Shown: positions 1-64,000, counted from the stretch's first letter. The stretch is DNA of 64,000 nt from an uncultured Bacteroidales bacterium (GCA_963714825.1 CAVQQF010000009.1:3198-67197); one strand, 5' to 3'. Notes: generated by a model from the sequence alone, not told the origin. Numbers and translations: made by a program.

Positions 1-3000
1 ACCCAGTATTCGCCGGGTGAGTTGAAGGACACCCCGGCTTCGGCTGTATTATCATCGAGTACATAATATAGAAATGTTCCTCCTGCCTCAGGCGATGACC
101 ACATTAACTGCACATCATTACCATTTGTTGTAACCAATTGGGTAAGCAGGTTCATAGGTGCAGGCATAATTATTTGAGCGTAAATATATACGTTATCCAC
201 TGCCCAGTATTGAATATTCCCCGACGATTGGCCAAGAGCCCTGAAACGAACTTTAAAGGGCTGATCTTTTGCCCATAAAGTGATATTAATATTTTCAGGT
301 CTCCATTCAAAACTGCCGTTGTTCGGATATTCCTTAACTGTGTTCCAGGATGTTCCATTCCAAACTTCAATGCTAAGTTTTTCGGTAGCCGATACCGACT
401 GATCCAGAAGTTTCAATTCAAAATCAAGCCATATTTCATAAGGGAAACTGGTAGTTATATTGGTAGGATTTATCCAGTTGCTCTCCAACGCACTCGAATA
501 ATCGACCATCAACGGATCCCACCTGAATTTAGCAGCAGGCACCGGGTTATCCGAATCTTCGTCAACCAGCCAGTTCTGTCCCGGATTCCAAAGGGTGGTA
601 TCAAATTCCCCGCTCGAAAAATCTTCGAAAAATGGTAAATCACCACCATACACAATATCCACACATTCAGGCCCTTCTTTAATTGATTCTGCAGTCGCGC
701 CGGGGAAACCAAAGGCTGTAATATCGTAAACAGCAGTTATATCGTAACAATATGAACCAGGTGCCAGGTTTAAGTCAGTATATTCAAGCGGAGTAGCCGG
801 AACAGTGACCACGATCATATCATTCCTGTAGATATTATAATTTACAACGCTTGCAGCGCTCGGCAAAGGCGCCTCCCATGTAAGAATAGCACCTCCGGTA
901 GTGGCAGTAATGCTGGTATCAACTGCAAGGTTTTGTGGAGGATATAAATAGGAACTTGTAAAGTCAGCCGTATCGGTTTCCGAAATACCTGTGCAGTAAA
1001 CTGCCGCCACAGTGGCCTGGTATGTTTGGCCATAAATGATTGTGGCCGGGTCGAAGGTCCAGGTTTGTGCAGTGGTTTCGCCAACTTCGGTGCCGTCGAG
1101 GTAAACTTTATAACTGAGTACCGGTAAACTGGCGGCGCCTATGGTAACATCATCAACAGCCCAACCGGATGCCTGGTTGCCTGCATCATCGGCATGAAAA
1201 GCAAAATTAACAGCTGGCAGTCCCGTGGGGCCCGAATATGCCGAAAGATCAATATCTACCTGCTGCCAGTCCGCGGAAGGCGCACAGGTGTATATGGGAG
1301 TCCACGAAATACCAAAATCGGCACTCATTTCCACTGTTGCCAGCTGCCCGTTAGCCCCGGTGTAATAACTCCGGAAACTCAGCTTATAGCCTTCCGAACC
1401 GGTGAGATTTAATTCCGGGGTAATAAGATAATCGCAGCAGCCATTGTTTGCAGCGCCTCCCAGCTCGTCGTTAGCTACTGCATATGTTGTATGAGGAGGA
1501 ACGGTAAATGCCGGGCTGCTACCATTGTTGGTGATATTCCAACCTGTTGAAGCTTGTGTAAGAAACTGCCAGCCGGGAATTCCCCCGCTTTCGAAGTCTT
1601 CGTTCAGCAGGTATTCGAGCGGAGCGTCCCAGGTAGCTATCAGCGAACCGCCATCAACCATAAGATTATCAGGCTTGTACAAAACCTGTAAAAGCGTTGC
1701 ATCCACACTCTGATTGTTTTGTAGTGTAACCGTTGAAGTATAGGTTTCGTAGCCAATATAGCTTATCGTCAATCCATACTCTCCTTTGATAATATGGCTG
1801 AAAACTAATGCACCTGATGCCGGAACGGTATCTGTTAAAATATCGTATGGATAATTCTGTCCGCTAAGGATAACCACAGCTCCTACGGCAGGCGCCAGCC
1901 CGCACTCCAGCATGGCATTAACGGTTAAATCGGCGAACATTTTATGAGGCACAATGTTCGTATAAGTATACTCCGATAACTGTGCATTTGGATATCTTGC
2001 TTTAACACCATAAGCATACCAACCTTTTGGCAAACAATCCAGGTGCTTCCACTCTCTGTAAAGGTTGTTCCGGTAATAGAATTACTTATTTGGTTGTATG
2101 CACCCGCTGTAGGTGCAACCGGGTTATTGCTCCCAAAAATATCCGTGTAGAGGTTATACATGTCTACACTATCGGGGCTGCTTACTATGGCCCGTATCAT
2201 AAAATCCTGGTAAGCCGAAACCTCCCACTCTCCCCCGTTGCCGACATCGCGCGAATAACTTTTATTCACCAGGGGCGGGGTTTCATCCACACCCAGGGGT
2301 GCAGAGTTGGGCCAGGCACTGGTTTGTATAATTACAATAAAGAAGTCACCGCTTGTAACAGTTGCATTCAGGGCGGCTACATTAACCCATCCGAGGTTGT
2401 TTACCATCGCAGCAACTGAATCAATCGTTGTACCAGGCAGTCCGTTGGCATCGGGTGTTTTAACTAAAACGTAAAAGCTGCTTCCCATAAACACCCCTCC
2501 GGCCGGGGAACTTCCATCTCCAACATAAATTTTAGCGCCTGAAACCCTGGCAGGATAGCTATCGGGCGTGAATTTCACTGCGTTCATATTTCCTGCAACA
2601 TTCCATACTGCATAATTTTCGGCTGTACCGTCGTCGTAAATCAATTCGTTAGAGACAGAGGGTAAACACCAGCTTACTACACATTCAGTATCCTCAAAAT
2701 TTACCGCAGCTGTTGCACAGGCAGGTGGATAAGGTTCCTGGAACATTGCAGCATTGAGAGTGGTGGTATTTCCTCCTGATGCCACAACACCAACTATATT
2801 TACGGTCTGATACCCAACTTTACTGATTGAAACATCATAGGTTCCTTCATTCAAATTAAGGTAATAATTACCTGTTTCATTGGTCATCGCACTTTGTCCT
2901 CCGGCTGAAACAAGCGCCCCGTTCAGCGGCTCTCCGCTTACGCCATCTGTTACACTTCCTTCCAGTATTGCAGGTAAACCAACTATCATAGTAGCCGGGA

Positions 3001-4183
3001 TACCGACGGTTGGCTGCAGAGGATCGTTGCTATGGAGTTCCAGTGTATCGGTATAAACACCCTGAAGGGCAAAATTACCAGTTGCATTAAAAGTGGCGAT
3101 TAAGTTTATTGTAGCACCTGCTGCAACAAAACCGCTGGCAGGAACTACCGCTGTAATAAAGGTCGGCGCCTTGATATTTACAGAGTAATCTTCCACTTCA
3201 CCATAAGTTTGTGATCCACAGGCATTGGCAGCCGTATTATACGACAAACGTACACGCATAGTAGTTAAGCCTGACATAGCACCTGCCGGAACAGCAATGT
3301 TGCCCGAGAAATTTGAACCGCCTCCAAGGGTAGCAAGTTGGGTAAGCTCGGATGCATCGAATACATTATTATGATCGTAATCAATCCAAACATACAAATA
3401 GTCGGAGCCATATGGATTACCCCCGTTGGTAACAGTCATAGGATATGTAAGACCTTTTACAAGATCAGTAGAAATAGCAGAGTAATTGCCATAGTTGGTG
3501 CAACCGGAAGTATTGTTGATGGTTCCGAGCTTAATATTGCCTATATAATCGTCGCATGCAGTTGAAGTAGCAGTACAATATGCCTGCGGGTTGTCGCCCG
3601 AATGATCTACATAATCAGGAAATTCGAAAGCCAGAGTTCCCAAACCCGTATTTATTATATGTAAGGAAACACTTCTACTGGTGTTTGTCCATACTGTTGC
3701 TATAAGAGCGGCAGGCGACCAGGTCAACGTTGGGTTGGGCCATTCCAGGAGGTCACAATCAGGAGTAGTGGTTCCCGTGCTGTAAAAGGCTTCAACACAA
3801 TAGGTATAATTTCCAAAGGTCGGGAGCAGATCGGTATAGTTAGTGGCTGCAGGGACAACCGCTATCTGCACAGCTTCACGCTTAATAATATAATACAGGA
3901 AACCTGCTGATGGAGTGCAATCCCAGCTTAGATTTACCTCGCCGGTGATATTATCAGTAAGAACAGCCTGTACATTTGTTACGGGTACTTCATTAATCCC
4001 GGGAAAGATTCGGTTAAGCGGCAAATCCACTGTCCCTATAACAGGAGTGGTTTTATAATAATTATTTCCTTTGAAGGCTGGACCGGAAATAAAAGGCCTG
4101 GTAAAATCCGGGGTTATTGCCGAAGCGCTGCTCCATAAAATCAGTAATACCAAAAGGCTTGATAGGTAGTAAATTTTCTTCAT
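1..4183 (-). pseudogene. Giant surface-protein paralog 3 (same family as 14159..21694). The 3' end runs off the window and the reading frame is broken once near 2030-2045.
   Basis: ORF 1925..4183 starts with a signal peptide (MKKIYYLSSLLVLLILWSSASA) and carries the GEVED-type block (..GSQTYGEVEDYSVNI..). Similarity to the 2511-aa paralog stops right after ..TESGSTW and resumes in another frame (..GWYAYGVKARYPNAQ.., ..HKMFADLTV..). I read that second frame codon by codon and found no stop from 2081 down to base 1 (last residues ..VLDDNTAEAGVSFNSPGEYW). This is one continuous gene with a single frameshift, either a true pseudogene or a sequencing error. Confidence 0.8.
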
Positions 4184-4418
4184 AGGGGTGATTTTAAAAG
4201 CAATACATTGTAAATTAATTATATACCAGGTAATCAGTTATTGTTCAGCAAGCCGGAATTCAGAGTTTAATCCTTTGTTCGATCAAATACCCTAAGCGAA
4301 GTTAATTAAAATGGTAACGGTTCAATTTTTCTCAATGTAATATTGAATGTAAACGCAGCACTTCATCTCCATTTGAAACCCGGCTTTGGATAAATGGCTT
4401 GTTCAGTATGTTTACTAC

Positions 4419-4455
4419 CTATATAGACACTTGAAAACGGGTTTACCCCTACAAG
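4419..4455 (-). promoter_or_regulatory. Conserved 37-nt upstream motif, copy A (candidate alternative-sigma promoter or operator)
   Basis: Plus strand ctatatagacacttgaaaacgggtttacccctacaag, 235 nt 5' of the paralog-3 ATG (4183). It shares an identical 18-nt core TATATAGACACTTGAAAA with copies at 13042, 25081 and 28413. Confidence 0.45.
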
Positions 4456-4734
4456 GGGAAAAAATAAATATTGAGATAGTAGATATATTGCATAAACTCA
4501 AAAACACAATAGGCAAGGACTTTGGGGAATTGGGGGTTATAATCTGAATTATTGAATAGAAGAACATTATGGGAGGTCGGAGTCGGGAGTCGGGAGGGAG
4601 TCGGGAATCGGAAGTAACCCAATATGCAGCCATTAACTTATTCCCTTACAACTTTAATCTTTGATTCCGATCGGGAACAATTTTTGAATTTTGAATTTTG
4701 CTCCCGCTAATTATCGGGATTGCCCTTTGAATTT

Positions 4735-4904
4735 CCTTTACCAGGGAGGATATTTTCATTTTGCACTTTGCATTTTTAGTTTACAAGTTACCCCCGCCCC
4801 CCGGAGGGGCCAAACGTAGACGAGTTATGACCTTTAACCTTCGGCCTTCGAATGCTAAGCGTAGGTTGCTGAGCGTAGCCGAAGTAAGCCGAAGCATGAC
4901 CTTT
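4735..4904. repeat. Composite spacer block (hairpin cccccggaggggg, gctgagcgtaggtt and cgaagnaagn words), copy 1 of 2
   Basis: Collinear with 13901..14105. Shared string ..ggaggatattttcattttgcac..tttacaagttacccccgccccccggagg..ccaaacgtagacgagttatgacctttaaccttcggccttcgaatgct.agcgtaggttgctgagcg..gaagcatgaccttt. The 14-mer has about 1.5 copies here versus about 4.6 in the other block. Confidence 0.85.
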
Positions 4905-5104
4905 GCTCTTTGACTTTTGACCTTTGAATTTCCTTTACCACGGAGGCACGGATAACACAGAGCACAGAGATATTGGTAGGATCGGATCACATTCACTGTT
5001 CACAATTCACTATTCCGTCCGTCGTCAGGCAAAACTTTTTCTTTGACCTTTTCACTTTCTTGCCTGCTGCGCAGAAGCAGGACCTTTGACTTTTGACTTT
5101 TCCC

Positions 5105-5136
5105 AAACAAAAAGGCCCCCTCACGGGAGCCTTTTT
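5105..5136 (-). terminator. Rho-independent terminator downstream of gene copy 5175..12688
   Basis: On the minus strand: GGCTCCC-gtga-GGGGGCC (7-bp stem with one G-U pair) followed by TTTTTGTTT. An A-run lies on the other side. The same structure follows the intact paralog at 14106..14139. Confidence 0.8.
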
Positions 5137-5174
5137 CACATTTTCCAATTAAGGATTATTTGCTTACAACGAAC

Positions 5175-8100
5175 TTACGGCTGAAGATTTGCATTTGTGG
5201 TGGTGAATTTCACGCTATAAGCACCGGCTGCGTAGTTAGAAGTGTTGAGCGTAATGGTGGTTTCACCCTTAACGGTCTTCTCTGCTACTACTGATCCCAG
5301 TGAATTGTATACCATAATGCTGCTTACTGCTTTGGTAAGATCAATTCTTACATAAGTGGTGGCAGGGTTAGGATATACTTTTACTTCGTTGGTTTCGCTT
5401 GGGTTAACACCTACGAAAATACAATCCCAGTCAATGTTCGACGGCATCGATTCGCCTTCAGTATAAACAGCGGTTACCTGGTATTCGTAACAGTTGGTTA
5501 CTAAGTTCGAAAGATTCATGTCGAGGTACTCGGTTTGTGTTACAGTAGCAATTTTAACCCAGGTTGGGGTTGCGGTGCTGGTACCTGCCGGGAATACAGC
5601 ATATGCATTGCGGTATACATTGAAACCGGTTAATGCGTCGCTGTTATCGCCAAGGATGGTAGCATTTGCAACTTCGCTGCCTGTGTTGTTATTCAACGGT
5701 TTGGCCGATAATGTACCTGCCAATGGTGATGAATAACTGCTGCTGCTGGTCGAAGGTTGGAAGGTTACCTGTGTCTTGCTGTCGCCAACAAGGCCGGTAG
5801 CGCGGATAAAGGTTACACTTGGAGCAAATCCGAAGCTGCTGAGTTTATCCCATCCTGATCCGTCGTAATACCACTCAAGGTCTAAGGCTGCATTCGGGCC
5901 ATTCTCGTCAAGATTGAGAACATCCGATTGCGTAGCTACAACCATGTGTAACATCACGTAGAAAGTTCCATCGAAAGCTACATCAGGTAAGGCTACGTTA
6001 GTCCACTCACCGAAGGTCGGGGTGAAGGTTGCGGAGCTTCCTACCAGGTTTTTGCCTGAATCGAAGATATCGAATGAATAGGTTGCTGAACCATTAGCAT
6101 CCATAAATACTGAAGCGGATTGTAATACACCGGCATCGGTAATCGGGAACTCGTTTCCTAACCAGCCTTCGCCAGCTGCATTGAAGTAAACTCCGTTTTC
6201 AGCTGTGTTGTCATCGAGGATGTACGACATAATTGTTCCACCACCTTCAGGTGCACTCCAGGTCAACTTAATGTCGTTCTGTGGTGTACCTTCGCGGGTA
6301 GCTACAAGGTTCAACGGTGGCATAAATTCGTATCCAACATAGATATGAATATTGTCAACTGCCCAGTAATAAATATCACCAGTCAGAGCGCCATTGGCAT
6401 TGAAACGTACTTTAAACACCTTGTTCTTAGCCTGGTTGCTAATGTTGATATGTTCTGATGTCCAGTCGAAATCACCATTGTTGGCATATTCCTTAACTGT
6501 AACCCAGCTTGAGCCGTTCCATACTTCTACTGTGAGCATTTCCATAGTTGAAGCAGTACGATCGTCAAGTTTCAGATCAAAGTCCATCCATATCTTATAA
6601 GGAGTGGTAGTGTTTACGGTGGTAGCATTCAGGTAGAAACTCTCCAGTGAACTCGAATAATCGGTCATCAGAGGATCCCATTTGAATTTAGCTGATGGTA
6701 ATGCATTACCAGCCTGGCCGTCCATAACCCAGTTCTGACCAACAGTCCACATGTTTACGTCGAATTGTCCGGTGGTCCAGTCTTCCATAAACGGAAGGTT
6801 GAAGCCGAAGAATACATCAACACATGCAGTTCCTTCTTTAATTGATTCGCCGGTTGTGCCAGGGAATCCATAAGGAGTAAGGTCATATACTGCGGTGATA
6901 TCGTAGCAATAAGCAGCTGGCATAAGATCCAGATCCCAGTATTCGGTCTCTGTTTTTGGTATGTTGGCTACTACTGCATCGTCGCGGTAGAGGTTATAGC
7001 TAACGAGGTTACCTGCTGGGCCTCCGCCACCTGGATCTGCGCTCATGTCATATTCAAACACATGATCTTGCTGAACAAGGCCTAACATTACATAGTGTCC
7101 GCTTACAAGTAAATTGGTATAAGCCAATCCACCAGCGATGCCACCAGCAAATAAGGTAAGGTCGGTTGATGCATCATGCATATCACCTGTAGCTGTAAGG
7201 GTTGTTCCGTCAATAGCAACAAGGTCAACACCATTGCCACCCTGATCGAACATCCAGAGGATATTGCCAATAGGATCATAACCTGAACCGTAGCATCCTG
7301 TTAATCCGAATCCGGCTGCACTGGCTATCAGTGAACCATCCATCTTGATGCTTCTCAGACTGGCCCATTCGCCTACATAGAATCCACCATTACCACCATC
7401 GAGGTTTTTGTTGTAACTGATGTGACGGATAGTAGTACCAGGAGCACTAACTGATCCGATCAGAACCTTATTGGTGAAATCCATTTCGTACAACGTAGTG
7501 CTGTTGTTCGAACCATAGAAATGATGATTTACAGTATTGTATGCAAGGTCGCGGATACTGTTAACACCAGCAATGCTGAAGTCTTCGATAAAGTTACCTG
7601 CAAGGTCGAATTTGGTGAATCCACCGCCGCTCCAGATGGTTGAATAAATAAATGAACCATCGGTTTCAATACCGGCGTGACCGGCTGTTGGCATAGCAAA
7701 CTCCAGAAGAATATCCCACATAGCAGCAGCAGCATCGCCACCGGTGTATTGGGTTACCATTGGGCTGTACTCAGCAGTTGCGATAGGCATTTCGGTACGA
7801 ACAATCGATCCGGTTGCAGCATAATCGCCACTCAAAGGAGGTTCCCATGTAAGGATAGCAGCACCCGAAGTAGTTGAAATATTTGCAACAGCTTCGAGGT
7901 TACGTGGAGGATAGAGGAAACAACTGGTGAAAGTATAGGTTTCCAGTTCGGAGTAACCTGAACAATACAATCCGGCTACACCTGCTACGTAAGTTTGTCC
8001 GTAGTTGATAGTACTTGGGTTAAATGTCCAGGTAAGATCAGGAGTCTGACCAACTTCAGTTCCATCGAGGAATACGCCGTAACCTTGTACAGGTACGCCG

Positions 8101-11100
8101 CCCGAAGCAAGCATTACATCATCGATAGCCCAGCCTGATGCCCATTGTGCAGCATCGTCAGCGTGGAATGCAAACCATACCGAACCAAGACCTGCTGCAC
8201 CTGAATAAGCTGCCAGATCAATATCTATCTGCTGCCAGGTAGCTGCCGGTGTACATGTGTAGATCGGTGTCCAGCTTGCGCCGGCATCGGTACTCATTTC
8301 AACGAAAGCCATCTGGCCAAAGTCGCCGTTGTAGAAGCTCTGGAAGCTGAGTACATAGCTTGGTAAAGCTGTAAGATCCAGTTCAGGAGTGATCAGGTAA
8401 TCGCAACATCCGTTGTTGGCCGATCCACCTTCGTCATCATTAGCTACAGCATAGGTAGTATGACCAGGAATAGCAAAGTATGCGCTTCCACCATCGGTGG
8501 TGCCATACCAGCCTACTGAACCCTGGGTTAATGCCTGCCAGCCAGCTGGAGGGAATACACCACCTTCGAAGTTTTCCATTACGGCTATTGCCAATGGCTC
8601 TTCCCAGGTAGCTACAAGAGTTCCGCATTCAACCATCAGGTTGCGTGGTTTGTAACGCAGGTCATCAAGAATAGCATCAATGGTCTTGTTTGCATTAATG
8701 GTTACTTCAACACTGTACGTATAATAACCGGCCTTAACAATCTCGAGCAGGTATTTTCCTTTAATTACGTTATCAAAGAATACAGTACCTGAAGCAGGAA
8801 CAGTAGCAGTGAGAACATCGAAAGGATAATCCTGGCCAATAAGAGTTACAGTTGCTCCTTCGGCAGGAACAAAACCGCAAACCAGTTGTACGTTAACAGT
8901 TACATCAGCAAACATTTTGTGTGGTACATTATTAGTATACACATAAGGTGATTGCTGTGCGTTAGGATAAGTTGCTTTTACACCGTAAGCATACCAGCCC
9001 TGAGCCAATCCTGACCAGGTTGATCCACCTTCGGTATAGGTAGTAGCAGTGATATCATTGCTGATGGTGGTGAATACACCGGCTGCAGGAGCAACAGGAG
9101 TTACAGCACCTAAGAAAATACGTGCAAGGTGATATTTGCTAACCATATCGCTGTTATCGTATCCTTCGGGAGCAGTTACCATGGCGCTCATTCCGGTTTG
9201 TCCGGCTACAGCCATTGGTTTACTGCTGCCGAAATCATACCGGCTACTTTACCAGGTATTGCCTGAGCAACTACCATAGCATCATCGTCGCCGCTCATCG
9301 GGCCACTTACGATAGCATGCATCATAAAGTCCTGGTATGGGCTTAATACCCATGGACTGTTGGTGCTTACGTTACGCGAATAGCTCTTATAAGCTTTAGG
9401 TTGTGATTCGTCAACACCGATTGGTGCGCAGTTAGGTGACATTGTTCCCTGTACCATTACGATAAAGAAATCGCCACTTGTAATATTAGCATTCAGGCCG
9501 GTTACATTAACCCAACCGAAGTTGGTTACTGATGCACCTACTGAATCGATCATAGTACCAGGCATGCCGTTAGCGTCGGTATTGAAAACCTTAACAGCAA
9601 ATTCAGCACCGTTGATTACGCCACCGGCTGGGAAACTACCGTCGCCAACAAAAAGTTTAGCGCCGACAACCTTTGCAGGATAGCCTTTAGGGGTGAATTT
9701 AACAGCATTCATGTTACCCGGAACCTGCCATGCAGCAAAGTTCTCAGCAGTACCGTCGTCGTACAGTAATTCGTATGGACCCGAAGGTACACACCATGTA
9801 ACAACACACTCGGTATCGGTAGCATTTACTGCTGCCGATGCACACGAAGGAGCATAAAGTTCTTCGCACATCATTGCATTTACGGTTGTGGTATTGCCTG
9901 CAGTTACTATTGAGTTGGCAACGGTTACAGTCTGATAGCCTGCCCTGGTAAATACGAGATCGTAAGTACCTGCATCAGCCATAAAGCTGTATTCGCCGTT
10001 ATCGTCGGTCATTGCCATAAAAGTACCGGCATTAACCATAACACCTGGTAATACATCACCGCTTACACAATCAGTTACAACACCCGATAACATACCAGGA
10101 ACAGTTACTGTCATAGTACAAGGAATGTTTACTGCGGCGTTGGCCAGGTCGTTGCTGTTCAGGGCTAGCTGGTTTACATATACACCTGCTGGTGCATAGT
10201 CGCCGATAGCTGAGAAAGTTGGTTTTACCTTAACAGTAGCACCGGCAGCAACAAAACCGCTGGCTGGAACAACTGCTGTAATAAAGGTCGGAGCCTTGAT
10301 GTTTACAGAGTAATCTTCGACCTCACCCCAGGTTTGTGAACCACATGGGTTGGCAGCTGTGCTGTACGACATACGCACACGCATGGTAGTTACACCCGAC
10401 ATAGCTCCGGCAGGAACAGCAATGTTGCCTGCAAAGTTGGAACCGCCACCAAGGGTAGCAAGCTGGGTAAGTTCGCTGGCTTCGAAGGTATCGTTGTGAT
10501 TGTAGTCAATCCAAACATATACATAATCGGTGCTGTAAGCATTTCCTCCGTTGAGTGCAGTCATAGGATAAGTTACACCTTTTACAAGATCAGTCGATAT
10601 TGCAGTGTAGTTTCCATAATTGGTACATCCCGAAGTATTATTGATAGTTCCGAGATTTACATTACCAATATACTCATCACAAGCGGTTGATGTAGCTGTA
10701 CAATATGCCAGCGGGCTGTCGCCTGAATTATCAACATAGTCAGGGAATTCATAAGCAAGAGTTCCGAGGCCTGTGTTATTGATATCGAGGGTTACCTGTT
10801 TGCTGGTACCTGTCCATACGGTAGCTGCAAGAGCTGCTGGCGACCAGGTCATGGTTGGGTTTGGCCATTCAACAACTACACATGCAGGAGCAGTAGCACC
10901 GGCTGTATAAACAGCATCTACACAATAGTCATATGTTCCAAAAGTAGGAAGCATATCGTTATATGTAGTGGCTGTAGGAACAATAGCAATCTGTGTTCCG
11001 TTACGTTTTACGGTATAATAAAGGAATCCTGTGCCAGGGGTGCATTCCCATGTGAGGTTAACTGCACCTGTCATCTGGTTGGTAAGGGTTCCGTCAAGGT

Positions 11101-12688
11101 TGGTAACAGGTACAAGAGCTTCACCGGCTACAACCATATTTACAGGAGCAACTATGGTTCCAACGTTAGGACTTGAAACAAAAGTAACTGTTGCCGAAAG
11201 CAAAGTACCTGAAGCAAGACCTGAAGCATTGAAATTAGCTGCTACCGAAGCATTGGTTGATGAAGCAACGGTGCCGGTAAGCACTGGCATGCTGAACCAT
11301 GAATGGTTACTGCTGCCGTAAGCTATAGTAGCAGTCCATGTAAGTGGTCCGCAACCAGGGTTGGTAACTGTAAACGCATTGTTAATAAATGCATTCGGGT
11401 TCAGCGATACGTTGTTCGGGTTAGGAAGAACAGTCATACCTGGTTGTGTGAGTGTAACATTCTGTGCAGTTACAGCACTTGGAAGAACAATAACACCAGG
11501 AACAGTAACAGTATTGTAACCTACCTTTTGAGCAGCTAAAGTATAAGTAGCAGCAGGAATATTTACAAACTGGTATTTACCATCCACAGCAGTTGTTGTG
11601 GTATAAGTAGCAGGCCCTGTAACAGCAACAGTGGCTCCCTCAACGGGAACACCGTAACAGTTCAGAACAAAGCCTTCCATAGTACCAAAACCGGCTAAGG
11701 TTGTAAACGACCATACAGGTGCTGATGCGGGTTGACCACCACCGTTAAAAGGAATGATGCTCCAATAATAAGTAGTATTGAAAACCATATCCGGATTCGG
11801 GTCGTAGGTAGGTGAATTAACAGTAACACCGTTGGCAATGTTGGTAGGAGGATTGTCGGTACCAAAATAAACCAGGTATCCGGCAGGAGCTCCACCGGTT
11901 GCACCGGCTGTCCAGTTAAGTGTTGAAGTAGTAAGAATACCGGTTCCACCGTTAGCAGGTGAACCAATAACTGCGACCGAAGGAGGAATCAGCGTATAAC
12001 TGTATGTTAAACCTGAAGCAGGAAAAACAGTTGATGTTAAGGTCATAGTAGCAGTGTTAGAAGTACCTGCTGTACTGGCTGACCAGTCGGTGGTAGTAGT
12101 GCGGTTAAAATAATCGGTATTGGTAGCACCTCTTAAACCCAGCTGTGGATGAACAGGTGAAGCATAAGCCGTTCCGACGCATGTACCGAAAACAAACTCA
12201 ATTTTGTTTGTGGTTTCGTACAGTTTAATCTGGAAGTTTAGGCTTTCGTCAGCATAGCTTGTGCCATACCGTTTTGCATTTATCCAGTTAATGGTAAATA
12301 CGCGGTAAGGAGCTGCACCCGTGGTTTCGTAGCGGATTTCGCTGCCTGCCTGGCCTTGTAAGTCGCGTCCCATAATTGAGATTGCGAAAGGGGTAGCAGT
12401 AGTCGACGAAATCGGGGCATAGCCCATAGATCCTGTCGTAAGTCGACAGGTATCCATTGCAACTTGCCCTCAACGTATTGACGGCGTTGTACCGTTGGCT
12501 GTGAAATCAAAGCCAAGTGGAACATCAGCAGTTGCATCGTCCCAAGTGCCTGTTTGCCAAAGCGTACCGCCTGTAACAGCAGTATAGGTTCCGGCATTGG
12601 AAGCAAATGTGTAGGATGAGGCAACTTGACCGTACGAGTTCCATGCTGCGAATACGAGCAGGAACATTACAGTAAGGAATTTTCTCAT
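5175..12688 (-). pseudogene. Disrupted copy of the 2511-aa giant T9SS surface protein, in three collinear ORF pieces
   Basis: Pieces 12470..12688 (72 aa, signal peptide MRKFLTVMFLLVFAAWNSYGQ), 9206..12457 (1083 aa) and 5175..9215 (1346 aa) align end to end with 14159..21694. Lesions: an in-frame TGA at 12470-12472; a 2-nt surplus near 9216-9230 (..AGMISAAVNQWL* versus ..AGMISQSKPMAVAG); and a 2-nt deficit near 5190-5205 that truncates the sorting domain (..KFTTTNANLQP* versus ..KFTTASGETFSRKFVVSK*). Confidence 0.85.
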
Positions 12689-13041
12689 TGTTTTTGTTTT
12701 AGTTAATAATTAATTGATTAAAAATGATTAATTTAATAATGGCGGGCAACTACCCGCACTTTCTTTGGAATTCTTTTCTCAGGTTTTCTCTTTCTGTCCT
12801 TTTTTTTAAGAATTAGTTAATAATTTGGTTTTTCCACTTATAATTTGGGAGAGTAAGTGCAAAAAAAAGTATTCAGATGTACGTTAATTTGGGTATTCAA
12901 AAAATTTTTATACGAAAAGGATCCATCCTTATCGTATAAAACAACGCAAACTACAATCGTATTGAACAGTATACCAAGCTCTTAGAGAATATACGAGTGA
13001 TTTATTAATCATTGGTACGCTACAAATATATTATTTATTAC

Positions 13042-13078
13042 CTATATAGACACTTGAAAACGGATTTACCCCTACAAG
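13042..13078 (-). promoter_or_regulatory. Conserved 37-nt upstream motif, copy B
   Basis: ctatatagacacttgaaaacggatttacccctacaag, 353 nt 5' of ATG 12688. It lies in a spacer that is partly duplicated with 4184..5174. Confidence 0.45.
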
Positions 13079-13386
13079 CATATTAAAAATATTTTACAAA
13101 GAATGCATTTTTAAGTGATTCACTGAGACACTTTTACTTCGCAAATGGATTTTTCGCGTATAAAGACGTTTGTTTGTGCTCCCAGATATTGCCTTTTTGT
13201 TAGTATGTATCTTTTCGTATTCTTATGCCTGAACATATGTTTAACAGGTAGTTTTAAAAGTACGAAATAAATCCTGAATTAAACAGAATTCTTCCATTTT
13301 GCAGGATTCATTCCAAATTCGAACAACAAACCAACAGAACAAATGAAAAAAAGTTTTAGTTCGGTATTTATCATTTAATTATGGCT

Positions 13387-13408
13387 GGATCCTGATAGCT
13401 TTCGGGAC
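13387..13408. repeat. Degenerate copy of the palindromic element GGATCCCGATAGCTATCGGGA
   Basis: ggatcctgatagctttcgggac, followed by the G-rich word repeat gtgggaggtgggaggtaggaggtgag. Confidence 0.6.
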
Positions 13409-13473
13409 GGATGTGGGAGGTGGGAGGTAGGAGGTGAGATGTTAAATTTTTCACTTTAACTTTTGAATTTTGA

Positions 13474-13491
13474 TCCCGATAGCTATCGGGA
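13474..13491. repeat. Palindromic element core TCCCGATAGCTATCGGGA
   Basis: Perfect 18-nt palindrome flanked by (ttgaatt)n words. Confidence 0.85.
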
Positions 13492-13510
13492 TTGAATTTT
13501 GAATTTTGAA

Positions 13511-13642
13511 TTTCATTTACCACGGAGGCACGGAGAACACAGAGAACCACAGAGGTTATTTTCTGCTCAATTTTCTCTTTTCACTATTTTTATTTCATTT
13601 ACCACGGAGGCACGGAGAACACAGAGAACCACGGAGGTTATT
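13511..13642. repeat. Two direct copies of a 50-nt module (13511..13560 and 13593..13642)
   Basis: tttcatttaccacggaggcacggagaacacagagaaccac(a/g)gaggttatt occurs twice, 82 nt apart. Related partial copies are at 4935..4975 and 13901..13916. Confidence 0.85.
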
Positions 13643-13761
13643 TGCTTATCGCTTTGAGGTAATATTTGCGTTTTTATGTCTACTAATGGCCTTTTCCTGA
13701 TAGAAATCGGAACCCAAGGGGCTTAACGTGGACGAGCTTATCATCCCTCTGCCATTCGAAT

Positions 13762-13813
13762 GCTGAGCGTAGGTTGCTGAGCGTAGGTTGCTGAGCGTAG
13801 GTTGCTGAGCGTC
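13762..13813. repeat. 14-nt minisatellite (gctgagcgtaggtt), about 3.7 units
   Basis: Read directly as head-to-tail units with no spacers. Confidence 0.9.
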
Positions 13814-13819
13814 AGGTAT

Positions 13820-13887
13820 CGAAGCAAGTCGAAGCAAGTCGAAGCAAGTCGAAGCAAGTCGAAGTAAGCCGAAGTAAGCCGAAGCAT
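13820..13887. repeat. 10-nt minisatellite (cgaagcaagt, with cgaagtaagc variants), about 6.7 units
   Basis: Read directly. It abuts the 14-mer array. Confidence 0.9.
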
Positions 13888-13900
13888 GACCTTTGAATTT

Positions 13901-14105
13901 CATTTACCACGGAGGATATTTTCATTTTGCACTTTTAGTTTACAAGTTACCCCCGCCCCCCGGAGGGGGCCAAACGTAGACGAGTTATGACCTTTAACCT
14001 TCGGCCTTCGAATGCTGAGCGTAGGTTGCTGAGCGTAGGTTGCTGAGCGTAGGTTGCTGAGCGTAGGTTGCTGAGCGAGTCGAAGCAAGCCGAAGCATGA
14101 CCTTT
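13901..14105. repeat. Composite spacer block, copy 2 of 2, containing a 14-mer array of about 4.6 units at 14014..14077
   Basis: Collinear with 4735..4904. The two blocks differ mainly in 14-mer copy number. Confidence 0.85.
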
Positions 14106-14139
14106 AAACAAAAAAAGGCCCCCTTTCGGGAGCCTTTTT
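14106..14139 (-). terminator. Rho-independent terminator downstream of the intact giant gene
   Basis: On the minus strand: GGCTCCC-gaaa-GGGGGCC stem-loop followed by a T-run (TTTTTTTGTTT), starting 20 nt after the stop codon. Confidence 0.8.
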
Positions 14140-14158
14140 CACATTTTCCAATTAAGGA

Positions 14159-17100
14159 TTATTTGCTTACAACGAACTTACGGCTGAAGGTTTCGCCACT
14201 TGCGGTGGTGAATTTCACGCTATAAGCACCGGCTGCGTAGTTAGAAGTGTTGAGCGTAATGGTGGTTTCACCCTTAACGGTCTTCTCTGCTACTACTGAT
14301 CCCAGTGAATTGTATACCATAATGCTGCTTACTGCTTTGGTAAGATCAATTCTTACATAAGTGGTGGCAGGGTTAGGATATACTTTTACTTCGTTGGTTT
14401 CGCTTGGGTTAACACCTACGAAAATACAATCCCAGTCAATGTTCGACGGCATCGATTCGCCTTCAGTATAAACAGCGGTTACCTGGTATTCGTAACAGTT
14501 GGTTACTAAGTTCGAAAGATTCATGTCGAGGTACTCGGTTTGTGTTACAGTAGCAATTTTAACCCAGGTTGGGGTTGCGGTGCTGGTACCTGCCGGGAAT
14601 ACAGCATATGCATTGCGGTATACATTGAAACCGGTTAATGCGTCGCTGTTATCGCCAAGGATGGTAGCATTTGCAACTTCGCTGCCTGTGTTGTTATTCA
14701 ACGGTTTGGCCGATAATGTACCTGCCAATGGTGATGAATAACTGCTGCTGCTGGTCGAAGGTTGGAAGGTTACCTGTGTCTTGCTGTCGCCAACAAGGCC
14801 GGTAGCGCGGATAAAGGTTACACTTGGAGCAAATCCGAAGCTGCTGAGTTTATCCCATCCTGATCCGTCGTAATACCACTCAAGGTCTAAGGCTGCATTC
14901 GGGCCATCCTCGTCAAGATTGAGAATATCCGATTGTGTAGCTACAACCATGTGTAACATCACGTAGAAAGTTCCATCGAAAGCTACATCAGGTAAAGCTA
15001 CGTTAGTCCACTCACCGAAGGTCGGGGTGAAGGTTGCGGAGCTTCCTACCAGGTTTTTGCCTGAATCGAAGATATCGAATGAATAGGTTGCTGAACCATT
15101 AGCATCCATAAATACTGAAGCGGATTGTAATACACCGGCATCGGTAATAGGGAACTCGTTTCCTAACCAGCCTTCGCCAGCTGCATTGAAGTAAACTCCG
15201 TTTTCAGCTGTGTTGTCATCGAGGATGTACGACATAATGCTTCCACCACCTTCAGGTGCACTCCAGGTCAACTTAATGTCGTTCTGTGGTGTACCTTCGC
15301 GGGTAGCTACAAGGTTCAACGGTGGCATAAATTCGTATCCAACATAGATATGAATATTGTCAACTGCCCAGTAGAAAATATCACCGGTCAGAGCGCCATT
15401 GGCATTGAAACGTACTTTAAACACCTTGTTCTTAGCCTGGTTGCTAATGTTGATATGTTCTGAGGTCCAGTCGAAATCGCCATTGTTGGCATATTCCTTA
15501 ACTGTAACCCAGCTTGAGCCGTTCCATACTTCTACTGTGAGCATTTCCATAGTTGAAGCAGTGCGATCGTCAAGTTTCAGATCAAAGTCCATCCAGATCT
15601 TATAAGGAGTGGTAGTGTTTACGTTGGTAGCATTCAGGTAGAAACTCTCCAGTGAACTCGAATAATCGGTCATCAGAGGATCCCATTTGAATTTAGCTGA
15701 TGGTAATGCATTACCAGCCTGGCCGTCCATAACCCAGTTCTGACCAACAGTCCACATGTTTACGTCGAATTGTCCGGTGGTCCAGTCTTCCATAAACGGA
15801 AGGTTGAAGCCGAAGAATACATCAACACATGCAGTACCTTCTTTAATTGATTCGCCGGTTGTGCCAGGGAATCCATAAGGAGTAAGGTCATATACTGCGG
15901 TGATATCGTAGCAATAAGCAGCTGGCATAAGATCCAGATCCCAGTATTCGGTCTCTGTTTTTGGTATGTTGGCTACTACTGCATCGTCGCGGTAGAGGTT
16001 ATAGCTAACGAGGTTACCTGCTGGGCCTCCGCCACCTGGATCTGCGCTCATGTCATATTCAAACACATGATCTTGCTGAACAAGACCTAACATTACATAG
16101 TGTCCGCTTACAAGTAAATTGGTATAAGCCAATCCACCAGCGATGCCACCAGCAAATAAGGTAAGGTCGGTTGATGCATCATGCATATCACCTGTAGCTG
16201 TAAGGGTTGTTCCGTCAATAGCAACAAGGTCAACACCATTGCCACCCTGATCGAACATCCAGAGGATATTGCCAATAGGATCATAACCTGAACCGTAGCA
16301 TCCTGTTAATCCGAATCCGGCTGCACTGGCTATCAGTGAACCATCCATCTTGATGCTTCTCAGACTGGCCCATTCGCCTACATAGAATCCACCATTACCA
16401 CCATCGAGGTTTTTGTTGTAACTGATGTGACGGATAGTAGTACCAGGAGCACTAACTGATCCGATCAGAACCTTATTGGTGAAATCCATTTCGTACAACG
16501 TAGTGCTGTTGTTCGAACCATAGAAATGATGATTTACAGTATTGTATGCAAGGTCGCGGATACTGTTAACACCAGCAATGCTGAAGTCTTCGATAAAGTT
16601 ACCTGCAAGGTCGAATTTGGTGAATCCACCGCCGCTCCAGATAGTTGAATAAATAAATGAACCATCGGTTTCAATACCGGCGTGACCGGCTGTTGGCATA
16701 GCAAACTCCAGAAGAATATCCCACATAGCAGCAGCAGCATCGCCACCGGTGTATTGGGTTACCATTGGGCTGTACTCAGCAGTTGCGATAGGCATTTCGG
16801 TACGAACAATCGATCCGGTTGCAGCATAATCGCCACTCAAAGGAGGTTCCCATGTAAGGATAGCAGCACCTGAAGTAGTTGAAATATTTGCAACAGCTTC
16901 GAGGTTACGTGGAGGATAAAGGAAACAACTGGTGAAAGTATAGGTTTCCAGTTCGGAGTAACCTGAACAATACAGTCCGGCTACACCTGCTACGTAAGTT
17001 TGTCCGTAGTTGATAGTACTTGGGTTAAATGTCCAGGTAAGATCAGGAGTCTGACCAACTTCAGTTCCATCGAGGAATACGCCGTAACCTTGTACAGGTA

Positions 17101-20100
17101 CGCCGCCCGAAGCAAGAACTACATCATCGATAGCCCAGCCTGATGCCCATTGAGCAGCATCGTCAGCGTGGAATGCAAACCATACCGAACCAAGACCTGC
17201 TGCACCTGAATAAGCTGCCAGGTCAATATCTACCTGCTGCCAGGTAGCTGCCGGTGTACATGTGTAGATCGGTGTCCAGCTTGCGCCGGCATCGGTACTC
17301 ATTTCAACGAAAGCCATTTGGCCGAAATCGCCGTTGTAGAAGCTCTGGAAGCTGAGTACAAAGCTTGGTAAGCCTGTAAGATCCAGTTCAGGAGTGATCA
17401 GGTAATCGCAACATCCGTTGTTGGCTGATCCACCTTCGTCATCATTAGCTACAGCATAGGTAGTATGACCAGGAATAGCAAAGTATGCGCTTCCACCATC
17501 GGTGGTACCATACCAGCCTACTGAACCCTGGGTTGTTGCCTGCCAGCCAGCTGGAGGGAATACACCACCTTCGAAGTTTTCCATTACGGCTATTGCCAAT
17601 GGCTCTTCCCAGGTAGCTACAAGAGTTCCGCATTCAACCATCAGGTTGCGTGGTTTGTAACGAATATCGTCAAGAATAGCATTAATGGTTTTGTTGGCAT
17701 TAATGGTTACTTCAACAGTGTAAGTATAATAACCGGCTTTAACAATTTCCATTACATATTTTCCTTTGATTACGTTATCGAACAATACAGTACCTGAAGC
17801 AGGAACAGTAGCAGTGAGAACGTCGTAAGGATAGTCAAGTCCGGTAAGGGTTACAGTTGCACCTTCGGCAGGAACAAATCCGCAAACCAGTTGAACGTTA
17901 ATAGTTACATCAGCAAACATTTTATGTGGTACATTATTAGTATACACATAAGGTGATTGCTGTGCGTTAGGATAAGTTGCTTTTACTCCGTAAGCATACC
18001 AGCCCTGAGCCAATCCTGACCAGGTTGATCCACCTTCGGTATAGGTAGTAGCAGTGATATCATTGCTGATGGTGGTGAATACACCGGCTGCAGGAGCAAC
18101 AGGAGTTACAGCACCTAAGAAAATACGTGCAAGATGATATTTGCTAACCATATCGCTGTTATCGTATCCTTCGGGAGCAGTTACCATGGCGCTCATTCCG
18201 GTTTGTCCGGCTACAGCCATAGGTTTACTCTGCGAAATCATACCGGCTACTTTACCAGGTATTGCCTGGGCAACTACCATAGCATCATCGTCGCCGCTCA
18301 TCGGGCCACTTACGATAGCGTGCATCATAAAGTCCTGGTATGGGCTTAATACCCATGGACTGTTGGTGCTTACGTTACGCGAATAGCTCTTATAAGCTTT
18401 AGGTTGTGATTCGTCAACACCGATTGGTGCGCAGTTAGGTGACATTGTTCCCTGTACCATTACGATAAAGAAATCGCCACTTGTAATATTAGCGTTCAGG
18501 CCGGTTACATTAACCCAACCGAAGTTGGTTACTGATGCACCTACTGAATCGATCATAGTACCAGGCATGCCGTTAGCGTCGGTATTGAAAACCTTAACAG
18601 CAAATTCAGCACCGTTGATTACGCCACCGGCTGGGAAACTACCGTCGCCAACAAAAAGTTTAGCGCCGACAACCGTTGCAGGATAGCCTTTAGGGGTGAA
18701 TTTAACAGCATTCATGTTGCCAGGAACCTGCCATGCAGCAAAGTTCTCAGCGGTACCATCGTCATAAAGTAATTCGTATGGGCCTGTAGGCACACACCAT
18801 GTAACAACACACTCGGTATCAGTAGCATTTACTGCTGCCGATGCACACGAAGGAGCATAAAGTTCTTCGCACATCATGGCATTAACTGTAGTGGTATTGC
18901 CTGCAGTTACTACGGATCCCGCAACGGTTACAGTCTGGAAGCCTGCCCTGGTAAATACGAGATCGTAAGTACCGGCATCAGCCATAAAGCTGTATTCGCC
19001 GTTATCGTCGGTCATAGCCGAGAAAGTAGTAGCATTAACCATAACACCTGGTAATACATCACCGCTAACACAGTCAGTTACAACACCTGAAATAATACCA
19101 GGTATGGTTACTGTCATAGTACAAGGAATGTTTACAGCGGTGTTGGCCATATCGTTGCTGTTCAGGGCTAGCTGGTTTACATATACACCTGCTGGTGCAT
19201 AGTCGCCGATAGCTGAGAAAGTTGGTTTTACCTTAACGGTTGAACCGGCTGCAACAAAACCGCTGGCTGGAACTACAGCTGTAATAAAGGTCGGAGCCTT
19301 GATGTTTACAGAGTAATCTTCGACCTCACCATAAGTTTGCGATCCGCAAGGATTGCCTGATGATGTGGCATAAGACATACGTACACGCATGGTAGTTATG
19401 CCCGACATAGCACCTGCAGGAACAGCAATGTCGCCTGCAAAGTTTGAGCCTCCACCAAGGGTAGCAAGTTGGGTAAGTTCACTGGCTTCGAAAGTATCGT
19501 TGTGATTGTAATCAATCCAAACATATACATAATCGCTGCTGTAAGCATTTCCTCCGTTGAGTGCAGTCATAGGATAGGTTACACCTTTTACAAGATCAGT
19601 CGATATTGCAGTGTAGTTTCCATAATTGGTACATCCCGAAGTATTGTTGATAGTTCCGAGTTTTACATTACCAATATACTCATCACAAGCTGTTGATGTA
19701 GCTGTACAATAAGCAAGCGGACTGTCGCCTGAATTATCAACATAGTCAGGGAATTCATAAGCAAGAGTTCCGAGGCCTGTATTATTGATATCGAGGGTTA
19801 CCTGTTCGCTGGTACCTGTCCATACGGTAGCTGCAAGAGCTGCTGGCGACCAGGTCATGGTTGGGTTCGGCCATTCAACAACTACACATGCAGGAGCAGT
19901 AGCGCCGGCTGTATAAACAGCATCAACACAATAATCATATGTTCCAAAAGCAGGAAGCATATCATTATAAGTAGTTGCGCTTGGAACGATTGCAATCTGT
20001 GTTCCGTTACGTTTTACGGTATAATAAAGGAATCCTGTGCCAGGGGTGCATTCCCATGTAAGGTTAACTGCACCTGTCATCTGGTTGGTAAGGGTTCCGT

Positions 20101-21694
20101 CAAGGTTGGTAACAGGTACAAGAGCTGCACCGGCTACAACCATATTTACAGGAACAACAAGGGTTCCAACGTCAGGACTTGAAACAAAAGTAACAGTTGC
20201 TGAAAGCAAAGTTCCTGAAGCAAGACCTGAAGCATTGAAATTAGCCGCAACCGATGCATTGGTTGATGAAGCAACAGTGCCGGTAAGTGTTGGCATGCTG
20301 AACCATGAAGTGTTAGTACTTCCGTAAGCTATAGTAGCAGTCCATGTAAGTGGTCCGCAACCAGGGTTGGTAACTGCAAACGCATTATTAACAAATGCGT
20401 TAGGGTTAACCGTAACGTTGTTAGGGTTAGGAAGAACAGTCATACCCGGCTGGGTAATAGTAATATTCTGAGCGGTTACAGCAAGTGCAGCAATAACAAC
20501 ACCTGGAAGTGAAACCGTGTTATATCCAGCTTTTTGAGCAGCCAGTGTATAAGTTCCGGAAGGAATATTTACAAACTGGTATTTGCCATCAATTGCACTG
20601 GTAGTAGTGTAGGTACCCGGGCCTGTAACAGCAACGGTAGCTCCTTGTACAGGAACACCATAGCAGTTAAGCACAAAGCCTTCGAGTGTACCATTACCAG
20701 CATATGTGGTAAATGAATAGGTAGGAACACCGGTAGCATCACCTAATGAGTTAAAAGGAACAATTTGCCAATTATAAACAGTAGATAATCCAAGAGCCGG
20801 AGCAGGAGTATAGTTAGTAGTAGTTACAACAGTTCCGTTAACCAGGTTTGTAGGAGGGTTATCGGTTCCGAGGAATACTTTATAACCTTGAACCAAACCA
20901 CCTGTTGTAGGGGCTGTCCAAATCAATTGTGTAGTGTTAAGAACATCTACAGCACCATTAGCTGGTGTAGTCATAGCTGCTACTCCAGGTACAAATACCG
21001 GAGGAGTGATTTCGTATACAAATTTCAATCCCGTTGGAGGAACTGTAGTTGCATTCAAAGTCATAGTAGCACCATTTGTAAGACCTGCAGTTGATGCAGT
21101 CCAGGTTGAGGCGGTAGTGCGGTTAAAGAAATCAGCACTGCTGGCGCCGCGTAATCCCACCTGAGGGGTGTAAGATGAAGTGTTGTTAGTAAAACTTCCA
21201 TAAACAATCTCAACTTTATTTGATGTTTCATAAAGTTTGATCTGGAAGTTGTAGTTACAACCGGTAGCGCCATAAGGCCTGAAATCGGACCACTGAACCG
21301 TTAATACACGGTTAGGTGCGGTACCTGAAGTTGTGTAGCTAATCGAGCCACCTGTATTGCCCTGTAAGTCGCGACCAAGCGCCGAAATAACATTATTGGA
21401 AGCTCCACTGCTAATCGGGGTATAACTACTCGAAATAGTAGCACCCATAGCAATAAAACCGTTTGCATTCAAACTGAAAGCGGTATAATCAGTACCGTCG
21501 TAGTTGAACGTAAACCCAATAGGGTTGTTCGGATAGCTGGTGTCGTCAGTAGTACCAGTAGCAAGAACAGTTCCTCCTGTAACAGGAGAATAACCAACAG
21601 TAGCCTGCGACCACTGAAAGCCTGAACTTACAGCACTAAAGGCACTGCCGGCAAAGAAAGCAAGAAGCACAAGTAATGTAAGAAATTTTCTCAT
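14159..21694 (-). CDS. Giant (2511 aa) multi-domain T9SS-secreted surface or adhesin-like protein
   Basis: Uninterrupted 7.5-kb ORF. Signal peptide MRKFLTLLVLLAFFAGSAFSA. Fn3-like and carboxypeptidase-regulatory-like blocks (GTLEGFVLNCYGVPVQGATVAV..). GEVED-type block (..GSQTYGEVEDYSVNI). Two MAM/choice-of-anchor-J-like jelly-roll blocks (ENFEGGVFPPAGWQ..WAIDDVVL and LPFMEDWTTGQFD..WAVDNIHIY). C-terminal T9SS sorting domain (VKVYPNPATTYVRIDL..GAYSVKFTT..KFVVSK). Confidence 0.9.
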   Translation of the reverse strand: MRKFLTLLVLLAFFAGSAFSAVSSGFQWSQATVGYSPVTGGTVLATGTTDDTSYPNNPIGFTFNYDGTDYTAFSLNANGFIAMGATISSSYTPISSGASNNVISALGRDLQGNTGGSISYTTSGTAPNRVLTVQWSDFRPYGATGCNYNFQIKLYETSNKVEIVYGSFTNNTSSYTPQVGLRGASSADFFNRTTASTWTASTAGLTNGATMTLNATTVPPTGLKFVYEITPPVFVPGVAAMTTPANGAVDVLNTTQLIWTAPTTGGLVQGYKVFLGTDNPPTNLVNGTVVTTTNYTPAPALGLSTVYNWQIVPFNSLGDATGVPTYSFTTYAGNGTLEGFVLNCYGVPVQGATVAVTGPGTYTTTSAIDGKYQFVNIPSGTYTLAAQKAGYNTVSLPGVVIAALAVTAQNITITQPGMTVLPNPNNVTVNPNAFVNNAFAVTNPGCGPLTWTATIAYGSTNTSWFSMPTLTGTVASSTNASVAANFNASGLASGTLLSATVTFVSSPDVGTLVVPVNMVVAGAALVPVTNLDGTLTNQMTGAVNLTWECTPGTGFLYYTVKRNGTQIAIVPSATTYNDMLPAFGTYDYCVDAVYTAGATAPACVVVEWPNPTMTWSPAALAATVWTGTSEQVTLDINNTGLGTLAYEFPDYVDNSGDSPLAYCTATSTACDEYIGNVKLGTINNTSGCTNYGNYTAISTDLVKGVTYPMTALNGGNAYSSDYVYVWIDYNHNDTFEASELTQLATLGGGSNFAGDIAVPAGAMSGITTMRVRMSYATSSGNPCGSQTYGEVEDYSVNIKAPTFITAVVPASGFVAAGSTVKVKPTFSAIGDYAPAGVYVNQLALNSNDMANTAVNIPCTMTVTIPGIISGVVTDCVSGDVLPGVMVNATTFSAMTDDNGEYSFMADAGTYDLVFTRAGFQTVTVAGSVVTAGNTTTVNAMMCEELYAPSCASAAVNATDTECVVTWCVPTGPYELLYDDGTAENFAAWQVPGNMNAVKFTPKGYPATVVGAKLFVGDGSFPAGGVINGAEFAVKVFNTDANGMPGTMIDSVGASVTNFGWVNVTGLNANITSGDFFIVMVQGTMSPNCAPIGVDESQPKAYKSYSRNVSTNSPWVLSPYQDFMMHAIVSGPMSGDDDAMVVAQAIPGKVAGMISQSKPMAVAGQTGMSAMVTAPEGYDNSDMVSKYHLARIFLGAVTPVAPAAGVFTTISNDITATTYTEGGSTWSGLAQGWYAYGVKATYPNAQQSPYVYTNNVPHKMFADVTINVQLVCGFVPAEGATVTLTGLDYPYDVLTATVPASGTVLFDNVIKGKYVMEIVKAGYYTYTVEVTINANKTINAILDDIRYKPRNLMVECGTLVATWEEPLAIAVMENFEGGVFPPAGWQATTQGSVGWYGTTDGGSAYFAIPGHTTYAVANDDEGGSANNGCCDYLITPELDLTGLPSFVLSFQSFYNGDFGQMAFVEMSTDAGASWTPIYTCTPAATWQQVDIDLAAYSGAAGLGSVWFAFHADDAAQWASGWAIDDVVLASGGVPVQGYGVFLDGTEVGQTPDLTWTFNPSTINYGQTYVAGVAGLYCSGYSELETYTFTSCFLYPPRNLEAVANISTTSGAAILTWEPPLSGDYAATGSIVRTEMPIATAEYSPMVTQYTGGDAAAAMWDILLEFAMPTAGHAGIETDGSFIYSTIWSGGGFTKFDLAGNFIEDFSIAGVNSIRDLAYNTVNHHFYGSNNSTTLYEMDFTNKVLIGSVSAPGTTIRHISYNKNLDGGNGGFYVGEWASLRSIKMDGSLIASAAGFGLTGCYGSGYDPIGNILWMFDQGGNGVDLVAIDGTTLTATGDMHDASTDLTLFAGGIAGGLAYTNLLVSGHYVMLGLVQQDHVFEYDMSADPGGGGPAGNLVSYNLYRDDAVVANIPKTETEYWDLDLMPAAYCYDITAVYDLTPYGFPGTTGESIKEGTACVDVFFGFNLPFMEDWTTGQFDVNMWTVGQNWVMDGQAGNALPSAKFKWDPLMTDYSSSLESFYLNATNVNTTTPYKIWMDFDLKLDDRTASTMEMLTVEVWNGSSWVTVKEYANNGDFDWTSEHINISNQAKNKVFKVRFNANGALTGDIFYWAVDNIHIYVGYEFMPPLNLVATREGTPQNDIKLTWSAPEGGGSIMSYILDDNTAENGVYFNAAGEGWLGNEFPITDAGVLQSASVFMDANGSATYSFDIFDSGKNLVGSSATFTPTFGEWTNVALPDVAFDGTFYVMLHMVVATQSDILNLDEDGPNAALDLEWYYDGSGWDKLSSFGFAPSVTFIRATGLVGDSKTQVTFQPSTSSSSYSSPLAGTLSAKPLNNNTGSEVANATILGDNSDALTGFNVYRNAYAVFPAGTSTATPTWVKIATVTQTEYLDMNLSNLVTNCYEYQVTAVYTEGESMPSNIDWDCIFVGVNPSETNEVKVYPNPATTYVRIDLTKAVSSIMVYNSLGSVVAEKTVKGETTITLNTSNYAAGAYSVKFTTASGETFSRKFVVSK

Positions 21695-22012
21695 TTTGTG
21701 TTTTTGATTTTTGTTAATAATTAATTGAATTGTGATTGGGTATTAATTGTAATTAAGAGAGTCAGCTTGTAGTGTTGTAAAATATACAGTATACATTTTT
21801 AAAAACTTACATGCCGTTAGTAACTTGACAAAAAATACGTTTGCTAAACTATATTTTGAGCAAACTGATAATGTGTAATTTAAGATACTTTACTGTTTTT
21901 TAGAGGTCTCCTTTCCTTTTCATTATATATCTTTACGGTTTTTTGATTGCCGGCAAAGATATAATTAAATTTATATTCCGTGGATTATTTTTAGATTAAG
22001 TTAGTGTTTACA

Positions 22013-25000
22013 TTAGTATTTTATGATTTTCGTTTGGGAAAAGCAATCTCCGTTTGTACAAATCTGAACAAAATAGATACCTGCATGCAATTCGCTAATA
22101 TCCAGAGTTTTAACTTCGCCATTATAACTTTCGGTATAAAAGTTTTGAATTATACCTTGAGCATTTATCAATTGTATTAAATAATTCGCATTTTCAGTTA
22201 ATCCGCTGAAATACAAACGATCGCTGGCAGGATTAGGGAAAACTGTGATGGAAGCAGGTCCTGTTTCATTACTTGAGGAATTAGCCATATTAAATTTATA
22301 CCCGGCAGCTGAGCATACCAATTCGACATTTTCGATTTTTGGCTGCGATGGCGACACCACAATAAGATCGGAATGGAAAGGTAGAGTTCCTGCTTTTTCG
22401 CCGGATAATACATATTCGCCAAAGGGCAGGTTTCTGAACCTGAAATCACTGCCATCGCGAACTACTGCCCAGCCAAGTATGTTTTTCATCAGTTTATCGT
22501 AGAGCAAAACGGTAACATCGTTGCATCGTTCGGAACTACCAGCCATAGTTGAACAATACCCTAAAACAGACCCTTCACCTTCCGGAAGCTGAACCGTGAT
22601 CCTGGCCAGGTCAATGTCGACATCGTAGGTATTGTCGGTGAGTTCAATTTTATGCGCATTTCCCCAACGGATATCATTAAAGAAATAAGTAGGAATATAT
22701 GCCGGGTTATTTACCTTGTCGGGGATTACATATAAATAATAGGTACCGGCGAACAATGCTTTAATTTCGAAACTTCCGTCGGTGCTCAAGTGACCCGATC
22801 GGACAGGCTTAATACTCGTACCGTTCGTGCTGTAAACCGACAAATTGCTGTTGTCTGCCAGGATTTCGCCAGCATGAATGCGGCCTGAGATGGAATAACC
22901 CGGGTCAATTTTAAGGAAGAGCTGATCGGAAACCGAGCCACATTCCGAAAAACCGGTGAAAGTGAGGATAACATTCCCGTTGGCAATATCGCCGGGACCG
23001 GGTTGGTAAGCAGGATTTAAGAGTGTATCCGAAGTAAAGGTTCCGTCACCGGCCGAGTTCCATTTCAGGTAATCGTAGCCAGTAGCATTGGCATTATCCA
23101 GCCTCAGCACTGAATCAATACTTATTATGGTATCGTTACCTGCAAAAACAAGGGGTGCATCCTGAAATGTAATTCTGGCAACATCTTTATACTGTAGCTC
23201 TGAATTCTGAGCTTCCAGGAAAAGATTAACATAACCGTTGAAGTAATCCAATGGTCCGGGAGAGTATACCGGGTGAAGGATATGAGTATTATCGAAAGAA
23301 CCATCGCCCGATGTTGACCATGTCAGCACCTCAAAATCCACTGCTGTGGATTTGGCAATGGCATAAGCATTATTGTAACATATAGCAGTATCGGGACCTG
23401 CATAGGGAGCAGTAATGGCATAGGAATAATCACTTTCGTGGCCTTCGGTTTGATCGTATAAGCCGTTGGCCATAAAATCGAAAGCAGTAACAGCTATGGT
23501 ATCACCTATGGGGAAACTACCCATATTGACCGAAGTTTTCAACCCATTATTAAAGGTATGCGCGAAGGTGATTCCATCATTTGCTCCAAAATACACATTA
23601 TAACCCTCGAGGTCGGTGATAGCCCTGGCTTCCCAGCTTAAAACCACATCGGTGCCAACAAGCTGCTTTATTACCTTTGCGGGAGGAGGCACGGGTGCAA
23701 TCGATAAAATATTTTCAAGTATCGGCTTATACAACACTTCGCCAAGGCCCGAAGCATCGTACACATCAAAAATAATACTGTCGATCCCGCTAAATGATTT
23801 GGTACCCCAGTAATTATACTCTGCGTGTATTACCTTGTCCGAAAGATTTTTAAAAGAGCCTGAATCCCCGTTCTGCATGAGGTTGTTAAACTGAACCGGG
23901 CCTTGCGGAGCGCTTGAAATCCGGAACGAAAAAGTGGAATTAGTATAGGCTGTATTATAAAGGAATGAATTGAATACCGAGTTGCGTGTGCTGTCGGGCT
24001 GAACAGAAATTCCGCCGTTGTTAAATGTTATGCTGTTATAGGTAATATTGTTGTACGACGAGCCAGCTGCAAGAGTAACTGCCTGTATTAAACTTCGCGA
24101 AAACAGGTTCTGGGTAATGGTGTTATTATTCGATTGCCAGCAGATTATCGCGTTGCGGTTTTTCGAAAAATAATTATTCCGCAGTGTGGTCGAATGCTGG
24201 AAAAGCTTTACGGCTTCCTTATTCCCTATAAAATAATTACCGGAAACGGTATTGTAGCCCGGGCCATTGTTACCATAATTCCCTATATGAATACCAATGC
24301 TGCACGAATTGATCGTATTATCCCATATGCTGTTATAGCTTGATTCGCTGGCGTAGCTGTTAATAAAAATTCCGACATCAGAGCATTCGGCAATGGTATT
24401 GCTATAAATCTTGTTACCGGGGTTTTGAAAACCGGCAGCCAGGAATATGCCGAAATCGCACATGGTAAAATTACAATTCCTGATTACATTGTATGCTGAA
24501 TTATTGATGTTAATACCAAAGGAACAAAAGGCAATGCTCGAATTTTCGACCAGGAGCGAAGTATTATCGGCGAGTGTTACCGAATAGGTGGCATCGCTGA
24601 TACTCACATCCGATAGTACCGAACCCATAACATATGCACTGTCGGCGCCCAGCAGTGTTTTGGTACCATACAAAGTAATACCGTTCCATTGTCCGGGAAC
24701 AGATGTTTGATTACGCGAATAGAATCTGATTTTCTGAGCTTCTGTGCCTTTGGCTATTAAGGTGCCATAACTGATAAGGCTGGTGCCATACTCGAACTGC
24801 ATTTCGACGCCTGGAAGTATGGTGAGCTTAACATCCCTGCCAACAGTAAGGTCCTGTATGACTATATAAGGATTGTTTTCGGGTGAGTAGGTTTCATCGC
24901 CGGTGAGCTCGCCACCCACATAAACCTGGCTTCGCGCAGGAATAGTGAACCAAAGCAACACAACAATAAGTACGACACCTGTATTAAATACGGTGTTAAA

Positions 25001-25024
25001 TGAAAACTTACTCACTCTCTCCAT
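22013..25024 (-). CDS. Secreted right-handed beta-helix repeat protein with a T9SS C-terminal sorting domain (1003 aa)
   Basis: N-terminal hydrophobic signal or anchor. Repetitive beta-helix signature (..NCNFTMCDFGIFL.., ..NTINSCSIGIHIGN.., ..ITQNLFSRS..). Two AGxD..W.S.GDG.F repeats. C-terminus ITVFPNPASDRLYF..LHAGIYFVQI..KIIKY. Confidence 0.8.
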   Translation of the reverse strand: MERVSKFSFNTVFNTGVVLIVVLLWFTIPARSQVYVGGELTGDETYSPENNPYIVIQDLTVGRDVKLTILPGVEMQFEYGTSLISYGTLIAKGTEAQKIRFYSRNQTSVPGQWNGITLYGTKTLLGADSAYVMGSVLSDVSISDATYSVTLADNTSLLVENSSIAFCSFGININNSAYNVIRNCNFTMCDFGIFLAAGFQNPGNKIYSNTIAECSDVGIFINSYASESSYNSIWDNTINSCSIGIHIGNYGNNGPGYNTVSGNYFIGNKEAVKLFQHSTTLRNNYFSKNRNAIICWQSNNNTITQNLFSRSLIQAVTLAAGSSYNNITYNSITFNNGGISVQPDSTRNSVFNSFLYNTAYTNSTFSFRISSAPQGPVQFNNLMQNGDSGSFKNLSDKVIHAEYNYWGTKSFSGIDSIIFDVYDASGLGEVLYKPILENILSIAPVPPPAKVIKQLVGTDVVLSWEARAITDLEGYNVYFGANDGITFAHTFNNGLKTSVNMGSFPIGDTIAVTAFDFMANGLYDQTEGHESDYSYAITAPYAGPDTAICYNNAYAIAKSTAVDFEVLTWSTSGDGSFDNTHILHPVYSPGPLDYFNGYVNLFLEAQNSELQYKDVARITFQDAPLVFAGNDTIISIDSVLRLDNANATGYDYLKWNSAGDGTFTSDTLLNPAYQPGPGDIANGNVILTFTGFSECGSVSDQLFLKIDPGYSISGRIHAGEILADNSNLSVYSTNGTSIKPVRSGHLSTDGSFEIKALFAGTYYLYVIPDKVNNPAYIPTYFFNDIRWGNAHKIELTDNTYDVDIDLARITVQLPEGEGSVLGYCSTMAGSSERCNDVTVLLYDKLMKNILGWAVVRDGSDFRFRNLPFGEYVLSGEKAGTLPFHSDLIVVSPSQPKIENVELVCSAAGYKFNMANSSSNETGPASITVFPNPASDRLYFSGLTENANYLIQLINAQGIIQNFYTESYNGEVKTLDISELHAGIYFVQICTNGDCFSQTKIIKY

Positions 25025-25080
25025 TTTAATCCATAGTTACCAAATAGGCGGCAAATACGTCGGGTACAACAATTCTGGTA

Positions 25081-25117
25081 GTATATAGACACTTGAAAAA
25101 CGTTTTACCCCTACACG
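25081..25117 (-). promoter_or_regulatory. Conserved 37-nt upstream motif, copy C
   Basis: gtatatagacacttgaaaaacgttttacccctacacg, 56 nt 5' of ATG 25024. Its context is not duplicated. Confidence 0.5.
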
Positions 25118-25326
25118 TGTTTTGAAAATAATTTCAACTTTTTTACAACTATCATAAACATAAGCACATAAAGTTAAAAATATTTTTTATTAATTAAGCT
25201 GTCTGAATGCCTAAGCTACTTTTAAACGGACTTATGCAGGAATTATTATCACAAAGGTACCTGATTTAAGGGTATCATTTCGAAGCTGTGGATGATTAAG
25301 AGTCTGTTTAAAATTATATTTTTTTA

Positions 25327-25547
25327 CATTGTTGTCCGGTTAAATTTGATTAAAAACGCTGTAAAGCTTGTGATATCTCGTCCGCCTCGGGCGGACTTTA
25401 ATGCTGAGGGGGTTACTTTTTATTCTACCAATATTACGTCCGCCTCAGGCGGACTGTCCCGTAGGGACAAGATATTGGTAGAAAGCAAATTACAGATGCG
25501 TTAAAAGTCCCGTAGGGACGATATAGGATTTTACCCGGACAACAATG
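25327..25547. repeat. Nested-hairpin element bounded by 13-bp inverted repeats (MITE-like or structured RNA)
   Basis: cattgttgtccgg (25327-25339) pairs with ccggacaacaatg (25535-25547). Inside are gtccgcctc.ggcggac twice, gtcccgtagggac twice, and a ctaccaatat/atattggtag stem enclosing two of the hairpins. Confidence 0.6.
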
Positions 25548-25641
25548 ATTTTTTTAATTCTTAATGAGTGAGGGGTGACAAAGCGAGGGATGAAAGGCGA
25601 AAATATCTTAGGAAATTTGATTTTAAATTGATGATTCTTGC

Positions 25642-25663
25642 GTCCCGATAGCTTTCGGGATCC
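25642..25663. repeat. Palindromic element copy (gtcccgatagctttcgggatcc)
   Basis: Same family as 13474, 31768, 31838, 31883 and 50839. Confidence 0.75.
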
Positions 25664-26015
25664 GGACTCCAGCCTTCTGACCTTTTCTTGCTTAACTAAG
25701 GGGATTTAGTAAATTTAAACTGTGACTTATACTTCAGTAGCCTGCATCGAATTTGCGACCTTCAGAACCTGATTCTGTCACCTGGCATACCTGGGAAATG
25801 CATGCAAAAAGAAACTGTCAGAATTTAATTTATGTTTTTATTTGATAACAATGCGTACTCTCAATATTCGCGGAATATCTCCACTCATTTACAATTTACG
25901 AACCAACGGGAATCATTGTTTGAATATATAATAAATCGCCAATCCTTAGATGATAATTTGGTGAATTGACAGCTTCGAAATTAAATATACAGTGTTTTAG
26001 TGAAATTTATCAGGC

Positions 26016-27362
26016 TTAAAACTTCACATAAGCCGCCAGTTTAAATCCCAGCAATCCATAGCGCTTTTCGATCGGGAGGTCACTATAAAGCGAATTTGTT
26101 TGTTTGCGGTAGGTAGCTTCGGCTATAACACCTGAGCGCCCCGAAAATTTAATGGCTGTGCCCATACCCGCATGCCACGAAAAAAGAACGGGGTTCAGAT
26201 CGTTCTGGCTTGTAAGTATCACATTATTCTTATCAGCCGGGTCAATATGAATGGCATCGACCGAAACCAGGAAAGCAGCGTTTACCCCGCCCATGGCGTA
26301 AATTTCAGCTTTGGAATTTTGCCAGACCCTGAATTTAAGGGATAAGGGCACATCGATATAACGGTACAGATTATCATTGCGGTACGAATAGTTCTTTGCG
26401 TCCTTTTCAATCCAGCTCGAATCGGTTACATAAAACCAGGCGGTATCGACCCCGTTCAGGGTATAATAAGTCTCGACGGTATCGGTGCGGAAAAAACCAC
26501 CGCTTGCAATGGTATAGGCATATTCGAACTTCTCGCCCAGGCTCATAAAGCCAAAACCTGACCTGACACCGAATTTATGATAATCGTACCCTGCAATAAT
26601 TCCGGCCGAGAACTTGTTCAATTCTCCTGTTTTTGATTGCTTCATCAAATCAGCGTATTCTCCGGCTGATGATTGGGTGCTCGTTACAGTTGCTGAACCT
26701 GGAAGCATTTCGAAATACAGCCCGGTATAAAAACCGTTATATTCGAGGTATTTGAGGTGTTTAACCGCTTTTTCGTCAGCATCGTCGACTTTAGTTATAT
26801 TGGGTTTCGGAGACTGCATATTTTTTTCGACAAACACCGTATCGGTAATACGTATGGTATCAAAATGAGTGATGGAAACGGAACGGAATATGGTATCGGT
26901 GCGGTTTATTATGAGTGTATCGATGCGATACGAATACACCGTATCCGGTTTTTTGCCCTGTGGTATTACCAGCTGGGGTTTCCCCGGGATAAGCTTTTGG
27001 TTGGGTGCAAGAGTGATTACTTCGGGGTCGCCCCGGTAAATCACCACCTGGTTTCCGATTTCGCGGAAGGCTATGGTAGGGTCAGCGAACAATTGCGTAA
27101 GCACTTCGTGCAGCGGAAGGTTATTAAACCGCATATTTACATTGCGGCCGGGTTGTATCAAATCGGGATTATACGAAAACCTGACCCCGGTTTTGTTGCC
27201 TAACGACTGCAACACGGTAGCCATCGACATATTGGAAAATGTGAAGGATACTTTTTTATCGAGAAAGGGTTGTTGTGATTGAGCTGATGCAGGCTGCTGC
27301 AATAAGCAGAAGGATATGACGAAAACAAATACAAAAACAGGATTTCTGCTTGTGCCTGACAT
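26016..27362 (-). CDS. STN-domain protein fused to a small outer-membrane beta-barrel (448 aa)
   Basis: Signal peptide ending ..QQPASAQ. STN-like block (MATVLQSLGNKTGVRFSYNPDLIQPGRNVNMRFNNLPLHEVLTQLF..NQVVIY). The C-terminal half has alternating beta-strand patterns and ends ..GFKLAAYVKF (terminal aromatic, typical of OMPs). It starts 13 nt downstream of the FecR gene. Confidence 0.65.
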   Translation of the reverse strand: MSGTSRNPVFVFVFVISFCLLQQPASAQSQQPFLDKKVSFTFSNMSMATVLQSLGNKTGVRFSYNPDLIQPGRNVNMRFNNLPLHEVLTQLFADPTIAFREIGNQVVIYRGDPEVITLAPNQKLIPGKPQLVIPQGKKPDTVYSYRIDTLIINRTDTIFRSVSITHFDTIRITDTVFVEKNMQSPKPNITKVDDADEKAVKHLKYLEYNGFYTGLYFEMLPGSATVTSTQSSAGEYADLMKQSKTGELNKFSAGIIAGYDYHKFGVRSGFGFMSLGEKFEYAYTIASGGFFRTDTVETYYTLNGVDTAWFYVTDSSWIEKDAKNYSYRNDNLYRYIDVPLSLKFRVWQNSKAEIYAMGGVNAAFLVSVDAIHIDPADKNNVILTSQNDLNPVLFSWHAGMGTAIKFSGRSGVIAEATYRKQTNSLYSDLPIEKRYGLLGFKLAAYVKF

Positions 27363-27375
27363 AGATGGATATTGA

Positions 27376-28395
27376 TTAACCTGTTACTTTTTTAACCAGG
27401 TAATCTTTTCCGTTATGAGTAAATTGAAGTTTGTGAACCAGGCTGAGCACTTCCAGCACCGAATCCAGGGATTCGTTATCGAAGGTAGCAGTCAGTTTCA
27501 GGTGGGAAAGTTCGGCATTATTCATGCGGAAATGAACATCATATTTTTTACCGACAACTTCCATAACTTTATCGAGTGTAGTTTCGTTAAAAACGAGCAT
27601 ACCTGTTTTCCAGCTGATAAAATTAGGATCATCATTCGGCATCATGGCGAGTGTATGTGTTTTTGTATTGTACACACCCTTATCGCCTTTCCGCAGCACT
27701 ATTTGCCCGCGAATGTTGTTGTTTTTGTCCACATGATAAAAAAGAACTGTCCCTGAGTTCACCACAACTTCGGTTAATCCGGTTATGGGATCGGCTTTCA
27801 CATTGAAGGCAGTTCCCAGTACTTTTATGCGTGCATCACCGGTTTCAATAACAAAAGGCCTGGTTGGGTCTGAAGCTATTTCAAAAAAAGCTTCACCCCA
27901 AAAGTAAACCTCTCTGCGATCACTACCAAATTTTTCGGGAAATTTAACTTGCGAGCTTAAATTTAATGTAATATTCGAGCCATCGGACAAAAGTACAGCC
28001 GACGAAGCATCCGGACCTGAGGCCACCGACTTCAGAGGTTTGTTTTGACCGGCTATGTAAAATACCGAAAAAGCAATCAGCAGCATGGCGGCAATACCAG
28101 CAGCATATTTAACAAAACGCATGGCCATTGGTTTTGGCTTCTGCGAATCGCGTACAACACTTAATGGATTTTCCTTAATATGTTTGCTTACAAGTAACCA
28201 TGCAGCATCCACATCGTAGGTATCGGAAACCGGCGAGAGAACAGGGGTAGCCCATATCTGCTTCATGGCATGATAGGTATTCCGGTAAACGCCATCGGAT
28301 TGAATCAAACCGGCAATAGCCTGCTGCTCCGACGGGGTGCATTCACCCGCCAGGTAACTGGTTATTTGTAATTCTATAGCCCGGTTGTTCAACAT
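27376..28395 (-). CDS. FecR-family anti-sigma factor (339 aa)
   Basis: N-terminal cytoplasmic region, one TM helix (AAGIAAMLLIAFSVFYIAG), FecR-type periplasmic block (..VLLSDGSNITLNLSSQVKF..GEAFFEI..RPFVIETGDARIKVLGTAFNV) and a C-terminal DUF4974-like tail. Confidence 0.85.
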   Translation of the reverse strand: MLNNRAIELQITSYLAGECTPSEQQAIAGLIQSDGVYRNTYHAMKQIWATPVLSPVSDTYDVDAAWLLVSKHIKENPLSVVRDSQKPKPMAMRFVKYAAGIAAMLLIAFSVFYIAGQNKPLKSVASGPDASSAVLLSDGSNITLNLSSQVKFPEKFGSDRREVYFWGEAFFEIASDPTRPFVIETGDARIKVLGTAFNVKADPITGLTEVVVNSGTVLFYHVDKNNNIRGQIVLRKGDKGVYNTKTHTLAMMPNDDPNFISWKTGMLVFNETTLDKVMEVVGKKYDVHFRMNNAELSHLKLTATFDNESLDSVLEVLSLVHKLQFTHNGKDYLVKKVTG

Positions 28396-28412
28396 TTCTT
28401 TATTATTTCACA

Positions 28413-28449
28413 CTATATAGACACTTGAAAACGGTTTTACCACTACAAG
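28413..28449 (-). promoter_or_regulatory. Conserved 37-nt upstream motif, copy D (in the sigma/anti-sigma spacer)
   Basis: ctatatagacacttgaaaacggttttaccactacaag, 17 nt 5' of the FecR ATG (28395). Confidence 0.5.
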
Positions 28450-28464
28450 AAAAAAAAATATTTT

Positions 28465-29040
28465 TCAGGTTTTTGTTATCATATTCATTATCAACAGCAT
28501 AACAGCTACAAAATCTTTGAGGTATTTTCGCATAAATTCGAGTGAGCGTGCCATCTGGGTTTCAACCGTCTTGATATTTATATTCAGTTTAACAGCTATT
28601 TCCTGGTATTTAAGCCCTTCGAATCGGCTGAGTTCAAATATTTCGCGTCGTTTTTCGGGTAATTCCATAAGCGCCCTGCTCACATGTTCGCTGAGTTCGA
28701 AGTTCGATTCGTAATCGGTGCTGCCAAATACTTCTTCCAGTTCATCACCATAACTAATAAACCGTCGGTCGTTTTCAACTTTGCGGTTATAATTAAGGCA
28801 ATGATTTACAACGGATTTACGCAGGTAACTGCCGAAAGCGATGTGGATCTGAATTTCGTTGTGCTTATCCCATAATTTACAAAAGAAATCCTGTACAATT
28901 TCTTCGGCCGACGATTTATCGGGTGTATACCGCCGGGCATAATTACAAAGCATAGGATAATAGCTCCTGAATATCTGTTCGAAAACAACGCGATCGCCTT
29001 CCTTCAATCCTTTTACGTACAGAGCATCTGTGTCGGCCAT
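28465..29040 (-). CDS. ECF-type RNA polymerase sigma-70 factor
   Basis: Region 2 (..FEQIFRSYYPMLCNYARRY..EEIVQDFF..) and region 4 HTH (..ELSRFEGLKYQEIAVKLNINIKTVETQMARS..). The track ORF starts at a TTG (29055). The ATG at 29040 (MADTDALYVKG..) is the more likely start. Confidence 0.85.
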   Translation of the reverse strand: MADTDALYVKGLKEGDRVVFEQIFRSYYPMLCNYARRYTPDKSSAEEIVQDFFCKLWDKHNEIQIHIAFGSYLRKSVVNHCLNYNRKVENDRRFISYGDELEEVFGSTDYESNFELSEHVSRALMELPEKRREIFELSRFEGLKYQEIAVKLNINIKTVETQMARSLEFMRKYLKDFVAVMLLIMNMITKT

Positions 29041-29116
29041 TGTTTCAGTTAACAAACCTGGTTAATACCTTATATAAAGGGCTTCTTTACTTTGAGGATG
29101 TAAAATTATAAAAAAA

Positions 29117-30544
29117 TCAGCAATTCTTTATCAGTATTCGCGGTTCCATCATATCCATAATGGCATATTTTACACCTTCCCTTCCTGCTCCTGAGTCCTT
29201 TACGCCACCATAGGGCATATGATCAACCCTGAATGTAGGAACATCATTCACTATAACACCTCCCACGTGCAATTTGTTGAAAGCCTGATTCATTTCGCTT
29301 ATGCTATCGGTAAAAACACCGGCCTGCAAACCAAATGTTCCTGAATTCACCCGCGATATGGCTTCGGTAAAAGTTTCAACCGGTTCTATGACCACCACCG
29401 GACCGAAAACTTCGCCGGCACATACCTGCATAGTTTCGTTGGTACCTGTTAAAACCGTGGGAGGCACATAACTTTTTTCCCTTTTCCCGCCTGCCAGTAT
29501 GGTTGCGCCACCATCAACCGCTTCCTGAATCCAACTTTCGACCCTCAGCGCATTTGTTTCATCAATCATTACTGCCATATCGGTGGCCATATCGGCTGGG
29601 TTTCCGGTTTTGAGCTGAGCGACTTTAGTGACAAACATGTGTGTAAACGCTTCGAACAGGTCCTTTAGTACATATATGCGTTGCGTATGTATGCATACCT
29701 GTCCGGCATAAGCAAAGCCCCCGGCCACACATTTGGCCACAGCTGCTTCCATATCGGTTATATGCGAAACAATAACACCTGCATTTCCACCGAGTTCCAG
29801 CACTACCTTCTTTTTGCCGGCATCGCGTTTCATCTTCCACCCTACTTCGGGCGAACCCGTAAACGACAGCAGGCTGATGCGGGGGTCGGTAACCAGTTTG
29901 TTTCCGGTTTCCCTGTTCATGGGCAATACCGAAAAGGAACCTTTGGGCAGGGATGTACGATCGATGATCTTTGCCAGCAGCAGAGTTGATAAGGGAGTCT
30001 GGCTCGAAGGTTTAAGTATAATAGGGCAGCCTGCAGCGATGGCAGGAGCTATTTTATGTACCGCCAGGTTGAGGGGAAAGTTAAAAGGTGAAATCCCGGC
30101 TACTGTTCCTATGGGAAAATATTTTACCATACCTTCTTTGCCGGCACCGGCTTCGGTCCAGTCGATACTTATATATTCCCTGGGCAGGCGCCGGCTCTCT
30201 TCGGCAGCCACATTAAAAGTCTGAATGGAACGGTCAACCTCGGCTAATGCAGCCTTTACAGGCTTTCCTGATTCGAGCATGATAAGTTCGGCAAACTGCT
30301 GCCTGAGCGCCCATAACTCCTCCGCGATCTGTTTCAGTATGTTATACCTGGTATAGGAAGGAGATGCTGACAGTTCGCCGGCCACAGCAGCAGCAGCAAT
30401 AAGGGCCTGTTCGAGTTCTGTATCACCGGCCAGGTAAGTACTGCCTACACTACTTCCATTATAGGGATTTGTAACTGTAAGCTGATTTCCGGTAGTAATA
30501 AAATGACCGGCACAGTATATTTCGAAAACAGCAGGTTTTTGCAT
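29117..30544 (-). CDS. NAD(P)-dependent aldehyde dehydrogenase family protein
   Basis: ALDH signatures: ..FTGSPEVG.., ..VLELGGNAG.., catalytic Cys context ..YAGQVCIHTQRIYV... Confidence 0.85.
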   Translation of the reverse strand: MQKPAVFEIYCAGHFITTGNQLTVTNPYNGSSVGSTYLAGDTELEQALIAAAAVAGELSASPSYTRYNILKQIAEELWALRQQFAELIMLESGKPVKAALAEVDRSIQTFNVAAEESRRLPREYISIDWTEAGAGKEGMVKYFPIGTVAGISPFNFPLNLAVHKIAPAIAAGCPIILKPSSQTPLSTLLLAKIIDRTSLPKGSFSVLPMNRETGNKLVTDPRISLLSFTGSPEVGWKMKRDAGKKKVVLELGGNAGVIVSHITDMEAAVAKCVAGGFAYAGQVCIHTQRIYVLKDLFEAFTHMFVTKVAQLKTGNPADMATDMAVMIDETNALRVESWIQEAVDGGATILAGGKREKSYVPPTVLTGTNETMQVCAGEVFGPVVVIEPVETFTEAISRVNSGTFGLQAGVFTDSISEMNQAFNKLHVGGVIVNDVPTFRVDHMPYGGVKDSGAGREGVKYAIMDMMEPRILIKNC

Positions 30545-30912
30545 GGCTGAATTATTTATGGGATAAAATTACAAGGAAAAGGGGATTGGCTTCATTATAA
30601 ACGGAAATAAATTTGGGTACAAGTTAAAGAACTGGAGAAATGTACCTGACTATTGATTTATTACCTCTTCGAAAAATACGTTGGAATAATGTTATCCGGC
30701 AAATACTCAGGCTCATACTAATTAGTACTGATCTTAGAAATCCGTTTACTAAATGGGGAACGTAATGCATGTTTAAGTATTTTTATTTCCTGCAACAAAA
30801 TAAATACCCTCACAAAAACTTGCCAAACAACTGATTTATACTGATATTATAAAGTTTATAAAAAAAAGTTGTAAAATTTTGACTAACATGCATTTTCGTA
30901 TCATTTTTTTTG

Positions 30913-30920
30913 TAATTTTG
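30913..30920 (+). promoter_or_regulatory. Bacteroidota-type -7 promoter box TAATTTTG (TAnnTTTG) for rplU-rpmA
   Basis: Matches the TAnnTTTG consensus and lies 39 nt upstream of the rplU ATG. No well-spaced -33 TTTG was found. Confidence 0.4.
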
Positions 30921-30958
30921 CGCTCCATTTTAACGGATAAAAATAATAATTGTTGAAA

Positions 30959-31270
30959 ATGTACGCGATAGTAGATATAGCCGGGCAGCAGTTTAAAGTT
31001 GCAAAAGATCAGAAATTTTATGTGAACCGCCTGAAAGGGGACGAAGGTTCGAAAGTAGAATTCAGTGAAGTATTACTTTTAGACAATGAAGGTACTGTAA
31101 CCATTGGCACACCGCTTGTTGAAGGCGCCAAAGTTTCGGCAACCATCGTTGCTCACCTGCGTGGTGACAAGATAAAAGTATTCAAGAAAAAACGTCGTAA
31201 AGGATACCAGAAAGAAACCGGCCATCGCCAGAATCTGACCCAGGTAAAAATCGAAGCGATAAACGCATAA
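30959..31270 (+). CDS. rplU: 50S ribosomal protein L21
   Basis: MYAIVDIAGQQFKV.. is the canonical L21 N-terminus. The track ORF begins at an upstream TTG (30950), which is unlikely. Confidence 0.95.
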   Translation: MYAIVDIAGQQFKVAKDQKFYVNRLKGDEGSKVEFSEVLLLDNEGTVTIGTPLVEGAKVSATIVAHLRGDKIKVFKKKRRKGYQKETGHRQNLTQVKIEAINA

Positions 31271-31301
31271 TTTTAAGTGTAACACATAATATTCAAAAGA
31301 T

Positions 31302-31565
31302 ATGGCTCACAAAAAAGGTGCCGGTAGTTCACAAAACGGACGCGAATCACATAGCAAGCGTCTCGGTGTGAAAATCTATGGCGGACAATTCGCCCAGGCC
31401 GGTAACATCATCATCAGACAGCGTGGCACAGTTCACAACCCAGGCCTCAATGTAGGACTTGGAAAAGATCATACCATTTTTGCACTTTGCGATGGTTTGG
31501 TACAGTTCAAGAAACGCGCAAACGACAAATCATACGTTTCGGTTCATCCTATTCAGGGCGAATAA
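31302..31565 (+). CDS. rpmA: 50S ribosomal protein L27
   Basis: [24 protein letters not shown].. is canonical L27. Confidence 0.95.
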
Positions 31566-31609
31566 GCGCATAAGCAGTGAATGCTGCTTTCGACACACTT
31601 ATAATAAAG

Positions 31610-31646
31610 TCTCCTGATCGAACAAGTCAGGAGATTTTTTATTTTT
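31610..31646 (+). terminator. Rho-independent terminator after rpmA
   Basis: tctcctga-tcgaacaag-tcaggaga (8-bp stem) followed by ttttttattttt. Confidence 0.85.
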
Positions 31647-31708
31647 GTGCCGGGAAAGGTACCCGATTATATACTATTCAGTTGCAAAAACTATAATACA
31701 AATGATTT

Positions 31709-31915
31709 GGTGCCGGGTGCCGGGTGCCGGGTGCCACCGGAAGCCGGAACCAGGCACATCGGAACCCGGATCCCGATAGCTATCGGGACGGAACAGGGCA
31801 TTTCGGCTCCGCTCAATGCCCTTGTATTGTAGAACCCGGATCCCGATAGCTATCGGGACGGAACTTCGGAACCTCGGAACCCGGATCCCGATAGCTATCG
31901 GGACAGAACCCGGAA
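31709..31915. repeat. Repeat cluster: (ggtgccg)n heptamers plus three copies of GGATCCCGATAGCTATCGGGAC (31768..31789, 31838..31859, 31883..31904)
   Basis: Read directly. The copies are separated by ggaac/cggaac words and a 7-bp hairpin (agggcat..atgccct, 31795..31822). Confidence 0.9.
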
Positions 31916-31954
31916 CTTAATTTTTACAGCCCCAACCATTAAAAAGATAAAGAA

Positions 31955-33226
31955 ATGCTCGAATTATCCTTTTTGCGTGAAAATACCGAACTCGTTATTG
32001 AACGCCTGGCAATAAAACGTGTGGATGCACGCGAAACCATAAAAAAAATACTGGAAGCCGATATCAACCGACGTGAAACCCAGAAACTACTTGATGATAA
32101 CCTTGCCGAATCGAACCAGATAGCGCGTGAAGTGGGGAACCTTTTTAAAGAAGGCCGTCAGCAGGAAGCCAACGACTTAAAAGCCCGTTCGGCTGAACTT
32201 AAAGTTGCCGCCCGCGAAATAACAGAGAAACTGGAAGCGCTGCAAAAGGAACAGAATGAGCTGCTGGTTACGCTGCCAAACCTTCCGCATCCTGAAACGC
32301 CCAAAGGTCATTTACCCGAGCATAATGTTACTGTATACAGTGAAGGCGAAATGCCCACGCTGCCCGCCGATGCCGTTCCGCATTGGGATCTGACCTCGAA
32401 ATACGATATTATTGATTTCGAACTGGGCGTAAAGCTTACCGGTGCCGGTTTCCCGGTTTATAAAGGACAGGGAGCCCGTTTGCAGCGTGCGCTGATCAAC
32501 TTTTTTGTAAACGAAGCTACCGAAGCCGGATACCTCGAGATACAGCCACCGCTTATGGTAAACGAGGCTTCGGCATATGCAACAGGGCAGTTGCCGGATA
32601 AGGACAGCCAGATGTACTTTGTTGGAATCGATAATTTTTACCTGATACCTACTGCCGAAGTGCCGGTGACAAATATTTACCGCGACCTGATGCTGAAAGA
32701 AACTGATTTCCCTATCCGCAACGTTGCTTATTCGCAGTGTTTTCGCCGTGAGGCCGGATCGTATGGAAAAGATGTAAGGGGATTAAACCGCTTACACCAG
32801 TTTGATAAGGTTGAGATTGTTCAGATTCAGCATCCTGACAAATCGTATGCAGCGCTCGAAGATATGCGTGAGCATGTAACAGCACTTATCCGCAAACTCG
32901 AACTACCTTTCCGTATACTGAGACTTTGCGGTGGCGATATGAGTTTCACTTCGGCACTTACCTACGATTTCGAAGTGTATTCGGCAGCTCAGCAGCGCTG
33001 GCTCGAGGTAAGCTCGGTTTCGAATTTCGAATCGTTTCAGGCTAACCGCATGAAGCTGCGTTTTAAGGACAGCACTGGCAAAACCCGCCTTGCTCACACA
33101 CTAAACGGCAGTGCATTGGCGTTACCGCGGATAGTAGCTGCACTTCTGGAAAATAACCAGACTGCGGAAGGAATCAGGATCCCGAAGGCGCTTGTGCCTT
33201 ATACGGGGTTTGAGTGGATAAAATAA
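31955..33226 (+). CDS. serS: Seryl-tRNA synthetase
   Basis: N-terminal coiled-coil arm. Class II motifs ..PTAEVPVTNIY.., ..CFRREAGSYGKDVRGLNRLHQFDKVE.., ..TLNGSALALPRIVAALLE... Confidence 0.95.
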   Translation: MLELSFLRENTELVIERLAIKRVDARETIKKILEADINRRETQKLLDDNLAESNQIAREVGNLFKEGRQQEANDLKARSAELKVAAREITEKLEALQKEQNELLVTLPNLPHPETPKGHLPEHNVTVYSEGEMPTLPADAVPHWDLTSKYDIIDFELGVKLTGAGFPVYKGQGARLQRALINFFVNEATEAGYLEIQPPLMVNEASAYATGQLPDKDSQMYFVGIDNFYLIPTAEVPVTNIYRDLMLKETDFPIRNVAYSQCFRREAGSYGKDVRGLNRLHQFDKVEIVQIQHPDKSYAALEDMREHVTALIRKLELPFRILRLCGGDMSFTSALTYDFEVYSAAQQRWLEVSSVSNFESFQANRMKLRFKDSTGKTRLAHTLNGSALALPRIVAALLENNQTAEGIRIPKALVPYTGFEWIK

Positions 33227-33230
33227 AAAT

Positions 33231-33312
33231 GTGGGATGGGGGATGTGGAATGTGGGATGGCGGATGTGGGAAACAGGGTTGAAGAGTTCCGGGTTCCGGG
33301 TTCAAGGGGTAG
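33231..33312. repeat. G/T-rich word repeats (gtgggatg and ttccgggt types)
   Basis: gtgggatgggggatgtggaatgtgggatggcggatgtggga..gttccgggttccgggttcaagggg, immediately after the serS stop. Confidence 0.8.
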
Positions 33313-33623
33313 TTTACTTTACTGTACTTTATTACTTGATGTTTTTAATTTGGATTTCGGATGATAGATGTGGGATGAGGTAAAAGCGGATTGGATGAGT
33401 TAAAATAATTATGAGTGTCAGGAAAGATAGACATATATCATACAAACCCTAGGGATTGTTGCTCAGCAAGTTAGAATCTGCCTCCCCTAATTTTAGGGGA
33501 GGTGCCGACAGGCGGAGGGGTACAATTTGTTTAAGAATCACCATCTTATTAATGATTCCGGATACTCATATAAATAATATAACTGTATCCGAAATCGTTA
33601 ATCGTAAATACCAATAATCAACA

Positions 33624-35456
33624 ATGAAACTAAAAGTTCTCCTTCTGTTTGTAATAACAGGCCTGCTGATTATAGCCGGCAGCGGGAAGCTTATGGCCCA
33701 GCAAACGGAGGAGCAGCTTGGTGTTCAGTATTACAACAGCAGGGAACTGGATAAGGCTCTCGAAACGTTCGAGCCTTTGTTTAACCGCAACCCGAGCCAG
33801 TTCAATTACCTGTATTATATCAATACACTGCTTGAGCTGAAGGAATTTGACAGGGCTGAAAAAGTAATAAAAAAACAGATGAAAGCCTCTCCTACCGACC
33901 CGCGTTACCAGGTGGATATGGGATACCTTAATATAATGGAAGGCGATATTACCAAAGGCCGTAAAATTTACGAAAACTGCCTCAAGGACCTGCAGGCCGA
34001 CCGCATGCAGATATATAACCTCACCTATGCTTTCAGCAACCGCCGTGAGACTGATTATATGATACGCACCTATCTGAGGGGGCGCGAATTACTCAAAGAC
34101 CCGGCACTGTTTGCCTTCGAATTGGCCTATACTTACGAATCACTTGGCAGTACCGAGTTAATGATTGACGAATATACCAACCTGCTGTTATCCAATCCCC
34201 TGCAGATGAGTATGGTTCAAAACCGTCTGCAGGCATGGCTGAGCGACGATGTTGACAATTCGAAGAATGAAACTTTCAGGGCTGTTCTGCTTAAAAAACT
34301 GCAGCAAAACCCCGATCAGATACTTTACAACGAATTGCTGCTCTGGCATTCGGTACAACAAAAAGACTTTCCGTTTGCATTGCTGCAGGCCAGGGCTCTC
34401 GACCGCCGTTACAACGAAAGCGGGCAGCGTATCTTCGATCTTGCAGCCCTTTGTGTGAGTAACGAAGACTTTGCCGCAGCCATCGAAGGCTATAAATACA
34501 TTATTAAAAAGAATACCAACAACGAGCTGGTGATGCGAAGCCGTATTGAGCTGATAAACACTGAATTCAGGCAATACAAGAGTTCGAAAATGGTTGACAG
34601 AAGCAAGCTTTTGCTGATGAAACAGGAATACACAGAGTTGCTGAACGAACTCGGTAAAACTTCTTTCACTATTCCGCTAATTCTTAACCTTGCACATTTG
34701 CAGGCATTTAATCTGGGCGAAACAGCTGCAGCTATCGAATTGCTTGAAGAAGCTATCAACATCCCGAATACACTGGCTACCGAGCAGGCCGAATGCAAAC
34801 TCGAACTGGCTGATATATACCTGTTTTCGGATGAGCAATGGGAAGCAACACTGTTGTATTCGCAGGTTGAAAAGGTTTTTAAAAACGAACCTCTTGGGCA
34901 TGAAGCCAAATTCCGCAATGCGAAACTCTCGTTTTATATTGGCGAGTTTGGATGGGCAGGCGCACAACTCGACATACTCAAGGCTGCTACTTCGAAACTT
35001 ATTGCCAACGACGCCCTGGAGCTGACGTTGCTGATAAGCGACAATATTGAGGAGGACAGTTTAACCACTCCTCTCAGCATGTATGCCAGGGCCGATCTGC
35101 TCGAATTCCGTAACCGCGACAAAGATGCATTATCCCTTCTCGATACAATAATTGCCGATTATCCCATGCATTCAATTGTTGATAATGTGTTGTTCAAAAA
35201 GGCGGAAATTTATGCGAAAAACGGCAAATTCGATGAGGCGGCAACGTATTATGACGAAATCATCGAAAAATTCCCCTACGACCTCCTAGCTGATGACGCC
35301 ATGTATAACCTGGCAGTTTTATGCGAATACCAGCTTAATAATACGTCACGGGCAATGCAACTATACGAAAAAATCCTAACCCAATACCCCGGAAGCCTTT
35401 ATGTGGTCGATGCCCGAAAACGTTTCAGGGCGCTGAGGAATGACGCGGTTAATTAG
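33624..35456 (+). CDS. Secreted tetratricopeptide-repeat protein (610 aa)
   Basis: Signal peptide MKLKVLLLFVITGLLIIAGSGKLMAQ. Helical TPR-like repeats throughout (for example ..AMYNLAVLCEYQLNNTSRAMQLYEKILTQYPGS..). Confidence 0.65.
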   Translation: MKLKVLLLFVITGLLIIAGSGKLMAQQTEEQLGVQYYNSRELDKALETFEPLFNRNPSQFNYLYYINTLLELKEFDRAEKVIKKQMKASPTDPRYQVDMGYLNIMEGDITKGRKIYENCLKDLQADRMQIYNLTYAFSNRRETDYMIRTYLRGRELLKDPALFAFELAYTYESLGSTELMIDEYTNLLLSNPLQMSMVQNRLQAWLSDDVDNSKNETFRAVLLKKLQQNPDQILYNELLLWHSVQQKDFPFALLQARALDRRYNESGQRIFDLAALCVSNEDFAAAIEGYKYIIKKNTNNELVMRSRIELINTEFRQYKSSKMVDRSKLLLMKQEYTELLNELGKTSFTIPLILNLAHLQAFNLGETAAAIELLEEAINIPNTLATEQAECKLELADIYLFSDEQWEATLLYSQVEKVFKNEPLGHEAKFRNAKLSFYIGEFGWAGAQLDILKAATSKLIANDALELTLLISDNIEEDSLTTPLSMYARADLLEFRNRDKDALSLLDTIIADYPMHSIVDNVLFKKAEIYAKNGKFDEAATYYDEIIEKFPYDLLADDAMYNLAVLCEYQLNNTSRAMQLYEKILTQYPGSLYVVDARKRFRALRNDAVN

Positions 35457-35483
35457 GATGCCTGAGCTTGTATTATAAAACTG

Positions 35484-35775
35484 AAGGGGTGAAGGGCGAG
35501 GGGTGAGGCGAAGGGCGAGAGGCGAAGGGTGAAGGGGCGAGTTTCATTCACTCATTCTCACATTCTCACATTCTCACATTCAATCATTCATTCATTCTCA
35601 CATTCACCCATTCACTCATTCTCACATTCTCACATTCTCACTCATTCTCCCATTCTCACATTCAATCATTCACTCATTCTCTCATTCTCTCATTCCCTCA
35701 TTCTCTCTCACAACTCGTCCCCCCGTCCCCCCGTCCCCCATCCCCAACCCCTAAACCCTAAAACCTAACCCCTCC
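35484..35775. repeat. Strand-asymmetric low-complexity tract: G/A-rich words, then cattctca-type words, then a C-rich tract
   Basis: 35484-35541 is ggggtgaagggcgaggggtgaggcgaagggcgag... 35542-35712 is (t/c)cattctca-like units. 35713-35775 is ctcgtccccccgtccccccgtcccccatccccaacccctaaaccctaaaacc. It ends 2 nt before the rsmA ATG. Confidence 0.85.
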
Positions 35776-35777
35776 TC

Positions 35778-36557
35778 ATGTACGACGTAAGAGCAAAAAA
35801 ACACCTCGGACAGCATTTTCTGAAAGATGAAAATATAGCGTCGCAAATAGCTGATAGCCTTTCGCCTGCTGCAAAACAAGTTCTTGAGATAGGGCCCGGA
35901 ACCGGAGTGCTGACTAAATACCTTTTAAAAAAAGACTTTGAGAAATTTGTTGCCGTAGAAGTTGACCGCGAATCAGCTGCTTTTCTGCGCACGAATTATC
36001 CACAACTTGGCGATGGATTGGTTGAGGCAGATATTCTGCGGATGGATTTTGCAGGCCTTTTTACAGGACAGTTTTCAGTAATAGGGAATTTTCCTTACAA
36101 TATTTCGAGCCAGATACTTTTCAGGGTACTCGAAAACCACGAACAGGTTAAGGAAGCCGTTGGTATGTTTCAGAAAGAAGTTGCCATGCGAATTGCATCA
36201 CCTCCGGGTAAAAAGGATTATGGCATACTCAGTGTGTTACTACAGGCCTGGTACGATATTGAATATCTTTTTACGGTTGATCCTACGGTTTTTGTACCGC
36301 CTCCAAAGGTACAGTCGGCAGTAATTCGCTTAACCCGCAACGAAACAAAAGAGATTGGGTGCAGTGAAAAAATGTTATTGCAGGTAGTAAAAACTGCATT
36401 TAACCAGCGCCGTAAAACCCTTCACAACGCACTGAAACCGCTGGGCGATTATAACGGCGAATTTAAAGGGAAACGGGCCGAACAACTGAGTGTGGAGCAG
36501 TTTGTAAGGCTTACCAATGACATGGAGGAAATTATCGCACGTTCGGGCAAGGAATAA
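35778..36557 (+). CDS. rsmA: 16S rRNA (adenine1518/1519-N6)-dimethyltransferase
   Basis: ..KKHLGQHFL.., SAM motif ..LEIGPGTGVLT.., ..IGNFPYNISSQILF... Confidence 0.92.
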   Translation: MYDVRAKKHLGQHFLKDENIASQIADSLSPAAKQVLEIGPGTGVLTKYLLKKDFEKFVAVEVDRESAAFLRTNYPQLGDGLVEADILRMDFAGLFTGQFSVIGNFPYNISSQILFRVLENHEQVKEAVGMFQKEVAMRIASPPGKKDYGILSVLLQAWYDIEYLFTVDPTVFVPPPKVQSAVIRLTRNETKEIGCSEKMLLQVVKTAFNQRRKTLHNALKPLGDYNGEFKGKRAEQLSVEQFVRLTNDMEEIIARSGKE

Positions 36558-36653
36558 TAGGCCACTGCTTATCCATTCTACATATTGAATAACTACAATT
36601 CACTACCACAGTCGGTCAATAAAGTGTATTTTTGCCTAAAATTAATACCCAGC

Positions 36654-38321
36654 ATGCCAGAATTTTCGCTACCGGTATTGTTGCGGCGAGCTGCAACAGA
36701 ATATCCCGGCTTAGGAATTTATTACTTTAATGACGACAGTACAGTCGATTTTCAATCGTATACTGAACTGCTCAACCAATCAAAAGCTTTTGCCTGTGGT
36801 TTACTGTCTATGGGAATAAATCCGGGAGATAAAGCAATAATTGCTACCGAGAATAACAGGGAAACTTTTACAATACTCTGGGGATGTTTCCTGGCAGGCA
36901 TTGTGCCAACTATCCTTCAACCCGTATTATCATTAGCCACCAGCAATCCTTCTGCTTCGAAAATATTGAATGTTGCCAAACAAATGGATAATCCATATAT
37001 TTTTACAAGTCGTGCTTTGGATACTGATGAATCAACAGCAGGTATACGGGTTGTTCCATTCAGCCACATCCCGGCCCTGGAGGGGGATCCAGAGTTTGTA
37101 CCAACTATGGATGATCTTGCATTTATTCAATTTTCGAGTGGCAGCACAGGCGATCCGAAAGGCATAATGCTTACGCAAAGAAACCTTTCGAGTAACATGA
37201 ATTCCATTGCATTAGGGCTCGATTTACAACCTCATGATCCTGTCGGGAACTGGATGCCGATTTATCATGATATGGGCCTCATCGGATATCATCTTACTCC
37301 ATTGAGCCGTCCATCGAACCAGTTTCATATTCATACCATTGATTTTATTAAGAATCCTTCTCTATGGCCTGAAATGATGAGCCGTTATAAAATCACCATT
37401 ACCGGGTGCCCCAATTTTGGACAGGAACTGCTTATTCGTTACCTGAAACGCAGGCCCGAAGGCCACGATTGGGATCTCTCGCCACTGAAAGCCATGTTGA
37501 ATGGCGCTGAGCCTATTTCAGTTAAGGTTATGAACGATTTTAACAAGGCTTTGAAGCCTTTTGGTTTCCGCGAGGAAGCAATGATGCCTGTTTACGGTAT
37601 GGCCGAAGCAACACTGGCTATTTCTTTTACCCCTCTTATGGAACCTACCGTGGTTACTGAATTTGATAATGAAGAGCTGGATAAGAATTTTAACGCGGTA
37701 AAATCGAATCAGCCACAATCTTCGAGGAACATACGATCCATAGTGGGTGTTGGCGTTGCACTCCGGGGTGTTGAATTTATGATAGCCGGGCAGGATTTCA
37801 ATGAGCTTCCTGAAGGCAAAGTTGGACATATACTGGTAAGGGGCGAAAATATAACCGAAGGCTATTACCAGAATCCGGAAGCAACGAAAGAATTGTTTAA
37901 CGGCGACTGGCTCAAAACCGGTGATATGGGTTTTATTTTTGAAGGCAATCTTTATATCAGCGGACGGTTTAAGGACATTATTTTTGCAAATGGTAAAAAC
38001 TATTTTGCCAACGACCTCGAAGCCCTGGCTTGCAGCCTCGACGATTTTAGTTTCGGGAAAACCATTATAGGAGGCATTACCGATCATAAAACAGGGAAAG
38101 AAAAGGTTCTTGTTTTCGCTGCCGCGATAGCGGAGGCAAAAGCAAAAGCTGTGCTTGAACAATTGAGAGCCCTGATGCGCACTGAATTGGGCATACCGCT
38201 TGATGAACTTATACTGATAAAATCGAATGAAATCCCCAAAACATCGAGCGGGAAAATACAGCGTTACAAGGTGATTCAACGTTACCAGCAGGGCGATTTT
38301 GCTGAACATGTATTCAGTTAG
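36654..38321 (+). CDS. Fatty acyl-AMP ligase (FAAL)-like adenylate-forming enzyme
   Basis: ..FIQFSSGSTGDPKGIMLTQRNL.., ..YGMAEATLA.., ..WLKTGDMGF.., ..IPKTSSGKIQRYK... The track ORF starts at a TTG (36585). The ATG at 36654 (MPEFSLPVLL..) is more likely. Confidence 0.8.
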   Translation: MPEFSLPVLLRRAATEYPGLGIYYFNDDSTVDFQSYTELLNQSKAFACGLLSMGINPGDKAIIATENNRETFTILWGCFLAGIVPTILQPVLSLATSNPSASKILNVAKQMDNPYIFTSRALDTDESTAGIRVVPFSHIPALEGDPEFVPTMDDLAFIQFSSGSTGDPKGIMLTQRNLSSNMNSIALGLDLQPHDPVGNWMPIYHDMGLIGYHLTPLSRPSNQFHIHTIDFIKNPSLWPEMMSRYKITITGCPNFGQELLIRYLKRRPEGHDWDLSPLKAMLNGAEPISVKVMNDFNKALKPFGFREEAMMPVYGMAEATLAISFTPLMEPTVVTEFDNEELDKNFNAVKSNQPQSSRNIRSIVGVGVALRGVEFMIAGQDFNELPEGKVGHILVRGENITEGYYQNPEATKELFNGDWLKTGDMGFIFEGNLYISGRFKDIIFANGKNYFANDLEALACSLDDFSFGKTIIGGITDHKTGKEKVLVFAAAIAEAKAKAVLEQLRALMRTELGIPLDELILIKSNEIPKTSSGKIQRYKVIQRYQQGDFAEHVFS

Positions 38322-38618
38322 TTTTGTTTCTCGCAAAGCCGCAAAGTCGCTAAGTATCTGATATAATTCTGTTTAACCCTTATAAGGAAAGCATCTGATT
38401 ATATCAATTTTTTATAGCAGCTAAGCAAAGAACTAACTAACGGAAATTCACATTTAAACTCTTCGCCTTTGCGTCTTTATTCGCTACGCTCGTGAGAACG
38501 CTTCGCTAAGTTGCGCCTTTGCGTGATATTTTAATAAAAACGCTCCAATGATATATTGAAATTGTAAATTTGCCCTTTACCCCAATGATTAAAAGCATCA
38601 GGCATTTTATCCGTTAAA

Positions 38619-40646
38619 ATGAAAAACAAACCCGCCAAAACATCACCCGCCCGTAAGGAAATTCCCGCAAAACCTGTTTCCAAAGAAGTGGTTAACAAGC
38701 CCTGGTTTACCAAAACCTCCTTCTGGCTTAAAGCAATACTCTTTGCTTTTGCATTCGTGCTTTACGGCAATACCATGAAAAACGGGTATTCGCTCGACGA
38801 CCTCTATGTTACCTATAACAATCCGGTGGTTAACAAGGGTTTTAAAGCCATCCCTGTGATACTCAGCACTCGTTATATAAACATGAATGCCGAAGAAGGC
38901 GGAACGATGAATTTCGGATACCGCCCGCTTACTAAAGTGATGTTTGCCATCGAACACCAGCTTTTTGGCGAAAGCCCTTCTACCAGCCATTTAATTAACA
39001 TTTTATTGTATGGATTGACTTTGCTGATACTGTTCGCCATTCTGCGTAAGCTGATGCCGAAATACACCATCTGGTTTCCCTTCCTTATTACCATGCTATG
39101 GGCAGCTCACCCGGTTCATACCGAAGTGGTTGCCAGTTTGAAAAACAGGGAAGAAATCCTTAGTTTTCTGTTCGGATTGCTGGCTTTACGGAGTTTTATG
39201 GCGTTTGCCCGAAAAGAATCGTACCTGCCACTGGCAAGTGGAGCTATATTGTTTTTGTTGAGTGTTTTTACAAAACCTTCGACACTGCCTTTACTTGCTG
39301 CTATTCCGTTTACTATTTATTTTTTCACCAAAACAAATGTGAAAAACCTGGTACTGATAACAGCTTCGATGATACTAGTATCAATACTTGCAGCGCTTTT
39401 TGTAAAATTGTATCTCCCTGCCATAAACAGGCCCATGCTCTTTTTTGAGAACCCGCTTGCGTTCGAGAATAATTTTCTTTTACATATTTCAACCGGTATG
39501 TACGGGCTGCTGATGTACATAAAGCTGCTTGTTTTTCCTCACCCTCTATTGTTTTATTACGGTTATAATACAATTCCTGTTGTTGGCTTTACCAATATAT
39601 GGGTAATATTTTCTGTTATATTACATTTAGGATTATTTGGTTTTGCTGTGATGAAACTGCGCGAAAGGCATATTCTTTCGTTCGCTATCTTTTTCTATCT
39701 GATTTTAATTTCAATGTATTCAAACATTGTAAAACCTCCAGCTGGTATTATTGCCGAGAGGTTCCTTTATATTGCTTCGCTGGGATTCAGTATTGCTTTG
39801 ATATTTCTGCTTTTTAAAGTGCTGAAGGTTTCAACTGACAAGTCGGAGAATGGGAAAAATATATGGAAAATAGCTATTGCGTTAATTGTAATCCTGATAC
39901 CATTTACCGCCAAAACAATTGATCGTAACAAAGACTGGAATTCGCAGCTCAGCCTTTTTTCGCACGACATCAAATACCTCGAAAATTCGGCGAAAGCGAA
40001 TTATATTTATGCTACCACCCTCAAGACCGACCTGATCGAAAAGCTGAAAACAGGGGGTAACAGCAACAACGAAGCACAGGTTAATACCATCATTGCATTG
40101 CTGGAGCAAACCGTAAAGGTTTATCCAGGTTATTTCGAAGCATGGAGCAGCCTGGGAGAGATGTATGTGATGATGAAAAACGATACCGATAAGGCTATGG
40201 AATACTTTAACCAGACTGTGGTAGTTAAACCTACTTACGCAGCCGGATGGTATAACCTGGGGTATATATATTTCCAGAAAAACGATATCCCGAATGCACT
40301 CAGTAACTTCCGCAAGGCAGCCACGCTCGACTCAACCGATGTAAAAACCTTATCGAACCTGGCTACCTGTTATAATAAAACCGGGCAGATTGATTCGGCT
40401 GTTATCACCAATGCAATGATTATACGTGCCCAACCCAATATCGCACTGCCTTATATCAGTAACGCATCCTATTACCTGGCACTTAACGATTCGGTTAACG
40501 CTATACAATGGCTCGAAAAAGCCGCTGTGGTCCGACCGGATAACAGCAAAGTTACGGCGGTACTTTCGAAGTATTTTGCAAACAAAGGCGATAAGCAGAA
40601 AGCTGAACATTACCGCGAACTTTACGAAAAGGCACAAGGGAAATAA
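38619..40646 (+). CDS. Multi-pass membrane protein with C-terminal TPR repeats (GT-C / PMT-ArnT-like glycosyltransferase fold suspected)
   Basis: About 10 predicted TM segments after ..YSLDDLYVTYNNPVV..FGYRPLT... The C-terminal ~200 aa is TPR-like (..AWSSLGEMYVMMKNDTDKAMEYFNQTVVVKPTYAAGWYNLGYIYFQ..). Confidence 0.55.
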   Translation: MKNKPAKTSPARKEIPAKPVSKEVVNKPWFTKTSFWLKAILFAFAFVLYGNTMKNGYSLDDLYVTYNNPVVNKGFKAIPVILSTRYINMNAEEGGTMNFGYRPLTKVMFAIEHQLFGESPSTSHLINILLYGLTLLILFAILRKLMPKYTIWFPFLITMLWAAHPVHTEVVASLKNREEILSFLFGLLALRSFMAFARKESYLPLASGAILFLLSVFTKPSTLPLLAAIPFTIYFFTKTNVKNLVLITASMILVSILAALFVKLYLPAINRPMLFFENPLAFENNFLLHISTGMYGLLMYIKLLVFPHPLLFYYGYNTIPVVGFTNIWVIFSVILHLGLFGFAVMKLRERHILSFAIFFYLILISMYSNIVKPPAGIIAERFLYIASLGFSIALIFLLFKVLKVSTDKSENGKNIWKIAIALIVILIPFTAKTIDRNKDWNSQLSLFSHDIKYLENSAKANYIYATTLKTDLIEKLKTGGNSNNEAQVNTIIALLEQTVKVYPGYFEAWSSLGEMYVMMKNDTDKAMEYFNQTVVVKPTYAAGWYNLGYIYFQKNDIPNALSNFRKAATLDSTDVKTLSNLATCYNKTGQIDSAVITNAMIIRAQPNIALPYISNASYYLALNDSVNAIQWLEKAAVVRPDNSKVTAVLSKYFANKGDKQKAEHYRELYEKAQGK

Positions 40647-40655
40647 TAAGCTGTT

Positions 40656-42404
40656 ATGAACGAGTCGTTTACCCGTGTTTTTGACCTTCTGAATATATTG
40701 GCTACCAGGCCTCAAGAGCAAATTATGTTCACTTCGTTATGCAACGGGCAATGGCGTGACTATACTATTGCCAACTATATTGACTATAGCAACCGGACAA
40801 GTATAGCACTGCTTAATATGGACGTAATTAAAGGTGATTGTGTTTTAAGTATTACACAAAACCGTGCGGAGTTTAACTTCATTGATATGGGAATCCTTCA
40901 GATTGGTGCAGTACACGTTCCGCTTGCACCAGGCATATCAAACGACAGGCTTTCGAATATCATTAAAGAGGTGAAACCCAAGGTCCTGTTTATTTCAAAT
41001 AATGCTGTTTACCGTAAATTAAAACAGTTGGACCCAGGAATTGAATCAATACCTGTTATAAGTTTTGAACCGGTTGCTGGACTTACTAATTATAATGATT
41101 TTGTGGGACACGATTCTGTTTCAAAACATGAACCACTGATTGTAAATGCACGAAGTTCAGTTAGTGATTCGGATCCGGCATCGGTTACTTATATTTCAGG
41201 AAACCACACCCCGGTAAGAGGTGTTGTGCTAAGTCACAGGGCACATGTATTTAACCTGCTTAATTTTAGTGAAAACCTTTTTCTTTCCAATCGGCAAAAG
41301 GCCGTAAGTGTTTTACCGCTGGCACACAGTTTTGAGCGCACGATGAACTATGTATTCCAGAATATAAATCTCCCGGTTGTTTATTCCGATAGCTTTTCAA
41401 CAATTCAGACAGTTTTACAGCAGTTTCAGCCTGATGTTATGGTTGCGGTTCCCTATATATTAGAGAAATACGAATCGCAGTTTGAAAATGAAAGTGAGCT
41501 TACTTACAAATTGAAAAATAAAATACTACAGAATGTTGCTGGATGGTTAATTTATCCAAACTCGTTACCGATAACACTGAAACTGCTATTGATCAGCTTG
41601 TTAAAGAGATTCAGGACGGGAAAAGTAAGATCAATATTTGGGGGAAACCTTAATCTGATTATCTGTGGTGGAGCCAAACTTAATGCAGGAACATTACACA
41701 CATTCTGGATGCAGGGGATTGAAATTTACGAAGGTTACGGGCTCACGGAGGCGGGTCCGGTGGTTACCGTTAATGACCGGCACAGGATAAAAGCTGGCTC
41801 AGCAGGCATGCCCTTAAAAGGAGTACAAGTAGCATTAAATCATGATAATGAAATACTGGTGAAAGGCAAAGGGCTTATGTCAGCTTATTATAAAACAGAT
41901 TTTTCATCAATTGATGGAGATGGTTGGTTGCATACTGGCGATGTTGGTACAATTGATAAAAACGGGTACCTTACATTAACGGGTACCCAAAAAAGTATTT
42001 TTAAACTCAAAAACGGTCTGTATGTAAACCCTGAGTATATAGAAAAAACAATAATTTCAGCCACAAATTCTATAAAAAACATATGGGTTTACGGGCATAA
42101 CAGGACTTTTCTCACTGCTATTATAATTCCTGAAAATAAGAGGGTAGTGTCTGCGAACAGCGAAAAAACCGAGCAAACATTAAATGAGCATCAATTTACT
42201 GATTCTGATAAAATCAATTCCCAAATCCACTTAGAAATTAATGAATATAATTCGAATAGTTCGAAATCAGATCATATCGTAAAAATTGAGCTCACCACTG
42301 ATGAATGGACTGCAGATAATGGCTTATTGAATACGGATGGACTCCTTAACAGGCATTCTCTTTACCTCAGGTACCGTAACGAAATTGAAAAAATGTATGC
42401 CTGA
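40656..42404 (+). CDS. Long-chain acyl-CoA-synthetase-like adenylate-forming protein with atypical core motifs
   Basis: ..YEGYGLTEAGP.., ..GWLHTGDVGTIDKNGYLTLTG... The P-loop position reads YISGNHTPVRGV instead of the usual (S/T)GTTGxPKG. Confidence 0.7.
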   Translation: MNESFTRVFDLLNILATRPQEQIMFTSLCNGQWRDYTIANYIDYSNRTSIALLNMDVIKGDCVLSITQNRAEFNFIDMGILQIGAVHVPLAPGISNDRLSNIIKEVKPKVLFISNNAVYRKLKQLDPGIESIPVISFEPVAGLTNYNDFVGHDSVSKHEPLIVNARSSVSDSDPASVTYISGNHTPVRGVVLSHRAHVFNLLNFSENLFLSNRQKAVSVLPLAHSFERTMNYVFQNINLPVVYSDSFSTIQTVLQQFQPDVMVAVPYILEKYESQFENESELTYKLKNKILQNVAGWLIYPNSLPITLKLLLISLLKRFRTGKVRSIFGGNLNLIICGGAKLNAGTLHTFWMQGIEIYEGYGLTEAGPVVTVNDRHRIKAGSAGMPLKGVQVALNHDNEILVKGKGLMSAYYKTDFSSIDGDGWLHTGDVGTIDKNGYLTLTGTQKSIFKLKNGLYVNPEYIEKTIISATNSIKNIWVYGHNRTFLTAIIIPENKRVVSANSEKTEQTLNEHQFTDSDKINSQIHLEINEYNSNSSKSDHIVKIELTTDEWTADNGLLNTDGLLNRHSLYLRYRNEIEKMYA

Positions 42405-42441
42405 GAGCAATCCTTTCAGGGATAAGGGCTAAGATAAAAAG

Positions 42442-43569
42442 TTACATTATTCTCCTCACTGCAGGTATTTGCAGCAGCGACCATGCTAATCCAAAAGTTA
42501 AAACCAGCGCTGTCGGAGCCACCATCGAAAATTTCAACAAGGGATGCAGACCCGTTCCTGCAAAGGCATAAAAAAACAAGGAACAAACAAGTGGATGGAG
42601 GAAATAGGCAAGCAATACGCTACGGCCAAGAGCAGCTGCCAGTTTTCCCGGTTTATTAATCCATTTACGGAATACTACAATGGCTATCATTCCTGTTCCA
42701 AAAGTCTTTATTATTTCCCAATAGGCATAAAACAGGGATGCTGCTGAACCGGGCTGTGTTATCAGCCTGAATTGCATATTCTGTTTGAATATTAGAAGCA
42801 AGATGACCGGTATTACCATTACCACCAGCGCTGCGATAAACCAGGGCTTCGAATTTTTAAATGTTACTTTCTCAAGCCATTGATACCTTGCTGCTGCCGT
42901 TCCCAGGAAAAATGATGTTCCAAAAAACACCATCGATCCCAATGGCCGACTCCCGACGGAGTCACCACCCATCGGAAAAATAATCCTGGTAATAAAACTG
43001 GCTGCTCCAACAATAAGAAAAAACACTACTATTTTACCCGGAGCTGGAAAGGAATCATTTTTAGGTTTGTAAAGTCCATTTGGAAATATATGGTAAAAAA
43101 ATGCATATACCACCGAAAAAAACAGGATGAGCACAATAAACCACATAACACCAAGATAGCCATAAACGCCTGATTTGTATGTCTCTGTAATAAACTGAAT
43201 AAAAGAATGATCTTCTCCTTTTGCCAGGGTAGTGATATACCTGGCTATGGGCCCTAATATAAAATAATACAATACCAGTGGTATTGATAGCCTGATGATC
43301 CTCTCTGACACAAACCTTTTGAAACCTTTTTTCTGTATTGAAGGGTATGTAAAATATCCTGCAATAAAAATAAACATCCCCATAAGGAATGAATAAGCAA
43401 AAAGTATGAACAATGAAAGTACTGCTTTGGTAACAAAATCATTATTCTGTTCCAGGTAGCTCCATCTACCGCCCCCGATAGCTCCGTAACTCACAGCAAT
43501 ATGCCCTGTAATTACATAGGCAATCAGAAAAACTTTAATATTATCGAGGTATACGAGCCTTTGTCTCAT
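42442..43569 (-). CDS. Acyltransferase family 3 (integral membrane O-acyltransferase)
   Basis: MRQRLVYLDNIKVFLIAYVITGHI.. is a typical N-terminus. About 10 TM segments. Confidence 0.8.
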   Translation of the reverse strand: MRQRLVYLDNIKVFLIAYVITGHIAVSYGAIGGGRWSYLEQNNDFVTKAVLSLFILFAYSFLMGMFIFIAGYFTYPSIQKKGFKRFVSERIIRLSIPLVLYYFILGPIARYITTLAKGEDHSFIQFITETYKSGVYGYLGVMWFIVLILFFSVVYAFFYHIFPNGLYKPKNDSFPAPGKIVVFFLIVGAASFITRIIFPMGGDSVGSRPLGSMVFFGTSFFLGTAAARYQWLEKVTFKNSKPWFIAALVVMVIPVILLLIFKQNMQFRLITQPGSAASLFYAYWEIIKTFGTGMIAIVVFRKWINKPGKLAAALGRSVLLAYFLHPLVCSLFFYAFAGTGLHPLLKFSMVAPTALVLTFGLAWSLLQIPAVRRIM

Positions 43570-43643
43570 GTTTAAAAATAGGAAATGGGTGTTTTATTTA
43601 ATCGCCAAAGGTAAGCATTATGCATACTCGCATTTAATACAAC

Positions 43644-45044
43644 CTATGGCTTATGCGCGGCTTTTTCCGATTTCAGCCAGTGCGAGTATCGCTTGTCGCC
43701 GGCACTGATATCCTCCTCGAACGACAGGCAATAGTAGTTATAGTTCGAAATATACCCCCACATGGCATAGCTTAACTTACGCAGGTTCCATAGCGATCGT
43801 CTGAATTGCGTCCTTACACTTTTTCGGTTATAAATCTTAATCCTTATATCGCGCATGGTTTCCCTTAGCTCTTCTGCTTCCATTTGTTTTGGGGCAATAA
43901 CTGTTTCCATAAAATCGTAGCGCCCCCAGTCCTCAGGGTAATTCGTATATAAAATACGGTTCTCCGATTTAAGCCTGTTATATAGCCCGGTGCCGGGCAA
44001 CGGAGTGAGAATGGTCGTTTGCCATGCATCCACACTCGATTTCAGGATGTATTGAGCCCGGGCATAGAGTGCTTGTATCGAATCGGAATCCATTCCAAAA
44101 ATAAATGCGCCCAGTATGCTGATACGATATTTGTGAATCTTACGAAAAACCTCTTTATAGGCATCCACACCCATATGCAGGTTCATTTTTTTCCCGGCTT
44201 CTTTAAGTTGTTCAGCTTTTTCGGATTCAATACCAATGAGTACCATGCGGCAGCCACTCCGGGCCGCCCATTTCAGCACTTCCTCGTTATCGGCGAAATT
44301 AAGCGAAACCTGCCCTATCCAATCTATTTTTATTCCTCTGTCAACAATGCCTTTAAATAATTCAATGGCACGTTCCTGGCTTTTTTTACCATAGCCTATA
44401 ATATTGTCATCGAAAAAGAATACCAGTTTTGTGGGCAAAATTTCAAGCTCATCGAGCACTTCGCTGATCGGTCGTAAGCGGTACTGGCAGCCGTTAAATG
44501 TTGAAACGGAGCAGAAATCGCATTGCATCGGGCATCCCCGGGTGGTTTGAATGGCCGAAAACAAATATTGCTTGCTCAGCAAATCGTGGCGAGGCATGGG
44601 TTTACCACCCAATTCAACCAATTCGCCAATGTATTTTTTCTGAAGCTGCTTATTTTCGAAGTCAGAAATCACTTTCGCCCAGATACTTTCGGCTTCGCCA
44701 ATAACAACAGCATCAACATATTGCAAGGCCTCGTCGGGAAGCATGGAGGCGTGAATGCCACCCATGACAGTGGGGATATTATGTTCCCTGTAAATTGCGG
44801 CAAGTTCATAGGCCCTGGGTGTTGTTGAGGTAAACGAAGTAAACCCAACCAGGTCGGCTTCTTCGAAAACAAAAGGATCAAAATTCTCGTCCAGTATTTT
44901 TATGTCCCATCCATCGTGAGTTAAGCCAGCAATAATAGCCAGGTTCAGAGGCGGGTAAGTTGACAGGTTGCGCATTCGCAGACCTTTGCGACGCTGGTTA
45001 GCAGGATTAATTAAAAGTAATTTTCTTTTTTGAAGTTCAATCAT
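43644..45044 (-). CDS. B12-binding-domain radical SAM protein
   Basis: N-terminal Rossmann-like B12-type region (..LLLINPANQ..VGFTSFT..). Radical SAM cluster motif ..TTRGCPMQCDFCSV... Confidence 0.8.
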   Translation of the reverse strand: MIELQKRKLLLINPANQRRKGLRMRNLSTYPPLNLAIIAGLTHDGWDIKILDENFDPFVFEEADLVGFTSFTSTTPRAYELAAIYREHNIPTVMGGIHASMLPDEALQYVDAVVIGEAESIWAKVISDFENKQLQKKYIGELVELGGKPMPRHDLLSKQYLFSAIQTTRGCPMQCDFCSVSTFNGCQYRLRPISEVLDELEILPTKLVFFFDDNIIGYGKKSQERAIELFKGIVDRGIKIDWIGQVSLNFADNEEVLKWAARSGCRMVLIGIESEKAEQLKEAGKKMNLHMGVDAYKEVFRKIHKYRISILGAFIFGMDSDSIQALYARAQYILKSSVDAWQTTILTPLPGTGLYNRLKSENRILYTNYPEDWGRYDFMETVIAPKQMEAEELRETMRDIRIKIYNRKSVRTQFRRSLWNLRKLSYAMWGYISNYNYYCLSFEEDISAGDKRYSHWLKSEKAAHKP

Positions 45045-45289
45045 TAAAGGAGGTAGTTTTTCAAACCCTGATTACACAGGTTTACGGGCTTCAAATGTAG
45101 AGAGAATCATATTAATAAGTATAGATACATTGAAAGGAAATTAAAATTTTACCTGATTTGCCGTATAAAAGGATGCAAAAATCAAAAAAAATACAGTGAA
45201 ACAAACATTTATTTTTAAAAAGCGGTAGGTATAATTCATATTTAATTATATTCGCTCCGCTTAAATCCGTATTTCTACTTCTCTGAATC

Positions 45290-46681
45290 ATGCTAAAATA
45301 CTGCCTTTTTACAGCATTGCTATTTTTTTCCCTCAACCGTTCGTATAGTCAGTTTGTAGTAAAAGATGTTTTGGCTGTAAGTCCACAGGCAAGTATTTTT
45401 AATCCTGAATATAATACAACACTTAACCTTGTTTGTTGGGAATCAGATGAAGGCCAGCTTTGGGTTTGTGGTCTGGATCCTGTTACACGCCTTTTCAATC
45501 CTGAAAATGGCAGAGGGACATTTGTAACCGACAATTTATCGCCTGCTGGTGTCGAAAACATGAACGGCCCCGAATGGATGCTGAGCACACAGGGAACCCA
45601 GATCGTGTACAATAAAAATATTTGTGGAATCCAATATCCCGGTATTTCGACCAAAGTGCTCGGAGGCTGGACCAGCACGACACTTTTCCAATACCCACAT
45701 GCCATATATTCAATGGCTTCATCTAATTATGCAGATACGGTTGCCCGCTTTCTTTTCGAAACATATGATGATAGAGGGATATATTGGGTTAAAAATACTG
45801 ATTTAAATACCCGGTATCATTATCCGGAAGTTACCCTTGGTTTTTTTGCCCGCGATAATCAGCAGATATGCTGTGCTACCAACAAATCGAGGTACCCTGG
45901 ATTTATTGAGACCACGTGCAGCCTCCCCTATTTTACTTCCATTTCCAATGACACTATTGGCGCTCCTTTCATGTGGTATGACCCAGCAAGCAACAGCCGC
46001 TTGTTTATGTACAGAACCAATGGCTTTAAAACCCTCAAAATAATGCAGGAAATCAGTCAGGATTTCTGGGTTTTATACAAACAGTTTGACAGCCCTTTAC
46101 CCGAACCTTACATTTATATCACCTCACCCGAACCTTTTACCTGTGGAGGCCAATCGTATATTTCGTTTATGGCGGCCCAGTCAGGCGCCGGAAGAGAAGG
46201 ATTGCCTGCCGAGATATGGATAGCTTCCGCTGATCCGGCTGATTCATTAATGAGAAGAGTAAGCGACACCACCGTAGCCATACGAACCGACCCCGAACCT
46301 GTTGTGTTTGCCGACAGCGCTTTTATTTACTACACCGACATAATTGTTAATGATCAGGCTATGGTGCAATACAGCGTGCGGAAATGTGACACGGGCCTGG
46401 CAAATATTATAACCACCCAAAAAACACAAAACTTGTCGTCACCTGCTATTTCAGTTTTCCCAAATCCAAATAACGGCAGGTTTACTCTTCAAACAAACAA
46501 AGCATTTGCTTCAGGTTCAAAGATTTTTGTTTTTGACATGGCTGGCCGACAGGTTTTCTATACGATTACCGAAGGATACCGACCGGAGTTAAACCTTGGA
46601 AATTTACCGGCAGGGAACTATTCGCTTAAAATTGTGAATCAGAATGAGGAAGCATATGTCCTATTTACCATCAATGACTAA
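45290..46681 (+). CDS. Hypothetical secreted protein with a T9SS C-terminal sorting domain (463 aa)
   Basis: Signal peptide MLKYCLFTALLFFSLNRSYSQ. C-terminus ISVFPNPNNGRFTLQ..FVFDMAGRQV..LPAGNYSLKIV... Confidence 0.75.
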   Translation: MLKYCLFTALLFFSLNRSYSQFVVKDVLAVSPQASIFNPEYNTTLNLVCWESDEGQLWVCGLDPVTRLFNPENGRGTFVTDNLSPAGVENMNGPEWMLSTQGTQIVYNKNICGIQYPGISTKVLGGWTSTTLFQYPHAIYSMASSNYADTVARFLFETYDDRGIYWVKNTDLNTRYHYPEVTLGFFARDNQQICCATNKSRYPGFIETTCSLPYFTSISNDTIGAPFMWYDPASNSRLFMYRTNGFKTLKIMQEISQDFWVLYKQFDSPLPEPYIYITSPEPFTCGGQSYISFMAAQSGAGREGLPAEIWIASADPADSLMRRVSDTTVAIRTDPEPVVFADSAFIYYTDIIVNDQAMVQYSVRKCDTGLANIITTQKTQNLSSPAISVFPNPNNGRFTLQTNKAFASGSKIFVFDMAGRQVFYTITEGYRPELNLGNLPAGNYSLKIVNQNEEAYVLFTIND

Positions 46682-46917
46682 TATCCTCTTAAAAATTTGC
46701 TTTTAATTATGTTAGCTGCTCTTATCAATTAAGTTATCGGTCACCCTGAAACGACACTGCAGGATAAGCACAAATGGCAGTGAACAGACAAAATTTAGTT
46801 TTAAAAGGCTATGGTTTTAAAAAATGCAATAAGCCGAACCTGACCAAAAAGCGAATCATGAAATTCCTAAATGTTTTTATTTTGGAATAGTTTTAGGATT
46901 TTGCTTATCTTTACCCT

Positions 46918-48135
46918 ATGAAAACAATAGCACGTAAACGGTACTTAGATACACTTAGTGTTCTTAAAGATAAGAATTTAATAAAGGTTGCCACAGGTGT
47001 AAGGCGCTGTGGAAAATCAACTTTAATGACACAATTTCAAGACTTGTTGCGTAAAGAAAACGGCAAAGTTTCCATTTTGGCGATCAATATGGATATGCCC
47101 GAATTTCGGTTTTTAGCAGAACAAAATTGGAAAGAGATTTACGATTACATCATTAAGCATCTCAAAAAAAACGCAACCAATTATGTGTTTATTGACGAAG
47201 TGCAAAACGTTCCCGAATTTGAAAAACTATTGGAAGGCTTGTACGTTCATCCAAACATAGATTTGTACGTTACAGGTTCAAACGCATTTTTATTATCAAG
47301 CGAATTGGCAACTTTGCTTACTGGCAGAGCTTATGAAATAAATGTATTGCCTTTTTCTTTTGCTGAATATTTAGAGTTCACAGGCAAAACCGCAAACCCT
47401 GACCGTGCTTTTGCTGAATATGTGCGTACAGGTGGTTTTCCCGAGGCTGTGCGACTTTCAGCGGACGGAAATCATTTTGCAAATGAATATTTGCAAACGG
47501 TTTTCAAAAACATTTACGACAACGATATTTCTAAACGCTATACTATTTATGCCGAACAATCATATCAGGAAGTTGTAAGCTTCTTAATAGATTCAGTTGG
47601 TTCAAGAGTTTCAGCAGGAAACATTGCCAAAGTTTTAACAAAAAACAAAAAGAAAATTGACAACAAAACGGTGTCAAAGTACATTGACACTTTGGTTGAA
47701 GCCTATTTGTTTTACAAAGTAAACCGCTATGATATCAAAGGCAAACAACATTTGGCAACGCAGGAAAAATACTATTTGGTGGATTTGGGATTTCGCAACG
47801 CAATCCTTGGAAAAGAATCGGTAAGCGATGCAGGACATTTACTTGAAAATATAATTTATCTTGAGCTAAAACGCAGAAACAACCAGGTATGGATAGGAAA
47901 AACCAACAATTTAGAAGTTGATTTTGTTGTTCGCAACAACGAAGGTTTTACACAATACATTCAGGTTTCGCAAACAGTACAAAACTCAACGACTTTAGAA
48001 CGTGAGTTAGCACCATTTGACAGTATTGCAGACCATCACGAAAAACTTTTAATCACAATGGATTACGAGACAGGTACATATAATGGAATAAAAAAAATAA
48101 ACGCAATAGATTGGCTTACAAAGACCTATAAATAA
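46918..48135 (+). CDS. AAA-family ATPase (AAA_14/DUF4143-like architecture)
   Basis: Walker A ..GVRRCGKSTLM.., Walker B ..VFIDEVQ... The C-terminal ..VDFVV.. region is typical of this family. Confidence 0.75.
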   Translation: MKTIARKRYLDTLSVLKDKNLIKVATGVRRCGKSTLMTQFQDLLRKENGKVSILAINMDMPEFRFLAEQNWKEIYDYIIKHLKKNATNYVFIDEVQNVPEFEKLLEGLYVHPNIDLYVTGSNAFLLSSELATLLTGRAYEINVLPFSFAEYLEFTGKTANPDRAFAEYVRTGGFPEAVRLSADGNHFANEYLQTVFKNIYDNDISKRYTIYAEQSYQEVVSFLIDSVGSRVSAGNIAKVLTKNKKKIDNKTVSKYIDTLVEAYLFYKVNRYDIKGKQHLATQEKYYLVDLGFRNAILGKESVSDAGHLLENIIYLELKRRNNQVWIGKTNNLEVDFVVRNNEGFTQYIQVSQTVQNSTTLERELAPFDSIADHHEKLLITMDYETGTYNGIKKINAIDWLTKTYK

Positions 48136-48152
48136 GGGAGAACCGATAACAC

Positions 48153-48262
48153 GCAATATATCCAATGGCGTGGGAAGTTGTAATTTGAAACTTCCTACCC
48201 CGCATCAAAGCATGCATCGGTGGACAATGAACAAGTCCGCAAACCGCCACTGGATATATTGC
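48153..48262. repeat. 18-bp inverted repeat (17/18 match) enclosing a 7-bp hairpin
   Basis: gcaatatatccaatggcg (48153-48170) pairs with cgccactggatatattgc (48245-48262). The inner hairpin is ggaagtt..aacttcc (48173-48195). Confidence 0.6.
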
Positions 48263-48558
48263 CAAACGGTGGCAGGAACTGGTATACTTAAATTTTATTT
48301 TGGTTTCTACCCTGGTTAATTCAAAAAAGACAAAAGGTTCAAAATTTATAAAGGTATTTTTTTCCGCCTGACTTCAATCTTTTACTTTTTTTCTTTTCTC
48401 TTCTACAAGAATAATGCAGGCTACATAGCTCGGGTCATAAGATTATTCCAATCAAAGACTCTTATAAACAAAACACTTCCCGAAAACCACTTAAACAGAT
48501 AATTTTGCATAAATTTGCCACTTATCAAACATCCACTAAATTTTAACTCAACAATTCA

Positions 48559-48786
48559 ATGATTGAAGATTTCATCCTAAAAATAGAAGCCGAATTCGAA
48601 GACCTGGAACCCGGAAAACTGAAACCCGAAAGTAATTTCCGCGATGCTTTCGAGTGGAATTCAATAAATGCACTGATACTGATTGCCCTTATCAAAACCG
48701 AGTATAACGTATCGATCAATGCCGAAGATATTCAAAAATCGAAATCGGTGAATGATATTTTCGAAATAGTAAAAAGCAGGATATAA
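48559..48786 (+). CDS. Acyl carrier protein-like (75 aa)
   Basis: Small acidic four-helix-type protein with a candidate phosphopantetheine Ser in ..FEWNSINALILI... Its stop overlaps the start of the next gene (TAATG). Confidence 0.7.
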   Translation: MIEDFILKIEAEFEDLEPGKLKPESNFRDAFEWNSINALILIALIKTEYNVSINAEDIQKSKSVNDIFEIVKSRI

Positions 48787-49841
48787 TGGCTATTTTCTCC
48801 ATCCCCGGTGTACGCCTTGCAGGTATTGCAGCAGCAGCGCCTCGCAAGGAAGTGTCGAACTACGACTACAAATGGGTTTCGGCAAAAGATCGTGAAATGA
48901 TCGTGAAAACCGTGGGAGTGGAAAAACGTCGTGTGGCAGAGCCGGGAACTACAACTTCGGATCTTTGTTACGTAGCCGCCGAAAAACTAATTGCTGACCT
49001 GGGTTGGGATAAAAGTGAAATTGAATTACTTATTTTTATCAGCCAGTCGCGCGATTATATTATACCATCCACTTCGGGTATTATACAGGACAGGCTGGGC
49101 TTACCTCACAGCTGTGTAGCTTACGATATAGGGCTGGGTTGTTCGGGATGGGTGTACGGAGTTTCGGCAATTGCAAGTATGATGTCGGCAACAAAAATTA
49201 AAAAAGCATTGTTGCTGGTTGGCGATATTTCGACTCTTACAGCATCGTACCGCGATAAAAGCACCTACCCCTTGTTTGGCGACGCCGCCACAGCCACAGC
49301 ATTCGAGCTGAGCGATACTGCAGCGCCCATACATTTCAACCTCGAGTCCGACGGATCGGGATATGATGCCATCATCATTCCCGATGGTGGATTACGGAAT
49401 TTTATCAGTAAAAAATCCTTCGATTACAAAAAATACGGTAACGGCATTTACCGAACCCGCTTCCAGATTGCACTTAACGGCATCGACGTATTCAATTTCG
49501 CTTTGCGCGAAGTAGTTCCCAATGCCAAAAAGCTGATGCAGGAAATATCGAAAACCACTGCCGATTTCGATTACCTGGTTTTGCACCAGGCGAATCGCCT
49601 GATGAACGAAACCATACGCAAAATGATGAAGATGGAAAAAGAAAAGACTCCCTATACCATCAGCAATTATGGCAATACCAGTTCGGCATCCATCCCGCTT
49701 ACCATTGTTGACCAGCTTCGCGAACATATCACGACCCGAAAAGTACAATTGCTTACCTGCGGTTTTGGCGTAGGCTTGTCGTGGGGAAGTGTTGCTATTG
49801 AACTGGACAAGGTGGTATGCCCTGAGGTGATTGATTTTTGA
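48786..49841 (+). CDS. 3-oxoacyl-ACP synthase III (FabH-like)
   Basis: Catalytic triad contexts ..GLGCSGWVYG.., ..LHQANRLMNE.., ..YGNTSSASIP... Confidence 0.85.
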   Translation: MAIFSIPGVRLAGIAAAAPRKEVSNYDYKWVSAKDREMIVKTVGVEKRRVAEPGTTTSDLCYVAAEKLIADLGWDKSEIELLIFISQSRDYIIPSTSGIIQDRLGLPHSCVAYDIGLGCSGWVYGVSAIASMMSATKIKKALLLVGDISTLTASYRDKSTYPLFGDAATATAFELSDTAAPIHFNLESDGSGYDAIIIPDGGLRNFISKKSFDYKKYGNGIYRTRFQIALNGIDVFNFALREVVPNAKKLMQEISKTTADFDYLVLHQANRLMNETIRKMMKMEKEKTPYTISNYGNTSSASIPLTIVDQLREHITTRKVQLLTCGFGVGLSWGSVAIELDKVVCPEVIDF

Positions 49842-49842
49842 A

Positions 49843-49930
49843 GAGATTGAGAGGATAGAAAAGATTGAAGGGATTGAAGGCTTGCCTGCTGCAAGCAGGG
49901 ATTGAAGAGATTGATGGGGTGATGGAGTGA
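49843..49930. repeat. gattgaag-type word repeats with the hairpin cctgct-gca-agcagg (49885..49899)
   Basis: agagattgagaggatagaaaagattgaagggattgaagg..gggattgaagagattgatggggtgatgg, right after the KASIII stop. Confidence 0.8.
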
Positions 49931-50049
49931 ACTAATTGAAAAGCAATTGTTAACAAGAATATCAACTTGTGCCTTTAATTCAATTTTCATCAGCAAAACC
50001 CTACTTATTACTATCCCGATAGCTAACGGAACCTAACTCCTTATTTCAG

Positions 50050-50784
50050 ATGCCTGATTCGTTCACACTTAAAGGAAAAACAGTTTTTATTACCGGCGCC
50101 ACATCAGGAATCGGGAAACAGGCAGCCATTGATATGAGTGCTGCCGGAGCAACACTGATTATTACGGGGCGCAGCGAGGAACGGCTTTCGGAAACCCTGG
50201 CCGCACTTCATGGCGAAGGTCACACGCAATTTGTCGCCGACCTGATGGATTTTGATGCATTTATTACCCTGGCTGAGGGCCTCCCCTTGCTCAACGGTGT
50301 TGTTCATTCTGCTGGTGTTACCGGTCATTTACCTGCTAAATTCATAGGAGCTGATGATATTTCGCTTATGATGCGGATAAATTATATGGCGCCGGTGCTA
50401 CTCACTTCTGCATTACTGCGAAAGAAAAAAATCGCCCCGAACGCTTCATTGATTTTTATGTCGTCGATAACTACAAAATACCCATACTACGGAGGAGCGC
50501 TTTATGGCAGCAGCAAAGCAGCTATCGAAGCTTATTCGCGGGTGCTTTCAATCGAACTGGCTGCCAAAGGCATACGGTCGAATTGCATTTCACCTTCCTT
50601 CGTACGCACACCAATGGTGGATGATGCCGGCAAAACCATAAGCAACGAAGTACTCGAAAAATTCGAAAAAATGATGCCCCTTGGTTTCGGCGAACCGGAA
50701 GATGTGAGTAACGCTATTGTTTACCTGCTTTCGGATGCATCCAAATGGGTGACCGGAAGCAATATGGTGCTGGGTGGAGGATAA
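50050..50784 (+). CDS. Short-chain dehydrogenase/reductase (FabG-like)
   Basis: ..ITGATSGIGKQAA.. (TGxxxGxG) and ..YGSSKAAIEAY.. (YxxxK). Confidence 0.88.
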   Translation: MPDSFTLKGKTVFITGATSGIGKQAAIDMSAAGATLIITGRSEERLSETLAALHGEGHTQFVADLMDFDAFITLAEGLPLLNGVVHSAGVTGHLPAKFIGADDISLMMRINYMAPVLLTSALLRKKKIAPNASLIFMSSITTKYPYYGGALYGSSKAAIEAYSRVLSIELAAKGIRSNCISPSFVRTPMVDDAGKTISNEVLEKFEKMMPLGFGEPEDVSNAIVYLLSDASKWVTGSNMVLGGG

Positions 50785-50838
50785 GAAATATTGATTGTAC
50801 CAAGGATAAATAGAATTGGGTTTAAATGGTCGGAAGAC

Positions 50839-50860
50839 GGATCCCGATAGCTATCGGGAT
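50839..50860. repeat. Palindromic element copy GGATCCCGATAGCTATCGGGAT
   Basis: Read directly. A degenerate copy (atcccgatagctaacgga) is at 50013..50030. Confidence 0.85.
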
Positions 50861-50932
50861 GGAAGTCAGATGACTCATTAAATTAACAGCAGAACTCAGT
50901 CTTTTGTAAAATACTACAAATAAAAGTAAAAA

Positions 50933-51853
50933 ATGACCCCTGAATACAGTGTAATAGTGCCTGTGTACAACAGCGAAGAAACACTTGTTGAATTATTCAA
51001 GCGTACAAGGGCTGTTTTTGCTGCTGCCGGGTACACGTTCGAAATGGTATTTGTTGATGATTTCAGCCTCGACAGGAGCTGGGAAGTATTGATAAACCTC
51101 AAGAAAGAACATCCTGAGTCAATAACAGCCATTAAGCTTGCCAAAAACTTCGGACAGCATAATGCTATTTTTTGCGGATTGGAACATGCCAGGGGCGAAT
51201 TTATGATCACCATTGACGACGACCTGCAAATACCACCCGAAGAAATCAGTAAACTGATACAAGTTTACCAGGAAAAAGATGTTGACCTGGTTTACGGATA
51301 TTTTGGCAAGAAGCAACATTCGCCGCTGAGGAACCTGGGAAGCTTTTTCATAAAGAAATCGTCGCGCATACTCATGCATTCACCCGGCGAAGGATCCTCC
51401 TTCAGGCTGATCACTGCCGGACTGGTAGCCAATATCCTGAAACATCAGCAGCACTTTATGTATATCGACGAGCTACTGCTATGGTACACCAGCAATATTG
51501 GATTTACCGAGGTACAACACCAGAAAAGGACAACTCACCGGTCGGGGTATTCGACCTGGAAACTTTTTCAGCTTTCGGCCAATATCGTCATTTACTATAC
51601 CGCTGTTCCTCTGCGCATTATGACTTACGGCGGATTCATATTATCGGTGCTGAGTTTTATTATCGGCATACGGTTTATCATAAGCAAAATGGTGCACGAT
51701 GTTCCCCTGGGCTACACATCGCTGATAGTGGCTATACTGTTTTCGACCAGTATCATCATGCTATGCCTGGGATTAATAGGCGAATACCTGACACGTATTT
51801 ACCAGGTACAAAATAAAAAACCACCTTATTCAATCAGGAAAATACTGAAATGA
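50933..51853 (+). CDS. GT2 polyprenyl-phosphate glycosyltransferase (ArnC/GtrB-like)
   Basis: ..YSVIVPVYNSEETL.., ..NFGQHNAIFCG.., ..ITIDDDLQIPPEEI.., two C-terminal TM helices and ..GEYLTRIY... By recall these blocks parallel E. coli ArnC (NYGQHSAI, LDADLQNPPEEI, GEYIGRIY). Confidence 0.8.
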   Translation: MTPEYSVIVPVYNSEETLVELFKRTRAVFAAAGYTFEMVFVDDFSLDRSWEVLINLKKEHPESITAIKLAKNFGQHNAIFCGLEHARGEFMITIDDDLQIPPEEISKLIQVYQEKDVDLVYGYFGKKQHSPLRNLGSFFIKKSSRILMHSPGEGSSFRLITAGLVANILKHQQHFMYIDELLLWYTSNIGFTEVQHQKRTTHRSGYSTWKLFQLSANIVIYYTAVPLRIMTYGGFILSVLSFIIGIRFIISKMVHDVPLGYTSLIVAILFSTSIIMLCLGLIGEYLTRIYQVQNKKPPYSIRKILK

Positions 51854-52527
51854 AAATAAGCAAATACGGCATTACCCTGAACCGCCTCAGGCAGGAAGAT
51901 ATTGAATTTGTTCGCGAGAAACGTAATTCGGACGAAGTTAGAAGGGTTATGGAATTCCGCGAAGAAATCACCCCGGAGATGCAGCAAAAATGGTTTGAAA
52001 GCATCGACAACTTCGAAAATTTCTATTATATAATTGAATACAAGGGTGCTAAAATCGGTCTTCTGAACGATAAAAATATGGACTGGAAAGCCCGTACATC
52101 CGAATCGGGCCTGTTTTTATGGGACGAATCGTACATCGATACCATTGTACCTGTACTCGCTTCACTCTGCCTGCTCGAAGTCGGTTTTTATTACCTCAAC
52201 TGGAATACCTCACATATAAAAGTCCTGCGCGATAATCCAAAGGCGCTCGAATATGTGAACAGCCTGGGTTATGTAATGGCCGAAGGTCAGGAGGATAAAC
52301 AAAACCAGTTATATTTTCTCACCCGTGAGCTCTTCGAGACCAAAGGCAAGAAAATTCAGAAAGCCGCCCGGGCATTTATTGACGATAAATCGGGAGAAGG
52401 TTTCCTGTTGCTCGAGCCTTTTGATTATGAATCGGGCCTGGCTCAGCAGATCGAAAATTACTTTACCGAAGCCGGAATTAACCTCCACAGGCGAGGGGAA
52501 GCGGGGAGCAGGAAGTATTTCAGGTAA
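51850..52527 (+). CDS. GNAT-like N-acyltransferase (225 aa)
   Basis: ..LNRLRQEDIEFVREKRNSDEVRR..TPEMQQKWF..YYIIEYKGAKIGLLN.. resembles RimL/PseH-type GNAT folds. The start overlaps the GT2 stop (ATGA). The call is tentative. Confidence 0.5.
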   Translation: MKISKYGITLNRLRQEDIEFVREKRNSDEVRRVMEFREEITPEMQQKWFESIDNFENFYYIIEYKGAKIGLLNDKNMDWKARTSESGLFLWDESYIDTIVPVLASLCLLEVGFYYLNWNTSHIKVLRDNPKALEYVNSLGYVMAEGQEDKQNQLYFLTRELFETKGKKIQKAARAFIDDKSGEGFLLLEPFDYESGLAQQIENYFTEAGINLHRRGEAGSRKYFR

Positions 52528-53661
52528 GGAGACAAGAAAAGGTGTCAGACCCCCTTTGGGTGTGCAGACACCTCGGCCTGTTAGTTTGGAGCCGAATAAA
52601 CGGGTGTAGATTCTCACAATTAACGAAGGCTTATTTACTATATAAAGCATCCATTTGTAAGGTAGTATTTTTACTGCTTTGCCAATAACATAAAGCCCCT
52701 GTGTATAAGCTATGGCCGGTGCTACCCACAGGTAATCGAAAATTGAAAACCGGGTAACATCTCTTTTATATCCTGCCTTTTCAGCCAAATCCCCTGCAAC
52801 CAGGTCGGCGATGCGAATCTGCCGCGGTGTAAGTTTTTGCTTATAAATACCAACCCTGCGATCGTTGATGGGGTGCATAAGGCTTTTAAAATAACGATCG
52901 AGGATTTCGGGGGGGAACGAAGCTTCCAGTTCTTTTTTCCTGTGGTGAAAACCAAATATTGACGGGTCTTCCGGAATGTTCAGAAAGTTGCATACTAGCG
53001 CAAACTTATCCTCAGGATTTCGAACAAAATCCTCGTACCGGATAGTTGCAAACCGATCAGGATGTAATGCGGCTGCCTTTTCAATTACACGGTACGAATA
53101 TTTCCAGCGGTAAGTGAGCAGGCTAACATTTGGCATCTCGAAATCAACATCCAGCATCGACACCAGGTTATCGCGGTAATCGCGCACGAGATGGATAAAT
53201 TTGGCGGTCGGGAAAATACGGGCCAGTAGTTCAGGATGGTTCGAAATAGCGGGGTTTTTATCACCGAAAAGGACAATTTCCTTTTTATCAAAAAAAGAAT
53301 TGTAGTGAGAATAAACCACTTTAAGCAGCGTTTCGAGAGAGTGCTGACCCTCGCATTGTAAAATATTACTGTGAAGCAGCTCGGGATCAATACCCGGCCA
53401 GTTTTTAATCGACCAGAACGGTATCCTCAGCGGTTGAAACAAGGCCTGGTAAAAAGCTTCGAGTTTTGGCTTATCCCACAGCGAAACTTTCCCAAACTGG
53501 AAATGAAGCAACAGCAGCATAGGCCACTCCTGAGGTATAATAATATTGGGATGGGCATCGAATAAAGTGCGTAGCAGCGTGGAGCCGGTTCGGGGGCGGC
53601 CCAGGATGAAAAACATGGGCGTGGCTGCTATTTTATCAATATCCGGAATTTTCTGCAACAT
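52309..53661 (-). CDS. Sulfotransferase with an abnormal ~85-aa C-terminal read-through extension
   Basis: PAPS-binding motifs ..ILGRPRTGSTLL.. and ..IHLVRDYRDNLVS... Paralog of 55199..56260. Homology to the paralog ends near ..IVRIYTRLFGSK (~52610). The ORF then continues through the hairpin element and runs antisense to the 3' end of 51850..52527. Confidence 0.75.
   Translation of the reverse strand: MLQKIPDIDKIAATPMFFILGRPRTGSTLLRTLFDAHPNIIIPQEWPMLLLLHFQFGKVSLWDKPKLEAFYQALFQPLRIPFWSIKNWPGIDPELLHSNILQCEGQHSLETLLKVVYSHYNSFFDKKEIVLFGDKNPAISNHPELLARIFPTAKFIHLVRDYRDNLVSMLDVDFEMPNVSLLTYRWKYSYRVIEKAAALHPDRFATIRYEDFVRNPEDKFALVCNFLNIPEDPSIFGFHHRKKELEASFPPEILDRYFKSLMHPINDRRVGIYKQKLTPRQIRIADLVAGDLAEKAGYKRDVTRFSIFDYLWVAPAIAYTQGLYVIGKAVKILPYKWMLYIVNKPSLIVRIYTRLFGSKLTGRGVCTPKGGLTPFLVSLPEILPAPRFPSPVEVNSGFGKVIFDLLSQARFIIKRLEQQETFSRFIVNKCPGGFLNFLAFGLEELTGEKI
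52541..52572. repeat. Hairpin element family 2 (GTGTCAGAC..GGGTGTGCAGACAC), copy 1
   Basis: ggtgtcagaccccctttgggtgtgcagacacc, 14 nt after the stop of 51850..52527. Confidence 0.8.
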
Positions 53662-53663
53662 GC

Positions 53664-54959
53664 TTAGCTTCTTTTAGGCAAATACTTGATAAAAATAGCA
53701 AAATCAGATGATCTGTACGTAATAATTTCATGAAGCGGGATATTCATCTTAACCGAAAAAAGAACAATTAAAGCGATTGCTCCACCAATATAACTTACAT
53801 TGCTGGCCAATGCGGCTCCAATCCCTCCATATAGAGGTACCAGCCAAAAATTAAGTGCAGCATTTACCAGTAATGCGGGAATAAAAACCCATAAAAGAAG
53901 TTGTGGCTTTCCAACACCCGCAAACCGACTGTTGAGTATTCGTGGTATGACAAAAAATATGATTCCGGGCAACATCGTACGCACTATACTCACACTAGGA
54001 ATAAACATCCCACCATAAATGAAAGGTAGCAGAAAGGGGATTACAAAATATAATGCAATGCCCAGCAATAAAATCGCCAGGAATGAAAGCCTGATTAACC
54101 GGGCCACATCGGCATTCAGCACCGTTTCGTCGGCAGAGTTTGCAGTGCGGCTCAATACCACAATACCTATAGCTGTTGGCAATTGCCATAATTGTTCGCT
54201 TATTGCAACGCCCAGCGAATAATAGCCAACCTGTTGTAAAGATGAAAGCTTCTGAAGAAAAAGAATATCAATGCGGTAATTAAGTTGCATTACCATGACT
54301 GCGACCGCGTATATAACACCCAAATTAACCAGGCTGCCAATAACCTTTTTGTCAGGATGAAATGAAATATGGTATTCTTTTGCCAATGTTCTGATTGAAA
54401 TATACGCTACTGCCAGATTCGAAATAAATAAAGCAAACAAAGCACCTAAAACAGTCATCCGAAGTAAAATGACAAAAATCACTACACCAGCTAAATTTAA
54501 CAACAAAGGCAGCCAGTTGGTAAGGTTCGATCGCCGGAATTGCTGCTTCCCAAGAAAAACGCCAGCGGAATAAATAAGAGCAAGCTTTACAGGAATTGTA
54601 AGGATTGAAATTAGTATCATATAAATATCAGCACCTTCGGGCGTAAAAAAAAGAAAACCTACAGAACTGAGAAGCATGGCCAGAAAAGAAGTCAGCAGCA
54701 GCAACTGCACAACTCCCGAAACAACCCGGTCAGAATCAAAAAGTTTCTGACCCAGGTGGAATACTGCCGACCGCCTGATACCCATCATAGTGAAACTAAC
54801 AGCAATCAAGGGAACAATAAGCAGTGATGTGTACATGCCGCGTCCTTCGGGACCCAGGTATCGCGAAATCACCACATCAATAATAAAGCTATTGATCACA
54901 GCAAAAACATTGCTGCTCAATACACCTGTAATATCGCGGGTAAGACTCCGTTGAGGCAT
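53664..54959 (-). CDS. Wzx-like oligosaccharide flippase (polysaccharide biosynthesis protein family)
   Basis: 431 aa with about 12 TM segments. It ends 2 nt before the start of the downstream sulfotransferase. Confidence 0.65.
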   Translation of the reverse strand: MPQRSLTRDITGVLSSNVFAVINSFIIDVVISRYLGPEGRGMYTSLLIVPLIAVSFTMMGIRRSAVFHLGQKLFDSDRVVSGVVQLLLLTSFLAMLLSSVGFLFFTPEGADIYMILISILTIPVKLALIYSAGVFLGKQQFRRSNLTNWLPLLLNLAGVVIFVILLRMTVLGALFALFISNLAVAYISIRTLAKEYHISFHPDKKVIGSLVNLGVIYAVAVMVMQLNYRIDILFLQKLSSLQQVGYYSLGVAISEQLWQLPTAIGIVVLSRTANSADETVLNADVARLIRLSFLAILLLGIALYFVIPFLLPFIYGGMFIPSVSIVRTMLPGIIFFVIPRILNSRFAGVGKPQLLLWVFIPALLVNAALNFWLVPLYGGIGAALASNVSYIGGAIALIVLFSVKMNIPLHEIITYRSSDFAIFIKYLPKRS

Positions 54960-55198
54960 TTTAATGCTAAATGTCAGTAATTATTTGTATATCAAATTGT
55001 TTCATTCACATCTATTGCTATCCGTAAAATTTTACATTTATGTTGTAAGCGATTTTTACAACAAAAAAGTCAGGTAGAATAACAATACTTATGTTTTTTG
55101 ATTGCCGGATAAGGGCTAAGTCCTTTTATCAGACACAAAGATTAAAACTTAAGCTTTAAAAAATGTAGTGATTTCATAACCAGGCACCTTTCCAGGGT

Positions 55199-56260
55199 TT
55201 AAGTATCGGCATTACGGACTTTAACGAAAAGTCGCGCCAGCATTGGACCGTTGTTTTTGATTCTGATTTTTGTATGAAACGGAAATAAATCAATAACATC
55301 ACGCACAAAATAAAGTGCCCATCCGTAAAGCAGCCATGGAACCGACCGCATAAATGCTACCGGATCTGTTTTTCGGAACCTCCGCTCGTAGCCATACTTC
55401 TCGAGCCAGCCACCGGCAACATTTTCGGTTACACGGATATCAGTTTCAGGTAGCTGTTTTTTCCAAACATCAACTTTGTCGGCATTGATTGGCGAAAGCA
55501 GGCTTTTATGGTATTTCATCACCAATTCAACATTATATGCTTTCAGAACCTCGGGCCCCCGCTTGTAAAAATCAAAAACCAGGCTGTTAAAAGGTACGTT
55601 CAGAAAATCACACATTTCCCGGTAATAACGATGGGGGTCCTTAACCAGGTCTTCGTAGCGAATGGTATAAAAGCGCTCCGGATATTTTTGTTTAAGCCTG
55701 AATATTCTTTTGGCCGAATGCACCCAGCGATAAGCCAGTAAAGCAACAAAAGGGCCTTCGAAATCGACATTCTTGAGCGAAATGATATTATCACGCGGAT
55801 CACGCATCAGGTGTATAAATTTCGCATCGGGGAAAAGTTTCAGCAGTTTCGGAGTGTAGGTTGCATACACTGGGTTTTTATCACCGATCCAGGCTATTTT
55901 TTCTTTGTTAAAAATTGAATTGTAGTTGAGGTAAACTACCTTACATATATCCTGGAAAGTATATTCACCTTTATACAGAAGCAGATCAGCTTTCAGATCA
56001 TCAAGATTCAGTTTCCATGTATCGAACTTGATATGCAACTGAACATCAGTAAAAAAAGAAAGCAGCTTTTCTTCGTCCCAGTTTTTTACGTTACCATACT
56101 TCGACTCCATATTTATTATAAAGGCGCATTCGAGGGGTATGGCAACATTGGGGTGAGCATCAAAAAGGGTACGAAGCAATGTAGTGCCCGACCGTGGGCG
56201 GCCCAAGATAAAAAACATCGGGAGTTCTTGCAGTTTCTGTTTATCTTGAATTAAAGGCAT
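55199..56260 (-). CDS. Sulfotransferase (353 aa)
   Basis: ..ILGRPRSGTTLLRTLFDAHPN.. (5'-PSB loop) and ..IHLMRDPRDNIIS.. (3'-PB motif). Confidence 0.8.
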   Translation of the reverse strand: MPLIQDKQKLQELPMFFILGRPRSGTTLLRTLFDAHPNVAIPLECAFIINMESKYGNVKNWDEEKLLSFFTDVQLHIKFDTWKLNLDDLKADLLLYKGEYTFQDICKVVYLNYNSIFNKEKIAWIGDKNPVYATYTPKLLKLFPDAKFIHLMRDPRDNIISLKNVDFEGPFVALLAYRWVHSAKRIFRLKQKYPERFYTIRYEDLVKDPHRYYREMCDFLNVPFNSLVFDFYKRGPEVLKAYNVELVMKYHKSLLSPINADKVDVWKKQLPETDIRVTENVAGGWLEKYGYERRFRKTDPVAFMRSVPWLLYGWALYFVRDVIDLFPFHTKIRIKNNGPMLARLFVKVRNADT

Positions 56261-56426
56261 GTAGAAAAGTTAAAAAGGCTGTTATTCATTTTTTCCGGCA
56301 AATGTGTACTTTTGAGGCGGAATAAAATGTTCGGTTTTTGCGCTTTCAAAAGTATAAAAATATAGCACATCATGAACAGTTACTTCCACATTGGCCGACA
56401 TTAGCCGCATTACAATCCTGTATAGT

Positions 56427-57557
56427 ATGAAGATCCCGTTTAACAAACCCTTTTTTACCGGGCACGAAGCCAGGCATATTGCAGCGGCAGGTGCCACCGG
56501 TAAAATATCGGGTAATGGTTTATTTACACGTAAATGCCACGATTATTTTCAGCAGCGTTACGGCTTTGGTAAAGTATTGCTTACCACTTCCTGCACCGAT
56601 GCACTCGAAATGACCGCCCTGCTGGCACGCATCGAGCCCGGTGATGAGGTAATTATGCCTTCCTATACGTTTGTTTCAACTGCCAATGCTTTTATACTGA
56701 GGGGTGCCACAATAGTTTTTGCCGACAGCAGCCCTGAAAACCCGAATATTGACACAGCTAAACTGGAGAGCCTGATAACCAAACGTACAAAAGCAATTGT
56801 GGTTGTTCATTATGCCGGTATTGCGTGCGATATGGATACGGTAATGCAACTTTCAGCGCGTTATAACCTGCTTGTAATCGAAGATGCGGCTCATGCCATT
56901 GATTCGTATTATAACGATCGTCCGCTGGGCAGCATCGGGCATATGGCTGCATTTTCGTTTCACGAAACTAAAAATGTCAGCTGTGGCGAAGGCGGTATGC
57001 TGGTTGTGAATGAAATGAGCCTGGCACCGCGTGCTGAAATTATATGGGAAAAAGGAACTAACAGGGCGGCCTTTTACCGTGGCGAAGTGGATAAATACGG
57101 ATGGGTCGATGTGGGTTCATCATTCCTGCCCTCGGACCTGGCGGCTGCCTATTTATTAGGGCAACTCGATATGCTGGACGAAATACAGCAAAAGAGGAAG
57201 ACGATTTTTAATTCCTATTTCGAGCAATTAAAACCCCTTGAACAATCCGGCGATCTGCAACTCCCGCTTATCCCCGGATATGCCTCGCACAACGGCCACC
57301 TGTTTTATATAGTAACCCAAAAACCGGCAAAGCGCGATCAACTTATTAACTACCTGAACGAAAAAGGAATACAGGCTGTATTCCACTATCTTCCTTTACA
57401 CCAGAGCGATTTTTTTAAAAACAGATACAAAGGCTTGCCACTGCAGCAGGCTGAACGCTATGCCGATTGCCTGCTGAGGCTTCCGTTTTACTATGAACTT
57501 ACCGGGGAGCAGATTGAAATGGTGGTGGATGCGATTGCAAAGTTTTACAGGAGTTAA
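56427..57557 (+). CDS. wecE: dTDP-4-amino-4,6-dideoxy-hexose transaminase (WecE-type DegT/DnrJ/EryC1 family)
   Basis: MKIPFNKPFFTGHE..GNGLFTRKC..LLTTSCTDALEM..GDEVIMPSYTFVSTANAFILRGATIVFAD..FHETKN.. closely parallels E. coli WecE as I recall it. The track ORF starts at an upstream TTG (56391). Confidence 0.85.
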   Translation: MKIPFNKPFFTGHEARHIAAAGATGKISGNGLFTRKCHDYFQQRYGFGKVLLTTSCTDALEMTALLARIEPGDEVIMPSYTFVSTANAFILRGATIVFADSSPENPNIDTAKLESLITKRTKAIVVVHYAGIACDMDTVMQLSARYNLLVIEDAAHAIDSYYNDRPLGSIGHMAAFSFHETKNVSCGEGGMLVVNEMSLAPRAEIIWEKGTNRAAFYRGEVDKYGWVDVGSSFLPSDLAAAYLLGQLDMLDEIQQKRKTIFNSYFEQLKPLEQSGDLQLPLIPGYASHNGHLFYIVTQKPAKRDQLINYLNEKGIQAVFHYLPLHQSDFFKNRYKGLPLQQAERYADCLLRLPFYYELTGEQIEMVVDAIAKFYRS

Positions 57558-57606
57558 TTCTGCAGCCTGAATAAAGTTTAACAAAAAGGAACTCGCCCTG
57601 CGAGTA

Positions 57607-57646
57607 TATAAGTGTCAGACACCCGCAGGGTTTGCAGACACTTATA
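57607..57646. repeat. Hairpin element family 2, copy 2
   Basis: tataagtgtcagacacccgcagggtttgcagacacttata, 50 nt after the wecE stop. Confidence 0.8.
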
Positions 57647-57740
57647 AGCAATTTATCCAAATAAATAATCTTTTTGTAATTTCTAAAAACACATGTACAT
57701 TTGATATAAAATATTCAGTATTCAACTAAATCTATTTCCT

Positions 57741-60620
57741 ATGAAAAACATCATTCTAAGTATTGCCATTGGTTTATTTTACATTGCAGCCTCAGCCCAG
57801 GGAATTGATTACAAAGCAATTGACGTTGAAGTATATCAACTCGACAACGGGCTTACAGTCATCCTTAACGAAGATCATAACACGCCACAGGTTTTTGGAG
57901 GCATTGTTGTGCGTGCCGGCGGGAAGGACGACCCAAAAGATGCAACCGGCATGGCGCATTATATGGAGCATATGCTCTTTAAAGGAACTGAGGAACTGGG
58001 AACCACAAATTGGGAAGCCGAAAAACCACATATCGAAGCTATTTTCAGACTTTACGATGAACTCGGGAAAACGAGCGACAATACTGAAAGAGCCATTATT
58101 CAAAAGCAGATTAATGAGGAATCAGTAAAAGCGAATGAATATGCTATTCCGAACGAGATGTGGAACCTTGTCAGAAGCATAGGCGGAGCGAATATGAATG
58201 CCGGCACCGGTCCGGATCACACTATTTTTTACAATTCATTTCCTCCCACACAAATAGAGAAATGGCTGGATTTATACAGCCACAGATTCGAAAAGCCAGT
58301 ATTCCGCTCGTTCCAGGCAGAACTGGAAGTAGTTTACGAAGAAAAAAACATGCACTCCGATATGTTTCAATTCGCTCTGTTAGACAATTTCAGAAAGCAG
58401 TTTTTCAAAAATCACCCCTATGGCCAGCAAACTTTGATTGGCACTGTCGAAGATCTGAAAAACCCTTCTCTTTCAAAAATGTATGATTTCTTTACAACCT
58501 GGTATGTGCCAAACAACATGGCGTTGATTATTGTAGGTGATTTTGATAAAAACAAGGTAAAACAACTGGTTGAAGATAAATTCGGCAAATGGCAAAGGAA
58601 AGAACTGCCCGAACGTATCAGCTATGAAGAGAAACCATTTAATGGCCGGGAATTTGCTGAAATGAAACTTACCCCTGTCAAAATTGCTATTCTGGGCTTC
58701 CGCACCATTCCGGCCGGGCATCCTGATGAAACTGCGTTTAAAATATGTGAAGCCATTCTCTCCAACAACAGTAAAACAGGCTTACTCGATAAACTGATGC
58801 TCGACAATAAACTAATAGCTGCACAAAGCACGAGTATCCCTTACAACGACCAGGGTGTCAGCCTGATATTTATTATTCCGAAAGTAATAGGTCAAAAGCT
58901 TGGTGCTGCCGAAAAATTAGTTCTGGGTGAGTTAGTTAAGTTAAAATCAGGTGATTTTGATTCAACATTTGTCGAAAACATAAAAATGGAGCTCTTCAGG
59001 GAATACCAGTTGAAATTAGAATCGAACAGTTTTAAAACAAATATGCTTGCAACTGCTTTTTCGCGCAATCAATCGATTGATGATATGTTACAGTATCCTG
59101 AGCAATTGATGAGTATTACCAAAGATGATGTTATAAAAGTAGCCCGCCAATATTATGGTGATAACTACCTTTCTTTCTATTCGAAAATGGGATTCCCTAA
59201 AAAGAAAAAAATCGAAAAACCAGGCTACAAGCCTGTGATTGTCAATACAAATGCAATTTCCGAGTATGCCAAAAAATTCCAGGGTGTACCCGAAATAAAG
59301 CTAAATCCAAGTTTTGTCAACTTCAACAAAGATGTTGAGCATATAGCTGTTTCGGATAACATGGATGTGTATTGCGTAAAAAATCCTGCAAATAATATTT
59401 TTACCTTAAAACTAAAATTCAAAATTGGCAATAAATCCAATCCTGATCTCATATATGCAGCTGATGTAATGAATTATGCATATCCTGAAGGCATGAGTTT
59501 AGATAGTTTTAAAGCAGAATTTGCTGATATTGGAAGTACATATAACATTTCGTGCAACGAAAGCTATACTATCGTTGAAATTACAGGATTTGACAATAGT
59601 TTTAATGAAGCAATAATCCTGGTTAGTAAATTGCTAAAGAACCCGGTTCTTGACCAGCCAAAAGTGGATATTTTGCATGAGGGCGAAAAAACAAACCGCA
59701 AGTTTGAGCGAAGTGAGCCCGATGAGGTAGCTGAAGCCTTGTATGCATGGGTGCGTTATGATAAAAAGTCAGATTATATCGACAGGTTAAGCCTTGCAGA
59801 AACAAAAAAGCTGCAGGCAGATCGATTAATCAATGCTTTCAAAACAATAGCCGATTATGGTGTCGAAATCCACTATGCGGGTAATATAAATTCAGTTACT
59901 ATTTCGGAATTATGTAAAACTACATTTAATTACATTGGTAACGAGAAAGTTGAATTCCCTGTTGTTTTAGATATTAAGCCTTGTAATGAAAATACAATTT
60001 TCTTTGTTAATAAGAAAAAAGCTACGCAGAGCAAGGTCTTCTTCCTTGTAAATGGGTCAGCTTATAATCCTGAAGTACAAGCTGATATGGATGCATTTAA
60101 CCTGTATTTCGGTGGCGATTTTTCAGGGTTGGTTTTGCAGGAAATACGAGAATTCCGTTCGCTGGCATATACTGCAGCAGCAAAATTTACTACTCCTGCC
60201 TTAAAGAGTAAGGAAGCTTATTTTGCAGGATATGTTGGCACTCAGGCCGACAAAACGTTAGAAGCCGTTGAAGTTTTCGACACCCTAATCCGATATATGC
60301 CTGCAAAACCAGAACGTGTTACCATGATAAAGCAATATCTATTGCAATCATCAATTAGTAACCGTCCTCATTTCAGGAGCTTAAGCGAACAAATAGTAAA
60401 ATGGGAAAATCAGGGATATACAGTTGATCCGGCACAGTATAAAAGAGATGCATATGAGAATATGAGTTTTGAAAATATACAGGCATTTTATAGTAAAAAC
60501 CTTGCTGCCAAACCTGTTGCAATATGCATTGTTGGCGATAAGAGTAAAATTGACATGAAGAAGCTTAGCACGTATGGCAAATTGATATTTGTTAAGGAAA
60601 GCAGCCTTTACAGCAAATAA
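57741..60620 (+). CDS. Secreted M16-family (pitrilysin/insulinase-type) zinc peptidase, fused double module (959 aa)
   Basis: Signal peptide MKNIILSIAIGLFYIAASAQ. Inverted zinc motif ..GMAHYMEHMLFKGT.. (HxxEH). Confidence 0.85.
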   Translation: MKNIILSIAIGLFYIAASAQGIDYKAIDVEVYQLDNGLTVILNEDHNTPQVFGGIVVRAGGKDDPKDATGMAHYMEHMLFKGTEELGTTNWEAEKPHIEAIFRLYDELGKTSDNTERAIIQKQINEESVKANEYAIPNEMWNLVRSIGGANMNAGTGPDHTIFYNSFPPTQIEKWLDLYSHRFEKPVFRSFQAELEVVYEEKNMHSDMFQFALLDNFRKQFFKNHPYGQQTLIGTVEDLKNPSLSKMYDFFTTWYVPNNMALIIVGDFDKNKVKQLVEDKFGKWQRKELPERISYEEKPFNGREFAEMKLTPVKIAILGFRTIPAGHPDETAFKICEAILSNNSKTGLLDKLMLDNKLIAAQSTSIPYNDQGVSLIFIIPKVIGQKLGAAEKLVLGELVKLKSGDFDSTFVENIKMELFREYQLKLESNSFKTNMLATAFSRNQSIDDMLQYPEQLMSITKDDVIKVARQYYGDNYLSFYSKMGFPKKKKIEKPGYKPVIVNTNAISEYAKKFQGVPEIKLNPSFVNFNKDVEHIAVSDNMDVYCVKNPANNIFTLKLKFKIGNKSNPDLIYAADVMNYAYPEGMSLDSFKAEFADIGSTYNISCNESYTIVEITGFDNSFNEAIILVSKLLKNPVLDQPKVDILHEGEKTNRKFERSEPDEVAEALYAWVRYDKKSDYIDRLSLAETKKLQADRLINAFKTIADYGVEIHYAGNINSVTISELCKTTFNYIGNEKVEFPVVLDIKPCNENTIFFVNKKKATQSKVFFLVNGSAYNPEVQADMDAFNLYFGGDFSGLVLQEIREFRSLAYTAAAKFTTPALKSKEAYFAGYVGTQADKTLEAVEVFDTLIRYMPAKPERVTMIKQYLLQSSISNRPHFRSLSEQIVKWENQGYTVDPAQYKRDAYENMSFENIQAFYSKNLAAKPVAICIVGDKSKIDMKKLSTYGKLIFVKESSLYSK

Positions 60621-60650
60621 AATCGGTTGCAATACTAAGGCGAGTTAATA

Positions 60651-60684
60651 AAAAAAACACCCTCAAAATAGGGTGTTTTTTTTT
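60651..60684. terminator. Bidirectional rho-independent terminator between convergent genes
   Basis: aaaaaaa-ACACCCT-caaaat-AGGGTGT-ttttttttt. Confidence 0.8.
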
Positions 60685-60696
60685 AAAAGGGTTAAA

Positions 60697-60754
60697 GTGT
60701 TCTGTGTCAGACACCCCTGCGGGTGTGCAGACACAGAACAGGTGTGCAGACACC
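60697..60754. repeat. Hairpin element family 2, copy 3 (with an extra half-site)
   Basis: gtgttctgtgtcagacacccctgcgggtgtgcagacacagaacaggtgtgcagacacc. Confidence 0.8.
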
Positions 60755-60757
60755 AGC

Positions 60758-63700
60758 CTACTTTTTCCAAACCGGTAATCTGCCAGGTGTAGCGGGTGCG
60801 CCCAGTTTTTCAACTTCAGCTTCAAGTTGCCTGAGGTCAGTTTCGCCAATGCGTTTGATCTGGTCGTAAACGGGTGGGAATTCTTCCATCAGTATAGCGT
60901 AGGCATCCTTCTGGGTATTAGTAGGAGCGCCTGTTGAGCCCCAGTGAGCCCAGGCAATTTTCCATAAGCGGCCGTACAACGTTACAGGTGCCGGTGGATT
61001 TTCCTCATCGCTAGGCTTGTTACTTACATTATTGAATTTTAACTTAATATCTTCGAGTTGATCCGATACCTTGCTGATACGTGCCCGCAAATCGGCATTT
61101 GCTCCCGGTACTGCATTTAATGCCACCTGCAGAGCATACGTACGTTTCAACAAATCGTCGGTGTAATCGTCGGTACCACGCATAACACGTGTGAGCTCAG
61201 CTACTTTTTTCTGGAAATCAACCACAGCAGCCCGGTCAGGTGCCGGTAACGATGAATTGTTCAGAGTTACTGCATTAAACTCAACAGGTCCGGCCAGTTG
61301 CTTAACGGTATCGCGCACGGTAAGCGAAAGGCTCACTTTGTATTTCCCAGGCATTACAGGGATTCCGCTCCTGGAAGCAGCAAAAGCATCGTATTTTTCC
61401 TGCCCTTCAACAGGGGAATAATCGCGGTAACGCAAATCCCAGTTCATACGGTTTATGCCCGAGGATGGCGATTTGTTAATTCGGCAAATCTCGTTGCCCG
61501 ACTCATCGGTAATGGTAAAGGTGAGGTATGCTGGTATTTCCTCGCGTTCGGCACGGAGTTCGGCATCTGTAGGCTGTGGGATGCGTTCGCCTTTTTCGAA
61601 TAATTTCGATTCACGCTCCTGTCGCATCGCTTTCAGGGTTTTGGGTGTATCTTTCAGGTAATAGGTAAAAACAGCACCGAAATCAGGGTTTTTAGCTATG
61701 AAATAAGTTGATCCCTGTCCGTATTTTGTGCGCGAAGGCACGAACATAAGGGCATCTTTAACAGGGAATACATATGCATCTTTTTCAAGCAGCTCTTTAT
61801 TCACCAGGCGTAATGGCGAGTAATCGTCCATAATATAAAATCCTCGACCGAAAGTGGCAACCGCCAGGTCGCTTTCGCGTTTCTGTATAGCTATGTCGCG
61901 TACCGGGATAGAAGGCAAACCGCCTTTTAGCTGAACCCATATTTTTCCGCCATCGTTACTGAAGTAAAAGCTGAATTCAGTTCCTGCAAAGAGCAGATCA
62001 GGGTTGATAAAATCCTGCTGAATGCTATGCACAGTCTCATTCTTTGGCAGGTTGCCTGCTATGGATGACCAGGTGCGACCCTTATCGGAACTTTTATATA
62101 CATAAGGGGCGAAATCGTCGCGTAAAATATTATCGAACGCTGCAAACACCACATTTTCGTCGAATCGCGAAGCCATCAGGTCGCTTACATAAGTGAATTC
62201 GGGCAAGCCGGGGAATTTATCTGCTTTTCTCCATGTTTTACCGGCATCCTCAGTAACCTGTATCAATCCATCGTCGGTACCTGCATAGAGAAGATTTTCT
62301 TTTACAGGCGATTCGTCCATCGAAACAATAGTGCCATACAACGAAGTTGAAACATCTTTTACCACGGCATCATAACTCCAGTATTTACCCATTACAGGCC
62401 AGGTATTGCGGTCGATTTGCGCGGTAATATCATCGCTTATCACCTGCCAGGTGTTACCACGGTCGTCGCTGCGGAAAACTTTATTGGCAGCACAATACAG
62501 GCGGGTATGCGAATGCGGGCTTATGATAAGCGGTGTATTCCAGTTCCAGCGGTAGGTAAGTTCGCCTTTGCGTGGCTCAGGCCTGATGTCGACAGATTCC
62601 TGGTTTTTACGGTCGTAACGCACCATTCCACCATACTGCGACTCGGCATAAACAATATTAGGATCTTCCGGATCGATCTGCGACCAGAAACCATCGCCGC
62701 CATTGGTGACAAACCACTCGTCGCTTACCACTCCCGAACCGCTGGTATTGCGCGACGGGCCTCCGAAACTGTTATTATCCTGGGTGCCACCATACACATA
62801 ATAGAAGGGTTCCGAATTATCGACCTGAACACGGTATAACTGGGTAACAGGCAGATTCGATTTAAAAACATACTCTTTACCTCCGTCGAATGTTTCGTAA
62901 ACACCACCGTCGCCTCCAATAAGGAAGTGCTGTGTATCGGTAGGATCGATCCACAGGGCATGATCGTCGACATGGCGTTTGTTGTTGCCAACCCGCTGCC
63001 AGGTTTTGCCGCCATCGGTAGTATATTGCGAAACTGTTTCGACCGAATAGACCTTATCAACATCCTTAGGATCGCAAAAAATCTTATTGTAATACTGCCC
63101 CTGAGCGGTATGATCGCTCATTTTCTGCCAGCTGGCACCGCGGTTGGTACTGCGGTAAAAACCACCGGCATCGTCGGCAGCTTCGATAATAGCAAAAATA
63201 TAATCAGGGTTTACCGGCGAAATAGCCAGGCCCATACCGCCCATATCGGCTCCCGGAAGCCCGCTTTTCAGCTTGTCCCAGCTTTCGCCTGCATTAGTCG
63301 ATTTATAAATTGCAGTCTCGGGACCACCCCCGATTTTGGTGAACACATGACGGCGGCGTTGCTCGCTGCTTGCGTATAAAACATTGGAATCGCGGGGATC
63401 CATAAGTATGTTGTTAACGCCTGTGTTTTCGCTTATCTCCAGGATTTTTTTCCATGTTTTGCCCCCGTCGGTGGTTTTATAAAGTCCGCGTTCGCCACCC
63501 GGACCCCATACCGAACCTTCGGCTGCAACATAAACGATATCGCTGTTTTTAGGATCGATAAGTATAGTGCCTATATGGCGCGAATCCTTGAGTCCCATGT
63601 TTTTCCACGACTTGCCACCATCCTGGCTTTTATAAACACCATCGCCATAACCTAAGGCACGCTGATGGTTATTTTCGCCCGTACCTACCCATACCACATT

Positions 63701-64000
63701 CGGATTGTTTGGGTCGAGAACCACAACGCCTATCGAATAGGATTTCTGACCATCGAAAACCGGGCTGAATGTAGTTCCGTTGTTAGTGGTTTTCCATACA
63801 TGACCCGATGCTACAGCTACAAACCACTCGCTGTGGTTGTTAGGATTTACAGCTAAATCGGCAATTCGACCCGATGCAAAGGCAGGGCCTATGGAACGCC
63901 ATTGTAAACCACCGAAGGTTGACGACTTTAATGTATCGGATTTGGCATCCGACTTTGATGATTCTTTCTTTGCTTTCGACTTTTGAGCCTGCGCTTCGAA
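60758..64000 (-). CDS. BNR/Asp-box repeat, sortilin (VPS10)-like beta-propeller protein. The 5' end lies beyond the window.
   Basis: At least nine Asp-box repeats (SQDGGKSW, TTDGGKTW, STNAGESW, STNRGASW, TTDGGKTW, SDDRGNTW, TEDAGKTW, SSDKGRTW, SNDGGKIW). The frame stays open upstream of the reported GTG (63724) to base 64000 (..SSTFGGLQWRSIGPAFASGRIADLAVNPNN..). Confidence 0.85.
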   Translation of the reverse strand, partial: FEAQAQKSKAKKESSKSDAKSDTLKSSTFGGLQWRSIGPAFASGRIADLAVNPNNHSEWFVAVASGHVWKTTNNGTTFSPVFDGQKSYSIGVVVLDPNNPNVVWVGTGENNHQRALGYGDGVYKSQDGGKSWKNMGLKDSRHIGTILIDPKNSDIVYVAAEGSVWGPGGERGLYKTTDGGKTWKKILEISENTGVNNILMDPRDSNVLYASSEQRRRHVFTKIGGGPETAIYKSTNAGESWDKLKSGLPGADMGGMGLAISPVNPDYIFAIIEAADDAGGFYRSTNRGASWQKMSDHTAQGQYYNKIFCDPKDVDKVYSVETVSQYTTDGGKTWQRVGNNKRHVDDHALWIDPTDTQHFLIGGDGGVYETFDGGKEYVFKSNLPVTQLYRVQVDNSEPFYYVYGGTQDNNSFGGPSRNTSGSGVVSDEWFVTNGGDGFWSQIDPEDPNIVYAESQYGGMVRYDRKNQESVDIRPEPRKGELTYRWNWNTPLIISPHSHTRLYCAANKVFRSDDRGNTWQVISDDITAQIDRNTWPVMGKYWSYDAVVKDVSTSLYGTIVSMDESPVKENLLYAGTDDGLIQVTEDAGKTWRKADKFPGLPEFTYVSDLMASRFDENVVFAAFDNILRDDFAPYVYKSSDKGRTWSSIAGNLPKNETVHSIQQDFINPDLLFAGTEFSFYFSNDGGKIWVQLKGGLPSIPVRDIAIQKRESDLAVATFGRGFYIMDDYSPLRLVNKELLEKDAYVFPVKDALMFVPSRTKYGQGSTYFIAKNPDFGAVFTYYLKDTPKTLKAMRQERESKLFEKGERIPQPTDAELRAEREEIPAYLTFTITDESGNEICRINKSPSSGINRMNWDLRYRDYSPVEGQEKYDAFAASRSGIPVMPGKYKVSLSLTVRDTVKQLAGPVEFNAVTLNNSSLPAPDRAAVVDFQKKVAELTRVMRGTDDYTDDLLKRTYALQVALNAVPGANADLRARISKVSDQLEDIKLKFNNVSNKPSDEENPPAPVTLYGRLWKIAWAHWGSTGAPTNTQKDAYAILMEEFPPVYDQIKRIGETDLRQLEAEVEKLGAPATPGRLPVWKK

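Follow-up and report, generated by a model that had tools for sequence, protein, structure and literature searches.

A conserved two-block motif 5′ of fecR and T9SS cargo genes is a candidate ECF sigma promoter in an uncultured Bacteroidales bacterium

Dozens of FecI-like ECF sigma factors are found in Bacteroidota, and for the most part their promoters are unknown. As of 2021, no member of the ECF240 group had been studied experimentally (PMC7826278), and FecI-like sigmas form the class in which motif prediction fails most frequently (PMC7776599). In a 64,000-nt stretch of DNA from an uncultured, Lentimicrobiaceae-like Bacteroidales bacterium (hereafter the window), one short motif stands between an ECF sigma gene and its fecR gene, and recurs in front of genes for secreted proteins. 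The locus raises the question of what this motif is, and which factor reads it.

Four motif copies and the genes behind them

The 18-mer TATATAGACACTTGAAAA has four exact plus-strand matches in the window, at 4420, 13043, 25082 and 28414, against 0.07 expected from shuffles, and no further match appears in the window with up to three mismatches. A sequence-only reading of the same DNA had described four co-oriented copies, each located 5′ of a minus-strand gene and all containing one identical 18-nt string. The window scan and a coordinate check bear out this arrangement, and the exact scan gives the same identity across the four copies (n = 4). Recomputation also returned the distances given there to the start codons, namely 17 nt for fecR (ATG at 28395), 56 nt (25024), 353 nt (12688) and 235 nt (4183). 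All four copies have an upstream A/T tract, and the sigma-A signature (TTTG-N17-23-TAnnTTTG) has no full match at or near any of them, both as described earlier.

Copy 1 (28413–28449, minus strand) is located inside the 69-nt spacer between the sigma and fecR genes, as the earlier reading placed it. It contains block 1, GTAGTGGTAAAA, at 28435–28446 and TGTC at 28420–28423. Its A/T tract, AAAATATTTTTTTTT (28450–28464, minus strand), resembles an UP element, directly follows the sigma stop codon (28465–28467) and is conserved in the profile described below. The sigma gene (28465–29040, minus strand) encodes a 191-aa ECF factor, the presumed reader of the motif, which matches TIGR02985 (Sig70_bacteroi1) with 150.4 bits (cutoff 126.4). 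At its C-terminus the protein has only a 17-aa hydrophobic tail and no CTD domain. The first gene after copy 1 encodes a FecR-type anti-sigma factor (27376–28395, minus strand) with the domains FecR (PF04773) and FecR_C (PF16344). It is followed by the gene of a 448-aa outer-membrane partner (26016–27362, minus strand), composed of an STN-like N-terminal domain, a disordered DT-rich linker and a small OmpA/OmpW-like β-barrel. The STN match is weak and sub-threshold (23.6 bits, cutoff 28.4), and a domain search finds neither a plug nor a TonB_dep_Rec domain in the protein. The AlphaFold model (pLDDT 77.6) contains a small barrel, with OmpA, OmpW and Ail/OmpX as the best fold matches in the PDB.

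The other three copies, all on the minus strand, precede genes for secreted proteins. Copy 2 (25081–25117; block 1 25103–25114, TGTC 25088–25091) lies in front of a β-helix protein (NosD/Beta_helix; 22013–25024, minus strand) with a T9SS C-terminal sorting domain, and its A/T-rich tract (25121–25146, minus strand) is less regular than those of the other copies. The next gene encodes giant paralog 1 (14159–21694, minus strand; 2511 aa), which contains GEVED, CarboxypepD_reg and T9SS C-terminal domains. Its own upstream region (21695–22012) has no motif, and it is probably co-transcribed from copy 2. Copy 3 (13042–13078; block 1 13064–13075, TGTC 13049–13052; A/T tract 13081–13096, minus strand) is located 5′ of giant paralog 2 (5175–12688, minus strand), which is disrupted by an in-frame TGA at codon 73 and a frameshift near 9215–9224. 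Copy 4 (4419–4455; block 1 4441–4452, TGTC 4426–4429; A/T tract 4459–4472, minus strand) precedes the gene of a 752-aa GEVED/CarboxypepD_reg secreted protein (1925–4183, minus strand). The earlier designation of two giant paralogs as targets therefore holds for the gene starting at 12688, albeit a disrupted one, and fails for the gene starting at 4183, whose GEVED product is no giant.

The sequence-only reading had also cautioned that copies 3 and 4 lie in partly duplicated spacers. This applies to the distal parts (4721–5156 resembles 13455–14159), but near the motif only 45 nt are common (4411–4455 and 13034–13078), so that the two copies are locally independent. A further T9SS gene of the window (45290–46681) is without a motif copy. 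A scan of the window for sigma-70-type promoters and terminators gave no matches above shuffle expectation, using a model that is not relevant to Bacteroidota. Hairpins followed by a T-run are visible after the giant genes by direct reading and were overlooked by the terminator scan. A literature search with the motif words returned unrelated primers only.

Conservation and architecture of the element

A scan of 185,579 species genomes finds the exact 18-mer at 32 loci. Of these, 15 also carry the unconstrained half, TGTAGGGGTAAAA, and all 15 belong to Bacteroidales/Lentimicrobiaceae MAGs; the remaining 17 are without TGTAGGGGTAAAA, a number equal to chance expectation. A metagenome scan anchored on the other motif half yielded about 35 more sites, in which the downstream half is fixed at TGTC only. 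Conservation at orthologous loci had been proposed as a check, and the motif is present in the sigma–fecR spacer at every recovered locus, that is, for 19 of the 19 sigma homologues that the fetched DNA contained, at protein identities as low as 44%. Down to the same sigma identity, the gene order sigma–FecR–STN–β-helix–giant is kept, with a second motif 5′ of the giant or the β-helix gene.

Altogether 68 non-redundant sites were collected with a fixed-gap pattern and have GTAGGGGTAAAA-N11-TGTC in common, although many of them are orthologous, so that fewer observations are independent than counts on this set suggest. All 68 are intergenic and lie 5′ of signal-peptide genes, mostly T9SS cargo. 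Random placement and orientation, named beforehand as evidence against a regulatory signal, are not seen among these sites: wherever the downstream sequence suffices, a same-strand ORF comes next. The targets belong to at least eight unrelated gene families, and Por_Secre_tail is present in seven of nine further complete targets.

Moreover, lineage-specific variants of the motif change together within a genome and track the divergence of the sigma protein. Three loci (L096, L099 and L100) have GAGTAGGGG...AACTGTCTTA in all copies of each, and L095 has TTGTC in both copies. A paralogous sigma–FecR pair (L097) is accompanied by a similar core, CAGGGTAAAAC-N10-TGTC, so that the site could have more than one reader within this sigma family.

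The first two collection scans held parts of the motif constant (TTTTCAAGTGTCTATATA; TGTAGGGGTAAA...GTTTTC) and are thus subject to ascertainment bias. For this reason the profile was built on the protein-guided loci L090–L100, which are free of pattern bias. Its 21 sites reveal two informative blocks separated by a gap fixed at 11 nt, with an A/T tract upstream. In gene sense the element consists of the A/T tract, the 12-bp block GTAGGGGTAAAA, the 11-nt gap and TGTC(T/A)TA. A search of the protein-guided loci for other gap lengths found no further real copy. The continuous 37-nt motif of the sequence-only reading thus gives way to a functional core of two blocks, GTAGGGGTAAAA and TGTC.

The downstream block has the features of a −10 element. 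TGTC is invariant in the 15 genome-scan sites and the approximately 35 metagenome sites, for which this half had been left free, and in all aligned sites of the start-site tally below. GTC is the −10 consensus of sigma-E (PMC6648896), and UP elements are known from sigma-E promoters (PMC3326320). According to the start-site rule used here, a pyrimidine–purine step at −1/+1 is counted from the −10 C (PMC7776599). Such a step is found 9–10 nt downstream of the C of TGTC in 63 of the 68 sites, compared with 5–20 of 68 at neighbouring offsets. With this C as the flipped-out −10 base, transcription would start 9–10 nt downstream, at 28410/28411, 25078/25079, 13039/13040 and 4416/4417 for copies 1 to 4, giving predicted leaders of about 15 nt to the fecR ATG, about 350 nt for copy 3 and about 233 nt for copy 4. 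Across loci, the distance from the C of TGTC to the start codon is 23–38 nt for fecR and 31–435 nt for most other genes. Counted from the predicted start, the centre of block 1 falls at about −30 and TGTC at about −11.

As an ECF −35 element, the upstream block is atypical. The canonical AAC core, expected 16–18 nt upstream of the −10 element, is not conserved, and its slot is occupied by GTAGGGGT. GTAAAAC was considered as a canonical −35 element and rejected, as just 10 nt separate its AAAC from TGTC and the C of that AAAC is variable (t/g/a/c). In addition, the 12-bp block exceeds the typical sigma-4 footprint, and a second protein could therefore bind there.

The reader of the motif and the proposed pathway

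From these comparisons we infer that the motif is a promoter whose activity depends on the TIGR02985-type ECF sigma encoded next to it, and that it drives fecR with the STN/small-barrel gene as well as the T9SS cargo genes, and we assign this reading a probability of roughly 78%. It would be a well-supported and ordinary kind of regulatory signal. The earlier suggestion of a dedicated signal tying the sigma/anti-sigma pair to the cargo agrees with the orthologous conservation, the bipartite layout with an ECF-type −10, the concerted variants and the absence of the motif at 45290–46681. Between the two functions suggested at the time, promoter or operator, the former fits better and the latter is not favoured.

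In the proposed pathway, RNA polymerase carrying the sigma factor would read each motif copy as a promoter. FecR would keep the sigma at the inner membrane, and the STN/small-barrel protein in the outer membrane would signal to FecR. Once freed by a presumed signal, the sigma would transcribe fecR and the STN-barrel gene, thereby feeding back on the sensor, and would also transcribe the T9SS-secreted set, namely the β-helix protein together with giant paralog 1, giant paralog 2 and the GEVED protein. A more far-reaching version is tentative and in our judgement rather doubtful. Here the sigma clade would have a non-canonical promoter geometry (the 12-bp block at −30, with sigma-4 in an unusual register or sharing the block with another factor, for instance the N-terminal domain of FecR), which, together with a promoter between the sigma and anti-sigma genes and input from a non-transporting STN/OmpA-like barrel, would constitute a TonB-independent signalling pathway dedicated to giant T9SS surface proteins.

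The motif may instead be a genuine transcription signal with another reader, either a different alternative sigma (for example, a T9SS-dedicated ECF factor like Porphyromonas SigP) or an activator or repressor of fecR and the cargo genes. The size of the upstream block, larger than a usual −35 element, is in line with this proposal, as are the partly palindromic GTAAAAC..GTTTTC of close relatives and the similar core at the paralogous L097; moreover, P. gingivalis is known to place T9SS genes under an unlinked ECF sigma, and the same has been suggested for F. psychrophilum (PMC4800418, PMC9723704). However, the palindromic appearance is lost in distant orthologues, for example GTAAAACAGCATTTAAC in L096, and the element is asymmetric, as its ECF-type TGTC keeps a fixed distance and is followed by a start-like pyrimidine–purine step. 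The position of a copy directly 3′ of this particular sigma gene in 19 of 19 cases, and variants that follow the divergence of its protein, point to the adjacent sigma, and we regard a different reader as unlikely.

Much less probable is a function in RNA, where the 5′ UTRs and the sigma–fecR intercistronic RNA would contain the motif as a leader element, a processing site or a site of protein binding. Co-transcription of the sigma gene with fecR would place copy 1 in a transcript, and the 5′ regions of the giant genes are long, both compatible with such a role. Yet the whole window has no Rfam match at the gathering score, RNAalifold on 24 sites predicts no base pairs and no covariation, and the distance between motif and start codon varies from about 10 to more than 400 nt. 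Two blocks with a variable gap of fixed length and an upstream A/T tract constitute a pattern of DNA recognition.

We give the least credence to an incidental proximity to genes, with the motif as the end of a repeat or MITE-like mobile element, or as a target of an RNA-guided dCas12f–sigma system. Other repeat families do crowd the spacers of the window, and the targets of dCas12f–sigmaE systems in Bacteroidota are short sequences located 5′ of operons (PMC13472631). Against a repeat, an inverted-repeat search finds no inverted partner around any copy, the flanks are dissimilar with similarity confined to about 45 nt, and the motif recurs at the same orthologous positions across genomes with 44–78% sigma identity. 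The dCas12f loci are defined by an rpoE–dcas12f operon, a C-terminal domain extension of the sigma and the lack of FecR (PMC13472631). These defining features are absent here, as the window contains no Cas12f/TnpB-like gene, the sigma is without a CTD domain and FecR is adjacent, and dCas12f-guided transcription was therefore rejected.

Comparison with known systems

For one FecI-like sigma, the comparative data provide a clean consensus, a predicted start and a defined predicted regulon. The apparent output of the sigma is very large T9SS-secreted surface proteins and not a nutrient transporter, and the motif could help to predict when these giant proteins are made. The candidate promoter/sigma pair could also become an orthogonal expression part for Bacteroidota, and the 448-aa STN/small-barrel protein stands out as an unusual outer-membrane signalling partner.

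The element shares with ECF promoters the bipartite layout with fixed spacing, GTC in the −10 element, an A/T tract at UP-element distance and a pyrimidine–purine step some 10 nt beyond the −10 C (PMC6648896, PMC3326320, PMC7776599), as well as a small regulon of envelope/surface genes. The promoter of E. coli sigma-E (group IV) is GGAACTT-N16-GTC plus an UP element, whereas the upstream block here is the 12-bp GTAGGGGTAAAA at about −30, and conservation of AAC at the canonical distance is missing. The sigma gene also differs from the ECF sigma-E type in having no preceding site. The motif is absent upstream of the sigma gene both in the window and in every orthologous locus, which indicates no autoregulation through the motif; most ECF sigmas autoregulate (PMC7826278).

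In this respect the locus resembles fecIR, where the sigma gene is likewise not under its own promoter type. It further resembles FecI/FecR/FecA and the Bacteroidota 'expansion family 1' (TIGR02985, ECF240/former ECF10) in its TIGR02985 sigma, its anti-sigma factor with FecR and FecR_C, and the STN domain encoded adjacent to them. Unlike FecA/SusC-like transducers, the partner here is a 448-aa protein with STN and a small barrel, not a TonB-dependent transducer of about 1000 aa, which combines a plug and a 22-strand barrel with STN. Moreover, the candidate promoter sits in the spacer that separates the sigma gene from the anti-sigma gene, and the predicted regulon consists of T9SS cargo, whereas that of FecI/FecR systems consists of transport or glycan-utilisation genes.

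The non-canonical promoter motif PM2 of B. thetaiotaomicron, a proposed ECF recognition element, is similar by description only, with elements near −30/−10 in place of −35/−10 and a TGT-containing −10 (PMC7366714, PMC12596196); in contrast to the T9SS cargo here, its genes are tied to oxidative stress and the stationary phase. PorXY-SigP of Porphyromonas gingivalis and the SM6 ECF-type promoters of F. psychrophilum also link an ECF sigma to type IX secretion (PMC4800418, PMC9723704), but there a two-component system or an unlinked sigma controls the genes of the T9SS machinery, in contrast to the cargo and the FecR/STN input proposed here. A link between a small outer-membrane β-barrel and an ECF anti-sigma pathway also exists in Bacteroidota in the form of Dma. 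There, a single polypeptide combines the barrel with the anti-sigma domain, and the sigma is of the ECF21 type, whereas FecR and the STN-barrel protein are separate here and accompany a TIGR02985-type sigma.

Motif copies and gene organization of the locus

The window contains four matches to the 18-mer TATATAGACACTTGAAAA, at 4420, 13043, 25082 and 28414, all on the plus strand, and a scan at up to three mismatches returned no further match (shuffle expectation 0.07). In the sense of the minus-strand genes, all four copies read cTTGTAGGGGTAAAAnCGTTTTCAAGTGTCTATATAG with an A/T tract 5' of each. Copy 1 (28413-28449) lies 17 nt before the fecR ATG (28395), in the 69-nt spacer between the sigma and fecR genes. 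Copies 2 (25081-25117), 3 (13042-13078) and 4 (4419-4455) precede the start codons of the beta-helix gene (25024), giant 2 (12688) and the GEVED gene (4183) by 56, 353 and 235 nt, respectively. A scan at the copies detected no Bacteroidota sigma-A signature (TTTG...TAnnTTTG) in any of them. These observations confirm the sequence-only reading, which had reported the motif 5' of these genes with the same distances, spacer length and lack of that signature. Its caution that copies 3 and 4 lie in partly duplicated spacers and are not independent holds in part: distal repeat families are common to both spacers, but only 45 nt are alike beside the motif. The distal parts (4721-5156 and 13455-14159) share short repeats such as ctccgtggtaaatgaaattcaaag, gcttcggcttacttcg and tandem acgctcagcaacct, which are unrelated to the motif.

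Domain searches bear out the proposed gene identities. The ECF sigma factor (28465-29040, minus strand) is a TIGR02985 member scoring above the curated cutoff, the anti-sigma protein carries FecR/FecR_C domains, the beta-helix protein bears a type IX secretion (T9SS) sorting domain, and the giants are GEVED/CarboxypepD_reg proteins with T9SS sorting domains. At its C-terminus (28465-28520, minus strand), the sigma factor has a hydrophobic tail of about 17 residues (DFVAVMLLIMNMITKT) past region 4.2, which is unusual for a soluble sigma factor; the tail is kept in most orthologues and is missing or shorter in the homologues P0071 and P0111.

The gene 3' of fecR (26016-27362, minus strand) encodes a 448-residue protein whose family is very small, with 69 clusters in a set of 5.8 billion proteins. 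In its AlphaFold model (pLDDT 77.6), a disordered DT-rich linker connects an STN-like domain to a small barrel, whose best PDB fold matches are OmpA, OmpW and Ail/OmpX. The protein is thus not a TonB-dependent transducer; no plug, TonB-dependent receptor domain, NCBIfam family or PDB sequence relative was found. It may be a non-transporting outer-membrane partner of FecR.

Giant 1 (14159-21694) has no motif copy of its own in 21695-22012. In most related genomes the second copy is found 5' of the giant gene, not of the beta-helix gene. The spacer between the STN/barrel and beta-helix genes (25024-26016) is 992 nt long in the window, versus about 25-460 nt in relatives, and contains an 18-nt inverted repeat (25327-25344/25530-25547) and several GC hairpins; it looks as if the beta-helix gene had been split off from the fecR operon by an insertion. 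The reading frame of giant 2 (5175-12688, minus strand) is broken twice, at codon 73 by an in-frame TGA and near 9215-9224 by a frameshift. Compared with giant 1, identity is 98.5% over the C-terminal half and only 79% over the N-terminal half, a pattern that suggests recent gene conversion, a decaying copy or an assembly error. The giant genes have leaders of 230-430 nt, and an AT-rich CAATTAATTATTAAC-like stretch recurs 15-40 nt before the start codon (window 12689-12764 and 21695-21770, and upstream of giants in the fetched loci L090, L092, L095 and L099), where a role in translation initiation or regulation is possible.

Conservation and placement in other genomes

An exact scan for the 18-mer over one genome per species (596 Gb) gave 32 loci. 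The flanks of 17 are unrelated, a count close to chance expectation for an 18-mer in that much DNA. The remaining 15, all from Bacteroidales/Lentimicrobiaceae MAGs, also have the unconstrained half TGTAGGGGTAAAA and the A/T tract, and a same-strand ORF with a signal peptide follows each of these sites that has room for one. The order sigma-motif-FecR-STN recurs in L001 and L005, and the other sites lie 5' of GEVED giants, T9SS-tail proteins or a DUF3575 protein. A metagenome scan anchored on the upstream half (TGTAGGGGTAAANNNGTTTTC) added about 35 true sites, in which the downstream half is variable except for TGTC, followed by an A/T-rich stretch. About 20 metagenome loci (L036, L044, L047, L049, L050, L053, L054, L057 and about 10 more) have a different, highly conserved sequence, ggggcattttcttgcggctaagttttttcaTGTAGGGGTAAATGAGTTTTCcattgggatggg..., which fits the search pattern without having TGTC or the A/T tract.

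Both scans hold part of the motif constant, and additional loci were therefore fetched through the sigma protein, whose homologues range gradually from 78% down to about 40% identity. Eleven loci were recovered in this way. Sequencing samples that contain the locus include ERR12037370, SRR28229724 and SRR30230066. The sigma-FecR-STN/barrel-beta-helix-giant locus, adjoining rplU-rpmA-serS, is kept down to 44% sigma identity. Wherever both intergenic regions of an orthologous locus are readable, one copy sits between sigma and fecR; the second precedes the giant gene or, in L099 and the window, the beta-helix gene. Across all fetched DNA, the motif follows 19 of 19 sigma homologues detected by phmmer. 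No copy was found upstream of the sigma gene itself, in the window or in orthologues.

With a relaxed pattern, all fetched DNA yielded 68 non-redundant sites. All are intergenic; three that were flagged as intragenic appear to reflect spurious ORF calls (L038 was checked directly). Every site with enough downstream sequence is followed by a co-oriented gene, and at least eight unrelated families are represented among the targets. Measured from the C of TGTC, the start codon lies 23-38 nt away in FecR genes, 31-103 nt away in genes of small secreted proteins and about 240-435 nt away in giants. Por_Secre_tail, the T9SS sorting domain, is present in 7 of 9 further complete target ORFs. The T9SS-tail gene at 45290-46681 (plus strand) elsewhere in the window, used as a negative control, has no copy upstream; the motif is thus not a general T9SS-gene feature and marks only a subset of T9SS cargo genes.

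Bipartite structure and co-variation with the sigma factor

We built a profile from 21 sites not chosen by DNA pattern, numbered from the T of TGTAG as position 1. Information is high at GTAGGGGTAAAA (positions 2-13) and at TGTC(T/A)TA (positions 25-31), with slight T-richness at positions 18-20 and an A/T tract about 8-20 nt upstream. These two informative blocks are always separated by 11 nt, and the 37-mer is thus a two-block element; its seemingly continuous conservation in the window and close relatives reflects relatedness and ascertainment. In L021 (7240-7306) and L070, the -10-like unit is repeated several times right after the motif (TGTCTATATAatgtctatatttgtctacaaggtgtctatataatgtctac), forming a short array of GTCTATATA units.

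With the flipped-out base of the -10 element as reference, -1/+1 is expected to be a pyrimidine-purine step (PMC7776599). Counted from the C of TGTC, such a step occurs at this position in 63 of 68 sites, versus 5-20 of 68 at neighbouring offsets. If this C is the flipped-out base, transcription is predicted to start at 28410/11, 25078/79, 13039/40 and 4416/17. Relative to the predicted start, block 1 occupies -36 to -25; GTAGGGGT fills the canonical -35 slot, and an AAAA run lies just inside the spacer. Candidate sigma-4 contacts are either GTAGGGGT, in the canonical register, or GGGTAAAA, in a short one. An unusual register with GGGTAAAAC as the -35 element appears less likely, given its 10-nt spacing and variable C.

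Where a lineage has its own variant of the motif, every copy in the genome shows it. Both sites read GAGTAGGGG...AACTGTCTTA in L096, L099 and L100, whose sigma factors are about 44-47% identical, and both carry TTGTC in L095; TTGTAGGGG...GTGTC is the form in window-like genomes. The presumed region 4.2 recognition helix of the sigma factor also differs between these lineages (TRSLEF versus TKALKY/AKALEQ). Such concerted change is expected of a cis element that tracks a single trans factor, with only two or three independent events represented. The main rival, action of another sigma factor or an extra DNA-binding protein at the motif, seems improbable to us. A paralogous sigma-FecR pair in L097, whose downstream genes differ, carries CAGGGTAAAAC-N10-TGTCATAAT in its spacer, which suggests that this sigma clade generally places a promoter between the sigma and anti-sigma genes. 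Only 10 nt separate the end of that site (10577-10617) from the annotated FecR start, so a nearly leaderless fecR mRNA would result; in L101 the annotated start is closer still and probably mis-called.

Other kinds of element fit poorly. A structured RNA finds neither an Rfam match nor consensus pairs, and a repeat or MITE is contradicted by the missing inverted partner, dissimilar flanks and orthologous placement. The partial palindrome GTAAAAC/GTTTTC, which might indicate a symmetric operator, is lost in distant orthologues. Transcription guided by dCas12f (PMC13472631) is disfavoured by the lack of a Cas12f gene in the window and of a sigma C-terminal domain, and by the presence of FecR.

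Proposed circuit and known systems

Comparative genomics shows that a promoter-like element of two blocks, conserved and consistently oriented, is physically linked to the sigma gene and T9SS cargo genes, and supports the proposed promoter or operator tying the signalling module to surface proteins. In the circuit that we envisage, FecR would sequester the sigma factor, the STN/small-barrel outer-membrane protein would relay a surface signal to FecR, and the freed sigma factor would initiate at the motif. Expression of fecR and the STN-barrel gene would rise, providing feedback on the sensor. The beta-helix protein would be raised too, probably with giant 1, which lacks a promoter copy of its own, as would giant 2 and the GEVED protein.

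A text search of one literature collection did not find the motif sequence in any of its papers, and as of PMC7826278 no member of the Bacteroidota FecI-like group had been studied experimentally. The TGTC of the motif contains GTC, the -10 consensus of E. coli sigma-E promoters (PMC6648896), of which A/T-rich UP elements are also a feature (PMC3326320). The B. thetaiotaomicron PM2 motif, described as a -30/-10 element and since suggested to be an ECF site (PMC7366714, PMC12596196), has a compatible geometry when compared by description only. An ECF promoter with its regulon is a well-known kind of element; here the novelty lies in the consensus, its location between sigma and fecR, a regulon of T9SS cargo and an unusual partner in the outer membrane.
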